The position numbers were made by a program, and so were the translations under genes. From Candidatus Omnitrophota bacterium (GTDB lineage: Bacteria; Omnitrophota; Gorgyraeia; Pluralincolimonadales; Pluralincolimonadaceae): a stretch of DNA of 64,000 bases. Numbering within the stretch: position 1 is the stretch's first letter; each line of letters begins with the position of its first letter. The stretch covers positions 13,173 through 77,172 of the forward strand of contig JBAZJG010000001.1 in assembly GCA_041651455.1 (NCBI GenBank). Direction: 5' to 3'. The notes below the pieces were generated by a model. That model worked only from the letters and a program-made list of their open reading frames with translations, was not told the origin of the DNA and did no database searches. Positions 1 through 64,000 of the stretch are shown here, in pieces.

Positions 1-273
1 GGAAACGCGATACACGCCAAAATAGGAAAGAACGCGCTGCTGCACGGGCAGAACGCGATAGGCGGAAGCGGCGGCGAGAGCGACAAGGGATGGTACGGCG
101 GCCCCGTGATCGGCGATAACGTCACGATGTATTTCGGAGCGAAAGTGCTGGCGCCGGTAAAGATCGGGGACAACTCCGTTATAGGCGCTGCGTCGCTCGT
201 GCTCGAAGATGTGCCGGACAATAAAGTCGTCGTCGGCATACCCGCGAAAATCATCAGGGATAATAATGGCTAA
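1..273 (+). CDS. Hexapeptide-repeat (LbH) acyltransferase, C-terminal fragment; CysE/WcaB-like O-acetyltransferase. 5' end lies outside the window.
   Basis: Frame 1 translates to ...IGDNVTMYFGAKVLAPVKIGDNSVIGAASLVLEDVPDNKVVVGIPAKIIRDNNG*. These are typical left-handed beta-helix hexapeptide repeats of serine/sugar O-acetyltransferases. Confidence 0.7.
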   Translation, partial: GNAIHAKIGKNALLHGQNAIGGSGGESDKGWYGGPVIGDNVTMYFGAKVLAPVKIGDNSVIGAASLVLEDVPDNKVVVGIPAKIIRDNNG

Positions 274-1162
274 GGACCTTTCGGTCATAATCGTCAACTG
301 GAACACCGGCGCCCTGCTTCGCGATTGCGTCGAGAGCGTCTACCGCGAGACGGTAAAGCACTCGCTGGAAGTCATCGTAGTGGATAACGCTTCCTCGGAC
401 GGCAGCATCCCGCTAGTCGAGAAAGAGTTCAGGAACGCGGTCGTGATAAAGAACAGCAAAAATCTCGGTTTCGCCAAGGGCAATAACATCGGCGTCGAGG
501 CCGCGGAAGGGAAATACGTAATATTGCTGAACCCCGACACGAAGGTGCTCGACGGCGCGCTCGATAAGATATGCTCATTCATGGAATCGGCCGGCGAAGA
601 TGTCGGCGCGGCCGGGCCGGTGCTGCTCAATAAGGACGGGAGTTTCCAGACGGAGCAGGGGATGAGGTTCCCCGGTCTCGGGACGGCGTTCGCGCAGTAT
701 TTCTTCCTGAGCAGGCTGTTCGGCCTGCCGGGTATTTTCATGAATCACGCCCCGTCAGGCAGGAACGCAGCCAAGGTCGACTGGCTCTGCGGCGCCTGCC
801 TCGCTTCGCCGAGGAAGATATACAAGGAGATGGGCGGGCTCGACGAGAAATATTTCATGTACGCGGAAGACATGGACTACTGCTATCGCCTGAAAGAGAA
901 GGGATACCGGACGGTCTTCTATCCCGAAGCGAATATAATGCATATCTCGAAACAGAGCACGTCGAAACAGGGCGAGGAGATATCGAAATTTCAGATAGAG
1001 AGCTTAAAAGAGTTCTTCAGGACAAAAAATCCCGCGTGGAAATACGCGATATTTAAGAACATCCTTTTCGGAGGGTTGGCAATACGTTTTCTTATGCTAT
1101 CCGTTATATCGCGGGAAAAAGCGCGCTCGATGAGGATCCTTCTTAAATATGTCTATGTATGA
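266..1162 (+). CDS. Family 2 glycosyltransferase (GT2)
   Basis: The ATG at 266 gives MAKDLSVIIVNWNTGALLRDCVESV...VVDNASSDGS...LLNPDT. This is the GT-A fold with DxD-type motifs. The start overlaps the stop of the upstream gene. Confidence 0.85.
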   Translation: MAKDLSVIIVNWNTGALLRDCVESVYRETVKHSLEVIVVDNASSDGSIPLVEKEFRNAVVIKNSKNLGFAKGNNIGVEAAEGKYVILLNPDTKVLDGALDKICSFMESAGEDVGAAGPVLLNKDGSFQTEQGMRFPGLGTAFAQYFFLSRLFGLPGIFMNHAPSGRNAAKVDWLCGACLASPRKIYKEMGGLDEKYFMYAEDMDYCYRLKEKGYRTVFYPEANIMHISKQSTSKQGEEISKFQIESLKEFFRTKNPAWKYAIFKNILFGGLAIRFLMLSVISREKARSMRILLKYVYV

Positions 1163-2294
1163 GATAAGGAACAAAAAAGACAGGTACCTCGCGATGGCGG
1201 CCGACGCCGTATTAAGGCCTTTCGCGGCGGCGGTTAAGCTGGTAAGGGAAGAGTCGAAATATTTCAAGCCGCCCGAGATCGTAAAGAGAGTCCTCATAAT
1301 GCGCGTAGACAATATCGGCGACGTCGTGATGGCGACCTCGCTTGTGCGCGAACTGAAGAAGAAAATATTCAGGAATGCCAGGATAGACCTGCTCGTGAGG
1401 CCGGAGGCGGTGCCGTTGCTTCGCAACAACCCCTATGCCGCGGAGATCATACCTTACCGCGGGATACAGACGGCCGCGGCAATCCGCGCAAAGGATTACG
1501 ACGTCGCGATAGAGCCGCGCGGAGACCTGCGCTACATCTTCTTTTTATTCATGGCCGGGGTAAAGCGGCGAGTCGGGTTCGACCGTGCCGGCGGCGCGTA
1601 TATGCTGACGGATATCGTGCCTTACAAGAGCGGCATGCCCATGACGGCAAGGAACATGGAGATAGTCAAATATTTCGACAAGGAAGTGAATGCCGAGGCG
1701 CATTCCGAATTGTTCGAGACCGAGACGGGCGCCCGGGAAGCCGACGAGCTATTGAAGGCGATAGACGCGAGAAAGAGGACGGTAGGGATATTCCCGTGCT
1801 CTAAGTTCGCTGCGAAGGAATGGGAACCGGCGAAGTTCGGAATGCTCGCGAAGAAGATATCGGAAGAGGGATTCGTTCCCGCGATATGCGGCAGTGACAG
1901 CGAGATAGAAAAATGCGGCCAGGTGGCGGACAACTCCGGCGGGAGCGCCGTAAACCTCGCCGGGAAGCTCTCGCTAGAAGGCCTCGTGAGTTTCGTCAAG
2001 AGGTGCGATTGCGTAATTGGCAACGACAGCGCGCCGGTCCATATAGCCGCGGCGCTCGACGTGCCTGTAATAATCGTATCGGGGCCGATGGACGCGGATA
2101 TCGTCAAGCCGCACCACAGGTCCGAGGATAAGTTAAGGGTCGTCTTCAAACGGCTGCCGTGCTCTTTCTGCAACAGCATAAAAGTGTTGCCCGCGAAGTG
2201 TCGCGGCAAAACCACGCCGGAATGCCTCGAGAAGATAGAGGTCGATGAGGTTTTCTCCGCGTTTCGAGAGGTAGCGGCCGAATGCAGGATGTGA
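1149..2294 (+). CDS. Family 9 glycosyltransferase (heptosyltransferase-like)
   Basis: RVDNIGDVVMATSLVRELKK near the N-terminus, and GNDSAPVHIAAALDVPVI near the C-terminus, are characteristic of GT9/RfaF-like enzymes. Confidence 0.7.
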   Translation: MSMYEIRNKKDRYLAMAADAVLRPFAAAVKLVREESKYFKPPEIVKRVLIMRVDNIGDVVMATSLVRELKKKIFRNARIDLLVRPEAVPLLRNNPYAAEIIPYRGIQTAAAIRAKDYDVAIEPRGDLRYIFFLFMAGVKRRVGFDRAGGAYMLTDIVPYKSGMPMTARNMEIVKYFDKEVNAEAHSELFETETGAREADELLKAIDARKRTVGIFPCSKFAAKEWEPAKFGMLAKKISEEGFVPAICGSDSEIEKCGQVADNSGGSAVNLAGKLSLEGLVSFVKRCDCVIGNDSAPVHIAAALDVPVIIVSGPMDADIVKPHHRSEDKLRVVFKRLPCSFCNSIKVLPAKCRGKTTPECLEKIEVDEVFSAFREVAAECRM

Positions 2295-3031
2295 CGGTCT
2301 CCATAGTAAATTACAACAGCCGCGCGGACCTGATAGGATGCCTGGAGTCGCTGGGGGAGGCGCACGCAGCTTTTGTAATAGATAACGCATCTTCGGAATC
2401 GATACGCGATCTCGAAGATAAGTATAAATGGGCGCATTTTATATTCAATGAAAAGAATGCGGGCTTTGGCGCGGCGAATAATATCGCGCTCAAGAAGGCG
2501 AATACAAGATACTTTTTGATATGCAATCCCGACATACGTTTCGGGAAGAAGACGATAGAGACGCTCGTTGAATATATGGACGCCAACCCGGATGTAGCAA
2601 TCGCCGGGCCAAAGCTGGTCAACGAAGACGGGACGGTCCAGTATTCATGCAGGCGGTTCCCGACGCCGGCGACGTTCTTCGCGAGGGGATTCTTCCCGGG
2701 GAAGAGCCCGAAGTTCATGCGCGATTACCTTATGGCGGACGCCGACCGCTCAAGGCCGCTGGACGTCGACTGGGTGCTCGGCAGTTTCATGTTCACGCGC
2801 CGCGAAGAGCTCGCGAAATTAGGCGGGTTCGACGAGAGCCATTTCATGTATTATGAGGATATAGACCTCTGCTACCGCGCAAAGAAGGCGGGAATGCGCG
2901 TCGTATACGCGCCGCAGGCGGAGGCCGTTCATAGATATAAGCGCGAGAGCGCGCAAGGGCTGTTCAACAAACTGAAAATTCACCATACGGTAAACGCGAT
3001 GAGGTTCTTCGCCAGGAGGATGTTCAAATGA
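2282..3031 (+). CDS. Family 2 glycosyltransferase (GT2)
   Basis: VSIVNYNSRADLIGCLESL...VIDNASSE...ICNPDIRF...YYEDIDLCYRAKKAGMRVVY. This is the GT2 fold, paralogous to 266..1162. Confidence 0.85.
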   Translation: MQDVTVSIVNYNSRADLIGCLESLGEAHAAFVIDNASSESIRDLEDKYKWAHFIFNEKNAGFGAANNIALKKANTRYFLICNPDIRFGKKTIETLVEYMDANPDVAIAGPKLVNEDGTVQYSCRRFPTPATFFARGFFPGKSPKFMRDYLMADADRSRPLDVDWVLGSFMFTRREELAKLGGFDESHFMYYEDIDLCYRAKKAGMRVVYAPQAEAVHRYKRESAQGLFNKLKIHHTVNAMRFFARRMFK

Positions 3032-4068
3032 TAAGCTTATTGGCGGCGATCTTGATAGCCGGGGCTCCAATAGCACCGATGCAGGCAAACAGCGGCGCGG
3101 GGCTAGCGCCGCGGAATTTCGGCACCTACATGGGCGGAGTCCTCGGGGTGTGGGCACCGATAGAGGTCTACGAGAAAGAGATCCCGTACGCCAAAGACCT
3201 GAATATCGGCATAACACGCCTCAACACCGACTGCTGGGACGAGCTCGAGCCGTCGCGCGGGAAATTCACCTGGGACAAGATGGACAAGATAGTAGACCTC
3301 CTGCGCCGCAACGATATAGATATCCTTTTCACGGTGCCGATATCCGCGAAATGGAACGCGAGCGGCGGGCCGACGCGCGTTAATAATTTCGATATAGGCA
3401 CATCGCACTTCCCGGCGAAGGACCTCGGCGATATAGAGAGGTTCTGCGAGGCGCTGGCATCGCATTATAGGGGAAGGATCAAGTATTACGAGGCGTGGAA
3501 CGAGCCCGACCTCTTCATATTCTGGAGGGGCAAGCCCGACGTAAAGGAATACATCGAAGTCCTCAAGAGGATGTACACGGGCCTCAAGAGGGGCGACCCC
3601 GGCTGCAAGGTCCTCGTCGGGGGCATCGCGTACCCGCTAGACGACAACTTCATGAAAGGCCTCATGAACGGCGGCGCGTTCGACTATTTCGACATATTCA
3701 GCATCCACGGCTATTCGAAGTCGGAATGGGACTTCCAGAGGGCGCTGACGAACACGAAGAACATCATCAAATGGTCCGGCAAGCCGAAACCGCTCTGGAT
3801 AACCGAGGTCTCGACGACGCCGGATTTCTTCAAGAGCAACGACCGGGCAAGGGAAGAGAAGGACAAAGCGGAACTTCTCCCGAAGCTTTATGACCTCTTC
3901 TTCAGGGAGGGCGTAGAAGTGGTCTTCTGGCACACGCTCCGCGACTGCGGCACCGAGCTCGGTCTGCCGAAGGACTTCGATTTCGGGCTCATGACGTCGG
4001 ACTACAGGAAACTCCCGGCTTACGACGCGCTCAAGAAATACACGGATGACGCGATAAATAAAAGGTAG
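3028..4068 (+). CDS. Clan GH-A TIM-barrel glycoside hydrolase (GH5/GH39/PslG-like), likely EPS-processing
   Basis: The EAWNEPD motif matches the NEP catalytic-acid motif of clan GH-A. A hydrophobic N-terminus is present. The gene sits inside the EPS locus. Confidence 0.5.
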   Translation: MISLLAAILIAGAPIAPMQANSGAGLAPRNFGTYMGGVLGVWAPIEVYEKEIPYAKDLNIGITRLNTDCWDELEPSRGKFTWDKMDKIVDLLRRNDIDILFTVPISAKWNASGGPTRVNNFDIGTSHFPAKDLGDIERFCEALASHYRGRIKYYEAWNEPDLFIFWRGKPDVKEYIEVLKRMYTGLKRGDPGCKVLVGGIAYPLDDNFMKGLMNGGAFDYFDIFSIHGYSKSEWDFQRALTNTKNIIKWSGKPKPLWITEVSTTPDFFKSNDRAREEKDKAELLPKLYDLFFREGVEVVFWHTLRDCGTELGLPKDFDFGLMTSDYRKLPAYDALKKYTDDAINKR

Positions 4069-4070
4069 AT

Positions 4071-5396
4071 ATGGCGCAAGGTTACGACAGGAGAAAACAA
4101 CTATTTACGATGCTGGTATGCGACCTCGCGGTCATATACGCGAGCTTGGCGCTTGCCATATGGGCATCGGTAAAGACGGGCCTGGTCACGGGGTTTGAAA
4201 AGAGCATAAGCACCCCCGAGTTCCTGTTCATGGGCCCGTATTTCATATTCGTATTCAAGAGCGTCGGGCTGTATAAAGAGAAGACCGGCATACTCCACAT
4301 AAAGGAGACGATCTCGATATTCAGGGGGATACTGTTCGGGTTCCTCTTCGTATTCCTGCTGTTCTTCCTGTTCCCGGTCGTCGCGGGCCTGCATAAGTCG
4401 CTGTTCTTTTTCTTTGTCTTCATGATGTGCCTTATGCCGCAGGAGCGCCTCCTTTTGCGCAAATGGACTCAAAGCCGCCACGAGAGGGGAATAGGCGTCA
4501 CAAATACGCTCATAATAGGCACGGGAGTGGTCGCGCAACGGCTCGCGACCAAACTCCGCCTTACGCCGAAGATCGGGTTCAAGCCCGTGGGCATGCTCGA
4601 AGACATTACTACCCTGCCGGACCACGCCGCGAAGAAGAAGGTCGGCGCCGTTTTCATGGCCGAGCAGGACCTGCCTTACGGCAAAGTGCTCAGCGTCATG
4701 AACTTCTGCGCCGAGAAGAAGATATTGTTCAGGTTCGTCCCGTATATCTATAACATGCCCATAGACCTCATCTCGATGGACGATATCGAGGGCATCCCGG
4801 TCATCGGCATGCGCGGATACAGCCCGCATTCGCTTTACGCGGCATTCAAACGCCTCGTGGATTTCATGGTGGCGTTCATGGCGCTGGTGTTTTTCCTGCC
4901 CATAGGTTTGGCAATTTCGATCGCCATAAAGCTCGACTCTCCCGGGAAGGTGATCTTCAGCCAGAAGAGGGCGGGGCAGTTCGGAAAACCGTTCAGGATA
5001 ATGAAATTCCGCACGATGTTCGCGGAAGCGTCGAGATACGACTTTTCTCCTAAGGACTCAAACGACTCGCGCATAACAAAGGTGGGGAGGATACTGCGCA
5101 AGACCGGGCTCGATGAGCTGCCGCAGTTCCTGAACGTGCTTATGGGAGACATGAGCTTAGTAGGGCCGAGGCCCGAGATGGAATTCATAGTAAAGGATTA
5201 TAATGCGATACAGAAAGAGCGCCTGAAGGTCAAACCCGGCATCACAGGCCTCTGGCAGATAAGCGAACACCGCAAGCTGCCTATCCACGAGAACATGGAA
5301 TACGACCTTTTCTACATAGAGAACCAAAGCCTGCTGCTGGACCTTGCCATACTCCTGCGTACGCTCCTCTCAGTTTTCGGCCTCAAAGGCAAGTAA
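4071..5396 (+). CDS. Undecaprenyl-phosphate sugar-1-phosphate transferase (WbaP/EpsB-type priming glycosyltransferase)
   Basis: N-terminal TM helices are followed by a C-terminal bacterial sugar-transferase domain (KRAGQFGKPFRIMKFRTM...DELPQFLNVLMGDMSLVGPRPE). Confidence 0.85.
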   Translation: MAQGYDRRKQLFTMLVCDLAVIYASLALAIWASVKTGLVTGFEKSISTPEFLFMGPYFIFVFKSVGLYKEKTGILHIKETISIFRGILFGFLFVFLLFFLFPVVAGLHKSLFFFFVFMMCLMPQERLLLRKWTQSRHERGIGVTNTLIIGTGVVAQRLATKLRLTPKIGFKPVGMLEDITTLPDHAAKKKVGAVFMAEQDLPYGKVLSVMNFCAEKKILFRFVPYIYNMPIDLISMDDIEGIPVIGMRGYSPHSLYAAFKRLVDFMVAFMALVFFLPIGLAISIAIKLDSPGKVIFSQKRAGQFGKPFRIMKFRTMFAEASRYDFSPKDSNDSRITKVGRILRKTGLDELPQFLNVLMGDMSLVGPRPEMEFIVKDYNAIQKERLKVKPGITGLWQISEHRKLPIHENMEYDLFYIENQSLLLDLAILLRTLLSVFGLKGK

Positions 5397-5420
5397 AGTA
5401 TGGTATAATTATAAATCAAT

Positions 5421-6743
5421 ATGTTTAATGGGTTTAACGCAGACAAGAAGCGCCTGGCGAGCAACTTTTTCAGCTTATCGTCTATCGAGGCGGCAAACTA
5501 TCTCCTGCCCCTGGTCACGGTGCCGTATCTCGTGCGGGTGCTGGGGCCGGGGAAGTACGGGCTTATCGCGTTCGCGCAGGCGCTGATACAGTATTTCATC
5601 ACATTTACGGATTACGGGTTCCAGCTGACCGCGACCCGGGCGATATCGGTGGCCAGGGATGACACAGAGAAGGTCTCAAGGATATTCTCGACCGTCACGC
5701 TGATAAAGGCCGGCTTCATGCTGGTGAGCTTCGCGGCGGTGCTTTCGATAGTTTATTTTATACCGAAGTTCAGGCAGGATGCTCTTTTATATATATTCGC
5801 GTTCGGGATGGTAATAGGCGACGTGCTCTTTCCCGTATGGTTCTTCCAGGGGATGGAGAGGATGAAGTTCATCGCCGCCATCAACCTGCTCGCCCGCACC
5901 CTTTTCGTGCTCGCGATATTCCTGTTCATCAGGAAGGAGTCGGATTATATCTACGCCCCGCTCATAACTTCGGCGGGGGCGATGATCGCCGGGCTCGTCA
6001 GCATTATAATGGTGTTCACGCGCTTCAACATCAAATTCGTAATGCCGTCGGCGGCGGACATGGCGCGGCAGGTGAAAGAAGGATGGAACGTATTCATCTC
6101 GATGATATCCATAAGTTTGATCACGACGAGCAACACGTTCATACTCGGTTTGTTCGCTCCGCTCGAGGCGGTCGGGTTCTATTCGGCGGGCGAGAAGATA
6201 ATACTCATAGCGAACAAGGCGTTCAACCCGATACTGGTCGCCGTATTCCCGCATATCGCGAAGACGGCGGCGGCCGCGCGCGACATAGCGATATTGAAGC
6301 TCAGGAAGCTGTTCGTGCTCGTGATGACGTTCTCGTTCGCGGCATTCGCGCTGATATTCATATTCAGCGGCGCCATAACGGCCGTGATACTCGGCGCGAA
6401 GTTCGGCCCGACGGCAGGCATCCTGCGCATACTTTCACCGCTGGCGTTCATTGTGCCGGTGGCATACATATTCGCGAACCTCGGGCTGCTGCCGTTCAAG
6501 CTCGACAGGTATTTCGCGAGGATATATATATTCGGCGGTGTCCTGAATATCACACTGCTGATAACGCTGTTATATTATTTTAAGATGGGGGCGACAGGCG
6601 CGGCTGTATCGGTATTGATAACGCAGATGGTTATTACGTCGCTCATGTACGCCGCACTGAGAAAGCACGGCATAAAGATAGTGAATATGGACATCCCGTC
6701 ATTATTGGCGGTATTCAACAGGAAAGCGATAACGGATAACTGA
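5421..6743 (+). CDS. Polysaccharide flippase (Wzx, MOP superfamily)
   Basis: 440 aa with about 12 predicted TM helices. The N-terminus (LLPLVTVPYLVRVLGPGKYG) is typical of O-antigen/EPS flippases. Confidence 0.7.
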   Translation: MFNGFNADKKRLASNFFSLSSIEAANYLLPLVTVPYLVRVLGPGKYGLIAFAQALIQYFITFTDYGFQLTATRAISVARDDTEKVSRIFSTVTLIKAGFMLVSFAAVLSIVYFIPKFRQDALLYIFAFGMVIGDVLFPVWFFQGMERMKFIAAINLLARTLFVLAIFLFIRKESDYIYAPLITSAGAMIAGLVSIIMVFTRFNIKFVMPSAADMARQVKEGWNVFISMISISLITTSNTFILGLFAPLEAVGFYSAGEKIILIANKAFNPILVAVFPHIAKTAAAARDIAILKLRKLFVLVMTFSFAAFALIFIFSGAITAVILGAKFGPTAGILRILSPLAFIVPVAYIFANLGLLPFKLDRYFARIYIFGGVLNITLLITLLYYFKMGATGAAVSVLITQMVITSLMYAALRKHGIKIVNMDIPSLLAVFNRKAITDN

Positions 6744-6759
6744 AACAGGAGGATGAGAG

Positions 6760-8313
6760 ATGGACGAAGTCACTTTGAGGGATTATCTGAAGGTACTTTT
6801 CAGGCAAAAATGGGTGGTTATAACGTCAATACTGACGGTAACGATAGTTGTGGGGCTTGGACTCTGGATGAAGACCGAGACATACACGGCAACGGTAAAG
6901 ATGCTCGTTACCGCGCAGAAGGGAGTGGAGTCGCAATTTTACGGCCCACTGATGAACATGCAGAGCGTCCAAGTCGCGCTTACGCAGAGCGAGATAGTCA
7001 AATCCAACCCCGTAATGGAGCGCACGCTCAGGGCTATAGGCCTCAAGCAGCTCGATTTCGAGAAGAAGTTCGCGAGCCCCTTGCGCAGGATAATAATAGA
7101 CAGGAACATCGCCTCGATAAACAAAAAGCTCGATGATATGGCATCAAAGATTCCGGATGAGAACATCAGGGAGCAGCAGAAGCAAAATGTGTTAGTCCGC
7201 CTTGCGCTCGAAGAACTCAAGCAAAATGTAAAGGTAGAACAAGTTCGCGATACGAATCTTTTCACGATATCATACAGCGATTTCGACCCCGGTATTGCCT
7301 CGGGTGTCGCAAATATAATAAGCCGTTCATATGTCATCTTCGACCTCGAACAGCAATTAGCTGAGATGCAGATGAAATACGGCGACAAGAACCTTGCGGT
7401 TATCCAGCTCAGGGACAGTATTGCCCAAATGGAGAAGAGCTTGACCGGCCAGGTATTACCGAATATAGAGGCGATAGGCCCGGCAAGCGTAAAGATAGTC
7501 GAGCAGGCAATGCCGCCCATGAGGCCATCGGGGCTTCCTAAAGTTCTTACGTTTATTCTAGCGTTCTTTATGAGTATTTTCCTCGGGGTCATGCTCGCGT
7601 TCGGGTTCGATTACATGGACCAGACGTTCAAGTCGCCGCAGGAGATCGAGAGCGTGCTGGGCATGCCGTTCCTCGGAGCGATACCCAAGAAGCCGAAACC
7701 CCACGACTACGAGCACATCTCCGACCAGTTATGTTTTGAGCTCAAGGACCGGAAGCTCAAGTCGCTTATGATAGTCGCATCTTATCCAAAGGAAGGCATT
7801 ACCACGGCAATCGCGAACCTCGCGAGGAGCATTTCTAACAAATGCAGGCCGAAGGTCCTTGTAATAGACGCGAACCTTCGCAAACCGGCCGTCCATACCG
7901 CCTTCAAGATCGCCAATAAGGCGGGGCTTGTGGATGTTCTTGAAGGGACCGTTTCCTTCAATGAGGCGGTAAACAACGTGACCGCAAATCTCGCTGTTCT
8001 CACAAGCGGAAAGATAAACCTGAATCCCGGCACCCTGCTTGAATCCCAGAAGATGGGTGTCCTCATAGACCATGCCAAGCAGGAGTATGATGTGGTATTC
8101 GTGGATTGCACGAACCTGCGTGAAGCAAAAGATGCTATCGTATTGAGCCCACACGTAGACAGCGTTGTATTTATGGTCGAAGAGGGCCGCACCCGCCGCC
8201 AAGTAGCTAAGGAAGCGGTTGAAGCGATCTCCAAGGCGAAGCCGGTCTTCCTCGGCGCCATACTTGGCAGTAAGCGTTTCGTCATCCCGAAGGCGATATA
8301 TGAAAGGATCTAA
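6760..8313 (+). CDS. Wzz/GumC-like chain-length determinant fused to a degenerate BY-kinase (P-loop) domain
   Basis: An N-terminal TM helix plus coiled-coil Wzz domain is followed by a second TM helix. The C-terminal CpsD/Wzc-like domain has SYPKEGITT in place of the Walker A motif GxGKT/S, so it is probably a pseudokinase. Confidence 0.65.
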   Translation: MDEVTLRDYLKVLFRQKWVVITSILTVTIVVGLGLWMKTETYTATVKMLVTAQKGVESQFYGPLMNMQSVQVALTQSEIVKSNPVMERTLRAIGLKQLDFEKKFASPLRRIIIDRNIASINKKLDDMASKIPDENIREQQKQNVLVRLALEELKQNVKVEQVRDTNLFTISYSDFDPGIASGVANIISRSYVIFDLEQQLAEMQMKYGDKNLAVIQLRDSIAQMEKSLTGQVLPNIEAIGPASVKIVEQAMPPMRPSGLPKVLTFILAFFMSIFLGVMLAFGFDYMDQTFKSPQEIESVLGMPFLGAIPKKPKPHDYEHISDQLCFELKDRKLKSLMIVASYPKEGITTAIANLARSISNKCRPKVLVIDANLRKPAVHTAFKIANKAGLVDVLEGTVSFNEAVNNVTANLAVLTSGKINLNPGTLLESQKMGVLIDHAKQEYDVVFVDCTNLREAKDAIVLSPHVDSVVFMVEEGRTRRQVAKEAVEAISKAKPVFLGAILGSKRFVIPKAIYERI

Positions 8314-8698
8314 GTTCCTTCTGCTCGCTGCCTTCGCCATGATGCCTTTCGGCGTCCATGACAGCGTTATAAGCGAAGTGCCGCAACCAAGGATAATTGC
8401 ACCCTGTGACACAGTAGACCTCACAGGAAAAAGTACCGTCGAATTCAAGTGGTACTCCTACATGAGGGCAACCGCCGCAAAAGGCGGATATTTTGACCTC
8501 AGGATCTTCAAAGGCACCGATATGTATGAAAGCAACATGATATTCAAACAGCAGGTTGACCCTCAAAAGAACAGCATAGAGGTGGACGCAAAGCTATTTG
8601 AGTCCGGCCAGACGTATTCATGGGAAATAAGACAGGTAAAATACGATTTGCGCAAAAGTGATTGGAGCTATGAAACGTTTAAGGTAACAACAAAATAG
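8300..8698 (+). CDS. Small secreted hypothetical protein
   Basis: The ATG at 8300 gives MKGSKFLLLAAFAMMPFGVH, a signal peptide. The longer ORF starting at 8219 overlaps the upstream gene and is unlikely to be real. Confidence 0.45.
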   Translation: MKGSKFLLLAAFAMMPFGVHDSVISEVPQPRIIAPCDTVDLTGKSTVEFKWYSYMRATAAKGGYFDLRIFKGTDMYESNMIFKQQVDPQKNSIEVDAKLFESGQTYSWEIRQVKYDLRKSDWSYETFKVTTK

Positions 8699-8706
8699 GA
8701 CCGACA

Positions 8707-9402
8707 GTGAGAAGTATTATAATAATATTTTCTTTAGTATTTATTGTTTTATATGGGGTATTTTTTACACTCGATGCTCTTGCACTCCAACACCTGACCC
8801 AGGAAGACGGAGTTATTGAGTGGTTCGGCGCTTTATGCTTTTTAGCCGCCTGCGTATTGTTATTTCGCGTATTTTACCGAACAAAGTACGCTTTTATTCT
8901 TCTATTGGGTATTGCCTGCTTTTTTGCTTTCGGAGAAGAAATTAGCTGGGGACAGCGGATAATAGGCTTTAAAACACCAGAATCAATCGAAAAAATAAAC
9001 GCACAGAAAGAATTTAATATCCATAACCTCAAATGGATTCAGCATAAAGACACTATTGGCATGGATATGAAGAGTATTTTAAATTTCAACCGTTTATTCA
9101 TTATATTTTGGATATCATATTGTGTCATTTTACCGATCGTATTTAAGTATGGCACATACGCCAGAAGCATCATTTTGCGCCTAAAAATCCCGGTGCTGCC
9201 CATATGGTTCGGAGTGTTGTTTTTTATAAATGAAATTACCTGTAAGTATCTGGATTGGTATTTGGATAACAAATGGCTGCAACGCCTTGGAGAGAACGAG
9301 GTCAAGGAAGCGATATGGGGGCTATTAATTTTGCTGATTAGTATTTATTGGACCAAAAAGAAGAAATCCATGATAGGTTGTAATACTCCGAATGATTTAT
9401 AA
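8707..9402 (+). CDS. Hypothetical integral membrane protein (first gene of the AT-rich segment)
   Basis: Multiple hydrophobic helices. GC content drops sharply from here on. Confidence 0.45.
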   Translation: MRSIIIIFSLVFIVLYGVFFTLDALALQHLTQEDGVIEWFGALCFLAACVLLFRVFYRTKYAFILLLGIACFFAFGEEISWGQRIIGFKTPESIEKINAQKEFNIHNLKWIQHKDTIGMDMKSILNFNRLFIIFWISYCVILPIVFKYGTYARSIILRLKIPVLPIWFGVLFFINEITCKYLDWYLDNKWLQRLGENEVKEAIWGLLILLISIYWTKKKKSMIGCNTPNDL

Positions 9403-10621
9403 GTTTAATATTAACAAGTCAATAAATCTGCTATTAAGCCAAGTAGTATATTCGGGGAAAAGTTTTCTAATAGCTTTTGTTTTGGCGAGATATTTTGATA
9501 AAGTTGCTTTCGGAATATTTTCTTTTGCAATGATAGGTTTAAATAATTATTTAGCTTTATTGACGGGCCTCGTATATGAACCACTGGCGATTCTCAAAAA
9601 TGAGGTAAAATCAGGATACTGTAATGTAGTCACTTATTTATTCAGGAAACAATGGCAGCTGAATCTTATCCTATGCCTATTACTGTTTTCACTCCTGTTG
9701 TTTAATATTTCCGGGCTAACAGCAAAGAGAATCACACTAATCTTTATATTATTTGTTCTGTCTCAATTGCATGAATTTTTTAAACGGGTACAATTAGGAC
9801 AACTTGATACAAAGGTGGCCCTCGCCTACGATTTAGCTGTTACCGTGTTTCAAGTAGGGTTCTTAGCACTGTATTTTCTGATGAAAAAGGTGGATCTTGA
9901 CAATGTATTCATTGCTCTTTCTCTTGGTTGTGTTCCGACGATCCTATTCGGGTTGATCAAGCATCCCGAAGTATTTGCCCCTCACAAGGCGATCAAAGAT
10001 ATATTTGCCCGTAGTTATTATAAATACGTAAAGCCGAATTTTATGTTCTTTATAGTGGGTTTTGCCTCAAACCAGTTCAATAATTTTGCTATATTTATGT
10101 TTCTTGGCAGCTCGAATTTGGCGAACTGCGAAGCAGTGCGTCTTACCATTATTCCTTTACACATAACGATTTTGGCGATGGGTAATATTCTTATACCATA
10201 TTTTTCGAAAAACTTGGCTGTATACGGGAAGGAAGAAACCGTTATTAAATTCAGGCACGTATTATCTCTTTCCTTAGTTATTTTTGGCATTTTCGCATTA
10301 TTTATGTTGGCGTCAGGGCCTGCTTTATTAACATATTTCTATGGCGCTAAATACCAAAACCAGCTTATTCTACTCGTCATATATACTTTTATATATGTAT
10401 TTGACGGGCTGACTATAATCCTGATTTCATTCATGAAATCCCTGGGATTGATAAATGAAGGCCTTCGCCGGAGGTTTATCGTAGCGATCCTTAATATAAT
10501 ATTAGTATTTCCATTATTGCACTATTATAAGGAAGCAGGCGGATTGTTTTCAATGATGGTTTCAAGCGCCATCATGGTAGTTATGTACTTTAAGATCTTA
10601 CGCAATAGAAAGCTCGTATAA
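9392..10621 (+). CDS. Multi-pass membrane protein, oligosaccharide flippase-like (MOP/Wzx family)
   Basis: 409 aa with about 10-12 TM helices. It lies next to glycosyltransferase genes. Confidence 0.45.
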   Translation: MIYKFNINKSINLLLSQVVYSGKSFLIAFVLARYFDKVAFGIFSFAMIGLNNYLALLTGLVYEPLAILKNEVKSGYCNVVTYLFRKQWQLNLILCLLLFSLLLFNISGLTAKRITLIFILFVLSQLHEFFKRVQLGQLDTKVALAYDLAVTVFQVGFLALYFLMKKVDLDNVFIALSLGCVPTILFGLIKHPEVFAPHKAIKDIFARSYYKYVKPNFMFFIVGFASNQFNNFAIFMFLGSSNLANCEAVRLTIIPLHITILAMGNILIPYFSKNLAVYGKEETVIKFRHVLSLSLVIFGIFALFMLASGPALLTYFYGAKYQNQLILLVIYTFIYVFDGLTIILISFMKSLGLINEGLRRRFIVAILNIILVFPLLHYYKEAGGLFSMMVSSAIMVVMYFKILRNRKLV

Positions 10622-10640
10622 TGAAGAGAATGAATAGAAA

Positions 10641-11849
10641 ATGAACGTATTGATGCCGATATATTCCTGCAATCCTGAAGGTGAGTCGGAGTCACTTGTT
10701 GGGTATAATTGGCTTGAGCAGATAAGCAAGCATCACAAGGTGTTCCTGATTACCGAGCTGAGATATAAGAAAGCTTTGGAAGCCAGGCCAACTGAAAATA
10801 TTGTTTATAACTATGTTTCTGTTCCCCATTTCTGGGATCTGGAAATATTTAGCGCATTTCCACCAGCGTATTTTATTTTTATGATAAAAGCTTATATTGT
10901 GGCAAAGCGGATAGTAAAAAATGAAAAAATCGATTTAATCCACAGAATAACTCCAATAGCATTTCGTTTCCCGGATATAATTACTAACATAAAATTGCCT
11001 TATATTATTGGTCCAGTTGGTGGAGGGCTAAAGCCGCTAAAATCGTTTCAAGGTGTTTTCAAAAAGGAAAGCCCTGTATATGCATTAAGGACCTTCGATT
11101 CGTTAAGATTCGCATTGGACCCTTTCTTAATAAGAACATACAATCGAGCGACAAGTATTCTTGTGATAGGAAAGTACCTTTATGATGTATTCCCGAAGGA
11201 GTATCATAAAAAGACAAAAGTATATTGTGAGGCTACAATTGATTCGAGAAAGTATAACTATGTACCTGAAAGGAGTAACAATATAATTGAGCTATTGTAT
11301 GTAGGTAGGTTTATACCGTTAAAGGCGGTGAGCCTGCTTATTAGGGCATTAAAAATATTAAAAGATGAGAATAGTATAATTGAATATCGCCTAACACTGA
11401 TTGGTGGAGGCGGGGAGTATTATAAATATTGTGTGAATCTTGCAAAGGAATTGGGAATTTCATCAAACCTCAAATTTATGGGGAGAATAAAACGTAGCGA
11501 AATAATCGAATACTATCAAAAATGCGACATATTTTGTTTTCCCAGCTTGAAGGAGACGTCTGGAAATGTTGTACTGGAGGCAATGAGTTGCGGGATTCCG
11601 GTAATTGTTGCGGATAGAGGTGGGCCGGCTGAGATCGTAGATAGTGGCTGCGGAATCAAGATTCCCGTAACGAATGAAGATGAATTTATCGTCCGGTTGA
11701 AGGATGCCATTGTGTTGTTAGCTCAAGATAAGGAATTGCGCCACTTTTATGCCGCTAATGCCCGAAAAAGGATCGAACAGCTATACGATAACAACAATAT
11801 CGGCGAGCAAATCACGGAGATCTATAAAGACGCCCTGACCCATGCATAA
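10641..11849 (+). CDS. Family 4 glycosyltransferase (GT4, GT-B fold)
   Basis: The C-terminal half carries the GT4 EX7E region (FCFPSLKETSGNVVLEAMSCGIPVIVADRGGPAEIV). Confidence 0.8.
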   Translation: MNVLMPIYSCNPEGESESLVGYNWLEQISKHHKVFLITELRYKKALEARPTENIVYNYVSVPHFWDLEIFSAFPPAYFIFMIKAYIVAKRIVKNEKIDLIHRITPIAFRFPDIITNIKLPYIIGPVGGGLKPLKSFQGVFKKESPVYALRTFDSLRFALDPFLIRTYNRATSILVIGKYLYDVFPKEYHKKTKVYCEATIDSRKYNYVPERSNNIIELLYVGRFIPLKAVSLLIRALKILKDENSIIEYRLTLIGGGGEYYKYCVNLAKELGISSNLKFMGRIKRSEIIEYYQKCDIFCFPSLKETSGNVVLEAMSCGIPVIVADRGGPAEIVDSGCGIKIPVTNEDEFIVRLKDAIVLLAQDKELRHFYAANARKRIEQLYDNNNIGEQITEIYKDALTHA

Positions 11850-13017
11850 AATATCCGGTATTCGGCTGGCTTTAGTCAACCTTGTTACGCAAACCGCGCT
11901 AACTCGAATAAAGGCGCCACTTGTAAAATCTAATAAAGACGCCATGATCGTCTCTTTTGCGGCTGCCCTAAACAAACAAGGCGTGGCGACGGATCTATTT
12001 GTATCGGATGCGTATAAACCCGAAAACAATGAAGATATCGGCGTCAATGTATATTATCTTCCCACTAAATGGAAACGGGTATTTTGGCCTTCATGTATCC
12101 CGCTTACGCCGGGGCTTATCAGGATGCTCAAGGATAGATATGACGTGGTGGTTTGTTCGGAATTATTTCAGATTGCAACGGTCCTTGCCGTGATAGCAAA
12201 AATTCTTGGCAGGAGAAAGATGAAGATCGTTGTATGGCAGGAGATGGCGCGGCATCAGAGGATTATGGGGCAGCTTATATCAAAGATATACCATGCAGTT
12301 GTTGTAAGGTATTTCATGGATAGGCATATCGATCTTTATATCCCTCGCGGAGAATTGGCAAGACGATTCCTTTTAAGCCAGGGGATCAAAGAAGGCAAGA
12401 TTTCCGACATTATTCCACACGGAGTAGATGCAGACAAGTTCTACTATGATCCTGAGGTGAGAAAAGAGCGCTATATTATTTCGCCTTCCAGGTTAGTATA
12501 TTCAAAGGGCGTGGACGTTCTATTGAAAGCATTTGAAATTGTGTTAAAGGAAATCCCGGATGTACGGCTCATCATTCAAGGCGACGGGCCACAACTAGAG
12601 GAATATAAACAACTTGCCAAAGAGGCCAGGATTGACAAACAGGTCATTTTTAGTACCGAACGGATATCTCACAATGAAATGCGGCAGAAATACCAGAGAG
12701 CGCTGGTGACAGTTATTTGCTCTCGTAAGGATTTGATGATTTTTAGCGCAATGGAAAGCCTCGCTTGCGGAACGCCTGTTATTATTTCAAACGGAGCGGA
12801 TAGTTACACGAATTATCTTGACGGAAAGGGAGGAGTTGTATTCGCCTCAGGCGATTATAGTTCGCTGGCAGGAGTGATTTCATATTTGTTAAAGGACGAT
12901 AAATATCGAAAGGATATGGTTGGATTTGCGCTGGAAAAAGCAAAATATTACAGTAACGAGTACTTATCCGCTTTATTTATAGAAACGATCAGCCAGAAAC
13001 AGGGAAAATCTAAATGA
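11842..13017 (+). CDS. Family 4 glycosyltransferase (GT4)
   Basis: C-terminal motif ICSRKDLMIFSAMESLACGTPVIISNG. GT-B fold. Confidence 0.75.
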   Translation: MHKISGIRLALVNLVTQTALTRIKAPLVKSNKDAMIVSFAAALNKQGVATDLFVSDAYKPENNEDIGVNVYYLPTKWKRVFWPSCIPLTPGLIRMLKDRYDVVVCSELFQIATVLAVIAKILGRRKMKIVVWQEMARHQRIMGQLISKIYHAVVVRYFMDRHIDLYIPRGELARRFLLSQGIKEGKISDIIPHGVDADKFYYDPEVRKERYIISPSRLVYSKGVDVLLKAFEIVLKEIPDVRLIIQGDGPQLEEYKQLAKEARIDKQVIFSTERISHNEMRQKYQRALVTVICSRKDLMIFSAMESLACGTPVIISNGADSYTNYLDGKGGVVFASGDYSSLAGVISYLLKDDKYRKDMVGFALEKAKYYSNEYLSALFIETISQKQGKSK

Positions 13018-14459
13018 ACTATAGAAATACCTTTTTGACGCTATCAATCGCAGTTATAGCGTCAATATTGTTTGCGAACCAATTCCTTGACATAACAGAA
13101 ATAGTTTATGCCATTTACAATAGTTCCGCAGTTGCGAGAATACTGCCCTTCATAGTTGTATTATTTGTGTTTTGGCTGTTGCTCGCCGTATTTGTTTATT
13201 TCCTGGTCTTATCGCTAATAAAAACACAACTCGGGTTATATTTTGTAATACTGGTACTGCCAATGAGCGCCCTGCCGTTTATTTTATTGGGGTATCCTCA
13301 AGCCGTATTAAATTGGTCGTTTATGTGCCGGTCATCGGTGGTTGTGTTCGCGTTGATGATATCTATATTTTGGATGATAAGAACTTCTTTATCGGAAAGG
13401 CAACAAATACGGCTGCCATACCTTGGAAGCATAATTATATTTATTGCCCTGTATTCAATACACATAATAGGAATCGGCCCTGAGCTGAGGTTAAGCGTAA
13501 TTCAATCAATATTCGTGTTATTGTCAGTCAGTATTTTCTTTTATTTTATTATTAATTATGTAAAGGGTTATATCGAGATATATGGAATCGTCAAGGTCAT
13601 GGCCATTTCATGTATCCTTCAAGCCATATTATCTTTTTTCAGTTATTACTATTATGTAGCCATTAAAGGAGAGAGTATTTATAGCTTTAGCGGTTTTTTG
13701 CGTGATTATGAACTATTTGCCGAATACCTGGCTATTCATGTCCCGATTATATTATTTGTAATACGCAAGGAGACAGGAATATCAAAGAAAGTATTTACCG
13801 GCGGTTTGGTATTGGTAATCTTCGTATTAATAGCTACATTTAGCAGAGGGCCATTAGTTTCATTATTTATCGGGATGGTATATTACTTTATTCATTTAAG
13901 GAAAGTCGAAAAGCTGTCGGGTATATTCAAATCAATCCTACTGGGTGTATTTATGATCGGTATTATGTTATTCGCTGTTTATATGCTATTACCCGCTTCA
14001 GCGCGAATAATAGAACGGTTTCTTGCTACCGATCTTAGCACAATGGATACGAGAAGGGATGTCTGGTTAAGGTTTGGCGATTATTTTGCAGAAAAACCAA
14101 TTATAGGATACGGCATGTTTTATGATATACGAAGCGCCAAGTTGTTCTGGCCTCACAGCACTTATTTATTTTACCTTTTAACATTAGGGATCTGCGGCTT
14201 GCTGAATTACCTGATATTTTTATTCGGGATTATAAGAAAAGGACTTGAAAGCGCAAGAATAAGCCATTCAATTCCCCAATATTATGAGTTGACTATAACA
14301 TTGAATTCCGCTCTCATAGTGTTTATTATTGATGGCTTGAAGGTAGATTATCAGAGGTATTCTAATTATCAAATGTTTATATGGTTGATATTTGCGCTCG
14401 TTGTCTGTTTGAATATTATTACTAAAGAAAAATACATAGAAAGGTGTAATAAAAAATGA
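13014..14459 (+). CDS. O-antigen ligase/polymerase family membrane protein (Wzy-like)
   Basis: 481 aa with more than 10 TM helices. It contains the Wzy_C-like loop (ATFSRGPLVSLFIG). Confidence 0.6.
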   Translation: MNYRNTFLTLSIAVIASILFANQFLDITEIVYAIYNSSAVARILPFIVVLFVFWLLLAVFVYFLVLSLIKTQLGLYFVILVLPMSALPFILLGYPQAVLNWSFMCRSSVVVFALMISIFWMIRTSLSERQQIRLPYLGSIIIFIALYSIHIIGIGPELRLSVIQSIFVLLSVSIFFYFIINYVKGYIEIYGIVKVMAISCILQAILSFFSYYYYVAIKGESIYSFSGFLRDYELFAEYLAIHVPIILFVIRKETGISKKVFTGGLVLVIFVLIATFSRGPLVSLFIGMVYYFIHLRKVEKLSGIFKSILLGVFMIGIMLFAVYMLLPASARIIERFLATDLSTMDTRRDVWLRFGDYFAEKPIIGYGMFYDIRSAKLFWPHSTYLFYLLTLGICGLLNYLIFLFGIIRKGLESARISHSIPQYYELTITLNSALIVFIIDGLKVDYQRYSNYQMFIWLIFALVVCLNIITKEKYIERCNKK

Positions 14460-15589
14460 AAAAAGCATTAAGCATATTATTTATACTTTTGTCTTCCAGT
14501 AATATAAATTGTCATGCGCGAGAGATATATGTGTCGAAGGCAATTAATCTATTTGACGTAAATGATGGCGGAAAGGTTGTCTTTAATACTATACAGGAAG
14601 CAGTAGAAAGGGCGAGGCCCGGGGATATTGTCACTATCCGGGAAGGAGTGTATTATGAAAATGTAAGTATGAAGACCAGCGGAAATGAGGATGACCGGAT
14701 TACTGTAAAAAGCCATAAAGATGAAAAAGTAATTATAAATGGCAGCCTGAAAAATGAACCCGCTTTCAAGATAGAAAATGCAAAATATATAGTTATTGAC
14801 GGCCTGGAATTCATTGAAGCTAAAAAGTATGGGATTGTTGCGCTAAATTCTTCTTACGTTAGGATTACAAATTGCATGGCATACGATAATCAGTGGGAAG
14901 GATTTTTAGGTTTACATGCAAGCAATGTTGAATTTATCGCGTGCATAGGTCATGACAATATCTGTGATTCATTTAATTTTAATGATTGCAAAGATTCTAT
15001 AATGCGGGATTGTATACAATATAACGGCGGGAATGGTTTAAGCATAGAACGCCAGAGCAAAAATATTATTGTTGAAAAATGCTTATTTTACAATAACTGG
15101 GCCGATGCTATATTGGTTTATAAAGAAAGCGAGAGCATTCTTTTGAAAGATAATATCATATATGATTGCCATTACAAAGATCCTCTCGATAATGGGCAGG
15201 GGCATGGAATGAAAATTACTCACGGTAATAATAACGTAATGGTTATCAACAATAAGATAGCAAAGTGTACAGCCGCAGCAATATATGAAATTGCTGATAA
15301 TGGTCCCAATATCATTTACGATGGCAATATATTTAGCGAGATTGGGGCGAGGATACCAAAGGTGCCTAAGAAAGCATGGAAGGACGATATTATATATAAG
15401 GGGAGCGGGGATTATCCAAAATTTATTGGGTGCGCCTGGTATAACTTAAAAGAAATTGAGAAAAATTGCTGGGGCAAAGGGAATCGATACGACGATTCTG
15501 AGATTATAAAAATAGAAAATAAAATCAAAGAGTTAAAAAGCAGAGGGATTATCGCGGATAAAGAAGATGAAAATCCTTCAAATAAATAA
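14456..15589 (+). CDS. Secreted right-handed parallel beta-helix protein (pectate-lyase fold; putative polysaccharide-modifying enzyme)
   Basis: A signal peptide is followed by repeated NxxxxxN/G beta-helix rungs (ITNCMAYDNQWEG..., IACIGHDNICDS..., CIQYNGGNGLS..., CLFYNNWAD...). Confidence 0.6.
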   Translation: MKKALSILFILLSSSNINCHAREIYVSKAINLFDVNDGGKVVFNTIQEAVERARPGDIVTIREGVYYENVSMKTSGNEDDRITVKSHKDEKVIINGSLKNEPAFKIENAKYIVIDGLEFIEAKKYGIVALNSSYVRITNCMAYDNQWEGFLGLHASNVEFIACIGHDNICDSFNFNDCKDSIMRDCIQYNGGNGLSIERQSKNIIVEKCLFYNNWADAILVYKESESILLKDNIIYDCHYKDPLDNGQGHGMKITHGNNNVMVINNKIAKCTAAAIYEIADNGPNIIYDGNIFSEIGARIPKVPKKAWKDDIIYKGSGDYPKFIGCAWYNLKEIEKNCWGKGNRYDDSEIIKIENKIKELKSRGIIADKEDENPSNK

Positions 15590-16793
15590 ATATTTATATC
15601 CAAAGGGCGGCGATGCCATCTGTGCTTTAGCAACAGGAGATCTGCTTCTGTCAAAAGGGCATGAGGTTGTATTCTGGGGCATGAAGGATGAAAAGGACCC
15701 GCCGTATCCGCACCATGATATTTTCGTTGATAAGATTGATTTGAGTTCGGCAGCAGGTATAAAACAACAATTTGAGGTTGCGGGGAAATTGCTATATTCG
15801 CTTGAGGCGAAAGCAAAAATCGAGAAACTGATCCAACGAATCGGGAAGCCGGATATCGTACATCTTCATAACTTCGCCCATCAAATATCGCCATCGATAT
15901 TACATGTCTTTAGGAAGCATAAAATTCCCTGCGTCATGACTGCGTATGATTACAAATTGGTTTGCGCATCATATGCTTTGCTGTCAAACGGTAAGCTTTG
16001 CGATAAATGCGCAGGCGGCGCCTATATCAATTGTATATTTGAAGGATGCGTAAAGGAATCCAGGTCGAAGAGCATGCTGAACGCATTTGAGATGTACCTG
16101 CATCATAGAGTATTGCATATTTATGACATAATAGATGCATATATTTCACCAAGCAAGTATTTAAAAAATAAGCTTGAGGAAATGGGTTTCAGTAGACGTA
16201 TTGAGTATTTGCCAAACTTTGTTTGCTTTGAAGAGTATCAGCCAAACTATAAATGGGAAGATAGGTCAATTGTATATTTTGGGAGAATTTCGAAAGAGAA
16301 GGGTTTATCGACACTTATTGAAGCCGTAAAATTATGCCCGGATATAACGCTTAAGATTATCGGAGATGGTCCGTTAAGAGAAAGCCTAGAATCAAGTATA
16401 CGAAGTGCAGGAGTTAATAATATAGTATTTTTGGGGCACATGACCGGCGATAATTTAAAAACGGAAATTAGAAAATCAATGTTTGTGGTTCTTCCTTCGG
16501 AATGGTATGAAAATAATCCTCGTTCAATTATCGAGGGATTTGCCCTTGGAAAGCCAGTCCTAGGCTCCCGGATCGGAGGAATTCCAGAGCTTGTAATAGA
16601 CAATGAAACAGGACTGTTGTTCAAATCTGGTGATTCTGAGGATTTGCGGGAGAAAATAAGGGAGTTAACAGCAACACCCGAAAAAATTATCCAAATGGGG
16701 AAGAATGCTAGAAAAAAGGTAGAATATGAGTATAATTCAAATAAATATTACAATGGCCTAATGCGGATTTATAATAGCGCAATAAATAAATGA
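15567..16793 (+). CDS. Family 4 glycosyltransferase (GT4)
   Basis: C-terminal motif VVLPSEWYENNPRSIIEGFALGKPVLGSRIGGIPELV. GT-B fold. Confidence 0.8.
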   Translation: MKILQINKYLYPKGGDAICALATGDLLLSKGHEVVFWGMKDEKDPPYPHHDIFVDKIDLSSAAGIKQQFEVAGKLLYSLEAKAKIEKLIQRIGKPDIVHLHNFAHQISPSILHVFRKHKIPCVMTAYDYKLVCASYALLSNGKLCDKCAGGAYINCIFEGCVKESRSKSMLNAFEMYLHHRVLHIYDIIDAYISPSKYLKNKLEEMGFSRRIEYLPNFVCFEEYQPNYKWEDRSIVYFGRISKEKGLSTLIEAVKLCPDITLKIIGDGPLRESLESSIRSAGVNNIVFLGHMTGDNLKTEIRKSMFVVLPSEWYENNPRSIIEGFALGKPVLGSRIGGIPELVIDNETGLLFKSGDSEDLREKIRELTATPEKIIQMGKNARKKVEYEYNSNKYYNGLMRIYNSAINK

Positions 16794-16802
16794 GGGAGAT
16801 TA

Positions 16803-17810
16803 ATGAAGAATATCGTCCAAGCTAGTTTAATTACTACATTTCGTTGTAATGCGCGCTGCCATATGTGCAACATCTGGGAATATCCGACAAAGCCCGAAGA
16901 AGAGCTGTCCGCGAAATATTATGAAAAACTGCCTGATGGAATGAGAATAAATATCACCGGTGGAGAGCCGACGTTAAGGAAAGATATAAATGAAATATTT
17001 CAGATTCTTTATCCAAAAGCCAGTCTTCTGGAATTAAGCACAAACGGTTATTACACAGATAAAATTGTATCGCTTGCGAATAAATACCCGAATATTTTGA
17101 TTCGTGTAAGTCTCGAGGGACTTCCAGCTTTAAACGACAAGTTAAGAGGCACAAAAGACGGATTTGATCATGCGTTGCGCACGATGCTTGAACTGAAAAA
17201 AACCAAATGCAGAAATATAGGATTTTCAATAGTGATAAATGATAAAAATATGGATGATCTAATAAGCTTATACGAATTATGCTGCTATCTCGATGTCGAA
17301 TTGGGTAATTCAGTTATGCACAATTCGTGGTATTTCCACAAGACAGATAACGCCATAGTTGATAGGGACAAAACAGTCCGGATAGAAGAAGAGTTCATTA
17401 AGGCAATGCTCCAATCGAAACGTAGGGGGTTCAGGGGCAAGCTAAAGGATTATGGCAGGGCTTATTTCAATAAAAGCATTTTAAGAAGATTCCAGGGTGA
17501 TTGTGTTAATTATCGCCCGCCATGCGGCGCCTTGGAGGATTTCTTCTTTATAGATCCTTCCGGGAACGTAACACCATGTAATGGTTCTGAAGAAGAGTGG
17601 ATCATCGGGAACATTAAAGAGGATACGTTTGAGAATATCATTAACTCTGAAAGAGCCAAGGAGATACTGAAAATAATCAAATCCTGCCAAAGGGAGTGCT
17701 GCTTTATTGTTACAGAACGTCACGATATGGTAAGAAAACCGTGGAAGCCCATATATTGGGTAATAAACAATAAGATCAGGCTTAGCATGAACAAGCCCAC
17801 TCAACTGTAG
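16803..17810 (+). CDS. Radical SAM enzyme with C-terminal SPASM/twitch-type auxiliary Cys cluster
   Basis: The CNARCHMC motif (CxxxCxxC) lies 14 residues from the N-terminus. The C-terminal Cys-rich region is CVNYRPPCGALEDFFFIDPSGNVTPCNG...CQRECC. Confidence 0.85.
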   Translation: MKNIVQASLITTFRCNARCHMCNIWEYPTKPEEELSAKYYEKLPDGMRINITGGEPTLRKDINEIFQILYPKASLLELSTNGYYTDKIVSLANKYPNILIRVSLEGLPALNDKLRGTKDGFDHALRTMLELKKTKCRNIGFSIVINDKNMDDLISLYELCCYLDVELGNSVMHNSWYFHKTDNAIVDRDKTVRIEEEFIKAMLQSKRRGFRGKLKDYGRAYFNKSILRRFQGDCVNYRPPCGALEDFFFIDPSGNVTPCNGSEEEWIIGNIKEDTFENIINSERAKEILKIIKSCQRECCFIVTERHDMVRKPWKPIYWVINNKIRLSMNKPTQL

Positions 17811-17815
17811 TTTCT

Positions 17816-18916
17816 ATGAAAATCGTATTTGTTGGCACTCGCGGGTTACCGAATGTCCAAGGTGGTGTTGAAAAGCACTGCGAGGAATTAACGAAACATT
17901 TGGCCAGGCTGGGTTGTGATGTCACAGTACTAACAAGAGCGCCTTACGTAGATTGCTCAATAGCCAGTCATAATAGTGTTAAGCTAATTCATTTGCCCGC
18001 AATAAGGAACAAATTCCTTGAAGCATATTGCCATACCTTCTACGGGATTATTGTGGCACGGAAGCTAAACCCGGATATTTTACATATTCAAGCCATTGGA
18101 CCAGGATTTTTCTGCCTATTTGCACGCATACTAGGTTTAAAAGTTGTCCTGACCAGCCATGGATCGAATTACAAACACCAAAAATGGGGTAGATTCTCGC
18201 GGTCATTTTTAAAATTCTGCGAGTACATGGGGGTTAGTTACGCTAATAAAGTTATTGCAATATCACAGAATATTGCGAACGAGATAAAAACTCAATATAA
18301 CCGGGAAGCGAAGGTTATACCTAATGGAGTAGAGATTCCTCAGGTTGAAGCTGAAAGCAATACCCTGGATGAATATGGATTGGAAAACAAGAAATACATA
18401 ATTGCTGTTGGAAGGTTTGTGGCAGGTAAAGGGTTCGAGGACTTGATCGAGGCTTTCGGCAGAGCATCGCTATCTTCATTCAAGCTGGTGATTGCCGGAG
18501 ATGCGGACGTAGAGGATGATTACAGCCGAGAACTGAAGGAACGGGCAAGACGGATGCCAAACGTTGTATTAACTGGTTTTATTACAGGTAAACCGTTGAA
18601 GGAGCTTTATAGCCATGCCGGGCTGTTTGTACTACCTTCCTATTATGAAGGCCTGCCGATAGCGCTGCTTGAGGCGATGAGCTACGGGCTGTCTTGCATA
18701 GTGTCGGATATACCCGCTAACAGGGAAGTTGGACTTGCCGAGGAAAGGTATTTTAATCCGGGAGACATCAAAGGGCTCTCGGATAAGATAAGGGAATTTG
18801 CCGCGAAGCCGTTAAGCGAAGAGGAAAAGTCCCGCCAGATAGCACTGATAAGAGAAAACTACGATTGGGATAAGATTGCCAAAGAGACCCTCCAGGTATA
18901 TCGCGATATCCTTTAA
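17816..18916 (+). CDS. Family 4 glycosyltransferase (GT4)
   Basis: N-terminal KIVFVGTRGLPNVQGGVEKH and C-terminal FVLPSYYEGLPIALLEAMSYGLSCIVSDIPANREV. Confidence 0.8.
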   Translation: MKIVFVGTRGLPNVQGGVEKHCEELTKHLARLGCDVTVLTRAPYVDCSIASHNSVKLIHLPAIRNKFLEAYCHTFYGIIVARKLNPDILHIQAIGPGFFCLFARILGLKVVLTSHGSNYKHQKWGRFSRSFLKFCEYMGVSYANKVIAISQNIANEIKTQYNREAKVIPNGVEIPQVEAESNTLDEYGLENKKYIIAVGRFVAGKGFEDLIEAFGRASLSSFKLVIAGDADVEDDYSRELKERARRMPNVVLTGFITGKPLKELYSHAGLFVLPSYYEGLPIALLEAMSYGLSCIVSDIPANREVGLAEERYFNPGDIKGLSDKIREFAAKPLSEEEKSRQIALIRENYDWDKIAKETLQVYRDIL

Positions 18917-18935
18917 AAGACTTCCTGTATTTCTG

Positions 18936-18968
18936 CTTGACAAGGCATTATTCTAAAAGGTAGAATAT
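18936..18968 (+). promoter_or_regulatory. Sigma70-like promoter candidate upstream of the first PEP-CTERM gene
   Basis: TTGACA at about 18937-18942, then an 18-nt spacer, then TAGAAT at about 18961-18966. Confidence 0.45.
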
Positions 18969-19029
18969 TACCACATGAAACAAGCCTGCCTGAGTGGGGG
19001 ACCGGCATTGGCAATCGGAGGAAACTACG

Positions 19030-19746
19030 ATGCGGAAAATTGCCTTTTCGGTTCTTTTTTTATGCCTGATTTCCAACCTTGCTATAGCTGATATATCAAC
19101 AATAGTGCTCCAACCGGGCCCTACGGATGGGAAAGATTCCATGGTCTCGGGAGCGGTGCCTAACCTCAACTATAGCCCATCAACCGGCAATTACTTCGGG
19201 ACATTCGAGAGGAACCAGGCCCTGCATGACGGGATATACAATGCCAACCATTCATTTGCGCTATATCAATTCGGGATGCCGTCGGTGCTCACCGGCCAGG
19301 ATATACTGAGCGCGACGTTCGAAGTGTATATATGCAACAACGTAATCAACACGAGCGGCGCAACAGGATATAAGACGCTGGGAGCGAACCGGATCACGAG
19401 CAATTGGGATGAATGGGCGGTGACGTGGAATACGAGGCCGTCAGAAGACACCTCCGTGATAGATTATTCGAATAATTTCTATGGCTACAATGCCTGGGCC
19501 TCATTTGATGTGACAAATTTCGTGGAAGGATGGGTCTCGAACCCGGCATCGAACTACGGGATGTACGTGAAAGACCCATGGACGACATATTACAGCTACA
19601 CGTGCCTGCAATCATCGGACTATAGTAACGCAACGTACCGTCCGAAGCTCACTATAACCTATAACGTTGTCCCGGAGCCGTGCAGTATGATATTATTTAC
19701 TGTAGGGGGAAGCGTCTTGTTCCTCCGACGTAGAATCCGCAAATAA
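19030..19746 (+). CDS. PEP-CTERM sorting-domain protein 1 (N-terminal domain resembles DNRLRE/CBM-like)
   Basis: Signal peptide MRKIAFSVLFLCLISNLAIA. The C-terminus NVVPEPCSMILFTVGGSVLFLRRRIRK* has the VPEP motif, a TM helix and an Arg cluster. Confidence 0.85.
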   Translation: MRKIAFSVLFLCLISNLAIADISTIVLQPGPTDGKDSMVSGAVPNLNYSPSTGNYFGTFERNQALHDGIYNANHSFALYQFGMPSVLTGQDILSATFEVYICNNVINTSGATGYKTLGANRITSNWDEWAVTWNTRPSEDTSVIDYSNNFYGYNAWASFDVTNFVEGWVSNPASNYGMYVKDPWTTYYSYTCLQSSDYSNATYRPKLTITYNVVPEPCSMILFTVGGSVLFLRRRIRK

Positions 19747-19771
19747 TACATAAAAATAGCAAGTAAATTTA

Positions 19772-19802
19772 GTTGACAAAAACCCTCATTCTGGTACAAT
19801 AA
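19772..19802 (+). promoter_or_regulatory. Sigma70-like promoter candidate upstream of PEP-CTERM gene 2
   Basis: TTGACA at about 19773-19778, then a 16-nt spacer, then TACAAT at about 19795-19800. Confidence 0.45.
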
Positions 19803-19887
19803 CCACGTTGCTTCAGAGTTTACCCACCAGTGATATTTTCTGAATTCTTATAGTACACCGTCGTACTAATATTCGGAGTAAAAAAAT

Positions 19888-20370
19888 ATGTTTAGAAACA
19901 TTTTGTTTGTAGTGGCTGTGGCAATGGTTTTATCGTTCTCAGTAAACGCGTTCGCAGACTTTGAAGTCCATATGGTGGACGCGCTTGGAAAGAACCTGCC
20001 TTCGGATTTCCGGGATGGCGGGGATTTCCAGCTTAGCGAGACACCGTACTTGTATTTCAATGTTGAAGACCTGAGGCAATATACTTTTGGCGGGTCTTAT
20101 TGGACCGATCCGGACAATGAGCTTGAGCTTACAGCTCCCGCGCTTGTATCAGGGAATGATGTCTGGTATACGCTTGACTGGACTTCGGTAACCAAAACGC
20201 CCGGTACGTGGACGGTGGAAGGTTGGTATAAATCGGCCGGCATTTTAAACTATACGTCGGATACAGTGACGTTCAATTATGTTCCCGAGCCGATTTCGAC
20301 CGCTTTGTTCCTGCTTGGCGGAGCGACATTAGTTGTTCGCAGGATGAGAAAGGAAAATAGAAAAATATGA
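19888..20370 (+). CDS. PEP-CTERM sorting-domain protein 2
   Basis: Signal peptide followed by the C-terminus NYVPEPISTALFLLGGATLVVRRMRKENRKI*. Confidence 0.85.
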   Translation: MFRNILFVVAVAMVLSFSVNAFADFEVHMVDALGKNLPSDFRDGGDFQLSETPYLYFNVEDLRQYTFGGSYWTDPDNELELTAPALVSGNDVWYTLDWTSVTKTPGTWTVEGWYKSAGILNYTSDTVTFNYVPEPISTALFLLGGATLVVRRMRKENRKI

Positions 20371-21068
20371 AAAGGATATTAGTTCTGGCGTTCATTATAT
20401 TAATGGCGGCCGCGTCTGCTTCGGCCGACCAGGTAAGTTTTGTCTGGAACTCGAGCGGCGACACCATACAGGGAGTCGATGGCGACACATCCTGGTGGTC
20501 GAGCAACGACAGCATGGTCAACCTGAATACTTACCAGTTAAGTTTGTTAAGCGGTTCCGCTGAAGCGATCGGCTATGATGGCCTGTGCAAGGGCTGGCTT
20601 ACTCAGCGCGGGACTAGGGGCCTCGGCATATCGGGAAGCGAGAACGACGAAATTGACAGCTATGATAAGGTCGAGAAGCTTGTTTTTACGTTCGATGCGC
20701 CCGTCTACATGAATTCGTTCGAGGTCAGGTCGCTGTATTATGAATCAAGCTTACTGACGAACGGCGACCACATGGAAAGAGGAGTAGCGAATTTTTATCT
20801 CGACAGCGCAAATGTATATAAGCAGTGCCTTACCGGCTCGGAGAATATATCGGCCGGTGGCGACGGGATAGCAAGCTACTCGTACGACCAGCCGTTCCTT
20901 ATCGACAAGATCGTATTCAATGTTCCCGCGAACAAATGGTATACGTACCAGAGCGAGTTTTCAGTGGCGAAGATGGATGTTACCACCGCGCCTGAACCTG
21001 TGAGCACGGTGCTATTCATATCGGGTGGAGCGGTAATGTTGGTGAGGAGATTCAAGAGGGCGCGCTAG
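20367..21068 (+). CDS. PEP-CTERM sorting-domain protein 3
   Basis: Signal peptide followed by the C-terminus TTAPEPVSTVLFISGGAVMLVRRFKRAR*. Confidence 0.85.
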   Translation: MKRILVLAFIILMAAASASADQVSFVWNSSGDTIQGVDGDTSWWSSNDSMVNLNTYQLSLLSGSAEAIGYDGLCKGWLTQRGTRGLGISGSENDEIDSYDKVEKLVFTFDAPVYMNSFEVRSLYYESSLLTNGDHMERGVANFYLDSANVYKQCLTGSENISAGGDGIASYSYDQPFLIDKIVFNVPANKWYTYQSEFSVAKMDVTTAPEPVSTVLFISGGAVMLVRRFKRAR

Positions 21069-21086
21069 CGCGGAAGGAGCAGTTAA

Positions 21087-21704
21087 ATGAAGAAGATAGC
21101 TTATTTACTGGTAGTTGCGGGCTTGTTATGCTTCAATCAGGCATTCGCCGATGATCTTAGCCCGACGGATGATGCGTATACCTATAGCCGCAGCGCAAAC
21201 CGAGACACGAATTATGGCGATAGTTTGGTTTTAGATATCGGCAAGATATACTCCTCGAATACAACCCAAAGCTATCTGAAATTTGACTTATCAAGCTATT
21301 CCGCAGGCATTGATTCAGCATATCTTTATCTATATCAAAATGTTGGTGTATTGCCAGCCGATATTAATGCTTATTCAACCTCGAATTCCTGGAACGAAAA
21401 TGATATTACGTGGAACAACCAACCGTCGACCTCCGGGACACCTGTTACTATTTCGGCCGGGAGCGGTATCGGTTGGTATTCATGGGATGTTACATCTTTG
21501 GCTCAGAGCGCGGCTGGGAATAGCTTCTCCTTGGCTTTGACGTCGAGTAATTATGCACATATGTTTAATTCGAATGAGGCACTGACGAATAAGCCCTATC
21601 TGGCCGTTACAGGAATTACGGTTCCGGAGCCGGTCAGCACGGTATTATTTATTATGGGCGGCTCAGTGCTTTTAGCCCGCAGGATTAGGAAGGGGAGAAA
21701 ATAA
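21087..21704 (+). CDS. PEP-CTERM sorting-domain protein 4 (N-terminal domain resembles DNRLRE/CBM-like)
   Basis: Signal peptide. The segment YGDSLVLDIG...SYLKFDLSSY...AYLYLY resembles the DNRLRE family. C-terminus ITVPEPVSTVLFIMGGSVLLARRIRKGRK*. Confidence 0.8.
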   Translation: MKKIAYLLVVAGLLCFNQAFADDLSPTDDAYTYSRSANRDTNYGDSLVLDIGKIYSSNTTQSYLKFDLSSYSAGIDSAYLYLYQNVGVLPADINAYSTSNSWNENDITWNNQPSTSGTPVTISAGSGIGWYSWDVTSLAQSAAGNSFSLALTSSNYAHMFNSNEALTNKPYLAVTGITVPEPVSTVLFIMGGSVLLARRIRKGRK

Positions 21705-22360
21705 TGAAGAAGGTATTATTCCTGGCTTTAGTTTTTCTGGTCGCGAGTTCCGCGACGGCGCATGCCATATCGGACATTTCCGGCTATTTCAACGCGGACA
21801 ACTGGTATGACATGTATATCAGCACTGATGATTCGCAGTTAGGTACTTTAGTCGGCAGTTCAGATAGGGGAGTATTTGATTGGGCAACTTCTGAAGATAT
21901 AGGGAATTGGGGCATTACCCTGACGCCCGGAGTGACAAATTATCTCCATATAGTTGCATGGGATGACAATTACAATATCGCGGGTGTGCTCGGTGACCTT
22001 CATCTGAACAATTCGAATTATGTGTTCAGCAACGGGACAACTTCACTGCTGACGAATACCGAGGACTGGACAGTTCGTTTGGGTAGTTTCGCGGAATCCA
22101 CAGCAACCATTGTAAATTCCGGCGGCTACACCAATGGCAGCACAGACAGTCCCTGGTATGAGTTCCTTGGCTCTTCGATCGCCAATATAAGCGGCGATGC
22201 CCAGATGATCTGGACGAATGAAAACGGAGAAAGGGATCTCGGCGCGACAAGGTATTTTTCGACGTCTATAAATACGGTCCCTGAACCGGTGAGCACGGCA
22301 TTGTTCCTGCTCGGCGGCGCGACGCTGGCGGTCAGGCGGCTGCGGGGTAAAAAGAAATAG
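21704..22360 (+). CDS. PEP-CTERM sorting-domain protein 5
   Basis: Signal peptide followed by the C-terminus NTVPEPVSTALFLLGGATLAVRRLRGKKK*. Confidence 0.85.
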   Translation: MKKVLFLALVFLVASSATAHAISDISGYFNADNWYDMYISTDDSQLGTLVGSSDRGVFDWATSEDIGNWGITLTPGVTNYLHIVAWDDNYNIAGVLGDLHLNNSNYVFSNGTTSLLTNTEDWTVRLGSFAESTATIVNSGGYTNGSTDSPWYEFLGSSIANISGDAQMIWTNENGERDLGATRYFSTSINTVPEPVSTALFLLGGATLAVRRLRGKKK

Positions 22361-22365
22361 AAGTT

Positions 22366-22397
22366 GCGGGGAGTTGAAAAACTCCCCGCTTTTTTAT
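22366..22397 (+). terminator. Rho-independent terminator
   Basis: A perfect hairpin GCGGGGAGTT-GAAAA-AACTCCCCGC is followed by TTTTTTATT, immediately after the stop of PEP-CTERM gene 5. Confidence 0.8.
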
Positions 22398-22420
22398 TAA
22401 CCTAATAAAAGGAGGGCGCG

Positions 22421-23164
22421 ATGCGCAACAGGGTGTTATTGGCTCTTGTCTCGGTTCTGTTCTTGATAACGGCGGCAGGCACGGCATCGGCGTATACGGA
22501 ATCGTCGACGGACCTCTGGAATTACCAGAATATTTCGAACTTGGACCTATATGTCAACGGAACATACCTGCTTACAGCTGATACTTCGAACAGCTATGAT
22601 AACATGACAGGGCAATATTATAACGCGTTCGGCGCATACTATTCTAACGGCGACGGGACAGCGGCGCGTTTTCCCGACTGGGATTACTCGAGTGGTTCGC
22701 CGACGACATATGCCGATGGGACAGTATGGAGCTTAAGGCTTACGCTTAATTCGTCGGTTACGGTAGGAAGCTTTGAGCTTCATGCCGAGCATGATGCTAT
22801 GAATGACGGGGCATATCGCGGCTCCGATTACAGGGGGTTCAAGCAGTTCAGCTTATATTCCTCAACGGACGGGAATAACTGGGGCAGTGCGTTATACGTG
22901 TATAACGCCTCGAATCCATACAATGGGGAATTAGGCGGGTTGAATTATAACGTATTGGATATCGTAAGGGACATAGACCCGACGGAATCTTTGTATTGGA
23001 GGATGGATTTCGTGCAGAACGGAGCTACGGCATGGGCTTCCGGGCCGCGTGTTAACGAGCTCGACGGTTTTGCGGCGACGGCCGTGCCGGAGCCGGTTTC
23101 GACCACGTTATTCATTCTCGGCGGAGCGACGCTGGCTGCAAGGCGCCTGCGCGGGAAGAGATAG
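22421..23164 (+). CDS. PEP-CTERM sorting-domain protein 6
   Basis: Signal peptide followed by the C-terminus TAVPEPVSTTLFILGGATLAARRLRGKR*. Confidence 0.85.
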   Translation: MRNRVLLALVSVLFLITAAGTASAYTESSTDLWNYQNISNLDLYVNGTYLLTADTSNSYDNMTGQYYNAFGAYYSNGDGTAARFPDWDYSSGSPTTYADGTVWSLRLTLNSSVTVGSFELHAEHDAMNDGAYRGSDYRGFKQFSLYSSTDGNNWGSALYVYNASNPYNGELGGLNYNVLDIVRDIDPTESLYWRMDFVQNGATAWASGPRVNELDGFAATAVPEPVSTTLFILGGATLAARRLRGKR

Positions 23165-23203
23165 ATTTTTGGGTGAGAGCAAGACAACCAGGGGGATGAG
23201 GAG

Positions 23204-23797
23204 ATGAAGCACATTTTGTTAGCGGTATTGTTTGTGGCGCTCGCGGCGGCGCCGGTATTTGCCGACGAAACGAACATGGTGTATAACCCGGGTTTCCAGA
23301 TGGCCCTTAATGGATGGAGTGTTTGGGGTTCGGCCTGGTTAGCCCCGGAAGGCCAGGATAGCACAAACGCGGCCTATTCATGGATAGGCTCGGGCGGATG
23401 GCAGGATATCGCGATAACCGACCCTCTGAAGACATTAAAGATAAGCGGCTGGCTTGCCGACATGAGCGAGACGCTGTATTTGGATCCGTTGGATACTACT
23501 GCCTACGTCGCATTCCGTCTTGAGTTCAAGGATGCCAGCGGCACCATACTTAACAAGTGGGAATCGGATAAGCTTTACGGGAACGGTTCGGGTTTAAGCT
23601 GGACACAGCTTTCGGGTTATGCGACGCCGGGCGCCGATGTAGTAAAAGCGACGCTTGTCTGGGAAACCCAGGGAAGCGGACACGGGACCGGCAGGTTTGA
23701 TAATTTCAGCGTAACGGCGGTCCCTGAGCCGGTTAGCACGGCGCTGTTCCTTCTTGGCGGCGCGACGCTTGTCGCGCGGAGATTGCGCAGGAAGTAG
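23204..23797 (+). CDS. PEP-CTERM sorting-domain protein 7
   Basis: Signal peptide followed by the C-terminus TAVPEPVSTALFLLGGATLVARRLRRK*. Confidence 0.85.
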   Translation: MKHILLAVLFVALAAAPVFADETNMVYNPGFQMALNGWSVWGSAWLAPEGQDSTNAAYSWIGSGGWQDIAITDPLKTLKISGWLADMSETLYLDPLDTTAYVAFRLEFKDASGTILNKWESDKLYGNGSGLSWTQLSGYATPGADVVKATLVWETQGSGHGTGRFDNFSVTAVPEPVSTALFLLGGATLVARRLRRK

Positions 23798-24460
23798 TTA
23801 TTTCCCGAAGAGGTATTCCGATTGTTCGGGAGTGAGGCTGCGGGAAAGGTCTTTGACGAAGTCCTTAGCGAGGCGGAGGGCGGTATCTGTGCCGCCTTTG
23901 CGGGTAGGTATATCGAGCCGGACCATGAGTCCGGCTTTTTTCTTTTGGAATATGGACGACCATAGCTCGATGAACTTTTGTTCCGTCCAGCCGACTATCT
24001 TCTTGTCTATACATATCCAGTAGACCATCGTGAGGCCCTCGCCGCCTTTATCCATTGAGAGCGCGTGGGCCTTGAACGTCTTGCCGCCGGCGGTCAGCTC
24101 GATATCGTCGAGCTCGGTGATCTTGTATCCGCTGGAGCCGTAGCACACTTTCGGGTTGTGGAAATTCCCGGCGTCGAGGACGAGCAGGAGGAGGCGTTCG
24201 CCGAGGAAGTTGCCGTAGACGCGCGCGAAGACATCGCCGACGAAATTATAGACCTCCTGGTCTTCCATCTTCGATTTCATGCTGCCGGAGACATCCATGC
24301 TCTGCCAGCCGGTCATCGCTACTGGTATATTTATTTTAGATAGCGTGTCCGTGCTTTTGTATTTCCATTTAGGCAGGGCAAAGGCAATAATCATTGTTAT
24401 TACAAGCAAAAGTAAAAGCGTTACTGTCTTATTCATGCTTATCTTATCGTTTATTTTCAT
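23798..24460 (-). CDS. epsI: Exosortase-associated EpsI family protein
   Basis: A single N-terminal TM helix plus a periplasmic domain with the HNPKVCY motif. It lies immediately downstream of the exosortase gene. The true start may be the internal ATG at about 24436. Confidence 0.7.
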   Translation of the reverse strand: MKINDKISMNKTVTLLLLLVITMIIAFALPKWKYKSTDTLSKINIPVAMTGWQSMDVSGSMKSKMEDQEVYNFVGDVFARVYGNFLGERLLLLVLDAGNFHNPKVCYGSSGYKITELDDIELTAGGKTFKAHALSMDKGGEGLTMVYWICIDKKIVGWTEQKFIELWSSIFQKKKAGLMVRLDIPTRKGGTDTALRLAKDFVKDLSRSLTPEQSEYLFGK

Positions 24461-25292
24461 ATTTTTCCATGATGAATTCTATAAACAAAAGGCCTATTAT
24501 CATTATTACGAATATTACGCCGCCGCTGAAATAATGGAAGAAGCCCTGCGCGACCTTCTCGCCCTTATGGTATGTAAGCAGGCAGAGCGTAATTACGCGG
24601 ACAAGGTTGCCGAAGAGCGCGAGAGGTATTATCGCGGCGACGAGCACGAACTTTTTCAGCAAAGTCCCTTTTATGACGTATACATAGAATATGCCGAGGG
24701 AGAACATCGTTATGAGCGAGCGGAACCCGCTGCACGGCGCTCCCATGAATATCTCGTGGGTTCCGAGGTAGATCATCAGACCTTCGCGGTGTATGGGGTA
24801 GTGGATGGCGTTCATTATCGCTACAGCGGCGACCGAGATGCCGTGGCGCATAGGTATCGTTATCGCGTCCAGCACGCCGAGGGGCGGCGGCATCATTAGA
24901 AGGAGGTAAAGGATCGGGAACGAAAGCAATTTTGCCAAACCTTTCCCGTAAATATAAATAATAATACCGTAGAGCAGGGGAATGAGCGAAAGTGTCGTTA
25001 TGAAAAAGAAACCAAACTTCCAACCGACGATGAACATGAAAAGGCCCAAGACTGCCAGTGAAAGCCCGGCGGCTGTCCTTGGGGCGTCCGGGCCCTTATA
25101 GCTGCGAAGGTTGCGCCAGGCAAGGAAGAGCGATAGGGGGAGTATGAAATACGCGTGCGTGTAATCTATTGTCTCCCAACGAGCTTTGTAAAGCTGGTAG
25201 ATGACAGGAGAGTAGAGAACACCCACTAACCCCCAAATTAGCAAGTGTGCCATAAAGATATTATACCAGAGAATTAAGTGTTGTGTCCCCAT
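24444..25292 (-). CDS. Exosortase (EpsH/XrtA-like transpeptidase)
   Basis: 282 aa with 8 predicted TM helices. It has the conserved putative catalytic Cys in GAPCSGFRSL and Arg in FGNLVRV. It is adjacent to seven PEP-CTERM substrate genes. Confidence 0.85.
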   Translation of the reverse strand: MGTQHLILWYNIFMAHLLIWGLVGVLYSPVIYQLYKARWETIDYTHAYFILPLSLFLAWRNLRSYKGPDAPRTAAGLSLAVLGLFMFIVGWKFGFFFITTLSLIPLLYGIIIYIYGKGLAKLLSFPILYLLLMMPPPLGVLDAITIPMRHGISVAAVAIMNAIHYPIHREGLMIYLGTHEIFMGAPCSGFRSLITMFSLGIFYVYVIKGTLLKKFVLVAAIIPLALFGNLVRVITLCLLTYHKGEKVAQGFFHYFSGGVIFVIMIIGLLFIEFIMEKYENKR

Positions 25293-25309
25293 AAATTTTG
25301 TTATAATAT
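25280..25309 (+). promoter_or_regulatory. Promoter candidate for the small-protein operon, in a divergent region shared with the exosortase gene
   Basis: TATAAT at about 25303-25308, with TTGTGT about 16-17 nt upstream. Confidence 0.35.
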
Positions 25310-25330
25310 GGGCTTAACAGGAGGAAAAAT

Positions 25331-25675
25331 ATGGGAAGGATGGCGGTTTCTCTTATTATAATGGCGGTATTTGCGTCGGCGCCTGCCGTGGCGTACGCGC
25401 ATGCTCCGTCCAACGTCGATGTGTCGATGACGGATTCCGGAAGGGTCCAGGTCGTGGTCACGCACGCCGTCGGGAACCCGAAAGCCCATTACATATATAA
25501 GATAGAAGTCAAGGTGAACGGCGAGAAGGTAGAAGAAAAGGAATATAAGGAGCAGATAGGCAACCAGCAGGTCGATTCGTTCGGGATCGCCGGGCTGAAG
25601 GCGGGCGATAAGGTCGAAGCCCAAGCGTATTGCATTAAGGGCGGGGACCGCAAGGGGGAGATGATAATAGAATGA
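25331..25675 (+). CDS. Small secreted protein with a His/Cys motif faintly resembling superoxide reductase (neelaredoxin)
   Basis: Signal peptide ...AVAYA|HAPS. The motifs THAVGNPKAHYIYKIE and YCIKGG loosely echo SOR HPNTTEHHI and CNIHG. Confidence 0.4.
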   Translation: MGRMAVSLIIMAVFASAPAVAYAHAPSNVDVSMTDSGRVQVVVTHAVGNPKAHYIYKIEVKVNGEKVEEKEYKEQIGNQQVDSFGIAGLKAGDKVEAQAYCIKGGDRKGEMIIE

Positions 25676-25875
25676 TAAAGTTATACCGGATGATACAGTA
25701 TACGGGAATAGCGGCAGTGGTATTGCTGGTTGCGACGGCGGCCACGGGGCTCGCGCGCGTTGATGTCGAGGTGCACGAGCATCTCGGGATCGCGACGCTG
25801 GCGGTAGGATTGCTGCATGGCGGATTGGTCATATTCAGGAACATTAAAATTAAGGCGGCGCAGAAAGCCAAATGA
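25672..25875 (+). CDS. 67-aa two-TM membrane peptide with HEH and LH motifs
   Basis: Its start overlaps the upstream stop (ATGA). It has two hydrophobic helices flanking VEVHEHLG. Confidence 0.4.
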   Translation: MIKLYRMIQYTGIAAVVLLVATAATGLARVDVEVHEHLGIATLAVGLLHGGLVIFRNIKIKAAQKAK

Positions 25876-26165
25876 AGAATAGGTGTGTCCCCTCGGTGTA
25901 TGGCCCCTTATTGCTGGCGGCGGCGGTATTTTTGGCGGTGCCGCAGGCGCATGCCGTGACGATGACCGGAGTTTTGAAGGACAATTCGAACACCGGCATA
26001 AAGAAATTAACGAAGGAAGAAGAGAAGAATTATATAAGGGAATGCGGCATAAAGGATGATTTCAGCGTCCAGGTAACTACGAAGAACCAGAAGAAGTTCG
26101 ACAGGAACCGCGACGGTTACTTGAGCGGAAGGGAACTGGAAGAGTACCTGAAGAAATACGACTAA
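25872..26165 (+). CDS. Secreted EF-hand calcium-binding protein
   Basis: Signal peptide ...PQAHA|VT. It carries a canonical EF-hand loop, DRNRDGYLSGRE (D1, N3, D5, G6, E12). Confidence 0.55.
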   Translation: MKNRCVPSVYGPLLLAAAVFLAVPQAHAVTMTGVLKDNSNTGIKKLTKEEEKNYIRECGIKDDFSVQVTTKNQKKFDRNRDGYLSGRELEEYLKKYD

Positions 26166-26185
26166 ACTATACCGGAGGGACTTCG

Positions 26186-27232
26186 ATGGTCGATTTCGGG
26201 GCGATAATAGGGGATTCGGCGGACTGGACGAAGAAGGTGTTGTTCCATCCTTTTAATTTCAAGAAATGGCTCATACTCGCCTTTATCGCTATAATGGCCG
26301 GTTCGATGTCGAATGGGTGCAACTATAACTCAGGGAACAACCATCAATATGAATCGCAGCAGCAACAGGGCGAGGGTGTCACCTCGGACGGCTTCGCCAG
26401 TGGCTCCCGGGAGGGTGGGACATGCGCGGCACCGTCGGCAGCGGGGCAGGACATGACAGCCTTCTGGGCCGTCTTCGGGTCCGTGATGCTGTTCGTAGTG
26501 GCGTTGGTCCTTTTGTTGATGTGGCTCGGTTCGCGATTCGCGTTCGTATTCATCGAAGATATCGTGAAGAACGACGCTTCGATAAGGAAGCCTTTTGCGG
26601 ACAACGCCGTCGCCGGCAATTCATATTTCAAGTTCAATATCCTGTTCATGGGCATATTCCTCATTACTTTGCTGCTCTTCATCGGCATGGGGATATTCAT
26701 ATACATGAGATCCGCGTTCCTCGTCTTCATACCGCTGATACTTGTATTCCTCGTCGTGGTATCGGCTGTCGGCATATTCTCGGTCATGTTGATAGACCTG
26801 ACACTGCCGATAATGTATAAGGACAGGATAAAAACGCTAGCGGGGATAGCCAAGTCATGGGCGATCGTAAAGGCCAATAAAGGGAATTTTGTCGTATATA
26901 TCCTGATAAAGATAGGACTCGGCATCGGGGCGGGGATAGCGTATACGATCGCGGCCATCGGGGCGGCGATAGTGGTGCTGATACCGGTCGTGCTTGTCGT
27001 TGTGGCGCTGTATTTCCTGTCGAAGGTGCTGCCTGCGGCTGCGGTGCTGCCTTACTGGATAATAACCGGCGTCATACTGACACCGATATGTGTTTTTCTG
27101 TTCTATTGCCTGATGTCGCTTAACCTGCCATTCGCGGTATTTTTCCGCTCTATGAGCATGAAATTCCTGGAGAAACTGGATCCGCAATATGCCCTCATAC
27201 CTTCAGAAAAACAAGTGGCGGCTCAACAGTAA
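26186..27232 (+). CDS. Hypothetical polytopic membrane protein (DUF4013-like)
   Basis: 348 aa with about 6 TM helices. Its N-terminal region is rich in Gln, Gly and Ser. Confidence 0.45.
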   Translation: MVDFGAIIGDSADWTKKVLFHPFNFKKWLILAFIAIMAGSMSNGCNYNSGNNHQYESQQQQGEGVTSDGFASGSREGGTCAAPSAAGQDMTAFWAVFGSVMLFVVALVLLLMWLGSRFAFVFIEDIVKNDASIRKPFADNAVAGNSYFKFNILFMGIFLITLLLFIGMGIFIYMRSAFLVFIPLILVFLVVVSAVGIFSVMLIDLTLPIMYKDRIKTLAGIAKSWAIVKANKGNFVVYILIKIGLGIGAGIAYTIAAIGAAIVVLIPVVLVVVALYFLSKVLPAAAVLPYWIITGVILTPICVFLFYCLMSLNLPFAVFFRSMSMKFLEKLDPQYALIPSEKQVAAQQ

Positions 27233-27953
27233 GAACGAGCTTGAGCTCACGGTAACCGAATCCAGGGGCCTCGGAAGCGTCGAGGCCCTCAGTATGAAAG
27301 GCGAGATCGCCGGGGTCGAGCCGCACGGGATCACCGCTTTAATTACGTCCAAAAAAGTCGGCGGCGTAGAGGTCACCCGTATCGTTAAGCTCAACGGCAA
27401 ATGGCAGGCCGACGGGAAGAACCGGCTTTCCTTCGCGGTATCGAAAGAGGGCGGGAAGGAAGATATCCTCGTCCTCGACGGGAAATGGGACATCGGCAAG
27501 GACAACGAGATAGTATACCGTTACAGGAAGACCGCCCTGAAGAAGCGCGACAGGATAGAACGTTCGCTCGTATTCAGGGGCGCGTGGCGGATAAACGGGA
27601 CGGACAGGATATCATACCTGCTGGATTCGAGCGGAGAGTCGGGTTTTGTATTCAAGGCGCAGCTGGATAAGGCAGGGATAGAAGGGAAGCTCGGGGCGCT
27701 GAAATACAAGGTCGGGATAGGGGTGTCGCGCTACAAGCGGCCCGTCGAGAGGGTCGTAAAGATATTGGGCACCGTGCGTTGGGACATTACAAAGCGCTAT
27801 TCGCTGGAGTTCGACGCAACCGGCGCCCGGGGCCGCAAGCCGGGCATGGCACTGACGCTGAGCCGCAAACTGCTCGGCGGAGAGGCGTTCCTGAGGCTTA
27901 AAAAGCTTGCGGGCGAAAAGAAGGCGGAGGTTGGGCTAAAGTTTGATTTTTGA
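27189..27953 (+). CDS. Hypothetical Lys/Arg-rich protein
   Basis: Long ORF with gene-like codon usage. The start is uncertain. The first ATG overlaps the upstream gene by 44 nt, and there is an alternative ATG at about 27294. Confidence 0.35.
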   Translation: MPSYLQKNKWRLNSKNELELTVTESRGLGSVEALSMKGEIAGVEPHGITALITSKKVGGVEVTRIVKLNGKWQADGKNRLSFAVSKEGGKEDILVLDGKWDIGKDNEIVYRYRKTALKKRDRIERSLVFRGAWRINGTDRISYLLDSSGESGFVFKAQLDKAGIEGKLGALKYKVGIGVSRYKRPVERVVKILGTVRWDITKRYSLEFDATGARGRKPGMALTLSRKLLGGEAFLRLKKLAGEKKAEVGLKFDF

Positions 27954-27997
27954 TTGACCTGGCCCCGAGTTTATGCTAAAATTACTTTTCTAAATGC

Positions 27998-28071
27998 GGG
28001 CCGCTAGCTCAATCGGTAGAGCAGCAGACTCTTAATCTGTTGGTTGAAGGTTCGAGTCCTTCGCGGCTCAC
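27998..28071 (+). tRNA. tRNA-Lys (anticodon CTT)
   Basis: Cloverleaf with acceptor GGGCCGC/GCGGCTC, anticodon stem GCAGA/TCTGT, loop CTCTTAA, T-arm GAAGG-TTCGAGT-CCTTC, and an encoded CCA. Confidence 0.85.
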
Positions 28072-28093
28072 CATATGCTGTTTTTTTGTCTTC

Positions 28094-28178
28094 GCGCGGA
28101 TGGCGGAATTGGCAGACGCGATAGCCTTAGGAGCTATTGGGGAAACCCGTGGAGGTTCAAGCCCTCTTCCGCGCACCA
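28094..28178 (+). tRNA. tRNA-Leu (anticodon TAG), class II with long variable arm
   Basis: Acceptor GCGCGGA/TCCGCGC, anticodon loop CTTAGGA, long variable arm TGGGGAAACCCGTG, T-arm GAGG-TTCAAGC-CCTC, and an encoded CCA. Confidence 0.85.
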
Positions 28179-28217
28179 ATCCAGGCGCGAGGCGTTGAGA
28201 TTATAAACAGATATCAA

Positions 28218-28293
28218 GCGGGTGTAGCTCAGTTGGTAGAGCGCTACCTTGCCAAGGTAGTTGTCGACGGTTCGATCCCGTTCACCCGCTCCA
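28218..28293 (+). tRNA. tRNA-Gly (anticodon GCC)
   Basis: Acceptor GCGGGTG/CACCCGC, D-arm GCTCAGTTGGTAGAGC, anticodon stem-loop CTACC-TTGCCAA-GGTAG, T-arm GACGG-TTCGATC-CCGTT, and an encoded CCA. Confidence 0.9.
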
Positions 28294-28324
28294 TTTCCAA
28301 AACACTTTTTAGGAGGAAGCCGCA

Positions 28325-28789
28325 ATGAAGATAATGGACTTTCTTAACCCGGATGCTGTTACCGCAGATCTTCAGGCGAAGACAAAGGAAGACGCGATAA
28401 AAGAACTCGTCGACCTCCTGACCAAGGCCGGAGCCGTGAAAGAGAAGGACAAGCTGGCGAAGATACTCATGAGCCGCGAGGCGCTGGGTTCGACCGGCAT
28501 CGGTTCGGGCGTAGGCATACCCCACGGGAAATGCGACGGGGTAAAGGAGTTGACGGCCGCGTTCGCGCTCTCCCCGAGGGGAGTGAATTTCGATTCCCTC
28601 GACGGCGAACCCGTGCATATCTTCTTCCTGCTTGTCGCGCCGCAAGATTCGGCGGGCCCCCACCTCAAAGCGCTGGCTAGGATATCACGCCTGCTCAAGG
28701 ACAGGGTCTTCCGCGAATCCCTCAAGCAATGCAAAGACGAGAAGAGCATCCTGCGACTCATCGAAGACGAAGATACGAAGCGCCACTAA
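28325..28789 (+). CDS. ptsN: PTS EIIA(Ntr)-type nitrogen regulatory protein
   Basis: 154-aa PTS_EIIA_2 fold with the phosphorylatable His in GIGSGVGIPHGK. An AGGAGG ribosome-binding site lies upstream. Confidence 0.75.
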   Translation: MKIMDFLNPDAVTADLQAKTKEDAIKELVDLLTKAGAVKEKDKLAKILMSREALGSTGIGSGVGIPHGKCDGVKELTAAFALSPRGVNFDSLDGEPVHIFFLLVAPQDSAGPHLKALARISRLLKDRVFRESLKQCKDEKSILRLIEDEDTKRH

Positions 28790-28814
28790 ACTGATTTCCC
28801 GAAAAGGATAAGAG

Positions 28815-30092
28815 ATGCGGTGGTTTAAGTGGTTATATCCGGGTATGAGGATAAAGAGGTGGATATTCCTCTTCACCCTCGGTATATCCGCGGTAATGTT
28901 TGCCGCGGGCTTCCTGTGGTTTGGTTACGAAAGATATTCAGCGACACATAAAGCGAATTACCTGGTCTTTGGCACGCTGCTTTTCAGCGCCGGCATCATC
29001 ATGATGACGATAGGAATAAGGAAGATGGTCAAGTCGTTCGTGACGGTCTTCCTGCCGCGCCGCGAGAAGGACCTTGTTGATATCATATTCAGGCAGAGGC
29101 AGCTCTCGAAGGGCCCGAAGATAGCCGTCATAGGCGGAGGGACGGGGCTTTCGGTATTGCTGCACGGCCTGAAGGAAGTGACGTCGAATATAACGGCGAT
29201 CGTGACGGTCGCTGACGACGGCGGAAGCTCGGGAAGGCTCAGGACGGAGTTCGATGTCCTGCCGCCCGGCGATATACGCAACTGCCTCGTCGCGCTTGCC
29301 GACGCCGAAGGCCTCATGAGGGAGCTCTTCCAGTACAGGTTTACGGAGGGCGAAGGCCTCAAGGGGCACAGCTTCGGGAACCTTTTCATAACCGCCCTCT
29401 CGAAGATCACGGGGGATTTCGACAAGGCGATAAAGGAATCGAGCAAGGTACTCGCGATACGCGGGAGCGTAGTGCCGTCGACCCTCGAGAAGGTGACGCT
29501 GGTAGCGAAAAGGGCGGACGGGACGGAGACGTCGGGCGAAAGCACGATACCCGTGGTCACAACGCCGTCGGGCAGCAAGGTAAGCCCGATAAAGAAGGTC
29601 TACCTGAAGCCCGACAACGCGAAGGCGACACCTGAAGCGCTGCTCGCGATAAAGGAAGCGGACGCGATAGTGCTCGGGCCGGGAAGTTTATATACCAGCA
29701 TACTTCCGAACCTGCTGGTCAACGGCATAGTCGAAGAGATATTAAGGTCTCGCGCGGTAAAGATATATATTTGCAACGTCATGACCCAGCACGGCGAGAC
29801 GGACGGTTTCAAGGCGTCGGACCACCTTGAGGCGCTGCTGAAGCAGACGCACCACGCGCTGGTGGATTACATGATAATCAATTCGGCGAAGATACCGGAA
29901 GGCCTGAAGGAAAAATACGGGTCGGAGACGGCCTTCCCTGTAGAGCCGGACACGAAGAAGATACGCGAGATAGGCGTAGGGGTCGTCGAAGGCGACATGA
30001 TAACAGTCGACGATTATGTAAGGCATAACGCCGAGAAGATATCGAAGAGGATACTCGACCTCATTTATGAGGTCAGGGGCACGGGGGCGTAA
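28815..30092 (+). CDS. yvcK: YvcK/CofD-family gluconeogenesis-factor-like protein with an N-terminal two-TM extension
   Basis: KIAVIGGGTGLSVLLHGLK...TAIVTVADDGGSSGRLR is typical of UPF0052/YvcK. Two hydrophobic helices precede it in the first ~90 aa. Confidence 0.75.
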   Translation: MRWFKWLYPGMRIKRWIFLFTLGISAVMFAAGFLWFGYERYSATHKANYLVFGTLLFSAGIIMMTIGIRKMVKSFVTVFLPRREKDLVDIIFRQRQLSKGPKIAVIGGGTGLSVLLHGLKEVTSNITAIVTVADDGGSSGRLRTEFDVLPPGDIRNCLVALADAEGLMRELFQYRFTEGEGLKGHSFGNLFITALSKITGDFDKAIKESSKVLAIRGSVVPSTLEKVTLVAKRADGTETSGESTIPVVTTPSGSKVSPIKKVYLKPDNAKATPEALLAIKEADAIVLGPGSLYTSILPNLLVNGIVEEILRSRAVKIYICNVMTQHGETDGFKASDHLEALLKQTHHALVDYMIINSAKIPEGLKEKYGSETAFPVEPDTKKIREIGVGVVEGDMITVDDYVRHNAEKISKRILDLIYEVRGTGA

Positions 30093-32110
30093 TGGGGCGG
30101 GGAACAATAGATCTTTTGATGGCGGTACACTCACACCAGCCTGAAGGCAATTTCGAGTGGGTGTTCGCGGAATCGTATGAGAAGTCGTACCTGCCGTTCC
30201 TTGAGATGCTCTACGGGCACCCGCAGCTAAAGATGTCGCTGCATTATTCCGGGTGTTTACTTGACTGGATCGAGCAAAAACATCCGGAATTCATAAAGAT
30301 GCTCAGGGAGATGGTAAGCCGCGGCCAGGTCGAGATGCTCGGCGGCGGTTATTACGAGCCGATACTGACGCTTATACCGGAGAGGGATATCCTCGGCCAG
30401 GTAAAGCTGATGAACGACAGGCTCAGGGAGCTGACGGGAAAGCCGGCGCAGGGGATTTGGCTTACCGAGAGGGTCTGGGAGCCGACATTGATAAAGCCGC
30501 TCGCGAAAGCGGGCGTAAAGTTCGCGATAGTCGACGATTGGCATTTCTCGTACGTCGGGCAGAAACCGGACGAGACGTCGGGCTATTACGTGACCGAGGA
30601 TGACGGCTCGAAGCTGTTCATATTCCCCGGCTCTGAGAAGCTGAGGTACATGATGCCTTTCAAGCTCCCGCACGAGACGGTCGATTATATGAGGGAGCAG
30701 AAGGACCGCGGGACGGCCTCGAAGATATTCGCCGATGACGGAGAGAAGTTCGGCGTTTGGCCGGGCACGCATAAATGGGTTTACGAAGAGAACTGGCTCC
30801 GGAACTTTTTCGGTGCCATAGGGAACGAGCAGTCGTGGCTAAAGACGACGCTCTTCTCGGATTATATAAGAGATAACGGGCCGACCGGCAGGATATACCT
30901 GACCGGCGCGAGCTACCGCGAGATGATGGAATGGAGCGGCGGGTATTTCAAGAATTTCCTTGTAAAATACCCGGAATCGAACAGCATGCAGAAGAAGATG
31001 CAGTTCGTAAGCGGGCTTGTCGCGGCATCAAAGACAGCCGCGACAAAGAGGGCGCTCGAATATGTCTACAAGAGCCAGTGCAATTGCGCGTACTGGCACG
31101 GGGTCTTCGGCGGGCTGTACCTGAACCACCTGCGTTCGGCGGTGTATTCGAATATCATAAAGGCGCAGAAGGAGCTCGACAAGGCCGCGCATAAGAAGGC
31201 GGACTGGACCGAGGCAGTAGAGACGGATTTTGATTGCGATTCGTACGACGAAGTGCTCGTCTCCAACTCGAAAATAGAGCTGGACATGTCGCCGCATAAC
31301 GGCGGGACGATCTTTGAACTGGATTTCAAGCCGCTCGCGCTTAACATGACCAATACGCTCACGAGGCGCAAGGAGCAGTACCACGAGAAGGCGCTTCAGA
31401 AAGCGAAAGAGGCGCAGGCAGGCAAGAAGTCCGACGGCATAGATTCGATACACGATATATCGAGGGCGAAGGACGCCGAGCTTGTAGCGGACCTCAGTTA
31501 TGACTGGTACAGGAGGGTTTCGCTTATAGACCATTTACTGAAAGAGGGGACGACGGTAAAGGATTTTGCCGCGTCGAAGTACGGCGAGGCCGGCGATTTC
31601 GTGGACGGAGAGTATAAGCACAGCATAAAGAAGGGCAAGGCCGGCGCGGCTGCCGCGGTCAGCGTTGTTATGGTACGCGACGGGAATTACTACGGCGCGG
31701 ACGGGGCCGCGAACGGCATGAGGATATCGAAGACGGTGACGTTGAAGCCGAATAAGGCGGCATTCGACGTGGAATATACGCTGACGAACACCGGAAGCAG
31801 GGAGATAGCGCCGAGGTTCGGCATAGAGTTCAGTTTCTCGCTGAAGGACCCGCACCTGAACAGGGTAGGCGAGGCGTCGGGGATCAGGAATATCTGCGTG
31901 AACGACCAGTGGTACGGGGTGAAGGCGGAATTCGAGTTCTCGAAGGAGGCGTCGTTCTGGTACTTCCCGATAGAGACGGTATCTGACTCGGAGCAGGGCC
32001 TCGAGAGGACATACCAGGAGATAGCGATGCTGTTCCACTGGGATGTGAAGCTGGCGCCGGGCGGGACATGGAATATGAAATTTACGGAAAACATCAAAAT
32101 AGAGGAATAA
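30092..32110 (+). CDS. Glycoside hydrolase family 57 alpha-glucan enzyme (branching enzyme or amylase-like)
   Basis: The N-terminus LLMAVHSHQPEGNFEWVFAESYEKSYLPFLEMLYGHPQLKMSLHYSGCLLDWI is the GH57 signature. 672 aa. Confidence 0.7.
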   Translation: MGRGTIDLLMAVHSHQPEGNFEWVFAESYEKSYLPFLEMLYGHPQLKMSLHYSGCLLDWIEQKHPEFIKMLREMVSRGQVEMLGGGYYEPILTLIPERDILGQVKLMNDRLRELTGKPAQGIWLTERVWEPTLIKPLAKAGVKFAIVDDWHFSYVGQKPDETSGYYVTEDDGSKLFIFPGSEKLRYMMPFKLPHETVDYMREQKDRGTASKIFADDGEKFGVWPGTHKWVYEENWLRNFFGAIGNEQSWLKTTLFSDYIRDNGPTGRIYLTGASYREMMEWSGGYFKNFLVKYPESNSMQKKMQFVSGLVAASKTAATKRALEYVYKSQCNCAYWHGVFGGLYLNHLRSAVYSNIIKAQKELDKAAHKKADWTEAVETDFDCDSYDEVLVSNSKIELDMSPHNGGTIFELDFKPLALNMTNTLTRRKEQYHEKALQKAKEAQAGKKSDGIDSIHDISRAKDAELVADLSYDWYRRVSLIDHLLKEGTTVKDFAASKYGEAGDFVDGEYKHSIKKGKAGAAAAVSVVMVRDGNYYGADGAANGMRISKTVTLKPNKAAFDVEYTLTNTGSREIAPRFGIEFSFSLKDPHLNRVGEASGIRNICVNDQWYGVKAEFEFSKEASFWYFPIETVSDSEQGLERTYQEIAMLFHWDVKLAPGGTWNMKFTENIKIEE

Positions 32111-32111
32111 G

Positions 32112-32399
32112 ATGATAGCGGAAAAGAAAATAACCATAAAGAACAAGTCGGGGCTCCACGCGAGGCCTGCCGCTGTCTTTGTGCAGATAGCTAACAAATA
32201 CGACTCGGAGGTCATCGTCAAGAAGGGCAAGCTCGAGGTCAACGGCAAGTCCATCATGGGGATACTTATGCTTGCCGCCGGAAAGAACAGCCAGGTCACG
32301 CTGAAGATAGACGGCGAGGACGCAGAGCAGGCGATGACGGAACTTGAACAGGTATTGTCGGGCGACCTCGACGCGCCCGAGACAAGTAAAGCGAGGTAA
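32112..32399 (+). CDS. ptsH: Phosphocarrier protein HPr
   Basis: 95 aa with the active-site His in KNKSGLHARPAAVFV. Confidence 0.85.
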   Translation: MIAEKKITIKNKSGLHARPAAVFVQIANKYDSEVIVKKGKLEVNGKSIMGILMLAAGKNSQVTLKIDGEDAEQAMTELEQVLSGDLDAPETSKAR

Positions 32400-32402
32400 C
32401 GG

Positions 32403-34139
32403 ATGCTACTGAAGGGTATCGCGGCATCTCCCGGTATCGCGATAGGGAAGGTCTTCATATTAGACAGCGAGACCTATACCATAATCAAGCGCGAGATAGA
32501 AGAGAAGGACCTGCCGAAAGAGATCGCGCGTTTTGAGGATGCCCTTATCCAGACGAGGCAGGAGATACTCGGTATACAGGAGCGCATCTCCGACCAGCTC
32601 GGCATAAAGCACGCCGAGATATTCAACGCCCACCTGCTTGTCCTTGAAGACCGCACGCTCATAGAAGAGGTCATATCACGGCTTAAGAAGGACCTCGTCT
32701 GCGTAGAATACATATTCGACGATGTGCTGAAGAGGTATATGGCCGCGTTCCAGAAGGTCGAGGACGAATACCTCAAGGAGCGCGTCGCCGACATCCGCGA
32801 TATAGGCAAGAGGGTGCTCAACCACCTGCTCGGCAAGAAGCGCGAGACGCTCGCCGACATTAAGGAGAAGGTCGTCCTCGTAGCGTATGACCTTTCGCCG
32901 TCGGATACCGCGTCGCTGCACAAGAAGAACGTCATCGCTTTCGCGACTGATATAGGCGGCAAGACATCGCATACCGCCATCATGGCGAAGGCGCTCGAGA
33001 TACCCGCCGTAGTAGGCCTTAAGTCGATAACCTTGAACGTCAAGAGCGGCGACACGCTTATCGTCGACGGCTCGAACGGCGTAGTCATACTCAATCCCGA
33101 CCAGGAGACCCTTTCAAAATACGAGCAGGAGAAGACGAAGTTCGCGGAAGTGGACGCATCGCTGGTCCAGTTGCGCGACCTGCCTTGCGTCACTCCCGAC
33201 GGCCGCACGATACACCTGGCCGCGAACATAGAGATACCCGACGAGGTCGCGTCAGTGAAGTCGCACGGCGCGAACGGGATCGGGCTCTACAGGACGGAGT
33301 TCTTCTATCTCGACCGCACGGATTTCCCGACCGAAGAGGAGCAGTTCCAGTCGTATAGGAGCGTCGCTGAGCAGATGTCCCCGAACCCGGTCATAGTCAG
33401 GACGCTCGACCTCGGCGGAGATAAGTTCATGTCGCAGCTGAAGGTACCGAAGGAGATGAACCCGTTCATGGGATGGAGGGCGATAAGGTTCTGCCTGGCC
33501 CGTCCCGACATATTCAAGATACAGCTCAGGGCGATAATGAGGGCCTCGGCGCACGGGAAGCTAAAGATTATGTACCCGATGATATCGGGCATAGAAGAAG
33601 TCCGCGAAGCTAACAAATTGCTCGCCGAGATAAAGGACGAGCTCAGGCGCGAGGGAGTGCCGTTCGACGAGAACGTCGAGGTCGGCGTAATGATAGAGGT
33701 GCCTTCGGCCGCGCTTACCGCGGACATACTCGCGCGCGAGATCAGTTTCTTCTCGATAGGCACGAACGACCTGATACAGTATTCGCTCGCGGTCGACAGG
33801 GTCAACGAGAAGATCGCATACCTTTACGAGCCGGCGCATCCGGCGGTGCTGAGGCTCATCAAGAACGTTATAGACACGGGCCATAAGCACAATATATGGG
33901 TCGGCATGTGCGGCGAGATGGCCGGCGAGGCCGCGTTCACGCTGCTGCTCTTAGGGCTGGGCCTCGATGAGTTCTCGACAAGCCCCGTTAATATACCGAG
34001 GATAAAGCAGATCATAAGGTCGGTGGACTACAGCGCGGCGCAGAAGATAGCCGATGAAGCGATGGGATTGTCCACCGGCGCGGAGATAGAGGAATTTGCG
34101 AACATGAAGCTGAGGCAGTTAGTGCCCGGCATGGCGTAG
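32403..34139 (+). CDS. ptsI: Phosphoenolpyruvate-protein phosphotransferase (Enzyme I)
   Basis: 578 aa with the phospho-His region GGKTSHTAIMAKALEIPAVVG and the C-terminal PEP-utilising TIM barrel. Confidence 0.9.
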   Translation: MLLKGIAASPGIAIGKVFILDSETYTIIKREIEEKDLPKEIARFEDALIQTRQEILGIQERISDQLGIKHAEIFNAHLLVLEDRTLIEEVISRLKKDLVCVEYIFDDVLKRYMAAFQKVEDEYLKERVADIRDIGKRVLNHLLGKKRETLADIKEKVVLVAYDLSPSDTASLHKKNVIAFATDIGGKTSHTAIMAKALEIPAVVGLKSITLNVKSGDTLIVDGSNGVVILNPDQETLSKYEQEKTKFAEVDASLVQLRDLPCVTPDGRTIHLAANIEIPDEVASVKSHGANGIGLYRTEFFYLDRTDFPTEEEQFQSYRSVAEQMSPNPVIVRTLDLGGDKFMSQLKVPKEMNPFMGWRAIRFCLARPDIFKIQLRAIMRASAHGKLKIMYPMISGIEEVREANKLLAEIKDELRREGVPFDENVEVGVMIEVPSAALTADILAREISFFSIGTNDLIQYSLAVDRVNEKIAYLYEPAHPAVLRLIKNVIDTGHKHNIWVGMCGEMAGEAAFTLLLLGLGLDEFSTSPVNIPRIKQIIRSVDYSAAQKIADEAMGLSTGAEIEEFANMKLRQLVPGMA

Positions 34140-34152
34140 AAAGGGAGCGGAG

Positions 34153-35235
34153 ATGGCGTCGTTGGACGATATAGGGCAGGTAAAAAGCGTAGACAAGTCG
34201 GATATGCTCGGGCTTATCACGGGGTTCCCGGAACAATGCGAGCGGGCGTACTCGATAGGGTGCGATTTCCAGGTCCCGCAGTCGTATGTCGGTGCGGGAT
34301 ACAGGAACATCGTCTTCTCGGGCCTCGGCGGCTCCGCTATAGGCGCGGACCTGCTGCGCTCATACCTTATCGACGACATCAGGATACCGATATATGTAAG
34401 CAGGGATTATACGCTCCCGAAGTTCGTGGGCAGGGACACGCTCTTTCTCGCGTGCAGCTATTCCGGCGATACGGAAGAGACGCTCTCGTCGTACGCGGAA
34501 GCGAAGGACAAGGGCGCAAGGATAATAGTAATATCATCGGGCGGTAAGCTCGAGGTACTCGCGAAGGAAGACAAGGTACCGGTCATATATATACCGAAGG
34601 GGCATCCTCCGAGGACGGCGCTCGGGTATTCGTTCTTCTGCTGGCTCGATGTGCTGTATAAGCTCGGGTTCATAAGCGACAGGGCGCGCGACGCGGAAGA
34701 GGCGATTGCCGCCATGAAGGAACTCAGGGACAGGTCCATAGGCCCGGATATAGCGGCGCCAAAGAACGAGGCGAAGAAGATCGCGCAGGCGGTCAGCGGG
34801 AAATACGTGGTGATATACGGCGCGAACAAGCACATCGATTCGGTGGTGCTTAGGTGGAGGGGCCAGATAGAGGAGAACGCGAAGACGCTCGCGTCGACCC
34901 ACGTCTTCCCCGAGCTCAACCATAACGAGACCGTCGGATGGGAAGGGCCCAAGGCGCTGCTCAAGGATTTTATAGTCGTGATATTGAGGGACAGCAGCGA
35001 ACACCCGCGGGTCGCGAAGAGGATAGAGATAACGAAGTCGATGATCGAGCCCGGCACGAAGGTCATAGAGCTCGGCCTTAACGGCAAGCCCGGGGCTGGA
35101 TTGCTCTCGCGCATGTTCAACCTGATATATACCGGGGATTTCGTAAGCTATTACCTCGCGGTCCTGAACGGCATAGACCCGACGCCGGTAGACAGGATCG
35201 CATTCCTCAAGAAGGAACTGAGCAAAATAAGATGA
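34153..35235 (+). CDS. Bifunctional phosphoglucose/phosphomannose isomerase (SIS domain)
   Basis: 360 aa with two SIS-type segments (LFLACSYSGDTEET..., VVIYGANKHIDS...), typical of archaeal/bacterial PGI/PMI. Confidence 0.7.
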   Translation: MASLDDIGQVKSVDKSDMLGLITGFPEQCERAYSIGCDFQVPQSYVGAGYRNIVFSGLGGSAIGADLLRSYLIDDIRIPIYVSRDYTLPKFVGRDTLFLACSYSGDTEETLSSYAEAKDKGARIIVISSGGKLEVLAKEDKVPVIYIPKGHPPRTALGYSFFCWLDVLYKLGFISDRARDAEEAIAAMKELRDRSIGPDIAAPKNEAKKIAQAVSGKYVVIYGANKHIDSVVLRWRGQIEENAKTLASTHVFPELNHNETVGWEGPKALLKDFIVVILRDSSEHPRVAKRIEITKSMIEPGTKVIELGLNGKPGAGLLSRMFNLIYTGDFVSYYLAVLNGIDPTPVDRIAFLKKELSKIR

Positions 35236-35975
35236 AAGCGCTGATACTGGCGGCCGGATACGCGACAAGATTATATCCTTTGACGAAGGACAGGCCGAAA
35301 CCCCTGCTTCTCGTAGGCAAGGGCACTATCGTGGACTATCTCATAAAGAAACTGGAACAGATCCCGGAGATAGACACGATATATATCGTCACGAACAACA
35401 AGTTCTACGGCATATTCAGCGAATGGCAGAAGACCTGCAAGTCGAAGGTAAAGATCGTCATAGATAACGACGGAAGCATGACGAACGATGACAGGCTCGG
35501 TGCGATAGGCGACATAAAGCTTGTCCTCGAGAAGCAGAAGGTCTATGATGACATGATAGTGCTTGCCGGCGACAACATGTTCGACTGGAGCCTCCGGGAG
35601 TTCACGGATTTCGCGAAACAGAAACCGGACGCGTTCGCGCTCGGGGCGTATGACCTTAACGACAAGGCGAAGGCGTCGAACACCTACGGTGTAGTGGAGG
35701 TTGACGGGAACGGCAACATGGTGAATTTCCTCGAGAAGCCGGAGAACCCGCCGACTTCTATCATAGCGACAGGCATATATTATTTCCCGCAGGACAAGCT
35801 GAACATGATAGCGCAGTTCCTGAAGGTCGGCAACGAGAAGGACGCGCCCGGCCATCTTATACAGTGGATAAGCAAGGGTCAGGAAGTAAGGTGTTACGTA
35901 TTCAAGGGTGTATGGTTCGATATAGGGGACCTAGAATCCTACAGGAAAGCGAACCTGGCGTTCCAGGGAAAATAG
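35232..35975 (+). CDS. Sugar-phosphate nucleotidyltransferase (G1P thymidylyl-/M1P guanylyl-transferase-like)
   Basis: [18 protein letters not shown] is the NTP_transferase signature. Confidence 0.8.
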
Positions 35976-35983
35976 GAGACAGA

Positions 35984-38397
<2,414 letters not shown>

Positions 38398-38415
38398 AGG
38401 AAAGGGAAGAAGAAG

Positions 38416-39342
38416 ATGGCGTTCATATCATCAAAACCGCTCTTCCAGAAGGCGTATAAGGAAGGTTATGCGGTAGGGGCATTTAACGTAAACGACATGG
38501 AGATTATCCAGGGCATCACCGAGGCGATAGCCGAGGCGAAGGCGCCGGTGATCCTCCAGGTCTCGGCCGGCGCGCGCAAGTACGCCCGCCACCAGTACCT
38601 TATCCATCTCGTGCAGGCCGCCATGGAGTGCACCGGGATAGACTGCGTATTGCACCTTGACCACGGCGAGGATTTTGAGATGTGCAAGTCGTGCGTCGAC
38701 GGCGGGTTCTCGTCCGTAATGATAGACGGTTCGAAATACCCGTTCGAGGAGAACATAAGGCTGACGAAGCAGGTCGTGGATTACGCGCACGCGAAGGGCG
38801 TTCCGGTCGAAGCTGAGCTCGGGAAGCTCGCGGGCGTGGAAGACAATATATCCGTAGCGGCGAAAGACGCGATCTATACGGATCCCGACCAGGCGGTCGA
38901 GTTCGTGAAGAAGACCGGCTGCGATTCGCTGGCGGTTGCCATAGGCACCAGCCACGGGGCCTACAAGTTCAAGGGCGAGCCGAAACTGGACTTCGAGCGC
39001 CTCGAGAAGATCAAGGGCCTGCTCCCGGGTTTCCCGCTTGTACTGCACGGCGCGTCATCGGCGCCTGCCGACCTCGTGAAGAAATGCAACGATTACGGCG
39101 GGCAGATACCCGGCGCGAGGGGTGTTCCCGAAGAGATGATATCCAGGGCGACGAAGATGGGCGTCTGCAAGGTCAACATAGATACCGACCTTCGTTTAGC
39201 CATGACAGGGGCCATACGCAAGGTGTTCGTCGAGACGCCGGGCGAGTTTGACCCGAGGAAATACCTCGGGCCCGCGCGCGACGCTATAAAGGAAGTCGTA
39301 AAGAGGAAGATAGGATTCCTCGGATGCGCAGGTAAAGCTTAA
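38416..39342 (+). CDS. fba: Class II fructose-/tagatose-bisphosphate aldolase
   Basis: GAFNVNDMEIIQGITEAIAEAKAPVILQVS...HLDHG...GTSHGAYKF. Confidence 0.85.
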   Translation: MAFISSKPLFQKAYKEGYAVGAFNVNDMEIIQGITEAIAEAKAPVILQVSAGARKYARHQYLIHLVQAAMECTGIDCVLHLDHGEDFEMCKSCVDGGFSSVMIDGSKYPFEENIRLTKQVVDYAHAKGVPVEAELGKLAGVEDNISVAAKDAIYTDPDQAVEFVKKTGCDSLAVAIGTSHGAYKFKGEPKLDFERLEKIKGLLPGFPLVLHGASSAPADLVKKCNDYGGQIPGARGVPEEMISRATKMGVCKVNIDTDLRLAMTGAIRKVFVETPGEFDPRKYLGPARDAIKEVVKRKIGFLGCAGKA

Positions 39343-39348
39343 ATAAGG

Positions 39349-40440
39349 TCAGGACCTGATCTCAGCAAGCAGGTATATTCCAAGGGCCGCGAATATCAAG
39401 TTCGCGGCCCATGCTGCTATTATGGGGGGGAGGAACCCGCCTTTGCCGAGCGCGAGGAAGAACGCGTTGGCGCCGTAGAATACGAGGGCTATGACAAGGG
39501 CAAGGCCCATGCTTGCCATCGCCTTCGACCTGGTCCTCTTAAGCGCGAACGGGATCCCAATAAGCATTATGACGACGCTCGTGAACGGCAAAGCTAACTT
39601 GTAGTGAAGGTCCACGAGCAGTTTTCTCGCGGTGGACTTGCTCTCGAGCGCGAGCAGGTGGATATAATCCCTCAACTGGGCGTAATTCATGAAATCGGGC
39701 TGGGTCTGCTTCTTCAGCAAGCTCTCGGGAGTCTCGTTGAAATCGATTATCTTGGGCGTCCGGAATATCGCGGGCTTGCCGAGCACGTTGCCGTCGCGGT
39801 CGAACCTGAATGAATCTGCTCCGTGGAATTTCCAGTTCTTGCCGGTCCATTCCATGCTGACCGCGGTGACCTTCCTTTTCAGGACCTGGTTATTGTCGTG
39901 GACCAGCATCACGACATCCTTCAATATTTTCGTATCAAGGTCGAATTCCCTCGCGTAGAAGAGCTTGCCGTCCCTGCCGAAGACGGTTATGTTCTCGATC
40001 TTGTCGCCTTTTTCCTTCTGGTCCTTGTCGAAGCGGAGCTCCTTGATGGTATTCGATATTACGGCCGACTCCGGGACGACCTTGTCGTTGACGAGGAATA
40101 CCGCCAGACTGATCGCGAACCCTAGGAGCAGGACAGGGGTGATGATACGCAGGGTATCTATGCCGCCCGCCCTTAAGGCGATTATCTCGTTATGGCGGTT
40201 CAGGTTCGAGAAGAGGAAGACGCACGCGAGCAGGACCGCGAAAGGCGTCGTCTGAACGAATATGAACGGCAGGGAAGCCAGGTAATACGTCCTTATGACG
40301 TCGAAGGGTATGTTGTTTTTTACGAGGTCGCTGAGGTGCCCGAGAAGGTCGCCGACGACATAAAGGAAAAGGAAGATGAAGAGGCAGTACAGGAACGGCC
40401 AGATGAAACCCCTCGTTATGTATTTGTCTATTATCTTCAT
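39349..40440 (-). CDS. lptG: LPS export ABC permease LptG (YjgP/YjgQ family)
   Basis: Predicted YjgP/YjgQ family topology (three N-terminal TM helices, a large periplasmic domain and a C-terminal TM bundle). The ATG at about 40440 overlaps the lptF stop (ATGA). Confidence 0.7.
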   Translation of the reverse strand: MKIIDKYITRGFIWPFLYCLFIFLFLYVVGDLLGHLSDLVKNNIPFDVIRTYYLASLPFIFVQTTPFAVLLACVFLFSNLNRHNEIIALRAGGIDTLRIITPVLLLGFAISLAVFLVNDKVVPESAVISNTIKELRFDKDQKEKGDKIENITVFGRDGKLFYAREFDLDTKILKDVVMLVHDNNQVLKRKVTAVSMEWTGKNWKFHGADSFRFDRDGNVLGKPAIFRTPKIIDFNETPESLLKKQTQPDFMNYAQLRDYIHLLALESKSTARKLLVDLHYKLALPFTSVVIMLIGIPFALKRTRSKAMASMGLALVIALVFYGANAFFLALGKGGFLPPIIAAWAANLIFAALGIYLLAEIRS

Positions 40441-41528
40441 TGTTCCGCCATCAGGAATATCATAACCGGCCCTATTATGCCGAATACTATGTTCGGAAGC
40501 CACATACCGAGCGCGGGGAAGAGGATGCCTTTGATGGCAAGCGCCTCGCCGCCGAGCTGTATGAGGTAGAAAGTCACTATTACGAAGACGCTCAGCACGA
40601 ACCCTATGGATTTCTCGCCGCGGCGCGCCATAAGCGCGAGCGGGATGCCTATGAGTATGAATATCAGCGATGAGAACGAGTACGATATCTTTTTATGTAT
40701 CTCCATCTGCAGGGGCGAAGGGTCAACGCCTTCCACCTTCAACGCCTTTATCTTCTCTTTAAGCTCGTCAATCGACATGTCAGATTTTTTCTTGTCGATC
40801 TTCAGGTCGCGGCCCTCCTTGAGGTCCAGCGTCATTATATAGGTCTTGAAGTTAAGCTTGTAGAAATTGTTCGGGTCGTTCGGGTTCGGCTCATCGACCG
40901 TCCCGTTGATGAGCTTCAGCCTTATCGCGTCCTTCGCCTCGATATAGTCCATCTCGCCTTTTTGCGCGATGATCGTGCGCGTCGGCCGGCCTTCCTGCGG
41001 CTGGTATATCCTGATGTTCGTGAGCTTGTTCTTGTCTATCCCGTATATGAAGACGATGTATCCCTTGAAAGCTTTTATGAACGTGCCGGCCTCGAGGTAG
41101 GCGGCCGGGTTCTTCGCGCCTATCTGGGTGACAAGCTTCCTCGTCTCGTACCTAAGGCGCGGCAGTATCCAGTCGTTAAGTTCGTACGACACGAGGCTGA
41201 TGACCAGCCCGAGCAGGATAAGGGGATAGACGAGCTTATACAGGCTTATGCCGCTCGCGCGCATCGCGATTATCTCGTTGTCGGACGAGAGCCTGCCGAA
41301 GGTCAGCAGGGTCGCGGTCAGGACGGATATCGGCACCGTGAACGTGAAGAGCCAGGGCAGCATATAAAGGAACAGCTTGCATACGGAAAAGAAATCCACG
41401 CCTTTGTTAACGACGAGGTCGGCGAGCTTTATCATGTTTCCCGCCATAAAGGCGAACGTAGTGATCACGAAGGCGAAGATGAAAGGCCCCGCGAGCTCCT
41501 TAAGGATATATATCCTGATTATCCTCAT
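40437..41528 (-). CDS. lptF: LPS export ABC permease LptF (YjgP/YjgQ family)
   Basis: The internal ATG at about 41528 gives MRIIRIYILKELAGPF..., a typical LptF/G N-terminus, and the same topology. Confidence 0.7.
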   Translation of the reverse strand: MRIIRIYILKELAGPFIFAFVITTFAFMAGNMIKLADLVVNKGVDFFSVCKLFLYMLPWLFTFTVPISVLTATLLTFGRLSSDNEIIAMRASGISLYKLVYPLILLGLVISLVSYELNDWILPRLRYETRKLVTQIGAKNPAAYLEAGTFIKAFKGYIVFIYGIDKNKLTNIRIYQPQEGRPTRTIIAQKGEMDYIEAKDAIRLKLINGTVDEPNPNDPNNFYKLNFKTYIMTLDLKEGRDLKIDKKKSDMSIDELKEKIKALKVEGVDPSPLQMEIHKKISYSFSSLIFILIGIPLALMARRGEKSIGFVLSVFVIVTFYLIQLGGEALAIKGILFPALGMWLPNIVFGIIGPVMIFLMAEQ

Positions 41529-41529
41529 A

Positions 41530-42225
41530 TCAGTTTCCCCGTGCGAGGGTGAAGGCGTAGACCTTTTTTGCGCCGGCGGACTTGATGGCTTTAGCGCATT
41601 CGTGGAGTGTGGCGCCGGTGGCCATGACATCATCGATCAGCATTACCGACTTTCCGTTGAAATCGGCGTCCTGCCTTACCAGGAAGGCGCCCTTTATATT
41701 GCGGAAGCGCTTCTCCCTTGAGAGGCCGGCCTGTTGCGGCGTATAACGAATCCTTTTTATCCATTTATTCTCGAGCTTCTTGTCGAACTTTTCCGCGAGG
41801 TGCCCGGCGATGAGCTCCGACTGGTTGAATTGCCTCTCGCGCAGTTTCACGGGATGCAGGGGTACGGGCACGAACATGTCTATGTCGCTGAAGTTCATGT
41901 TCCTTTCGGCGTATTCGGTCATGAGGCCGCCCAGTATCTTCGAGAGGTCCTGCTTGCCGTCGTATTTCATAAGGCAGATGCACCTCTTGACTATGTCATC
42001 GTAATCGGCTACGTGGTAAGCGGCGTCGAACGCAAGGCCCTGCTCGGTGAAACTCCAATGGGGGGTATCGGCATACCTCATTATCCTGTTGTTGCAGGGG
42101 GCGCACAGACGGGCGTCCTTAGCCTCATGGATCCTGTTGCTGCAGATGAGGCAATCCTGCGGATACAACAGGTTAAGGATAGTAAAGTAGAAACTGCCGG
42201 TTGATGACAAAATCATCCTTAACAT
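41530..42225 (-). CDS. ComF-family protein (double zinc ribbon plus phosphoribosyltransferase domain)
   Basis: N-terminal CLICSNRI...CAPCNNR is a Cys4 zinc ribbon. The C-terminal PRTase motif is VMLIDDVMATGATLHECA. Confidence 0.75.
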   Translation of the reverse strand: MLRMILSSTGSFYFTILNLLYPQDCLICSNRIHEAKDARLCAPCNNRIMRYADTPHWSFTEQGLAFDAAYHVADYDDIVKRCICLMKYDGKQDLSKILGGLMTEYAERNMNFSDIDMFVPVPLHPVKLRERQFNQSELIAGHLAEKFDKKLENKWIKRIRYTPQQAGLSREKRFRNIKGAFLVRQDADFNGKSVMLIDDVMATGATLHECAKAIKSAGAKKVYAFTLARGN

Positions 42226-42315
42226 TTGCTATAAAATAGCATAATATCGACGAGGTGTCAATTGACTTCCGGCCCGGGGGAGCATATAATATATCAGGGG
42301 GAAAAGGGAGGAGAT

Positions 42316-42987
42316 ATGAAAAGTGGCGGTGCGAGGAGAAGGAACTATTTCGTAAACCCGGGTATGCAGGTGCGTTATATGGCGGCGATAGTTTTGTGCA
42401 TGCTGCTGGCCTCGCTGCTGACGGGCGTGGTGATGTATTACGGTATACTCGGGAGGGCGGTGTCCGAGTGGTCGGCGTGGAAACTTTCCGAAAAGCTGCA
42501 GATGGCATCGCGTATCAAGGACTACGAGGACACCAGGTACGGCACGGAAGAGGTCCGCACGCCGGAGAATTATTTCAGGGAGGCGCGTTTCCTGAGCGAG
42601 GACGGTCAGCAGTCGGTGTATTACATACTAGATGATACGAAGAACGAGCTCATGACAAGGATACTTCCGATCGTGCTTGTCATAGCCGCAGCGAGCATCT
42701 TCCTGTCGCATAAGATAGCGGGGCCGGTAAGCCGCATCGAGAAGTCGATAAATTCGATGTCGAGCGGCAATCTGACCGCGGGTTTCCGCCTCAGGAAGGG
42801 CGACGAATTCAAGGGGCTGTCGGGCATGCTCGAGAATATGGCCGAGATATTCAGGATGAAGATAGACATATCCGTGAACTCGCTCGATGAACTGATAAAG
42901 GACGCGGACAAGTTATCACCCGCACAGATCAAGTCTAAGGCGGAAGAGGCGAGGAGGCAGTTACTGTTCTTCAAGACCAAGCCATGA
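42316..42987 (+). CDS. Membrane-anchored HAMP-domain protein
   Basis: The ATG at 42316 is preceded by GGAGG. Two TM helices flank a periplasmic loop. The HAMP domain is IAGPVSRIEKSINSMSSGNLTAGFRL...LSGMLENM. Confidence 0.6.
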   Translation: MKSGGARRRNYFVNPGMQVRYMAAIVLCMLLASLLTGVVMYYGILGRAVSEWSAWKLSEKLQMASRIKDYEDTRYGTEEVRTPENYFREARFLSEDGQQSVYYILDDTKNELMTRILPIVLVIAAASIFLSHKIAGPVSRIEKSINSMSSGNLTAGFRLRKGDEFKGLSGMLENMAEIFRMKIDISVNSLDELIKDADKLSPAQIKSKAEEARRQLLFFKTKP

Positions 42988-44240
42988 AGACAATCGTCGC
43001 GCTTGTGCTGGTTTTGTCGGTCGTTTCGTACCCTGCGGCTTGCCTCTATGCCGGTAACGGCGGGACGGCGCAGGATGAATTCGTAGACAAGATAGAAAAG
43101 GACACGTTCAGGTATTTCTGGGAGAATGCGGACCCGGACACCGGCCTTATAGCGGATAACGCCTCCGCCGGCGCGCCGTGCAGCATAGCGGCAACGGGTT
43201 TCGGCCTCGCGGTCATATGCATCGGCCACAGCAGGGGGTGGATAACCTACGACGAGGCGTATAACCGCGTATTCAGGACGCTTAAGACCTTCAGGAACAC
43301 CCTGAAGAACGAGCACGGGTTCTATTACCACTTCGTCGACATGAAGACCGGCAGGAGGGTGTGGAAATCGGAGCTCTCCTCGATAGATTCCGCGATATTT
43401 TTTGCGGGCGCGTTGTTCGCGGCGCAGTATTTCAAGGGCACGGAGCTCGAGCGGCTCGCCAACTCGCTTTATTTGCGGGCGGATTGGAAATGGATGACGA
43501 ACGGGACGAGCCTGTTATGCATGGGGTGGACCCCGGAGAACGGTTTCCTCGGCTCATACTGGGATTGGTATAACGAGGGGCTGATCGCGTATATACTTGC
43601 GATAGGTTCCCCGACGTACCCCATACCGGCTGAATGCTGGAAGGCATGGAGGAAGCCGGTCGGAGAGTACGGCGGGTACAAGGTCGTATATTCATTCTTC
43701 GGGAGCTTGTTCACCTACCAGTTCGCGCACGCGTGGGTCGATTTCAGGAATATCGAAGATAACGGCATAAATTACTGGCAGAATTCCATAAATGCGGTGC
43801 ACGCGAACAGGAAATTCTGCATCGATAACGCGCGCTCCCATAAGGGATACGGCGAGGACGGATGGGGGCTTACGGCGGGGGACGGGCCTGGCGGCTACAA
43901 GGGCTACGGCGCGATGCCCGCGGAAAAACTGATCCAGGACGGGACTATCAACCCTTACGGCATGGCGGCCTCGATGCCTTTCGTGCCCGAGCTCTCGCTG
44001 AAGTCGCTGAAGAAGATATACGACAGGCACGGCAGCAGCGTATACGGGGAATACGGTTTTAAGGCCGGGTATAATATCGACAAGAACTGGTTCAGCAGCA
44101 ACTATATAGGCATAGACCAGGGAGTGACGGTCCTGATGATAGAGAACTACAGGACAGGCATGGTGTGGGAAAATTTCATGAGGAACCAGTGCGTGAAATC
44201 CTGGATGGAATTATGCGGTTTCACGGTTAAAGCCCCTTGA
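42984..44240 (+). CDS. Secreted six-hairpin glycosidase-like protein (DUF3131/GH144-like, putative beta-glucan hydrolase)
   Basis: Signal peptide. FRYFWENADPDTGLIAD and a Trp/Tyr-rich core resemble the (alpha/alpha)6 glucoamylase-like families. The family assignment is tentative. Confidence 0.4.
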   Translation: MKTIVALVLVLSVVSYPAACLYAGNGGTAQDEFVDKIEKDTFRYFWENADPDTGLIADNASAGAPCSIAATGFGLAVICIGHSRGWITYDEAYNRVFRTLKTFRNTLKNEHGFYYHFVDMKTGRRVWKSELSSIDSAIFFAGALFAAQYFKGTELERLANSLYLRADWKWMTNGTSLLCMGWTPENGFLGSYWDWYNEGLIAYILAIGSPTYPIPAECWKAWRKPVGEYGGYKVVYSFFGSLFTYQFAHAWVDFRNIEDNGINYWQNSINAVHANRKFCIDNARSHKGYGEDGWGLTAGDGPGGYKGYGAMPAEKLIQDGTINPYGMAASMPFVPELSLKSLKKIYDRHGSSVYGEYGFKAGYNIDKNWFSSNYIGIDQGVTVLMIENYRTGMVWENFMRNQCVKSWMELCGFTVKAP

Positions 44241-44281
44241 ACGGATTTTGGTATTGTGCGATAATACGCTGGGAGGAAAAG

Positions 44282-44563
44282 ATGATAAGGATAGAAGACA
44301 AGCTGTTCGTGAACAGGTTCAAACTGGGGCCGGAGCCCCATATCAAGGTAAAGGACAAGGAACTTTGCCTTAAGTGCGCCAAGAAACAGTGCTCCATCGG
44401 ATGCCCTTCAGACTGCTGGAAGATCAACGACAAAGGAGTCGCCGAAGTCAACGTCGACGGGTGTCTTGAATGCGGCACTTGCCGTGTCATCTGCGATGAA
44501 TTCCAGAACGTTGACTGGAACTACCCACAGGGCGGATTCGGCATTCTCTACAGGTACGGTTGA
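44282..44563 (+). CDS. Ferredoxin-like 4Fe-4S protein (FixX-like)
   Basis: The ATG at 44282 is preceded by GGAGGA. Cys clusters CLKCAKKQCSIGCPSDC and CLECGTCRVIC are present. Confidence 0.65.
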   Translation: MIRIEDKLFVNRFKLGPEPHIKVKDKELCLKCAKKQCSIGCPSDCWKINDKGVAEVNVDGCLECGTCRVICDEFQNVDWNYPQGGFGILYRYG

Positions 44564-44617
44564 TAGCAGGCGATCCTAACCGCATTTTGCACCGCCAATA
44601 CAAATAAGGAGACCACT

Positions 44618-45142
44618 ATGCCCGCAAGAGACATAAAGATACTCGAGTCCGCGATAAAGATGGAACTCGACGGAAGGAAATTCTACCTGAAGGCGGCGAA
44701 GACCGCGAAGAACGCCATCGCGAAGAAGCTGCTCGTCTCGCTTGCCGACCAGGAGCTCATGCATATCGACCGGATAAAGGAGATAAGCGACGGCCTCAAG
44801 CATGAGAAGGACTGGGGAGATTTCGAGGGCGCAATAAGCAGGCAGGCGAAGAAGAAGCTTGCGCTCGTATTCAGGCACCTTACGAAGCCTGAGATCAAGA
44901 AACTTAAGGCCGACCCTTCGAACATCAAGGCGATAGAGATCTCGATGAAGAAGGAGACGAAGAGCTACGACTATTACGACAAGCAGTCGAAAGAGACCGG
45001 TATTAGGATAGCAAAGGTGTTTTATAACAGCCTGAAAAAGGAAGAAGAGCGCCATTACGAGCTGCTCGAGGAAGCGCTGACGATGCTTTCGGATTCCGTC
45101 TCGTGGTTCGTGAAGACGGAAGGAAGGGTAATGGAAGGCTAA
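44618..45142 (+). CDS. Ferritin-like / rubrerythrin-like diiron protein
   Basis: Paired ExxH motifs (DQELMH and EEERHYELLEE) sit in a predicted four-helix-bundle-like sequence. Confidence 0.55.
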   Translation: MPARDIKILESAIKMELDGRKFYLKAAKTAKNAIAKKLLVSLADQELMHIDRIKEISDGLKHEKDWGDFEGAISRQAKKKLALVFRHLTKPEIKKLKADPSNIKAIEISMKKETKSYDYYDKQSKETGIRIAKVFYNSLKKEEERHYELLEEALTMLSDSVSWFVKTEGRVMEG

Positions 45143-45159
45143 TTTAAGGAGGCCGGGAT

Positions 45160-46347
45160 TTGGCTGCTGTCGAGATAAAGAAAGGCATATATTGGGTAGG
45201 CGCCGTTGACTGGAACGTCAGGACCTTCCACGGACATACGTATTCCACGGCAAGGGGCACCACCTACAATTCCTACCTGATCGTCGACGATAAGGTCACG
45301 CTCATCGACGGCGTATACGGGCCGTACGCGCTCGAGCTTATCGGGAAGATCCGCGAGATAGTGCCCGTCGAGAAGATAGAGAACATAGTGGTCAACCATA
45401 TAGAGCCGGACCATTCGGGCGCGCTGCCGGAACTCCTCAAGCTCTGCCCCGGCGCAAAACTGTACGGGACAGCCAAATGCGGGGAAGGGCTCCAGAAACA
45501 TTATTACGGCAATTGGAATTTCAAGGCCGTCAAGACGGGGGATAAGCTCAATATCGGCAGAAGGACGCTCACGTTCATAGAGGCGCCGATGATACACTGG
45601 CCGGACAGCATGTTCACATATTGCGCAGAGGAAGAGCTTCTATTCCCGAACGACGCGTTTGGCCAGCATTATGCGACTTCGGAAAGGTTCGACGACGAGG
45701 TCGACCAATGCGAGTTGATGGAAGAGGCGGCGAAATATTACGCGAACATACTGTGGCCTCTCAGCGGGATAATCGCGAGGAAGTTGGAGGAGATACAGAA
45801 ATTGGGGCTGTCGATAAAGATGATAGCCCCGAGCCACGGCATCATATGGCGCAGGGACCCGGCGAAGATCGCCGGCTCTTACGCCTCCTGGACGAAGAAC
45901 GAGACGAAACGCAAGGCGGTCATCGTGTATGAGACGATGTGGGGATCGACCGGCAGGATGGCGAGGGCGATAGCGGACGGACTTACGGACGCGGGGGTCA
46001 GCGTGAAGCTGTTCGACATCGCGCTCTCGGACAGGACCGAGGTCGCCTACCAGATGCTGGACGCCAGGGCGTTTGTCATAGGGTCGTCGACGCATGACAA
46101 TGACATGCTGCCTTCGATCGCGTCGTTCCTCGAACTGCTGAAAGGTTTCAAACCGAAGGGAAGGATAACCGCGGCATTCGGCTCGTACGGTTGGGCCGGA
46201 GGCGCCGTTGCGGAGATAGAGGGCGTGCTGAAAGAGGGCGGGATGGAACCGCAGATGCCCCCGGTATCGGCCAAGTATGTGCCCGACGCGCAGGAGCTGG
46301 CGCTTTGCAGGAATTTCGGCGCGGAACTCGCGAAGAAGATCGCCTAA
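45160..46347 (+). CDS. Flavodiiron protein (FprA / rubredoxin:oxygen oxidoreductase)
   Basis: An N-terminal metallo-beta-lactamase-like diiron domain ([11 protein letters not shown]) is followed by a C-terminal flavodoxin-like domain ([15 protein letters not shown]). Confidence 0.85.
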
Positions 46348-46360
46348 CAAGGAGAATGGG

Positions 46361-46519
46361 ATGAGCAAATATCGCTGTACGGTATGCGGATACATCTATG
46401 ACCCTGCCGCCGGTGACCCTACGCAGAACGTAGCGTCCGGCACGCCCTTCGAGAAGCTTCCTGATTCCTGGGTCTGCCCCGATTGCGGGGTAGGCAAAGA
46501 CATGTTCGAGAAGATCTGA
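46361..46519 (+). CDS. Rubredoxin
   Basis: The ATG at 46361 gives [15 protein letters not shown]...[16 protein letters not shown]. Both CxxC pairs are present. Confidence 0.9.
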
Positions 46520-46531
46520 CGCCGGGCACCT

Positions 46532-47704
46532 ATGAAGATAGCCATCGTAGGCAACGGGATCGCCGGTATAACGGCCGCTAAATATATATCTGAGAAAGCG
46601 CAGGGCACCTCGATAACGGTCTTCACGGACGAGGAATATAATTATTACCCGAGGCCCCTGCTTGACCGGCTGCTCTCCGAATCGATAACTCTCGACGGGA
46701 TGTTCCCCTATGACGGAGAATGGTATAAGAAGAGGGGGATACGCGTGTCGCTCGGCGATAATGTCACGGGTATCGATACGGCCTCAAAGAAGATAACAGC
46801 GGCGAGATCGGGAACATCAGATTATGATAAGCTCCTGCTGACAACAGGGGCGTCGCCGTTCGTCCCGCCCGTAGAAGGGATATCCTCCGGGGACGTCTTC
46901 ACGTACAGGAACATCTCCGATGTGCTCAGGATCCGGTCGTTCGCGAGGGATAAGAAGAAGGCGGCGGTCATAGGAGGAGGCCTTCTCGGGCTTGAGACCG
47001 CGAAAGCGCTCACGGAACGCGGCATGAAGGTCGCCGTGATAGAGCATAACTCGCGGTTGCTGCCGAGGCAGCTCGATGAGGAAGGCGCCGCGCTGATAAA
47101 GCGCTGCGTCGAGAGATTAGGGATAGAAGTAAGATTGCAGTCCGGGTGCGGCAGCGTGGACGCCGACTTATTCGTAGCGGCCGCGGGCGTAAGGCCTAAT
47201 ACCGCGCTCGCGAAGAGCTGCGGCATAGGCGTGCAGAAGGGAATAATCGTGGACGGCAACCTCCGGACAAACTGCCCGGATGTGTTTGCCGCCGGGGATT
47301 GCGCCGAGTTCAACGGGACGGTCTACGGGATAATACCGGCCGCGCTCGAGCAGGGGCTTGCGGCGGCATCGAACATGACGGACGTTCCCGTAGAATATAG
47401 GGGGACGACTTTCCAGGCGACGCTGAAGGTAGTTGGTATCGATGTGACGTCGATGGGGACAGTGAACCCGGAAGGCGAAGGGTATGAGTCCTTATCAAGG
47501 AAAGACGCAGCAAAGGGCACCTACAGGAAATGTGTCATTAAGGACGGCAGGCTCGTGGGTGCCATCATAATAGGAGAGAAGACGGGGGTCTCATCCCTTG
47601 TGAACATGATCAAGGAAGGAATGGACGTGTCCAAGGATAAGGACGCACTGATGGGTGATGAAGCCGCGTTATCGGGGCTGCTGAATAAAGGGAAGAACCG
47701 TTGA
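46532..47704 (+). CDS. NAD(P)H:rubredoxin oxidoreductase (FAD-dependent pyridine nucleotide-disulfide oxidoreductase family)
   Basis: MKIAIVGNGIAGITAA is the FAD GxGxxG motif. A second dinucleotide fold is AAVIGGGLLGLE. It lies directly downstream of rubredoxin. Confidence 0.75.
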   Translation: MKIAIVGNGIAGITAAKYISEKAQGTSITVFTDEEYNYYPRPLLDRLLSESITLDGMFPYDGEWYKKRGIRVSLGDNVTGIDTASKKITAARSGTSDYDKLLLTTGASPFVPPVEGISSGDVFTYRNISDVLRIRSFARDKKKAAVIGGGLLGLETAKALTERGMKVAVIEHNSRLLPRQLDEEGAALIKRCVERLGIEVRLQSGCGSVDADLFVAAAGVRPNTALAKSCGIGVQKGIIVDGNLRTNCPDVFAAGDCAEFNGTVYGIIPAALEQGLAAASNMTDVPVEYRGTTFQATLKVVGIDVTSMGTVNPEGEGYESLSRKDAAKGTYRKCVIKDGRLVGAIIIGEKTGVSSLVNMIKEGMDVSKDKDALMGDEAALSGLLNKGKNR

Positions 47705-48441
47705 AAGAAGCGCTTTTAGCGTCATTTATAGCAAGTTGCTTTACAGGCCTTGGCGCGATACCCGTGCTGTTGACGAAAAAAGTATCGCATAAGCTTTACG
47801 ACACGCTGCTCGGTTTTTCGGCGGGTATAATGATAGCCACGGCGTGCTTTAACCTTATTGAGCCGTCCACGCGCATAGGGAGCCTTGGCCAGACGGTGGT
47901 CGGGATAGTCTCGGCCGCGATCTTCCTTTTCCTCGTTGAGAAATCGGTGCCGCACCTGCATAACTGGTACCCTCATTTCAAAGACAGGCCTATGCACATA
48001 AAGATGAAGAGCGGTATCCTGATGATGGTCGCTATCACGATGCACAACCTGCCGGAAGGCCTGTCTGTAGGCGTTGGCTACCTCGCTTCACCCAAGCTCG
48101 GGCTTGTCCTTGCCATAGCGATAGCGTTGCAGAACATGCCGGAGGGCCTTGTAGTGGCGGCGCCGCTTAGACAGGCGGGCCTCTCGAGGCTCAAATGCCT
48201 CGGGCTCGCGACCCTTTCGGGAATTGCCGAGCCAATAGCCGCATTTTTTGGTATAATACTGTTCGGGTTCTCGCAATCGGTGCTGCCGTTCGGACTGGCG
48301 TTTGCGGGAGGAGCTATGCTGTATGTGACATTCGACGAGATAATCCCTGAATGCCACAGCCACGGCAATGAGATAGCCGCGACATTTTCAGCTATAGCCG
48401 GTTTTATCGCATTATTGCTGTTAAACGCAATCGTCGGGTAA
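47701..48441 (+). CDS. ZIP-family metal (zinc) transporter
   Basis: Eight TM helices, with HNLPEGLSVG and QNMPEGL metal-binding motifs. Confidence 0.8.
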   Translation: MKEALLASFIASCFTGLGAIPVLLTKKVSHKLYDTLLGFSAGIMIATACFNLIEPSTRIGSLGQTVVGIVSAAIFLFLVEKSVPHLHNWYPHFKDRPMHIKMKSGILMMVAITMHNLPEGLSVGVGYLASPKLGLVLAIAIALQNMPEGLVVAAPLRQAGLSRLKCLGLATLSGIAEPIAAFFGIILFGFSQSVLPFGLAFAGGAMLYVTFDEIIPECHSHGNEIAATFSAIAGFIALLLLNAIVG

Positions 48442-48552
48442 AATTGGATCATACTGGTAATAAAATCATTCTCGGGCGAGACCTTCAAACTGCCCGTCAT
48501 CGGAGACATGGCCGAGAAATACAGCAATAAATAGGGCCACAGGCGGAGATAT

Positions 48553-49317
48553 ATGAATTTATTCCAGGCGGTCGTCCTCGGCCTCGTCCAGGGGCTCGGG
48601 GAGTTCCTGCCTATAAGCAGTTCGGCGCACCTGATCATCTTCCCGTGGTTTTTCGGATGGCAGGAGCACAGCCTTTCATTTGACGTCGCGCTGCACGCCG
48701 GCACACTTTTTGCCGTAGTGGCCTATTTCTGGAAGGACTGGCTCGGTATAATAAAAAGCCGTATGCTGTGGTATATAGCCGCAGCGAGCGTGCCGGGCGC
48801 TTTGATAGGAAAGCTTCTCGAGAGCAAGGCCGAGGCCGCCTTCAGGTCGCCGTTATTGATCGCGCTCGCAATGAGCGTTTTTGCCGCGCTATTCTACGTC
48901 ATAGACAGGTTCGTATGGAAATCGCGCAGCCTCAAGTCGTTGAACCTGCTGGATGCGATCATAATAGGATTATCGCAAGCGCTCGCAATAATACCGGGCG
49001 TATCAAGGTCGGGCATAACTATGGCCTCCGGCATGGGGCTTAAGTTTGACAGGGAGTCCGCCGCAAAGTTCTCGTTCATGTTGTCCGCGCCGATTATATT
49101 CGGGGCGGTCCTGCTGAAGTTCAAGGATATCGGAGGCATGGCCTCGGAAGGGCAGGGTATCCCGCTGTTGGCGGGATTCCTGGTGTCCGCCGTTACGGGG
49201 TTCCTCGCCATAAAAGGCCTGCTCGGTTTCGTGAAGAAGCATTCATTCAACGTATTCATAATTTACAGGTTTGTGTTCAGCGCCGTGATCCTCGCGGTAT
49301 TCCTGCTCAGGAGGTAG
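48553..49317 (+). CDS. uppP: Undecaprenyl-diphosphate phosphatase (BacA/UppP)
   Basis: MNLFQAVVLGLVQGLGEFLPISSSAHLI...PGVSRSG are BacA signature motifs. Confidence 0.9.
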   Translation: MNLFQAVVLGLVQGLGEFLPISSSAHLIIFPWFFGWQEHSLSFDVALHAGTLFAVVAYFWKDWLGIIKSRMLWYIAAASVPGALIGKLLESKAEAAFRSPLLIALAMSVFAALFYVIDRFVWKSRSLKSLNLLDAIIIGLSQALAIIPGVSRSGITMASGMGLKFDRESAAKFSFMLSAPIIFGAVLLKFKDIGGMASEGQGIPLLAGFLVSAVTGFLAIKGLLGFVKKHSFNVFIIYRFVFSAVILAVFLLRR

Positions 49318-49340
49318 CGGACAACAAGGAGCCAGCATAG

Positions 49341-50855
49341 ATGAAGAAGCCCGGTTTTGACAACGAGAAGTACCTGAGGGAACAGACCGCCGCGATACTC
49401 GAGAGGGTCGGCAGGTTCGGCAACAAGCTGTACCTTGAATTCGGCGGGAAGCTGCTCTACGACTACCACGCGTCAAGGGTGCTCCCGGGATTTGACCCGA
49501 ACGTGAAGATGCGCCTCTTCCAGAAACTGAAGGACAAGGCCGATATAATATTGTGCATCTACGCCGGCGACATCGAGCGCAAGAAGGTAAGGGCGGATTT
49601 CGGCATCACCTACGATGTGGACGCTATGAAGCTGATAGACGACCTCAGGGACTGGGGCATAGAAGTGCTGGCGGTCGTGATAACGCGTTTCGACAACCAG
49701 CCCGCCGCGAGGATATTCAAGAACAAGCTCGAGCGCCGCGGCATAAAGGTCTATACGCACAGCTTCACAAAGGGATACCCGACCGACGTCGACCTAATCG
49801 TAAGCGATGAGGGATACGGCGCGAACGAATACATAAAGACGAAGAACCCGCTCGTGATCGTGACCGGCCCGGGGCCTGGGAGCGGGAAGCTCGCGACGTG
49901 CCTCTCGCAGCTTTACCATGACCATAAGAAGGGCGTGAATTCAGGGTACGCGAAGTTCGAGACGTTCCCGATATGGAACATCCCGCTGAAGCACCCGGTA
50001 AACGTCGCGTATGAGGCGGCGACCGCCGATATCAGGGATTTCAACATGATAGACCCGTTCCACCTCGAGGCGCATAACGAGAAGACGGTCAACTACAACC
50101 GCGATGTGGAGGTGTTCCCCGTCATTAAGAGGATCCTCGAGAAGATAATGGGCGAGGGCTCGGTATATAAGTCCCCGACCGATATGGGCGTAAACCGCGC
50201 GGGTTTCGGCATAACGGACGACGAAGCGGTAAAGGAAGCGGCCAAGCAGGAGATAATACGAAGGTACTTCAGGTACGCCTGCGAATACGCGATGGGTTTC
50301 GTGGACAAGGAGACCGAGCAGAGGGTCCAGCTGCTGATGGAGGAAGTAGGCGTCAGGGCGGAGGACCGCAGCGTCGTGCTACCGGCGAGGAAAGCGGCCG
50401 ATGAGTGCCGGCAGCATGAGAAGGGCAACGACGGAGTATATTGCGGCGCCGCGATAGAGCTCTCCGACGGCACGATAATGACAGGGAAGAACTCGCAGCT
50501 GATGCACGCGACCTCGAGCCTCGTCTTCAATTCGATAAAGAAGCTCGCGGGCATTCCCGATAAGCTTCACCTGCTTTCGCCGAATATCATCGACTCGATA
50601 AAGAACCTGAAGAAAGATGTGCTCAAATACAAGACCGTAAGTTTGGACCTGGAAGAGGCGTTGATAGCGCTCAGCATCAGCGCGACGACGAACCCGGCCG
50701 CGCAGGACGCGATGGAGAAACTGCAGGAACTTCACGGGTGCGAGGTGCACCTTACGCATATACCGACCCCGGGAGACGAAGCGGGGTTGAGGAAGCTCGG
50801 AGTCAACCTTACGAGCGAGCCGAATTTCGCCACAAAGAGCCTTTTCGAGTCATAA
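49341..50855 (+). CDS. DUF1846 (UPF0371) family protein
   Basis: 504 aa. The N-terminus [23 protein letters not shown] and the overall length are typical of this family. The assignment is from memory only. Confidence 0.45.
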
Positions 50856-50885
50856 TACCGGAAGTATAACATCCAGGGGGAAAAG

Positions 50886-52286
50886 ATGAGCGGTTTTTTT
50901 GGTGTGGTATCAAAAGGTGACTGCGCGGAAACGCTTCTTTACGGGACCGATTACCATTCGCACCTCGGGACGGAGTTCGGAGGCATGGCCGTCCTGGGGG
51001 AGACGTTTACCAGGCAGATACACAGCATAAGCCAGAGCCAGTTCAAGTCGAAGTTCTTCGATGACTGCAGGAGGATGAAGGGCAACAAGGGCATCGGCGT
51101 AATAAGCTCCTACGATGAGCAGCCGATATACCTTAATTCGAGGTTCGGCCCTTTCTGCCTCGTTACATACGGCCTCATTGAGAATGCGGAAGAACTGATG
51201 CAGGAGATGCTCAAGAAGGGCACATCGTTCAGCGAGGTCACGAAGGGCAATGTCAACGTGACCGAACTGATAGCGAAGATGATCGTCCAGGGCGATAACC
51301 TGCTCGACGGCATTCAGAAGATGTGGCAGAAGATCGAGGGTTCCTGCTCGCTGCTGCTGCTCAATAAGGACGGCGTCTACGCCGCGCGCGACAGGTTCGG
51401 ATATACTCCTGTCATAATCGGCAAACGGATGGACGCCTGGGCCGCGGCGACCGAGACGGCGGCGTTCCCGAACCTTGAGTTCCAGACGGTCAAGTACCTC
51501 GAGCCGGGCGAGATAGTCCTGCTCAACGAGGAAGGGATGGTCCAGAGGAAACCCGGCGGGAAGACGAGCCGTATATGCGCGTTCCTGTGGATCTATTCCG
51601 GGTTCCCGGCGTCGGATTACGAAGGCATAAATACAGAGATAGTAAGGGAGAGGTGCGGAAGGTGCCTCGCGAAGCATGATAAGGACATCGAGGTCGATGT
51701 AGTTTCGGGCGTGCCGGATTCCGGTTCGGCGCACGCCCTCGGTTACGCCATGGAATCGAAGAGGCCGTTCAGGCGTCCGCTCGTGAAATATTCGCCCGGG
51801 TACGGCAGGAGCTATACGCCGCCATCGCAGAAGACCCGCGACCTTATCGCGAGGATGAAGCTCGTCCCGATAAAGGAGATAATAAACGGCAGCAGGATAG
51901 TGCTCTGCGAGGATTCAATTGTAAGGGGCACGCAGCTGAAGAATTTCACGGTCAACAAGCTCTGGGATAACGGCGCGAAAGAGGTCCATGTGAGGCCGGC
52001 GTGCCCGCCGCTGATGTTCCCGTGCAAATACTGCCTGTCGACCCGCAGCATACATGAGCTCGCGGCGCGCAAGGCGATAAAGGTGCTGGAAGGAAGCGAT
52101 GTCGAGGATGTCTCGGAATATATCGACCCGAAGACCGAAAAGTACAAGGCGATGGTCGAATGGATACGCAAGGACCTCGGGGTGACTACGCTGAGGTACC
52201 AGCTGCTCGAGGACATGGTCAAGGCGATCGGATTGCCAAAGGACAGGCTGTGCCTCTATTGTTGGACGGGGGAATCGGGAATATGA
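50886..52286 (+). CDS. Amidophosphoribosyltransferase-like (PurF-like) protein with Ser replacing the N-terminal nucleophile Cys
   Basis: The N-terminus is MSGFFGV, where PurF has MCGIVG. A PRTase motif (VLCEDSIVRGTQL) is present. The C-terminus CLYCWTGE resembles the PurF Fe-S ligand motif. Confidence 0.65.
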   Translation: MSGFFGVVSKGDCAETLLYGTDYHSHLGTEFGGMAVLGETFTRQIHSISQSQFKSKFFDDCRRMKGNKGIGVISSYDEQPIYLNSRFGPFCLVTYGLIENAEELMQEMLKKGTSFSEVTKGNVNVTELIAKMIVQGDNLLDGIQKMWQKIEGSCSLLLLNKDGVYAARDRFGYTPVIIGKRMDAWAAATETAAFPNLEFQTVKYLEPGEIVLLNEEGMVQRKPGGKTSRICAFLWIYSGFPASDYEGINTEIVRERCGRCLAKHDKDIEVDVVSGVPDSGSAHALGYAMESKRPFRRPLVKYSPGYGRSYTPPSQKTRDLIARMKLVPIKEIINGSRIVLCEDSIVRGTQLKNFTVNKLWDNGAKEVHVRPACPPLMFPCKYCLSTRSIHELAARKAIKVLEGSDVEDVSEYIDPKTEKYKAMVEWIRKDLGVTTLRYQLLEDMVKAIGLPKDRLCLYCWTGESGI

Positions 52287-52930
52287 AGTCGAAGGCGATA
52301 GAGAACATAGAAAAGAAGATGGAGGGGCTCGAAGAGGGTTCCCTCAGGTACCGCGTGCTGCGCAACGTGATGCAGTTCAAGACCTCGTGGATTGAGCTCG
52401 GGCAGTCCCTTTACGCGGTATGGAAGGATAAGATGTACAAGGACTGGGGCTACCTTACGTTCGAGGCCTATTCGGCCAAGGAGATAGGGATCAGGAAGGA
52501 CACGGCGATGAAGCTGCTGCGCTCGTATTATTTCCTCGAGAAGGAGGAGCCGCAGTACCTGAAGAAAGGCGACGACGACCCTTCCGAGGCCGCGAACGTC
52601 CCGAGTTACGAGGCGGTCAACCTGCTGCGCATGGCGAAGAACAAGAAAGAGCTGGGCGAGGAAGGTTACGAGTCGCTGAAGAAGAACGTCTTCGAGAAAG
52701 GCAGGGATTTCCGCGAGGTCAAAAAAGACCTTACCGCTCTCATTAGGCAGAGGGAGGACCTCGACCCGCAGGAAGCGAGGGACAGGAGGAAGTCCGCGGC
52801 GATACGCCGCGTCGTCGCGACGCTCAAAGGGCTGAAGAACGATATTGAGGTGGCGAAGCTGCTTCCCGCCTCAACGATAAAGGACATAAAAGAACTGATA
52901 GACAAGCTCGAGTCGGAGATACCTGAGTGA
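52283..52930 (+). CDS. Hypothetical cytoplasmic protein
   Basis: The ATG at 52283 overlaps the upstream stop. The product is charged and Lys/Glu-rich. No family was recognised. Confidence 0.4.
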   Translation: MKSKAIENIEKKMEGLEEGSLRYRVLRNVMQFKTSWIELGQSLYAVWKDKMYKDWGYLTFEAYSAKEIGIRKDTAMKLLRSYYFLEKEEPQYLKKGDDDPSEAANVPSYEAVNLLRMAKNKKELGEEGYESLKKNVFEKGRDFREVKKDLTALIRQREDLDPQEARDRRKSAAIRRVVATLKGLKNDIEVAKLLPASTIKDIKELIDKLESEIPE

Positions 52931-53688
52931 AGAGGGTGATCATGGCAGCGGCCGCCATACTCTTCTTAGCGACCGTACCGGACGCGAATGAGGCGGGTGT
53001 TGTCATTACCCGGCAGAGGTGTTCGGGCTCCGACGGAAAAACCTTATGGGAATCGACCGTAACGACGGCTCCCGTGAAAGGCGAGCCCGGCGCGTATATA
53101 ATAACGGAAGAGGGTAAGGGCAGGTATTACGGTTTCGAGGGCGAGACCTCATGCCGGTCGGAAACGAAGTATACGGGCGGAAATGAAGGTATAAGGCCCG
53201 CCTGGCTCAAGAGGACGGTCTTGTCGCTGTCGGGAAAAACCCTGCTTGAGGAGACACAGGATTACGGCACGGGAAAGGATGAGGTGCGGTGCACGGTAAA
53301 GGATTTTGCGAAAGGCTCGGAGAAGAGCAGGTCGTTCAAATATAAAGGCGGAATGATCAACAAGATGCTTACGGGAGCCACGGTGAGGTCTATGCTTGAG
53401 GCCGGGGAGAAGCAGAGGACCGTGAATATAGTAAACGACGAGCCCGCGGTTTACAGCATTACGATAAGGGTGGAAGGCAGGGAAAAGATAACCGTAAACG
53501 GGCGTGAGACGGACGCCTTCAAGGTATGCATAGACCCGAATATAGGCCTGCTGAGCCCCGTGAAGGCGTTCATACCGAAGAATTATTCGTGGTATTCATG
53601 CGAACCCCCGTACAGGTGGCTGAAATTCAAGGGCCTTGAAGCGTCGATAAGTTCACCGGTCGTCGAGATGACAGCATTGGACAACTAA
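52927..53688 (+). CDS. Hypothetical secreted protein
   Basis: Signal peptide MKRVIMAAAAILFLATVPDANEA. It is translationally coupled to both neighbouring genes. Confidence 0.4.
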   Translation: MKRVIMAAAAILFLATVPDANEAGVVITRQRCSGSDGKTLWESTVTTAPVKGEPGAYIITEEGKGRYYGFEGETSCRSETKYTGGNEGIRPAWLKRTVLSLSGKTLLEETQDYGTGKDEVRCTVKDFAKGSEKSRSFKYKGGMINKMLTGATVRSMLEAGEKQRTVNIVNDEPAVYSITIRVEGREKITVNGRETDAFKVCIDPNIGLLSPVKAFIPKNYSWYSCEPPYRWLKFKGLEASISSPVVEMTALDN

Positions 53689-53690
53689 AC

Positions 53691-55022
53691 ATGGCTAAAT
53701 TAGTCCCCGAAAGGTTCAGGGAGGAGTACAAGAACGAGCTGAGGCGTATCTTCGACCAGCGGATAAACCTCTTCTGTTATATTGCGATAAGCGCTTTCTT
53801 CATAGAGGTCGTGCTGGCCAGTTTCTGGTTCAGGAGGCTTCTGAGCGCCAAGGATATGCCGGGCGTCGCGGGCGGCACGATACTGGCACTGATAATACTC
53901 TTCTCAGGGAAGTTCAAGAGGCGCCTCATTATTCATAAGATCAGGGGTTTCTTCTTCAGTATCTTCCTGATTTCTATCGCGATACTCGCGGCTGCGGCGC
54001 ATCCCGATGTCATAGCCAACCTGGGGATAACGCTGATACTGATCGGGCTGTTCGCGAGCGTCTTGCTGCTGCCGTGGAACATACTCGAGACCGCCGCGCT
54101 CGGCGTATATACGCTTGTCAGCTTTATCGGCGTATACGAGATGTCGAATACCTATGTGAATTACGAGATATTCGGGATCAACATAACGCTGCTTATCACC
54201 GCTACCCTCATATGCATGGTGGTCAAGAGGAGCGAGGAGATAATGAGGCAAAAGGATTTCGTGCTGAAGAAGGAGATCGAGGAGAAGAGCAAGATAATGG
54301 TCGAGGAGCTCGAGATAGCGAACAAGATACACAGCGGCCTCATGCCTAAGTCGGTCAGGACCGACCTCGTCGATATCGCGGTCGACTACAAACCGATGCT
54401 CTATATGGGAGGCGACTACGCGAGGTTCCACTTCATCGATAAGGAAAAGCTTGTCTTCATGATAGCCGATATAACAGGGCACGGCGTCTCGGCCGCGCTC
54501 CTGGTCAACAGGCTGCATACGGAAATCGAAGAGCTGCTTCGCCTGAAGATAGACCCGGGGGAGATGCTCAAGCGCCTCGACAGGTTCATCAAGTCGGATT
54601 TCGGCAAGATGAGCATATTCCTCAGCGCGTTCGGAGGACTGCTGGATTTCAAGAGCAGGAAACTGACATATTCGAATTTCGGGCATCCGCCGCAGATACT
54701 CTACAGGAAAGCGGATAGCAAGATAATATACATGGAGTCGCAGACGTTCCTCATGGGGATAGGCCTCGACGAAAGCAGCGTGTACCAGATGACGATCGAT
54801 TTCGAGAAGGGAGACAAGATATTCCTTTTTACGGACGGCATGATCGAGGCGAAGGCCCCGTCGGGGGAGATGTACGGCAATAAGAGGTTCGAGGAGTTCG
54901 TCAGGCAGAACGGCGCGCTATACGTGGCGGATTTTAACGAGAGGCTGATGGCGACGCTGAAGGAATTCCAGGCCGGCGAGCAGAGCGACGACATATTCCT
55001 GCTCTCTATACAGATAAAATAG
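53691..55022 (+). CDS. Membrane-bound PP2C/SpoIIE-type serine phosphatase
   Basis: About 6 N-terminal TM helices are followed by a PPM domain (GDYARFHFIDKEKLVFMIADITGHGVSAALL...FLFTDGMIE). Confidence 0.8.
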   Translation: MAKLVPERFREEYKNELRRIFDQRINLFCYIAISAFFIEVVLASFWFRRLLSAKDMPGVAGGTILALIILFSGKFKRRLIIHKIRGFFFSIFLISIAILAAAAHPDVIANLGITLILIGLFASVLLLPWNILETAALGVYTLVSFIGVYEMSNTYVNYEIFGINITLLITATLICMVVKRSEEIMRQKDFVLKKEIEEKSKIMVEELEIANKIHSGLMPKSVRTDLVDIAVDYKPMLYMGGDYARFHFIDKEKLVFMIADITGHGVSAALLVNRLHTEIEELLRLKIDPGEMLKRLDRFIKSDFGKMSIFLSAFGGLLDFKSRKLTYSNFGHPPQILYRKADSKIIYMESQTFLMGIGLDESSVYQMTIDFEKGDKIFLFTDGMIEAKAPSGEMYGNKRFEEFVRQNGALYVADFNERLMATLKEFQAGEQSDDIFLLSIQIK

Positions 55023-55031
55023 GAGGCGCTT

Positions 55032-55511
55032 TTGAAGGGTTTCGTCCTTACATGGATCGTGAACATAGCCGCGATGATACTCGTCATAGGGATCGTGCCG
55101 GGCATTCATTCGGAAAGCCGGCTCGCGACCGTGCTTGCCGCGCTCGTCCTCGGGCTGATCAACGCGACGCTGAGGCCCGTCGTTTTCGCGCTGACGCTGC
55201 CGCTTACGATATTATCGTTCGGGATATTCACGCTGTTCATGAACGGTTTCTTTTTTTACATAGTATCGTGGGTCGTAGAGGGTTTCGTGATAGCGGATTT
55301 TGGCGCGGCGTTCTGGGGGGCGCTTTGCTTCAGCGTGATAAGCTTCATGCTGAACCTTATCGTAAGCCCGCAGGGGAGGTTCAGGGTCTACCGTTCCGAC
55401 AGGCGCGGCGGGCCCGGGGCCGGCACGCCCGCGGTGAAAGACCGGGATATAATAGACGTTGAGGCCGAGGTAGACAACGATGACGAGGAGGGGAAAGATG
55501 GCTCAAAATAG
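55032..55511 (+). CDS. Phage-holin-family (Phage_holin_4_2-like) small membrane protein with an acidic C-terminal tail
   Basis: Four TM helices. The N-terminus is MKGFVLTWIVNIAAMILVIGIVPGI. The C-terminus is DVEAEVDNDDEEGKDGSK. Confidence 0.5.
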   Translation: MKGFVLTWIVNIAAMILVIGIVPGIHSESRLATVLAALVLGLINATLRPVVFALTLPLTILSFGIFTLFMNGFFFYIVSWVVEGFVIADFGAAFWGALCFSVISFMLNLIVSPQGRFRVYRSDRRGGPGAGTPAVKDRDIIDVEAEVDNDDEEGKDGSK

Positions 55512-56253
55512 CCCGATGCTGCTTTACGGAAAGAACGCGGTCATAGAAAGGCTCAGGGCGAACATGAGGGGGGTCAGGAAAGTGATCATCGCGGAAAATT
55601 TCGATGACCCGACGGCCCTCGAGCTCATCAAGGCACGCCGCATACCGGTGCAGAAGGTCTCCGAAAAGGAGATGCTGAGGATGAAGCGGACCGAACGCCT
55701 GCAGGGCATCATCGCCGAGATAGACCCATTCAGGTACTCGTCGTTCGAAACGCTCGTAAGTAATCCTGACGGAGAAAAGCTCTCTTTCATAATGCTCGAT
55801 GAGGTGACCGACCCTCAGAACCTCGGCGCGATAATCAGGATAGCGGCGTGTTTCGGCGGTTTCGGAATAGTGATTCCCGAACGCGGCGCGTGCGAGGTCA
55901 ATGAGACGGTATTGAGCGTGGCCTCGGGCGGCGACAATTATGTCCCGATCTGCAGGATAAACAACCTGACGAACGCGCTGATACACGCTAAGAAGGCCGG
56001 ATACTGGGCCGCGGGCGCCGTCGTGGAAGGAGGCGATGACCTCACGAAGGCGTCGCTCCCGTTCCCGCTTTGCATAGTCATGGGTTCCGAAGGCAAAGGG
56101 ATACACCACGGCGTGGAAAAGCATCTGGAGATGAAGGTCACGCTCCCGATGCAGGGCGCGGCGCTGTCGTTCAACGTGGCCATGGCCTCGGCAATATTCT
56201 GTTATGAGATCGCGAGGCAGAGGCCGAAAGCCGCGAAAACGAAAGACAGATGA
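55498..56253 (+). CDS. rlmB: 23S rRNA (guanosine-2'-O)-methyltransferase RlmB (SpoU/TrmH family)
   Basis: LYGKNAVIERL is followed by the SPOUT knot motifs (IVMGSEGKGI...LNVAMASAI). Confidence 0.75.
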   Translation: MAQNSPMLLYGKNAVIERLRANMRGVRKVIIAENFDDPTALELIKARRIPVQKVSEKEMLRMKRTERLQGIIAEIDPFRYSSFETLVSNPDGEKLSFIMLDEVTDPQNLGAIIRIAACFGGFGIVIPERGACEVNETVLSVASGGDNYVPICRINNLTNALIHAKKAGYWAAGAVVEGGDDLTKASLPFPLCIVMGSEGKGIHHGVEKHLEMKVTLPMQGAALSFNVAMASAIFCYEIARQRPKAAKTKDR

Positions 56254-57197
56254 AAGCCGTATTCAACGAGCTTCCCGAAGAATTCACGGAAAAGCTGAAA
56301 ACGGTATATCCTTCCGTATTCCCCAAGATCTGCGAGACATTCCTCCACAAGAAAGAACAGACATTCAGGATAAACTGCCTCAAGACTTCCCTGCCCGTGC
56401 TGAAGGAAGACCTTGACCGGCAGGGGATAGGATACCGAGAACTGCATTGGCCGAAAGGAAGTTTTATCCTCAGGTCGGAGAAGAAGGAATTACAGAAGAG
56501 CCCGGCGTATATTGATGGTAAAATATACATGCAGAACGTCTCGAGCATGCTGCCGCCCATTATGCTCGACCCGAAGCCGGCAGATAAGATACTCGACCTC
56601 TGTGCCGCGCCCGGGGCGAAGACAAGCGAGATCGCTTCGCTGGCCGGCAGGGAGATAGAACTCGTGGCGGTCGAGAAGCTCGGGATACGCTATGAGAAGC
56701 TCCTCGCGACGTTGAGGATCCAGGGCGTCGATTTCGCTAAGACGCTTATGGAGGACGGGATAGAGATGGGAAGGAAATACCCCGGCTATTTCGATAAGGT
56801 CCTTGTAGACGCGCCTTGCTCTGGGGAGGCACTCTTCTATATGAGGGACCCGAAATCGTTCAAACCGTGGAGCCAGAAGAAGGTCAGGGAGCTCTCGCAT
56901 ACGCAGAAAGTGCTGATATATTCGGGCATAAGCGCACTGAAGGAAGGCGGGGAGCTTGTCTATTCGACGTGCACGTTCTCTCCCGAGGAGAACGAGGAGG
57001 TCGTCGATTGGGCATTGAAGAAATTCGAAGGGCTTCGGCTTTTACCGGTTGACATGCCGTTGCCGAACAAGTCGCGCGGCATCGCGTCGTGGGAGGGCAA
57101 ACAGTTCCCGAAAGAGATGGGCATGGCGATGCGCGTGCTCCCTAACGAGTATATGGAAGGGTTTTTCATGGCAAAACTGAAAAAGGAGAAGAGATGA
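56250..57197 (+). CDS. RsmB/RsmF (NOL1/NOP2/Sun) family rRNA m5C methyltransferase
   Basis: DLCAAPGAKT is the SAM-binding motif. DAPCSGEA is motif IV (ProCys). TCT is motif VI (Cys). Confidence 0.8.
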   Translation: MKAVFNELPEEFTEKLKTVYPSVFPKICETFLHKKEQTFRINCLKTSLPVLKEDLDRQGIGYRELHWPKGSFILRSEKKELQKSPAYIDGKIYMQNVSSMLPPIMLDPKPADKILDLCAAPGAKTSEIASLAGREIELVAVEKLGIRYEKLLATLRIQGVDFAKTLMEDGIEMGRKYPGYFDKVLVDAPCSGEALFYMRDPKSFKPWSQKKVRELSHTQKVLIYSGISALKEGGELVYSTCTFSPEENEEVVDWALKKFEGLRLLPVDMPLPNKSRGIASWEGKQFPKEMGMAMRVLPNEYMEGFFMAKLKKEKR

Positions 57198-58366
57198 AGT
57201 TCAGGCATTTCATCCCTATTATTGTTTTTACGGTCGCATTATCGGGCTGCGCGCATATGGCAAAAAGGGGGCCTGGCGCCGCGGTCGCAAAGGCCGACCC
57301 GGATACCGAACGGGTCTACGCGTGGGTAAGCGGCCTGCAGCTCGAGAACGGCCTGCTCGAAAGTTCCGACAGCAGCAACTTTGTATCGCTTTACGAGAAC
57401 GCCCTTGCGGCTATAGTTTTCTCGGCTCGCGGCGACTTAAAGAGAGCGGAGAAGGTGCTCGATTATTTCGACAGGAACATAGGCGAACTGGAACAGGCGC
57501 CCGGCGGGTTTGGGCAGTTCCGCGACAGGGACGGAGCGCCGCTGGACGGCGCGCCGCACCGCTGGCTCGGGGATAACGCGTGGCTGCTGATTGCGGTGAA
57601 CAATTACCATAATATCGCGGGGAACGGAAGGTATTCGAAACTGTCATCGGCACTTGAAAAGTGGATACGCTCGCTGCAGGACCCTGATGACGGCGGACTC
57701 CGGGGCGGATATGACCGGTCGGGCAAAGAGATATTGAAATCCGCGGAAGGGATCATCGATTCCTTTAACGCGGTAAAAGGATACGACGGTTTCCACAGGA
57801 AGATCCTCGGGTACCTGAAGAACGGGTATTGGGACCCGGGGAAGAAGGCGTTCCTCGCCTGGAAAGAGCACGAAAAATACAAGTATGCACTCGACCTGCA
57901 TTCGTGGGGGTACTGCGCGTTCCCCCGCATGCCTCAACGCACACTGGATGAGGCCGCGATGTTCCTGACCTCAAAAAAGATGAAGGCGAGCGGCATAGAG
58001 ATCACCGGGTTCTGTTTCGACCTTGACCACGATTCGGTATGGCTTGAAGGGACGGGCGAGATGGTGGTCGCCTACCGCAGCGCTGGCCGCGGATATACCG
58101 CGGATTTCTATCTCGACGAGATGAGCAAGGCGTTGATGCAAAGCGCAAACGCGAAAAACGGCAGCCCCGAAAAGGCGGGTTTGCCTTACGCGACGAATCC
58201 CGGCACGCACTACGGGGCAGGGAAGCTTTGGGACGGTGTCGACACGAACCTTTCGTTGGCCGCCTCCGCATGGTATCTCTTCGGCAAGATGCATTATGAC
58301 CCGATGGAAACAGGGAGAAAGAAGAGCATACCGGCGGGAGATATGTTCTGGGCGGACAAGAAATGA
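57194..58366 (+). CDS. Hypothetical lipoprotein (possible alpha/alpha-toroid glycosidase-like fold)
   Basis: The signal peptide carries a lipobox, LSGC. It is rich in Trp, Tyr and Asp. No confident family was recognised. Confidence 0.4.
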
Positions 58367-58649
58367 GGCACATCAGCTGAAGATAAAGCGTACAGGGAAA
58401 TTCTACACTTATATAGTCCGATGCTGCGACGGAACATACTATACGGGCTATACTCCGGACGTCAAGAAACGCGTGGAGACGCATAACAAGGGCAAAGGCG
58501 CTAAGTATACGCGTGACAGGCGGCCGGTCGAGCTGGTCTGGTACAGGGAATATAAATATTTCAAGCTCGCGTTCATGGAAGAGAAAAGGATAAAGAAACT
58601 TCCGAGGGCAAAGAAAGAGGCGCTGATATGCTCGACGAAAAGACGGTAA
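58296..58649 (+). CDS. GIY-YIG nuclease-family protein (UPF0213-like). Start codon uncertain.
   Basis: The GIY-YIG core is [50 protein letters not shown]. The nearest in-frame ATG is at 58296, inside the upstream gene. A non-ATG start near 58377 is possible. Confidence 0.6.
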
Positions 58650-59497
58650 GTATCATACTGGAATTCCAGAGGAACGAGATCACGGAGGTCGGGATCTACA
58701 GGAAGCTCTCCGCGATGGCGAAGGACGCCCATAACCGGAAGATACTGGGCGAGATAGCCGATGAAGAGCAGGGCCATTATAATATCTGGAAGGAATGCTC
58801 CGGAAAGGATGCGGCGCCGAAGAACGGCAAGTACCTGTTCTATGTCCTCGTCTCGATGTTATTCGGGGTCACGTTCGGCATAAGGCTGATGGAGAAAGGC
58901 GAGAAAGGCGCGCAGGTATCTTATGCGCAGTTGGCGGGCACCGTGCCGGAAGCCGGCAGGATACAGAAGGAAGAGCTCGGGCACGAGAACATGCTGATAG
59001 GCATGATAGACGAGGACAAGCTTAAATACATGGGGTCGGTCGTCCTCGGGCTCAATGACGCGCTTGTCGAGTTCACCGGCGCGCTGGCGGGGTTTACGTT
59101 CGCGCTGCAGGATTCCCGGCTTATAGGGATGGTCGGGCTTATCATGGGTTTTTCGGCGTCGTTATCCATGGCGGCGTCCGAGTACCTTTCCACGAAGACG
59201 GAGGCGGATCATAAGAGCCCTCTCAAGGCCTCGGTCTATACGGGCATCGCATACGTGATCACGGTATTCGTGCTCGTCTTCCCGTATTTCATGACGGCAA
59301 ATTACTATCTGTCCCTGGGGTTGACAGTCGTATTTGCCATACTGCTCATACTCGTCTTCACTTTTTATTATTCGGTGGTCAAAGAGATACCTTTTAAGGC
59401 CAGGTTCATGGAGATGGCCGCGATAAGCATGGGAGTCGCGGCACTGAGCTTCCTGATCGGGCTTGGGGTGAGGAAGGTCCTGCACGTAGATATATAA
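58628..59497 (+). CDS. Er-VIT1 / MbfA-like protein: ferritin-like (erythrin) domain fused to a VIT1/CCC1 iron-manganese transporter
   Basis: The N-terminal diiron-type helices ([12 protein letters not shown]...EEQGHYNIW) are followed by the VIT1 signature [19 protein letters not shown] and 5 TM helices. Confidence 0.7.
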
Positions 59498-59508
59498 GGT
59501 AAAATAAA

Positions 59509-60882
59509 ATGGAAAGAAAGAAAGTACTGGGATTCTGGGACCTTACGCTGTTCGTATTCTGCTCGATATTCGGCCTTGAGGCGATATCGGCGTCGGCGGC
59601 GATCGGCCCTTCAGCCTTATCATGGTGGCTGATAGGCATAACCTGCTATTTCCTGCCTTCAGGCCTCATATCGGCAGAATTGGGGTCGGCATATCCGGAC
59701 CAGGGAGGGATGTATGTCTGGATAAAGAGGGCGCTCGGGAAAAAATGGGCCGCCCGGAGCATATGGTATTATTGGGTATCGCTGCCCGTATGGCTGCCCG
59801 CGATATACATCGCGATCTCCGAGATGCTCGGGCATATGTTCTTCCCCGGCATCAGCCTCTGGCGGCAGATAGCGATCGGGACCGCGCTTATATGGATAGC
59901 GGTCGGGATAAATCTCTGCCCGCTGAAGGTATCGAAATGGATACCTAATATAGGCTCGATCGCGCAATCCGTCGTGGTCGTGGGCATGATCTGCGCCGCT
60001 ATCGCGTATTTCCGCGGCAGCGGGCATTTTGCCAACGATATAACGGCGGCGAACATACTGCCGAACCTCGGCGCGGCTATCGTTTTTATCCCGGTGATAA
60101 TCTACAATATCCTAGGCTGCGAGCTTGTCTCGTCCGCGGCCGGGGAGATGAAAGACCCCGCGCGGGACATGCCAAGGGCGCTGATATTCTCCGCAGTCGT
60201 GATCGCTTTGTTGTATTTGATAACCACGTTTGCGGTATTGGTGGTCATACCCATAAAGGAGATCAATATCTCAAGCGGGATACTCCAGCTTTTCATGATA
60301 GCGCTGGAAGGCCATGCGATGAGGAATATCGTCATTCTTGCCGCCGGGTCGCTTATATCGGTCGCCTTGTTCTCCGGCATCGTCGCGTGGACCTTAGGGC
60401 AGAACAGGGCGGTGGCCGAGTCCGCGAATAACGGCGAGCTGCCAAGGGTACTCGGCAGGACGAACAAGCAGATGGCGCCGGTCGGGGCATCGGTCGTATC
60501 CGGGGTCATCTCTACCGCCGTCCTGATCATGTACGGTTTTATTGCCAAAAACGCCGCAGAGCTGTTCTGGCATACGGTCTCGTTCAGCCTTATAGTGCAG
60601 TTGTTATCGTACCTGATGCTTTTCCCCGCTTTTGTAATATTAAGGAGAAGGGATGCGGGGATTCCGAGGCCATATCGGGTGCCGGGCCCGGAATGGTTTG
60701 CGGTGTTCCTGGCAGTAATGGCAGAAGTATTCGTTCTATCGGCGATGATCGTGTTGATCATACAGCCGGGTCATGATTTCGCAAGATCTTCCTTGCCGAT
60801 AATCATCGGGGTGCTTGTATCTGTTGCCGCCGGTGAATATTTGGTGGCCAATTCATCTTCGGAACACGGGAGAACAAAATGA
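59509..60882 (+). CDS. APC-family amino acid/polyamine permease
   Basis: 457 aa with 12 TM helices. It has an N-terminal GxG-like segment and a typical APC helix pattern. Confidence 0.7.
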   Translation: MERKKVLGFWDLTLFVFCSIFGLEAISASAAIGPSALSWWLIGITCYFLPSGLISAELGSAYPDQGGMYVWIKRALGKKWAARSIWYYWVSLPVWLPAIYIAISEMLGHMFFPGISLWRQIAIGTALIWIAVGINLCPLKVSKWIPNIGSIAQSVVVVGMICAAIAYFRGSGHFANDITAANILPNLGAAIVFIPVIIYNILGCELVSSAAGEMKDPARDMPRALIFSAVVIALLYLITTFAVLVVIPIKEINISSGILQLFMIALEGHAMRNIVILAAGSLISVALFSGIVAWTLGQNRAVAESANNGELPRVLGRTNKQMAPVGASVVSGVISTAVLIMYGFIAKNAAELFWHTVSFSLIVQLLSYLMLFPAFVILRRRDAGIPRPYRVPGPEWFAVFLAVMAEVFVLSAMIVLIIQPGHDFARSSLPIIIGVLVSVAAGEYLVANSSSEHGRTK

Positions 60883-61640
60883 AGCAATGGTATGAATTAT
60901 TTTTTGAGAATTACGCCTGTAAATATGATCAGGAAAGTTATGTTCAAGGGACGGCCGGAGAATGTGATTCTATTGAACGGGAGATAAATCACGATAAGTC
61001 GGTAAAGATTTTGGATATCGGCTGTGGCACCGGCCGCCATGCTATTGAGTTGGCAAAAAGAGGGTATCAAGTAACGGGAATCGATCTCTCCGAGTCACAG
61101 CTTAAGAGGGCAAGAGAAAAAGCAAAAGAGCAAGGAGTGAAGATTGACTTCCGGAAGCATGATGCAAGAAACCTTCCCTTCGAAGGCGATTTCGGCCTGG
61201 TAATCATGCTCTGTGAGGGCGGTTTTTCCTTGATGGAAACGGATGAAATGAATTTCGAAATACTTAAGAATGCGACAAAGGCATTGAAAATAAACGGGAA
61301 GTTTATATTCACTACATTGAACGGATTGTTTCCGCTGTTCCATTCGGCAAAGGAAGTTTATGCATCGGCGGGTAAAGACGGGAATTCTATTTGTAAAAGC
61401 ATATCCTTTGATCTGATGACCTTCCGCGATCATAATCAGGTTGAATTTGAAGATGACGCAGGAAATAAAAAGGTACTGGAATGCAATGAGCGCTGTTATG
61501 TTCCCAGCGAGATCACGTGGCTTTTGAAAACGCTCGAATATAAAAAAATCGAGATTTTCGGCGCGAAGCTCGGGGCATATTCAAGGAATGATAAACTGAC
61601 CACAGAAGATTTTGAGATGCTTGTTATCGCGGAAAGATGA
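60879..61640 (+). CDS. Class I SAM-dependent methyltransferase (small-molecule/TehB-UbiE type)
   Basis: ILDIGCGTGRHAIELAKRGYQVTGIDLS is motif I, followed by the acidic loop and motifs II/III. Its GC content is clearly lower than the upstream permease gene. Confidence 0.8.
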   Translation: MKQWYELFFENYACKYDQESYVQGTAGECDSIEREINHDKSVKILDIGCGTGRHAIELAKRGYQVTGIDLSESQLKRAREKAKEQGVKIDFRKHDARNLPFEGDFGLVIMLCEGGFSLMETDEMNFEILKNATKALKINGKFIFTTLNGLFPLFHSAKEVYASAGKDGNSICKSISFDLMTFRDHNQVEFEDDAGNKKVLECNERCYVPSEITWLLKTLEYKKIEIFGAKLGAYSRNDKLTTEDFEMLVIAER

Positions 61641-61827
61641 AAAAAGAAGACAAATATATTTTTATACGCACCTTCGGCTGACCGATGGTGCCAGTGGCGA
61701 GGGATGATTTTAGGGATATTAAAGATGTTAAGTGATTGTGATAAAACTGGTTAAAATAAAAAGATGGACCTGAACTCAGATTTTTGATGGGGAGAACTAA
61801 TTGGTAATAAGTAAGCTAAAGATACGC

Positions 61828-62712
61828 ATGGGACCAGCAGGAATACTGTTTTTCAATAGAAGAACTGGTATAAATATTTTGGTAGATGAATTCACGCCTC
61901 CACCTAAATTATGGTCAGCTGCTCCACGACAAGTATCTATTGCTTTGACTAATGCTTGTGATTTGGTATGTCCTTACTGCTATGCATCGAAAAATTCAGT
62001 AATGTTAGACTTTGAAAGTTTAAAACACTGGCTTATTGAATTAGATTTGAACGGTTGTGTTGGAGTTGGTTTTGGAGGTGGGGAGCCTACCCTATATCCA
62101 TATTTGGTAGAAATTTGTTCTTTTGCAGCTAACGAGACAAGGCTGGCTGTTACCATGACAACCCATGCTCATCGCCTCAATAAGCAATTTTTAGATGACC
62201 TTGCTGGAAATTTAAATTTTGTGCGAATTAGTATGGATGGAGTGGGAAGTACGTATGAATCAACTCGGAATCGATCCTTTGACGAGTTAATTAAGCATAT
62301 CGTAGATATTGGGAAAATTTTTCGGTTTGGAATTAATTATGTAGTTAATTCTAAGACTTTCTGTGACCTCGAATCTGCGATATGTGTAGCTGATGATCTT
62401 GGTGCATCCGAATTTTTGCTTTTGCCGGAGATCTCAGTAAATGACGTTAGCGGCATAAGTAGCGAGACATTGGATGCCTTGCGAATTTGGGTGAGTAGAT
62501 ACCAAGGAAATGTCCCTCTTTCAATTAGTGAGAGTCACAAGGAAGGATTTCCTTTTTGTGACCCGTTTAAGACTGAAAAGGAACTTTCTGCTTTTGCACA
62601 TATAGATGCATCAGGTACCCTCAAACGAACATCATTTGATTTAAATGGTATTCAGATTCAAGAAGATGGGATAATGGCAGCATTAAAAATAATGAATTCG
62701 GAGGTGGCATAA
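61828..62712 (+). CDS. Compact radical SAM enzyme (no SPASM domain) of unknown function
   Basis: The ATG at 61828 gives MGPAGILFFNRRTGINILVDEF... The radical SAM motif is ALTNACDLVCPYCY (CxxxCxxC), and GFGGGEPTLY is the SAM-binding GGE motif. The gene is very AT-rich. The ORF track extends it to a TTG at 61801. Confidence 0.8.
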   Translation: MGPAGILFFNRRTGINILVDEFTPPPKLWSAAPRQVSIALTNACDLVCPYCYASKNSVMLDFESLKHWLIELDLNGCVGVGFGGGEPTLYPYLVEICSFAANETRLAVTMTTHAHRLNKQFLDDLAGNLNFVRISMDGVGSTYESTRNRSFDELIKHIVDIGKIFRFGINYVVNSKTFCDLESAICVADDLGASEFLLLPEISVNDVSGISSETLDALRIWVSRYQGNVPLSISESHKEGFPFCDPFKTEKELSAFAHIDASGTLKRTSFDLNGIQIQEDGIMAALKIMNSEVA

Positions 62713-63107
62713 TGAAAATATGGAGAGAATTTGGCACTGAACATTCATGGAATTTAGTTATGATTGGGACTTTTAAAAATTCGGATGATGCAAAAAAAAC
62801 AAAAGAGTTAATAGAGCAGCTAACAGAAAAACTGCACGATAAAGTTAATGTCGGAAAATCTTCAGATCGCTACCCCGAGGAAGTTAGTAATGTTCTACGG
62901 GAAGCGGATTGCTTCATACTCAGTCCTTTTGAACTTGAGCATTTCCTGTATGATATTAGCACTCACGTAGAAGGAGATAAAATCATTTTGAAGACTGATG
63001 AATCAGAAATTTCAGCTTTCTTTAAATTAATGGTGCACAATGGAGCGAGGGTAGAGATTTACTCAGCACATGACTATCCAGATGAAAAATATGGGCGGGG
63101 GAAATAG
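62712..63107 (+). CDS. Hypothetical 131-aa protein, translationally coupled to the radical SAM gene
   Basis: Its ATG overlaps the upstream TAA by 1 nt. No motif was recognised. The gene is AT-rich. Confidence 0.5.
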   Translation: MKIWREFGTEHSWNLVMIGTFKNSDDAKKTKELIEQLTEKLHDKVNVGKSSDRYPEEVSNVLREADCFILSPFELEHFLYDISTHVEGDKIILKTDESEISAFFKLMVHNGARVEIYSAHDYPDEKYGRGK

Positions 63108-63109
63108 AT

Positions 63110-64000
63110 ATGCCTATGCTTAATTGGGAAAAGTTCTATTCATTGCCGGGAAGCCCCAATCAAAACCTTGAGACTCTCTGTCGTGCTTTGGTTCGTCTAC
63201 ATTTTGAACAATATGGACAATTTGCAGCTTTAAGAAATCAGCCTGGAGTTGAATTCCATCTCAAATTAACGAGTAGCTGTACGTTAGGCGATCCGCCGCG
63301 TTGGTATGGCTGGCAGTGTAAATTGTATAAACAGATTAAATCGGGCGATCTAACAAGTGCAAGTCGGAAGGACATTGAAGATTCCTTAAAAAAGACCGAG
63401 AAACACTTACCAAATATTACGGATTGGGTGCTTTGGACTCCATATACTCTGAGTAAAAAAGACCAAGAATGGTTAAAGACACTCCATACCGCGCTAACAC
63501 TTCATCAGTGGACGAATGAAGATCTTGATACTTACCTCAATGGACCAGGACTTTTTTTAAGGAACACCTATTTTGGTGACTTAGTTGTAACACCAGAAGA
63601 GTTGAGATTGAGACATGAGGAAGCAGTTCAATCGATTCGGAAAAGATGGTTAGACAAGGTCCATCAATCGGTTGATGCTGAACGTATCGTTAGACGGATG
63701 CTTGGAGAGCCAGGTTCTTGGGATCAGTTGACAGATGTGGGACAGCGTTTGAAATCAGCAGCAGATAACATCTTCGCTTGTGTAAGTGAAACACATACTT
63801 ACTTAAAGACGGCAACTGATCCATTAGTTTCAGTGTGTTCTACCTTTGCTGATACGCTCTTACACTTCCATGAAATTTTGTTAGCTGGAGATTTAGATAT
63901 CATTCGACAAAAGCTTAGTGAACAAAAGACACTAGTAAACAAGCATGTTAGAGATGTCCCAAGACTCCTAAGGAAATCTAATTTACCTATTGCTATTGAT
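63110..64000 (+). CDS. N-terminal about 297 aa of a large protein with a PD-(D/E)xK-like nuclease motif. The gene runs off the 3' end of the window.
   Basis: The ATG at 63110 is 2 nt after the upstream stop. The ORF stays open to position 64000. The segment LTSSCTLGD-x6-WQCKLYK fits a hydrophobic-D...(E/Q)xK pattern. No Walker A motif appears yet. Confidence 0.6.
   Translation, partial: MPMLNWEKFYSLPGSPNQNLETLCRALVRLHFEQYGQFAALRNQPGVEFHLKLTSSCTLGDPPRWYGWQCKLYKQIKSGDLTSASRKDIEDSLKKTEKHLPNITDWVLWTPYTLSKKDQEWLKTLHTALTLHQWTNEDLDTYLNGPGLFLRNTYFGDLVVTPEELRLRHEEAVQSIRKRWLDKVHQSVDAERIVRRMLGEPGSWDQLTDVGQRLKSAADNIFACVSETHTYLKTATDPLVSVCSTFADTLLHFHEILLAGDLDIIRQKLSEQKTLVNKHVRDVPRLLRKSNLPIAID

Follow-up and report, generated by a model that had tools for sequence, protein, structure and literature searches.

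A low-GC block at 8.7-18.93 kb of the window, the 64,000-nucleotide stretch of a Candidatus Omnitrophota contig analyzed here, is in all likelihood the strain-variable, cassette-type center of a Wzx/Wzy-dependent surface-polysaccharide locus that has been exchanged by recombination in conserved flanks. The segment that is distinct in both composition and history spans about 10.2 kb (about 8699-18927), and the exosortase protein-sorting genes that follow it are native and lie outside the island. All sequences compared are metagenomic, and the source itself is a MAG.

Composition and continuity of the low-GC block

In 1-kb windows, GC is 35-44% at 9-19 kb versus 50-58% elsewhere, with flanks at 52-58% rather than the 58-62% given in the initial annotation. 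Thirty reference genes at 28.3-60.9 kb have a GC3 of 0.740 ± 0.034, whereas the nine genes at 8707-18916 have a GC3 of only 0.35-0.45 (z = -8.6 to -11.5) and a GC of 0.35-0.44; the synonymous-codon log-likelihood of the nine deviates as well (z = -4.8 to -7.3). In tetranucleotide usage, the core is separated from the remainder of the contig by an L1 distance of 0.55-0.60, versus 0.11-0.16 for the background, and Karlin delta*, a GC-normalized dinucleotide signature, is 140-150 versus 15-70. The trough noted initially is real by each of these measures, but the distinct part is about 10.2 kb long and not the roughly 18 kb (6750-25300) first proposed.

Between 209 and 18916, 17 genes are tightly coupled, with a largest gap of 24 nt and a seamless gap of 8 nt at the left junction. 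The near-complete coupling described at the outset holds for this run but not for the first two PEP-CTERM genes, which are preceded by gaps of 113 and 141 nt. Similarly, the 22 plus-strand genes first reported become 18 between 6750 and 25300, or 24 from 209 to 23797, and the co-directionality ends at EpsI and the exosortase, both on the minus strand.

The seamless spacing also bears on whether a low-GC piece of another organism was joined to an Omnitrophota contig during assembly or binning. Such an artefact could be suspected from the MAG origin and from the tendency of relatives' contigs to break around here. The independent Logan assembly L001 matches the window without a difference from 8527 to 19698 (100% identity) and ends close to the island edges; it may share its reads with the source MAG. 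The match nevertheless runs across both junctions, which speaks against a chimera, and includes about 150 nt of conserved flank on the left (to 8680, where L008 homology ends) and, past 18928, about 770 nt on the right. As L007, L008, L009, L068, and L069, all from other samples, independently show an AT-rich cassette set between flanks in this way, we consider an artefact extremely unlikely.

Alternative cassettes between conserved flanks

The left flank is a conserved series of plus-strand glycan genes. Pfam assigns the first four as GT2 (209-1162), GT9 (1149-2294), GT2 (2282-3031), and glycoside hydrolase-like (3028-4068); these are native in composition (GC3 0.69-0.79, z within ±1.5) and colinear in relatives, at 93% nucleotide identity in L007 and 74% in L069. 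They are followed by a native priming polyprenyl glycosylphosphotransferase (4071-5396; TIGR03025, 362.7 bits, cutoff 295.55; PF02397, 218 bits) and a native Wzx/MOP flippase (5421-6743; PF01943, 198.6 bits), with 98.9% and 98.6% amino acid identity, respectively, in L007. The next gene encodes Wzz (PCP) fused to a BY-tyrosine-kinase domain (6760-8313; PF02706, 42.7 bits; TIGR01007, 115.6 bits, cutoff 108.05). This gene (GC3 z = -2.7) is native and is the left anchor of the variable slot; it is colinear and 93% identical at the nucleotide level in L007, and relatives of its product are found at 95, 90, 90, 80, 77, and 76% identity. No OPX (Wza) gene was found in the window, whereas L068, L013, and the P0004 contig carry one beside the kinase.

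Five relatives with this same left flank (L007, L008, L068, L069, and the P0004 contig) carry five other, non-homologous cassettes; the kinases of relatives with such differing cassettes are 95, 90, 80, 77, and 76% identical to that of the window. L007, the relative with the 95% identical kinase, matches window positions 10-8306 at 93.5% nucleotide identity, beyond which homology ceases; its slot instead holds epimerase, Wzx, acetyltransferase, Wzy, three GT4, and WecG genes. Across relatives, WecG, CBM_4_9, MNT/HEPN, and C1-peptidase genes occur in the slot. The initial proposal of a foreign glycan module within a native EPS locus is thereby borne out for the core but not beyond it.

Slot occupants with DNA sequence are all AT-rich compared with their own flanks (0.33-0.42 vs 0.52-0.55), as are Salmonella O-antigen GT, wzx, and wzy genes, with 28-37% GC in a 51-52% genome (Reeves et al. 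2013, PMC3715488). Because every cassette in the slot is AT-rich, low GC may characterize the cassette pool, or result from selection, rather than reflect the GC of a donor genome. It could also be argued that ancestral genes turned AT-rich where they stand, without horizontal exchange, under a local mutation bias or under selection, for instance selection that keeps membrane and GT proteins weakly expressed or slowly translated. The AT-richness of cassettes in all relatives with DNA sequence, the absence of mobility genes, and the remark by Reeves et al. (PMC3715488) that wzx and wzy are low in GC in many clusters, which "needs explanation", fit this account. We regard it as very unlikely, however, as relatives with 95-76% identical flanks have other gene content and not diverged copies, and the GC-normalized dinucleotide signature also differs. 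The native Wzx is polytopic too yet has a normal GC3 of 0.75, so that amino acid composition fails to explain the GC3 shift of the cassette. In addition, the cassette's radical SAM protein shows 66-73% identity between phyla, well beyond the expectation for vertical descent, and identities suggest that cassette-gene phylogenies would be incongruent with that of the flank.

The junctions themselves are consistent with exchange of the cassette by recombination. The left one is formed by a gene for a small secreted protein of 132 amino acids with a signal-peptide-like N terminus (8300-8698, plus strand), inside which GC drops. Nucleotide homology to L007 and L069 stops at 8306/8307 and that to L008 at 8680. 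The encoded protein is 84% identical to its L008 counterpart and 52% to that of L007, whereas for the kinase L007 is the closer of the two. This inversion points to different crossover points; the gene is conserved but mosaic. The right junction (18917-18927, plus strand) lies between the stop of the last cassette gene, GT4d, and renewed homology, which begins at 18928 for L011/L012 (91%), 12 nt past that stop, and at 18935 for L009/L010 (80%). A promoter-like site (18937-18966, plus strand; TTGACA-18-TAGAAT, 11/12 positions matched) is found upstream of PEP1.

Varying breakpoints (8306 and 8680) are at odds with a classical mobile genomic island placed by site-specific integration through an integrase or transposase. 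The block is compositionally foreign, and three plus-strand tRNA genes identified with ARAGORN and Rfam, tRNA-Lys(CTT), tRNA-Leu(TAG), and tRNA-Gly(GCC), are nearby (27998-28293), both of which such an island might display. These tRNAs, however, are separated from the right junction by 9 kb that are conserved in relatives. Domain searches of the ORFs from 209 to 27953 found no integrase, transposase, or recombinase domain, and no IS element and no direct or inverted repeats were found bracketing the block. A mobile island is accordingly a highly improbable source.

Native sorting genes beyond the right junction

Downstream of the cassette are seven plus-strand PEP-CTERM ORFs (19030-23797; ends at 19746, 20370, 21068, 21704, 22360, 23164, and 23797). 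All seven proteins have a signal peptide and a (V/A)PEPxS-TM-RR ending, a sorting signal that forms a seven-copy repeat family, and TIGR02595 scores above cutoff in four of them. PEP1 and PEP4 carry DNRLRE/CBM96 domains (NF033679, 95 and 105 bits). Relatives have PEP-CTERM genes too, in 6 to at least 12 copies of more variable identity. The intermediate composition first ascribed to these genes is confirmed (GC3 0.48-0.65, z = -2.5 to -7.6); a simple native-right-flank model does not fully explain deviance down to z = -7.6.

Convergent with this array are the minus-strand genes for EpsI (23798-24460; TIGR02914, 56.6 bits, cutoff 42.8; PF11984, 78.5 bits) and an exosortase of the EpsH family (24444-25292; TIGR02602, 148.2 bits, cutoff 105.55; TIGR04178, 62.2 bits, cutoff 23). 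Both are native and close to native in composition (GC3 z = -1.7 and -3.2, respectively), and here the initial description as intermediate does not apply. They are syntenic in L002, L005, and L009, at 84-88% amino acid identity for EpsI and 78-84% for the exosortase, and their nucleotide identity in relatives (76-86%) reflects a divergence similar to that of the housekeeping flank. Gene order in the right flank is kept through DUF7544 in L005 and L009, and in L005 it is kept as far as the tRNA/YvcK region.

These data bear directly on the original view of a single foreign island of about 18 kb uniting glycan module, PEP-CTERM genes, EpsI, and exosortase. GC is below the contig mean over that whole span, the PEP-CTERM and exosortase GC3 values are themselves lowered, and related cassettes in L013 and L014 directly adjoin exosortase and EpsI, so that module and sortase could in principle travel together. 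A single island is nonetheless very unlikely, and L009 and L011 already go most of the way to refuting it: homology to relatives is back immediately after the cassette, and L009 pairs the same exosortase block with a different cassette. The conserved Wzz/kinase gene on the left argues in the same direction. The physical link between cassette and exosortase system claimed initially is real and conserved in L009, and the comparison of arrangements in relatives separates the two parts, favoring exchange for the core and vertical inheritance of the same arrangement for EpsI and exosortase.

Cassette functions and comparison with known loci

The gene content first proposed, comprising GT4, Wzy, beta-helix, radical SAM/SPASM, PEP-CTERM, EpsI, and exosortase genes with priming transferase and Wzx upstream, was correct. 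All nine cassette genes are on the plus strand. The first encodes a 231-amino-acid membrane protein with about five TM segments (8707-9402; GC3 0.41, z = -9.8) and had no Pfam or NCBIfam match. The second, orf409, encodes a polytopic membrane protein of 409 amino acids with about 10-12 TM segments (9392-10621). Its alignment to Wzx with hhalign (94% probability, E = 9e-8, 169 colinear columns, from shallow profiles with Neff 1.4) suggests that it is probably a divergent Wzx/MOP flippase, and a 48% identical homologue occupies the same position in L013. GT4a (10641-11849) and GT4b (11842-13017; PF00534, 125 and 99 bits) are likewise syntenic in L013, at 59% and 58% amino acid identity.

A Wzy_C-family membrane protein with about 14 TM-like segments follows (13014-14459; PF04932, 53.3 bits, cutoff 31.7). 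The cassette protein is probably the repeat-unit polymerase, although the family also takes in O-antigen ligases and O-oligosaccharyltransferases. Its best non-self homologues are 52-59% identical, none exceeding 59%; for the kinase bordering the slot, by contrast, relatives reach 95% and range down to 76%. A secreted right-handed beta-helix protein with a signal peptide (14456-15589; PF13229, 83.8 bits) resembles polysaccharide epimerases and lyases, its PDB matches being mannuronan C5-epimerases, chondroitinase B, and alginate lyase. Pfam assigns the remaining genes as GT4c (15567-16793), radical SAM/SPASM (16803-17810), and GT4d with a DUF1972 N terminus (17816-18916).

Two further metagenomic lineages, L013 (ENA ERZ21869602, a 3.3-Mb contig) and L014/L015 (ENA/JGI metagenomes), have a similar cassette directly next to EpsI and an exosortase of the window's unclassified type. 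These share the order orf409-like, GT4a, GT4b, Wzy, beta-helix, GT4c, (radical SAM, GT4d) at 48-59% amino acid identity, with 80% for the L014 radical SAM protein, and L013 has a PEP-CTERM gene and likewise a convergent layout. Unlike the window, they have a uniform 48-50% GC with no dip; L013 has an acetyltransferase in place of radical SAM and GT4d, and the L014 exosortase is co-directional with the module. Identities of 51-53% to L013/L014, versus 78-84% to L002/L005/L009, speak against grouping the window's exosortase and EpsI with those of L013/L014. The L013 and L014 modules, the nearest syntenic ones, are too divergent to be the donor, and no donor was identified among the sequences compared. 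The GT4-radical SAM-GT4 triad is syntenic in many phyla; the radical SAM protein keeps its 66-73% identity across at least eight, and this closest clade sits in AT-rich cassettes of higher-GC genomes in several of them.

Taken together, we propose that the 10.2 kb was gained by homologous recombination within the conserved native 5' block (from the first GT2 gene to the small secreted protein) and 3' block (PEP-CTERM array, EpsI, and exosortase), and that the incoming cassette replaced another cassette plus WecG, CBM_4_9, MNT/HEPN, and C1-peptidase genes. Judging by homology, the native transferase would prime undecaprenyl phosphate, the four cassette GT4 enzymes would build the repeat unit, orf409 would flip it, the Wzy_C protein would polymerize it, the native Wzz/kinase would set chain length, and the beta-helix enzyme would trim or epimerize the polymer. 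A probable role for the radical SAM/SPASM enzyme is to alter a sugar or a lipid-linked intermediate after GT4c and before GT4d act. The exosortase would cleave the sorting signals of the seven neighboring PEP-CTERM proteins, and these presumably associate with the cassette polysaccharide.

Salmonella/E. coli rfb clusters and the Streptococcus pneumoniae cps and Klebsiella K loci are Wzx/Wzy-dependent loci with serotype-specific central regions. The window resembles such O-antigen and capsule loci in that conserved genes in the flank or at the 5' end (in the window, priming transferase, Wzx, and Wzz/BY-kinase) precede a variable block of GT, wzx, and wzy genes that is strongly AT-rich, non-homologous between close relatives, and exchanged without mobile-element genes. 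Differences are the uncultured Omnitrophota host, the lack of OPX in the window, the radical SAM/SPASM and beta-helix enzymes within the cassette, and a 3' flank of PEP-CTERM array and exosortase in place of housekeeping genes. Haft 2006 (PMC1569441) reports epsH almost invariably among EPS genes. Like those PEP-CTERM/EpsH loci (Haft et al. 2006, PMC1569441; zooglan-type floc loci), the window combines exosortase and EpsI with GT4, a PF02706 chain-length determinant, a PF02397 sugar transferase, and tandem PEP-CTERM substrates, and the core models all pass their cutoffs. Unlike them, its exosortase is below every curated subtype cutoff (XrtV, the best hit, 187 bits, cutoff 313; XrtB 165, 275; XrtA 138, 208), PrsK, PrsR, and PrsT were not observed in its vicinity, the locus belongs to an Omnitrophota lineage, and its EPS cassette differs from strain to strain. 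A cassette swap of this sort is the kind of exchange that makes serotypes in Salmonella; the glycan at the surface would change with the cassette, while the sorting machinery would be left untouched.

A variable cassette between conserved flanks

The low-GC block at approximately 8.7 to 18.93 kb represents a known kind of feature, the variable cassette in a Wzx/Wzy polysaccharide locus, found here in Omnitrophota beside a native exosortase system. The initial annotation had proposed an island of about 18 kb at 6750-25300, and both its observation and its interpretation hold in part: the exchanged segment runs from approximately 8699 (or 8307) to 18927, about 10.2 kb, and the exosortase side is native and conserved in relatives.

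When searched as proteins, the Wzz/kinase to the left of the cassette finds relatives at 95, 90, 90, 80, 77, and 76% identity, whereas the cassette Wzy has no match above 59% besides itself. Close relatives do not share the arrangement of the window and instead carry non-homologous cassettes between conserved flanks. Six occupants of this one slot are distinguished (the window, L007, L008 with L009, the P0004 contig, L068, and L069), with breakpoints taken from the five for which DNA was compared and the P0004 contig compared by gene content only. Nucleotide homology among those five is lost at 8306-8680 on the left and is back at 18928 on the right. In L007 (kinase 95% identical), window 10-8306 is matched at 93.5% nucleotide identity and homology stops there, the next 8.5 kb encoding an epimerase, Wzx, an acetyltransferase, Wzy, three GT4 glycosyltransferases, and WecG at 28-36% GC. 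In L008 (kinase 90%), homology extends to 8680 and is followed by Wzx, GT9, Wzy, GT2, GT4, a deacetylase, GT4, GT9, and WecG. The P0004 contig (80%), L068 (77%), and L069 (76%) hold three more, different cassettes, and the complete upstream gene order is kept in L069. Only L008 and L009 have a cassette in common, and at 79% nucleotide identity the two copies are about as divergent as the flanks around them. A scan of genome contigs with the Wzz/kinase protein recovered no relative; GTDB has no species representative similar enough to be seeded by exact peptides, and neither the exact Wzz/kinase nor the exact exosortase sequence has an identical database record.

The composition of the cassette also differs from that of its surroundings. 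In 1-kb windows, GC is 35-44% over 9-19 kb against 50-58% in most other parts; the previously described trough is therefore present, although its flanks have 52-58% GC and not the 58-62% stated at the time. The nine plus-strand genes at 8707-18916 have a per-gene GC of 0.35-0.44 and a GC3 of 0.35-0.45, the latter placing them at z = -8.6 to -11.5 relative to 30 reference genes at 28.3-60.9 kb (GC3 0.740 ± 0.034), and their synonymous-codon log-likelihood under the reference usage gives z = -4.8 to -7.3. The core lies at a tetranucleotide distance of 0.55-0.60 from the rest of the contig, versus 0.11-0.16 for the background, and the GC-normalized dinucleotide measure delta* is 140-150 versus 15-70. 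Amino acid composition is not the cause of the low GC, since the native Wzx (5421-6743), likewise a polytopic membrane protein, has a GC3 of 0.75. As is characteristic of variable polysaccharide loci, the relatives' cassettes are AT rich as well, at 0.33-0.42 against 0.52-0.55 in their flanks (cassette and flank GC, respectively: window, 0.385 and 0.537; L007, 0.327 and 0.535; L008, 0.397 and 0.517; L068, 0.417 and 0.534; L069, 0.326 and 0.553; L009, 0.383 and 0.515). For comparison, the glycosyltransferase, wzx, and wzy genes of Salmonella O antigens have 28-37% GC in a genome of 51-52% (Reeves et al. 2013, PMC3715488).

A second low-GC stretch lies at 60879-64000, the end of the window (38-42% GC; GC3 z = -8 to -13). 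It encodes an S-adenosylmethionine methyltransferase (60879-61640), another radical SAM protein (61801-62712), whose viperin-like match of 54 bits is far under the cutoff of 180, and a DUF6375 protein (62712-63107) weakly similar to GT1, and it may be another exchanged glycan-related block.

It can be proposed that the cassette would be exchanged by recombination within the conserved flanks, which matches the account given for O-antigen loci. The junction gene (8300-8698) is 84% identical in L008 and 52% in L007, reversing the kinase ranking, and crossovers therefore appear to have occurred at different points in different lineages, as recombination in conserved flanks predicts. Mobilization as an integrase-borne genomic island was considered and rejected: the scanned ORFs contain no integrase or transposase domain, the repeat search returned, apart from short chance matches, the PEP-CTERM signal family only and no repeats bracketing the cassette, and there is no tRNA insertion, the three tRNAs that were the sole result of the Rfam search being 9 kb away and past sequence conserved in relatives. 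A chimeric assembly is likewise unlikely, given that a Logan contig (L001, SRR8542065) is 100% identical to window 8527-19698 and reaches beyond the cassette into conserved sequence at either end, and that five relatives from other samples have the same flank and cassette architecture. Both ends of L001 are only a few hundred bases away from the island junctions, and the contigs of several relatives break in this region, those of L002 and L005, two relatives with right-flank homology, in the PEP-CTERM array; such breaks would fit branching of the assembly graph caused by coexisting cassette variants.

Polysaccharide assembly genes and the GT4-radical SAM-GT4 unit

Seventeen genes at 209-18916 are tightly coupled, with a widest gap of 24 nt. 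Those upstream of the cassette encode, in order, GT2, GT9, GT2, a glycoside hydrolase-like protein, the priming transferase, Wzx, and a Wzz-BY-kinase fusion, and they include three components of a Wzx/Wzy pathway: a priming polyprenyl-phosphate glycosylphosphotransferase (4071-5396; TIGR03025, 362.7 bits with a cutoff of 295.55; PF02397, 218.5 bits), a MOP-type Wzx flippase (PF01943, 198.6 bits), and a polysaccharide copolymerase with BY-kinase (6760-8313; PF02706, 42.7 bits, above 25.5; TIGR01007, 115.6, above 108.05). No Poly_export match that would represent OPX/Wza was found among the ORFs at 209-27953; an OPX gene adjoins the kinase gene in L068, in the P0004 contig, and in the divergent metagenomic locus L013, and that of the present locus may lie outside the window.

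Two observations concern the conserved 5' block in relatives. Upstream of the equivalent of the window's first gene, L007 (1-1654) and L069 (1-1628) carry a further Wzy_C and Wzx pair and a methyltransferase, so that a conserved Wzx/Wzy system may be encoded at the locus alongside the variable one. Genes of defense or toxin type (AbiEii; Fic, zeta toxin, and bAvd-like; L008 2573-4011 and P0004 contigs) are in some relatives inserted in this otherwise conserved block, just upstream of the Wzz/kinase gene.

Within the cassette, the order is a 231-amino-acid membrane protein (8707-9402), a 409-amino-acid polytopic protein (9392-10621), GT4a, GT4b, a Wzy_C protein, a beta-helix protein, GT4c, a radical SAM/SPASM protein, and GT4d. 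The Wzy_C protein (13014-14459) is a candidate polymerase by PF04932 (53.3 bits, above 31.7), a family that also takes in ligases and O-oligosaccharyltransferases, and it matched no NCBIfam model. The 409-amino-acid protein is probably a second, divergent flippase belonging to the cassette itself, as suggested by its alignment with a Wzx profile (hhalign probability 94%, E = 9e-8, 169 colinear columns, with shallow profiles); the signal comes from profile-profile comparison only, BLASTP against Wzx not being significant (E = 1.9). The secreted beta-helix protein resembles mannuronan C5-epimerases, chondroitinase B, and alginate lyase, and neither the 231-amino-acid protein nor the 132-amino-acid product of the junction gene matched a family at any threshold.

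The last three cassette genes (15567-18916) form a unit in which the radical SAM protein (NCBI MFA5163962.1) is flanked by GT4c and GT4d. A genome scan with this protein gave 52 loci, with 66-73% identity over at least 8 phyla, in Thermodesulfobacteriota, Phycisphaerae, Bacteroidales, Clostridia, KSB1, Spirochaetia, Omnitrophota, and the cultured Desulfoluna butyratoxydans MSL71 (L028) and 40-59% identity in Actinobacteria, Ignavibacteria, Zixibacteria, and DPANN archaea. Counting same-strand GT4 genes at a distance of up to 400 nt, 36 of 43 testable loci have one downstream, 30 of 43 have one upstream, and 21 of 38 are flanked on both sides; GT4, radical SAM/SPASM, and GT4 (DUF1972 type) keep their order and strand in many bacterial phyla and in DPANN archaea. 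In the closest clade, the unit is found in AT-rich cassettes within higher-GC genomes (L019, L024, and L028). The family is a small one, a search of 1.84 billion proteins giving 127 representatives (50% clustering) with E ≤ 1e-30; it is not covered by any curated model in an NCBIfam search, and no description of a radical SAM/SPASM enzyme in polysaccharide clusters was found in the literature searched. The protein has a CX3CX2C motif and five C-terminal cysteines, and it may modify a sugar. The idea that the unit is specific to exosortase systems was dropped, as the 52 loci yielded no full-length exosortase and three weak partial matches.

The native exosortase system and its PEP-CTERM array

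To the right of the cassette, homology starts at 18935 in L009 and at 18928 in L011 and L012 (91% nucleotide identity), the latter position being 12 nt past the GT4d stop codon (18916), and the homologous stretch takes in a promoter-like site of PEP1, the first gene of the PEP-CTERM array. The two best plus-strand promoter-like sites are in the gaps of 113 and 141 nt ahead of PEP1 and PEP2. Between cassette and PEP1, relatives have a minus-strand CBM_4_9 gene (about 634 amino acids), an MNT/HEPN toxin-antitoxin-like pair, and a C1 peptidase gene (L009 6112-9883, L011 340-771, and L007 20400-21533); in the window these are missing and the cassette directly abuts the PEP1 promoter region. The full order in L009 is cassette, WecG, minus-strand CBM_4_9, MNT/HEPN pair, C1 peptidase, PEP1 (87% identical to that of the window), five further PEP-CTERM genes, a minus-strand pair of EpsI and exosortase, and DUF7544.

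The array encodes seven tandem proteins, each with a signal peptide and a (V/A)PEPxS...GG motif, a transmembrane helix, and an RR end. Four of the seven exceed the 16-bit cutoff of TIGR02595, and two contain DNRLRE/CBM96 domains. Copy number varies, the window having 7, L009 having 6, and L002 having at least 12, and L011 has other genes in place of PEP2 between neighbors that are 91-92% identical. The substrate array is remodeled by gains and losses of genes that are independent of the cassette, and this turnover may explain the intermediate composition of the PEP-CTERM genes (GC3 z = -2.5 to -7.6). A perfect, GC-rich hairpin of 10 bp that has T-runs on either strand (22366-22389) lies between PEP5 and PEP6 and looks like a bidirectional terminator, and PEP7 and the convergent EpsI gene meet end to end, their stop codons adjoining at 23797/23798 with no spacer.

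EpsI (23798-24460, minus strand; TIGR02914, 56.6 bits, above 42.8) overlaps by 17 nt the gene of the exosortase, EpsH (24444-25292, minus strand; TIGR02602, 148.2, above 105.55; TIGR04178, 62.2, above 23; PF09721, 192.7 bits), and the pair adjoins the EPS locus. An exosortase, PEP-CTERM substrates, and an EpsI partner among EPS genes are thus all present, as in the systems defined by Haft (2006, PMC1569441), where some genomes are listed as being without the PrsK/PrsR/PrsT regulators. Among the ORFs scanned here, none stood out as such a regulator. EpsI and exosortase are 78-88% identical at the amino acid level in L002, L005, and L009, and in L005 homology runs on at 86% nucleotide identity through the tRNA and YvcK region. 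As both this pair and the right flank are conserved in relatives, the exosortase system is considered native, and the physical link between EPS and exosortase genes that had been pointed out in the initial annotation is itself conserved. The genes that follow at 25331-27953 are conserved after the exosortase in L005 and L009; they comprise one gene for a small secreted protein that is weakly SoxZ-like, two small ORFs of which one carries an EF-hand-like motif, one gene for a DUF7544 membrane protein, and one for a 254-amino-acid protein without a family, and they may be accessory to the sorting system.

The curated subtype cutoffs are not reached by the exosortase of the window (XrtV, 187.3 versus 313; XrtB, 165.4 versus 275; XrtA, 137.7 versus 208). 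The exosortases of the window, L009, L013, and L014 all score best with XrtV, at 180-201 bits, which falls far short of the cutoff of 313, and are also below the XrtB and XrtA cutoffs. On the basis of these scores, the four may constitute an uncurated subtype with a separate EpsI partner.

Cassette type, exosortase subtype, and surface variation

The best homologues of the cassette Wzy are in syntenic modules of divergent metagenomic loci. The L013 module resembles that of the window in the 409-amino-acid protein (48%), GT4a (59%), GT4b (58%), Wzy (58%), beta-helix protein (48%), and GT4c (33%), and it is followed by a PEP-CTERM gene and then a convergent EpsI/exosortase pair. The L014/L015 module does so in Wzy (59%), beta-helix protein (56%), GT4c (59%), radical SAM protein (80%), and GT4d (56%), with exosortase and then EpsI directly after it. 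As these loci have a uniform GC of 48-50%, they are not the donor of the cassette.

The cassette type therefore adjoins the XrtV-like subtype in three separate contexts (window, L013, and L014), and it could be speculated that the two are functionally tied. Such a reading would jointly hold that exosortase-processed PEP-CTERM proteins are attached to the glycan as acceptor, or by the Wzy_C protein as transferase, that the GT4-radical SAM/SPASM-GT4 unit installs a radical-modified sugar new to glycobiology, and that the locus specifies a strain-variable surface layer of glycan and cargo protein, beyond a serotype cassette merely beside a sortase. Three contexts are too few to establish the tie, and we consider this combined reading improbable.

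Serotype-style exchange of AT-rich Wzx/Wzy cassettes is well known in enteric and streptococcal pathogens. The variable cassette described here indicates that such exchange is also at work in uncultured environmental Omnitrophota, and the presence of at least six alternative cassettes in one slot therefore points to strong diversifying selection on the cell surface, the selecting agents presumably being phages, predators, or partners. With the boundaries of the island corrected, the exchanged part is set apart from the native exosortase system. Two leads that could be of wider value follow, namely an exosortase subtype without a curated model that recurs beside this cassette type and a GT4-radical SAM/SPASM-GT4 unit that is conserved from Desulfobacterota to DPANN archaea and for which a cultured carrier is at hand.

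What the first reader, a model, noticed from the sequence alone, without database searches (positions are those of the whole stretch)
60879..64000. AT-rich terminal cassette: SAM methyltransferase, compact radical SAM enzyme, small protein, and a large PD-(D/E)xK-like protein
GC content falls abruptly from about 60% in the APC permease gene to roughly 40% or below, and stays low to the end of the window. The three downstream genes are tightly coupled: a 1-nt overlap, then a 2-nt gap. They encode a 295-aa radical SAM enzyme with CDLVCPYCY but no SPASM/twitch cluster, an unrecognisable 131-aa protein, and a long ORF still open at position 64000. That last protein has an N-terminal D-x6-Q-x-K motif reminiscent of Mrr/PD-(D/E)xK nuclease folds, which often sit at the N-terminus of STAND or Avs-type defence proteins. 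I cannot match this gene order to a described defence or modification system from memory (pVip, Dnd/Ssp, BREX and others were considered). The composition suggests horizontal acquisition. This is my best candidate for an undescribed system.
Basis: partly seen in the sequence, partly recalled or inferred. Interest (0 to 1): 0.78.

Follow-up and report, generated by a model that had tools for sequence, protein, structure and literature searches.

The report
Known Avs2 anti-phage operon (Avap1–Avap2–Avs2)
The AT-rich end of the window is a horizontally acquired copy of an anti-phage system already described and tested in 2024: an Avs2 sensor-nuclease with its two helper proteins, a radical SAM enzyme and a DUF6375 protein. 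It is therefore an ordinary new member of a known family, and the neighbouring methyltransferase is not part of it.

Summary
GC falls from about 54% (GC3 about 0.7) in the permease to 42% in the methyltransferase and 37-41% (GC3 about 0.3) in three tightly coupled genes, and the last ORF is still open at 64000.

The interpretation as an "undescribed system" does not hold. An identical public contig (L001) completes the large protein at 1416 aa. It is an Avs2-family STAND NTPase (PADLOC Avs2, E=4e-102) with an N-terminal Mrr-like nuclease (E48, Q69-x-K71) and a Walker A motif (K334). The 131-aa protein is Pfam DUF6375 (E=3e-41).

Radical SAM + DUF6375 + Avs2 is the KpAvs2 operon (Avap1, Avap2, Avs2) of Béchon et al. 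2024 (PMC11564622). That work showed defence by abortive infection and non-specific DNA degradation. Catalytic K71 and K337 of KpAvs2 align with K71 and K334 here.

In 82 non-redundant loci from many bacterial phyla and Methanothrix, the three genes keep the same order wherever the contig allows. One of these loci is a genome shown in that paper.

The methyltransferase is a conserved Omnitrophota gene and is not part of the system. The island lies between it and a MiaB-like gene, and this interval varies among relatives.

The roles of Avap1 and Avap2 remain open. The Avap1 model resembles RiPP maturases (SkfB, SuiB) more closely than viperin.

The parts
60879..61640 (+). Class I SAM-dependent methyltransferase, 253 aa. 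This is the left flank and NOT part of the system. Its start overlaps the permease stop (ATGA).
   Evidence: Pfam Methyltransf_25/31/11. More than 100 Omnitrophota homologues of 253 aa at 79-87% identity. Not adjacent to the trio in the other loci; the single MT hit (L096) was not located. GC3 0.46, intermediate.
61637..61681 (+). 14-codon remnant (MKKEDKYIFIRTFG*) of the 5' end of a MiaB-family gene. It overlaps the methyltransferase stop and marks the left border of the island.
   Evidence: Aligns with the start of the intact MiaB-like gene to the right of the island (L001 from about 14782...NKIFLVTFGCQMNFRDSE); score 40 against shuffles of 24±3.7, maximum 35. The junction 26-mer that encodes IRTFGCQMN is found in MiaB-type genes of 45 unrelated contigs.
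61682..61800 (+). AT-rich leader upstream of avap1, with a Shine-Dalgarno-like GGGGAG at 61789-61794.
   Evidence: Read directly from the sequence. GC 0.36. No sigma-70-like promoter above chance.
61801..62712 (+). avap1: compact radical SAM protein, 303 aa from TTG. Cluster cysteines are C53/C57/C60, at 61957-61980.
62712..63107 (+). avap2: DUF6375 protein, 131 aa, overlapping the avap1 stop by 1 nt.
63110..64000 (+). avs2, first 297 of 1416 codons. The ORF continues to window-equivalent 67360 (L001 10399-14649). This stretch holds the N-terminal Mrr-like nuclease and the helical linker.
   Evidence: L001 is 100% identical to the window over 11289 nt. The full protein hits PADLOC Avs2 PDLC02164 at E=4e-102 over residues 2-964. 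It also matches PDB 9o4e Avs2 at E=2e-13.
63251..63322 (+). Nuclease active-site residues of Avs2: E48 (63251-63253) and Q69-C70-K71 (63314-63322).
   Evidence: E48, Q69 and C70 are invariant in 28 homologues; K71 is conserved in all nine homologues. A profile of the domain hits residues 1-101 of EcAvs4 (PDB 8dgf) at E=5.6e-5, aligning GWQcK with GWQSK. K71 corresponds to the KpAvs2 K71A mutant that loses defence.

Best explanation
The locus is a three-gene KpAvs2-type AVAST type 2 anti-phage operon, avap1 (radical SAM), avap2 (DUF6375) and avs2, carried on an AT-rich island of about 5.7 kb in a Candidatus Omnitrophota genome. The mechanism is inferred by homology to the tested Klebsiella system. 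The long C-terminal sensor of Avs2 binds a phage protein (the large terminase subunit or another phage-specific protein). The central STAND NTPase (Walker A K334) then drives oligomerisation. This activates the N-terminal Mrr-like nuclease (E48, Q69-x-K71), which degrades DNA non-specifically and aborts the infection. Avap2 is expected to be bound constitutively to the helical bundle between the nuclease and the NTPase, and to be needed for defence. Avap1 probably widens the range of phages covered, through a radical SAM reaction that is still unknown. Shown here: the identity of the three proteins, intact catalytic motifs, a conserved gene order and foreign composition. Inferred: phage sensing, nuclease activation and the roles of Avap1 and Avap2 in this organism.
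For: Full-length protein from the identical contig L001. PADLOC Avs2 E=4e-102, NCBIfam Avs2 E=1e-81 and PDB 9o4e Avs2. The N-terminal domain matches the EcAvs4 nuclease in PDB 8dgf and NCBIfam/PADLOC Avs4 N-termini. K71 and K334 align with K71 and K337 of the enterobacterial homologue, which are the KpAvs2 mutant positions. Avap2 = PF19902 and Avap1 = PF04055, the criteria used by Béchon et al. 2024. In 82 non-redundant loci, Avap1 lies directly upstream in 81 (the remaining locus has it 410 nt away) and Avs2 directly downstream in 80 (the other 2 are contig ends); identities of Avap1 and Avs2 co-vary with r=0.83. L078 is Nitrospirae JdFR-85, a genome drawn in Fig. 1B of the paper, with 54/46/42% identity to the three proteins here. 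Related loci sit among toxin-antitoxin, AbiEii, PLD and Fic genes. GC3 is about 0.3 against about 0.7 in host genes.
Against: The NCBIfam Avs2 equivalog score (275 bits) is far below its curated cut-off of 1000, so the protein belongs to a divergent Avs2 clade. Identity to the enterobacterial (KpAvs2-like) proteins is only 36-49%. No function has been tested in this organism, and phages of Omnitrophota are essentially unknown. No promoter or terminator signal exceeds chance. I did not have the KpAvs2 sequence itself, so the comparison goes through the Pseudocitrobacter, Pectobacterium and JdFR-85 homologues.
Confidence: 0.9

Rival explanations
1. A new four-gene defence or modification system in which the SAM methyltransferase works together with the radical SAM enzyme, the small protein and the STAND nuclease.
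For: The methyltransferase also has lowered GC (0.42). It gives a PADLOC hit to mad2 at E=2.4e-24, restricted to the generic methyltransferase domain.
Against: The methyltransferase is a lineage-conserved 253-aa Omnitrophota gene and is found next to unrelated genes in relatives. It is separated from avap1 by a MiaB-gene remnant and a 160-nt spacer. It is not adjacent to the trio in the other loci; the single MT hit (L096) was not located. The trio on its own is the published system.
Confidence: 0.02
2. Avap1 is a viperin-like enzyme that makes chain-terminating nucleotides, so the locus combines pVip-type chemistry with Avs2.
Confidence: 0.08
3. The island is an inactive relic, meaning a decaying copy of the operon with no current function.
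For: It is a solitary insertion in a housekeeping neighbourhood with no integrase. No promoter-like site exceeds chance.
Against: All three ORFs are full length compared with homologues (1416 aa against 1411-1420). All catalytic motifs are intact and the translational coupling is preserved. Truly decayed copies look different: the Methanothrix loci have a truncated avap1 next to a transposase.
Confidence: 0.08

Closest known systems
KpAvs2 operon (Avap1-Avap2-KpAvs2) of Klebsiella pneumoniae S_15PV, Béchon et al. 2024, Nat Commun 15:9860 (PMC11564622)
   Same: Same three genes in the same order. Radical SAM (PF04055), DUF6375 (PF19902), and an Avs2 with an N-terminal Mrr-like nuclease (catalytic K71), a STAND Walker A lysine (K337 there, K334 here) and a long C-terminal sensor. 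Full-length homology to enterobacterial and JdFR-85 members of the same set.
   Different: Only about 36% (Avs2), 41% (Avap2) and 49% (Avap1) identity to the enterobacterial representatives. The host is a Candidatus Omnitrophota MAG. The operon is a solitary insertion between housekeeping genes, not part of a defence island. Nothing has been tested here, and the phage triggers are unknown.
Single-gene Avs2 (EcAvs2; PDB 9o4e) and the other AVAST nucleases EcAvs4 (PDB 8dgf) and SeAvs3, Gao et al. 2020/2022
   Same: STAND NTPase plus a C-terminal sensor for phage proteins, with an N-terminal PD-(D/E)xK nuclease. The QxK active-site motif aligns with Q63/K65 of EcAvs4.
   Different: Those proteins act alone, whereas this clade needs Avap2 and, for some phages, Avap1. 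Similarity to EcAvs2 is detectable only over residues 748-948. The NCBIfam Avs2 equivalog cut-off is not reached.
Prokaryotic viperins (pVip)
   Same: Compact radical SAM enzymes of about 300 aa without a SPASM domain, found in defence contexts. They are the best sequence-family hits for Avap1.
   Different: Curated cut-offs are not met. The similarity is limited to the core. The published work found no nucleotide products and no NTP pocket. The fold is closer to RiPP maturases.
Radical SAM RiPP maturases SkfB (6efn) and SuiB (5v1q)
   Different: Avap1 has no Pfam SPASM hit and no conserved set of auxiliary-cluster cysteines. No precursor-peptide gene is known, and no complete RRE domain is present.

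Membership tests
KpAvs2-type operon (Avap1-Avap2-Avs2) | Large protein is an Avs2-family STAND NTPase | tested here: met
   PADLOC Avs2 models: PDLC02164 E=4e-102 over residues 2-964, and five further Avs2 models. PDB 9o4e Avs2 E=2e-13.
KpAvs2-type operon (Avap1-Avap2-Avs2) | N-terminal Mrr-like PD-(D/E)xK nuclease with the catalytic lysine (K71 in KpAvs2) | tested here: met
   E48, Q69 and C70 are invariant in 28 homologues; K71 is conserved in the nine sequences. The domain profile hits the EcAvs4 nuclease (8dgf residues 1-101) at E=5.6e-5. K71 is at the same position as in the enterobacterial homologue.
KpAvs2-type operon (Avap1-Avap2-Avs2) | Intact STAND Walker A lysine (K337 in KpAvs2) | tested here: met
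   GGGKT with K334 (L001 11398-11400) aligns with GEGKS K337 of the Pseudocitrobacter homologue. This lies outside the 64-kb window.
KpAvs2-type operon (Avap1-Avap2-Avs2) | Adjacent Avap2, a PF19902 (DUF6375) protein | tested here: met
   PF19902 E=3.2e-41, 141.5 bits against a cut-off of 27.5, full length.
KpAvs2-type operon (Avap1-Avap2-Avs2) | Adjacent Avap1, a PF04055 radical SAM protein | tested here: met
   PF04055 at 54.1 bits against a cut-off of 29.5. CxxxCxxC and the GGE motif are invariant.
KpAvs2-type operon (Avap1-Avap2-Avs2) | Conserved order avap1-avap2-avs2 on one strand, and homology to a locus shown in the defining paper | tested here: met
   81 of 82 loci have Avap1 directly upstream and 80 of 82 have Avs2 directly downstream; the exceptions are contig ends or a 410-nt gap. 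L078 is Nitrospirae JdFR-85 of Fig. 1B.
KpAvs2-type operon (Avap1-Avap2-Avs2) | Anti-phage activity by abortive infection; Avap2 binds the helical bundle of Avs2 | not testable with these tools
   Needs experiments or a multimer structure prediction. Only single chains could be modelled here.
NCBIfam NF041813 Avs2 (equivalog) | Whole-protein score above the curated cut-off (1000 bits) | tested here: not met
   275.2 bits, E=1.2e-81, matching residues 305-942 only. The protein therefore belongs to a divergent Avs2 clade and not to the EcAvs2-like equivalog.
Prokaryotic viperin (pVip) | Score above the curated cut-off of NF038283 (180 bits), with full-length similarity | tested here: not met
SPASM/twitch radical SAM maturases | C-terminal auxiliary Fe-S cluster cysteine motif | tested here: not met
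   No Pfam SPASM hit. Beyond the SAM cluster only C106 is invariant; C86 is 80% and C253 84% conserved in 74 homologues.
DNA-modification defence methyltransferase (MADS mad2, type II MTase), considered for the 253-aa methyltransferase | Full-length match and association with the defence genes | tested here: not met
   The mad2 hit covers only profile positions 283-401 of 492. The best NCBIfam hits are small-molecule methyltransferases, all below their cut-offs. The gene is a conserved lineage gene with other neighbours.

The most novel reading that the evidence does not exclude
Avap1 is not a nucleotide-modifying viperin. It is instead a stripped-down RiPP-maturase-like radical SAM enzyme that modifies a protein after translation: Avap2, the Avs2 linker, or a phage protein. 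That would make this clade the first NLR-like immune receptor tuned by radical SAM protein chemistry. Hints: the Avap1 model matches SkfB and SuiB best, over almost its whole length and including an N-terminal three-stranded sheet. Avap2 is unusually conserved, with invariant polar residues (E10-H11-S12, T95, E97, K105, S118, H120), and its termini are predicted with low confidence (residues 1-11 and 129-131). The published work found no viperin products. None of this is specific to the present window.
Probability: 0.2. Interest if true: 0.7.

Novelty: new member of a known kind. Interest (0 to 1): 0.2.

Why it matters
The finding matters little as a discovery. The gene trio was described, named and tested in 2024, and PADLOC's Avs2 models already recognise the large protein. 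The locus does extend the known host range of the Avap1/Avap2-dependent Avs2 clade to Candidatus Omnitrophota. It also gives a clean example of a solitary defence insertion, placed between a conserved methyltransferase and a MiaB-like gene. The real open question lies in the family: what the radical SAM protein Avap1 and the highly conserved Avap2 do for an NLR-like receptor. The structural and conservation data gathered here suggest testing for protein modification and not nucleotide modification.

Tried and rejected
1. I scanned JGI metagenomes for an "empty site" junction (left remnant + core + right flank, 26-mer). It returned 45 exact hits, all from unrelated MiaB-type genes with no similarity to the left flank. 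The 26-mer is simply a conserved MiaB motif, so this says nothing about a sibling strain without the island.

2. I tried to retrieve the 230-kb source contig to see the downstream region. Only the 35-kb ENA contig and the 5.9-kb Logan contig could be read.

3. Promoter and terminator scans of the island found nothing above chance.

5. I considered an auxiliary Fe-S cluster in Avap1, using C86, C106 and C253. I rejected it as a conserved feature, because only C106 is invariant.

6. I considered the methyltransferase as part of the system and rejected it.

7. The variable genes at the same methyltransferase/MiaB position in two relatives were checked against PADLOC and gave no hits.

8. The supplementary sequence files of the defining paper are not held, so the KpAvs2 sequence itself could not be aligned.
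Full report
**1. Observation**

The composition change is real.
- Upstream genes (RsmF, a 390-aa protein, VIT1, the APC permease) have GC 0.53-0.57 and GC3 0.68-0.75.
- The methyltransferase (60879-61640) has GC 0.423 and GC3 0.46.
- The three following genes have GC 0.37-0.41 and GC3 0.29-0.34.

The drop is larger at third codon positions.

The ORFs are as described.
- The radical SAM ORF 61801-62712 contains CDLVCPYCY.
- A 131-aa ORF, 62712-63107, overlaps it by 1 nt.
- A large ORF starts at 63110 after a 2-nt gap and is still open at 64000.

The radical SAM gene most likely starts at TTG 61801, giving 303 aa. A GGGGAG sits 6 nt upstream, and the conserved N-terminal LKxR motif of homologues lies before the ATG at 61828.

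**2. Completing the locus**

The exact 131-aa protein is found on two public contigs. L001 (ENA ERZ27247363) is 100% identical to the window over 11289 nt and extends it by 3.7 kb. L002 (Logan SRR8542065) is identical to L001 over its whole length and spans almost exactly the island.

The large ORF is 1416 aa, at L001 10399-14649, which is window-equivalent 63110-67360. About 130 nt downstream, a MiaB-family gene begins (MNDNQIQRNKIFLVTFGCQMNFRDSEEIAG...). The source organism is a Candidatus Omnitrophota MAG, according to the name NCBI attaches to the identical protein.

**3. What the proteins are**

*The 1416-aa protein.*
- It hits six PADLOC Avs2 models. The best is E=4e-102 and covers residues 2-964 of the protein, including the N-terminal domain.
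- It hits the NCBIfam Avs2 model at E=1e-81, but at 275 bits it is below the strict equivalog cut-off of 1000.
- It matches the solved Avs2 structure 9o4e at E=2e-13.
- A profile of the first 140 residues from 28 homologues hits residues 1-101 of EcAvs4 (PDB 8dgf), the Mrr-like nuclease domain, at E=5.6e-5. This aligns NQPGVE with NQSGIE and GWQCK with GWQSK.
- E48, Q69 and C70 are invariant in those 28 homologues, and K71 is conserved in the nine sequences.
- The Walker A motif is GGGKT, with K334.

*The 131-aa protein.* It is a full-length member of Pfam PF19902 (DUF6375), E=3e-41.

*The radical SAM protein.* It matches PF04055. Its best family-level hits are prokaryotic viperins, but these cover only the core and fall far below the curated cut-offs.

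**4. The system is already described**

A full-text search for DUF6375, and for Avs2 together with radical SAM, returns one paper: Béchon et al., Nat Commun 2024 (PMC11564622). According to that paper:
- Avs2 of Klebsiella pneumoniae S_15PV lies in a three-gene operon with a radical SAM protein (Avap1) and a PF19902 protein (Avap2).
- About 5% of Avs2 homologues are associated with Avap2, and most of those also with Avap1.
- The operon protects E. coli from several phages by abortive infection with non-specific DNA degradation.
- The K71A (nuclease) and K337A (NTPase) mutants lose defence.
- Avap2 binds a helical bundle between the nuclease and the NTPase, and is required for defence.
- Avap1 is required against T2 but not against SECphi18.
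- The biochemical roles of both accessory proteins are unknown. No viperin-type nucleotides were detected.

A 2026 paper that uses KpAvs2 says nothing further on the accessory proteins.

**5. Membership tested with related loci**

A scan of GTDB genomes with an Avap2 alignment, together with four metagenome look-ups, gave 86 loci, 82 of them non-redundant.
- Avap1 lies directly upstream on the same strand in 81 loci. The remaining locus has it 410 nt away.
- Avs2 lies directly downstream in 80 loci. The two exceptions are contig ends.
- Identities of Avap1 and Avs2 to the query co-vary, r=0.83.
- The loci come from Cyanobacteria, Pseudomonadota, Actinomycetota, Planctomycetota, Verrucomicrobiota, Nitrospirota, Paenibacillus and the archaeon Methanothrix.
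- L078 is Nitrospirae bacterium JdFR-85, one of the genomes drawn in Fig. 1B of the paper. Its three proteins are 54%, 46% and 42% identical to those here.
- In the Pseudocitrobacter homologue (L123), the nuclease lysine is K71 and the Walker lysine is K337, exactly the KpAvs2 numbering. These align with K71 and K334 here.
- No methyltransferase accompanies the trio in the other loci. The only methyltransferase hit was in L096, and I did not check its position.

**6. The methyltransferase and the insertion site**

The methyltransferase is a 253-aa gene conserved at 79-87% identity in more than a hundred Omnitrophota sequences. It is a native gene, and the 209-aa public gene call is too short.

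In two relatives the order is methyltransferase, one variable gene (an α/β hydrolase in one and a 513-aa unknown in the other, neither hitting PADLOC), MiaB-like gene, SPOR/TPR protein, MiaA, HflX. The methyltransferase/MiaB interval is therefore a variable spot in this lineage.

In the window, a 14-codon ORF (MKKEDKYIFIRTFG*) begins at the methyltransferase stop codon. It resembles the start of the intact MiaB-like gene on the far side of the island: alignment score 40 against 24±3.7 in shuffles, sharing ACCTTCGGCTG. This looks like a target duplication left by insertion into the 5' end of the MiaB-like gene, with the island supplying a replacement start. No integrase is present. I could not find an empty site in a sibling strain.

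**7. Extra data on the accessory proteins**

*Avap1.*
- The AF2 model is confident (pLDDT 88.9).
- Beyond CxxxCxxC only C106 is invariant (C86 80%, C253 84%), so there is no conserved auxiliary cluster.

*Avap2.*
- The model is a ferredoxin-like α/β sandwich (pLDDT 81.7). Residues 1-11 and 129-131 have low confidence.
- It has no specific structural relative.
- It is unusually conserved (mean column identity 78%).
- Its invariant polar residues are E10, H11, S12, N14, T95, E97, K105, S118 and H120.

These data fit the published negative result for viperin chemistry. They make a protein-directed radical SAM reaction a reasonable hypothesis to test, but they do not establish it.

**8. Verdict**

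The claim of an undescribed system is wrong, and the methyltransferase is not part of the system. The locus is a new, untested member of the published KpAvs2-type Avs2 operon family. Interest is low for the locus itself. Some residual interest attaches to the unsolved roles of Avap1 and Avap2 in the family.

Noticed in passing
window 61637-61681 and L001 14782-14963: A 14-codon fragment (MKKEDKYIFIRTFG*) directly after the methyltransferase resembles the 5' end of the intact MiaB-like gene to the right of the island. They share the core ACCTTCGGCTG. This looks like a duplicated target from insertion into the start of that gene, although the island carries no integrase.
   Followed up: partly
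L135 5821-6702; L136 5831-7372 (Omnitrophota relatives): The interval between the conserved methyltransferase and the MiaB-like gene holds different single genes in relatives: an α/β hydrolase in one and a 513-aa protein with no Pfam or PADLOC hit in the other. It may be a lineage-specific hotspot for cargo genes.
   Followed up: partly
L002 (Logan SRR8542065 contig, 5851 bp) = window 61713 to window-equivalent 67563: An independent assembly breaks about 90 nt upstream of avap1 and about 200 nt downstream of avs2, so the contig is almost exactly the island. The ENA contig also ends about 110 nt beyond that right-hand break. This could reflect strains with and without the island in the samples.
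   Followed up: no
window about 8300-19750: A second low-GC stretch (0.35-0.44) encodes a surface-polysaccharide cluster: four GT4 glycosyltransferases, a Wzy/O-antigen ligase-like protein, a β-helix protein, a radical SAM/SPASM protein and a CBM96 protein.
   Followed up: partly
L004 7330-7989, also L005 and L057 (Methanothrix): The trio also occurs in the archaeon Methanothrix. There avap1 is truncated (only residues about 116-286 align) next to a DDE transposase, while avap2 and avs2 remain intact.
   Followed up: no
window 62712-63107 (Avap2): Avap2 is unusually conserved for a small accessory protein. Its invariant polar residues (E10-H11-S12, N14, T95, E97, K105, S118, H120) suggest a defined binding or catalytic site and not a mere scaffold. 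The model coordinates could not be inspected.
   Followed up: partly
window 60879-61640: The public gene call for the methyltransferase (209 aa, start at window 61011) cuts off the SAM-binding motif ILDIGCGTG. The 253-aa ORF from ATG 60879 matches the length of all close homologues.
   Followed up: yes
L009-L053 (JGI metagenome contigs): The 26-mer ATACGCACCTTCGGCTGCCAGATGAA, which encodes IRTFGCQMN, occurs exactly in 45 otherwise unrelated contigs. This shows nucleotide-level conservation of the MiaB-family N-terminal motif.
   Followed up: partly
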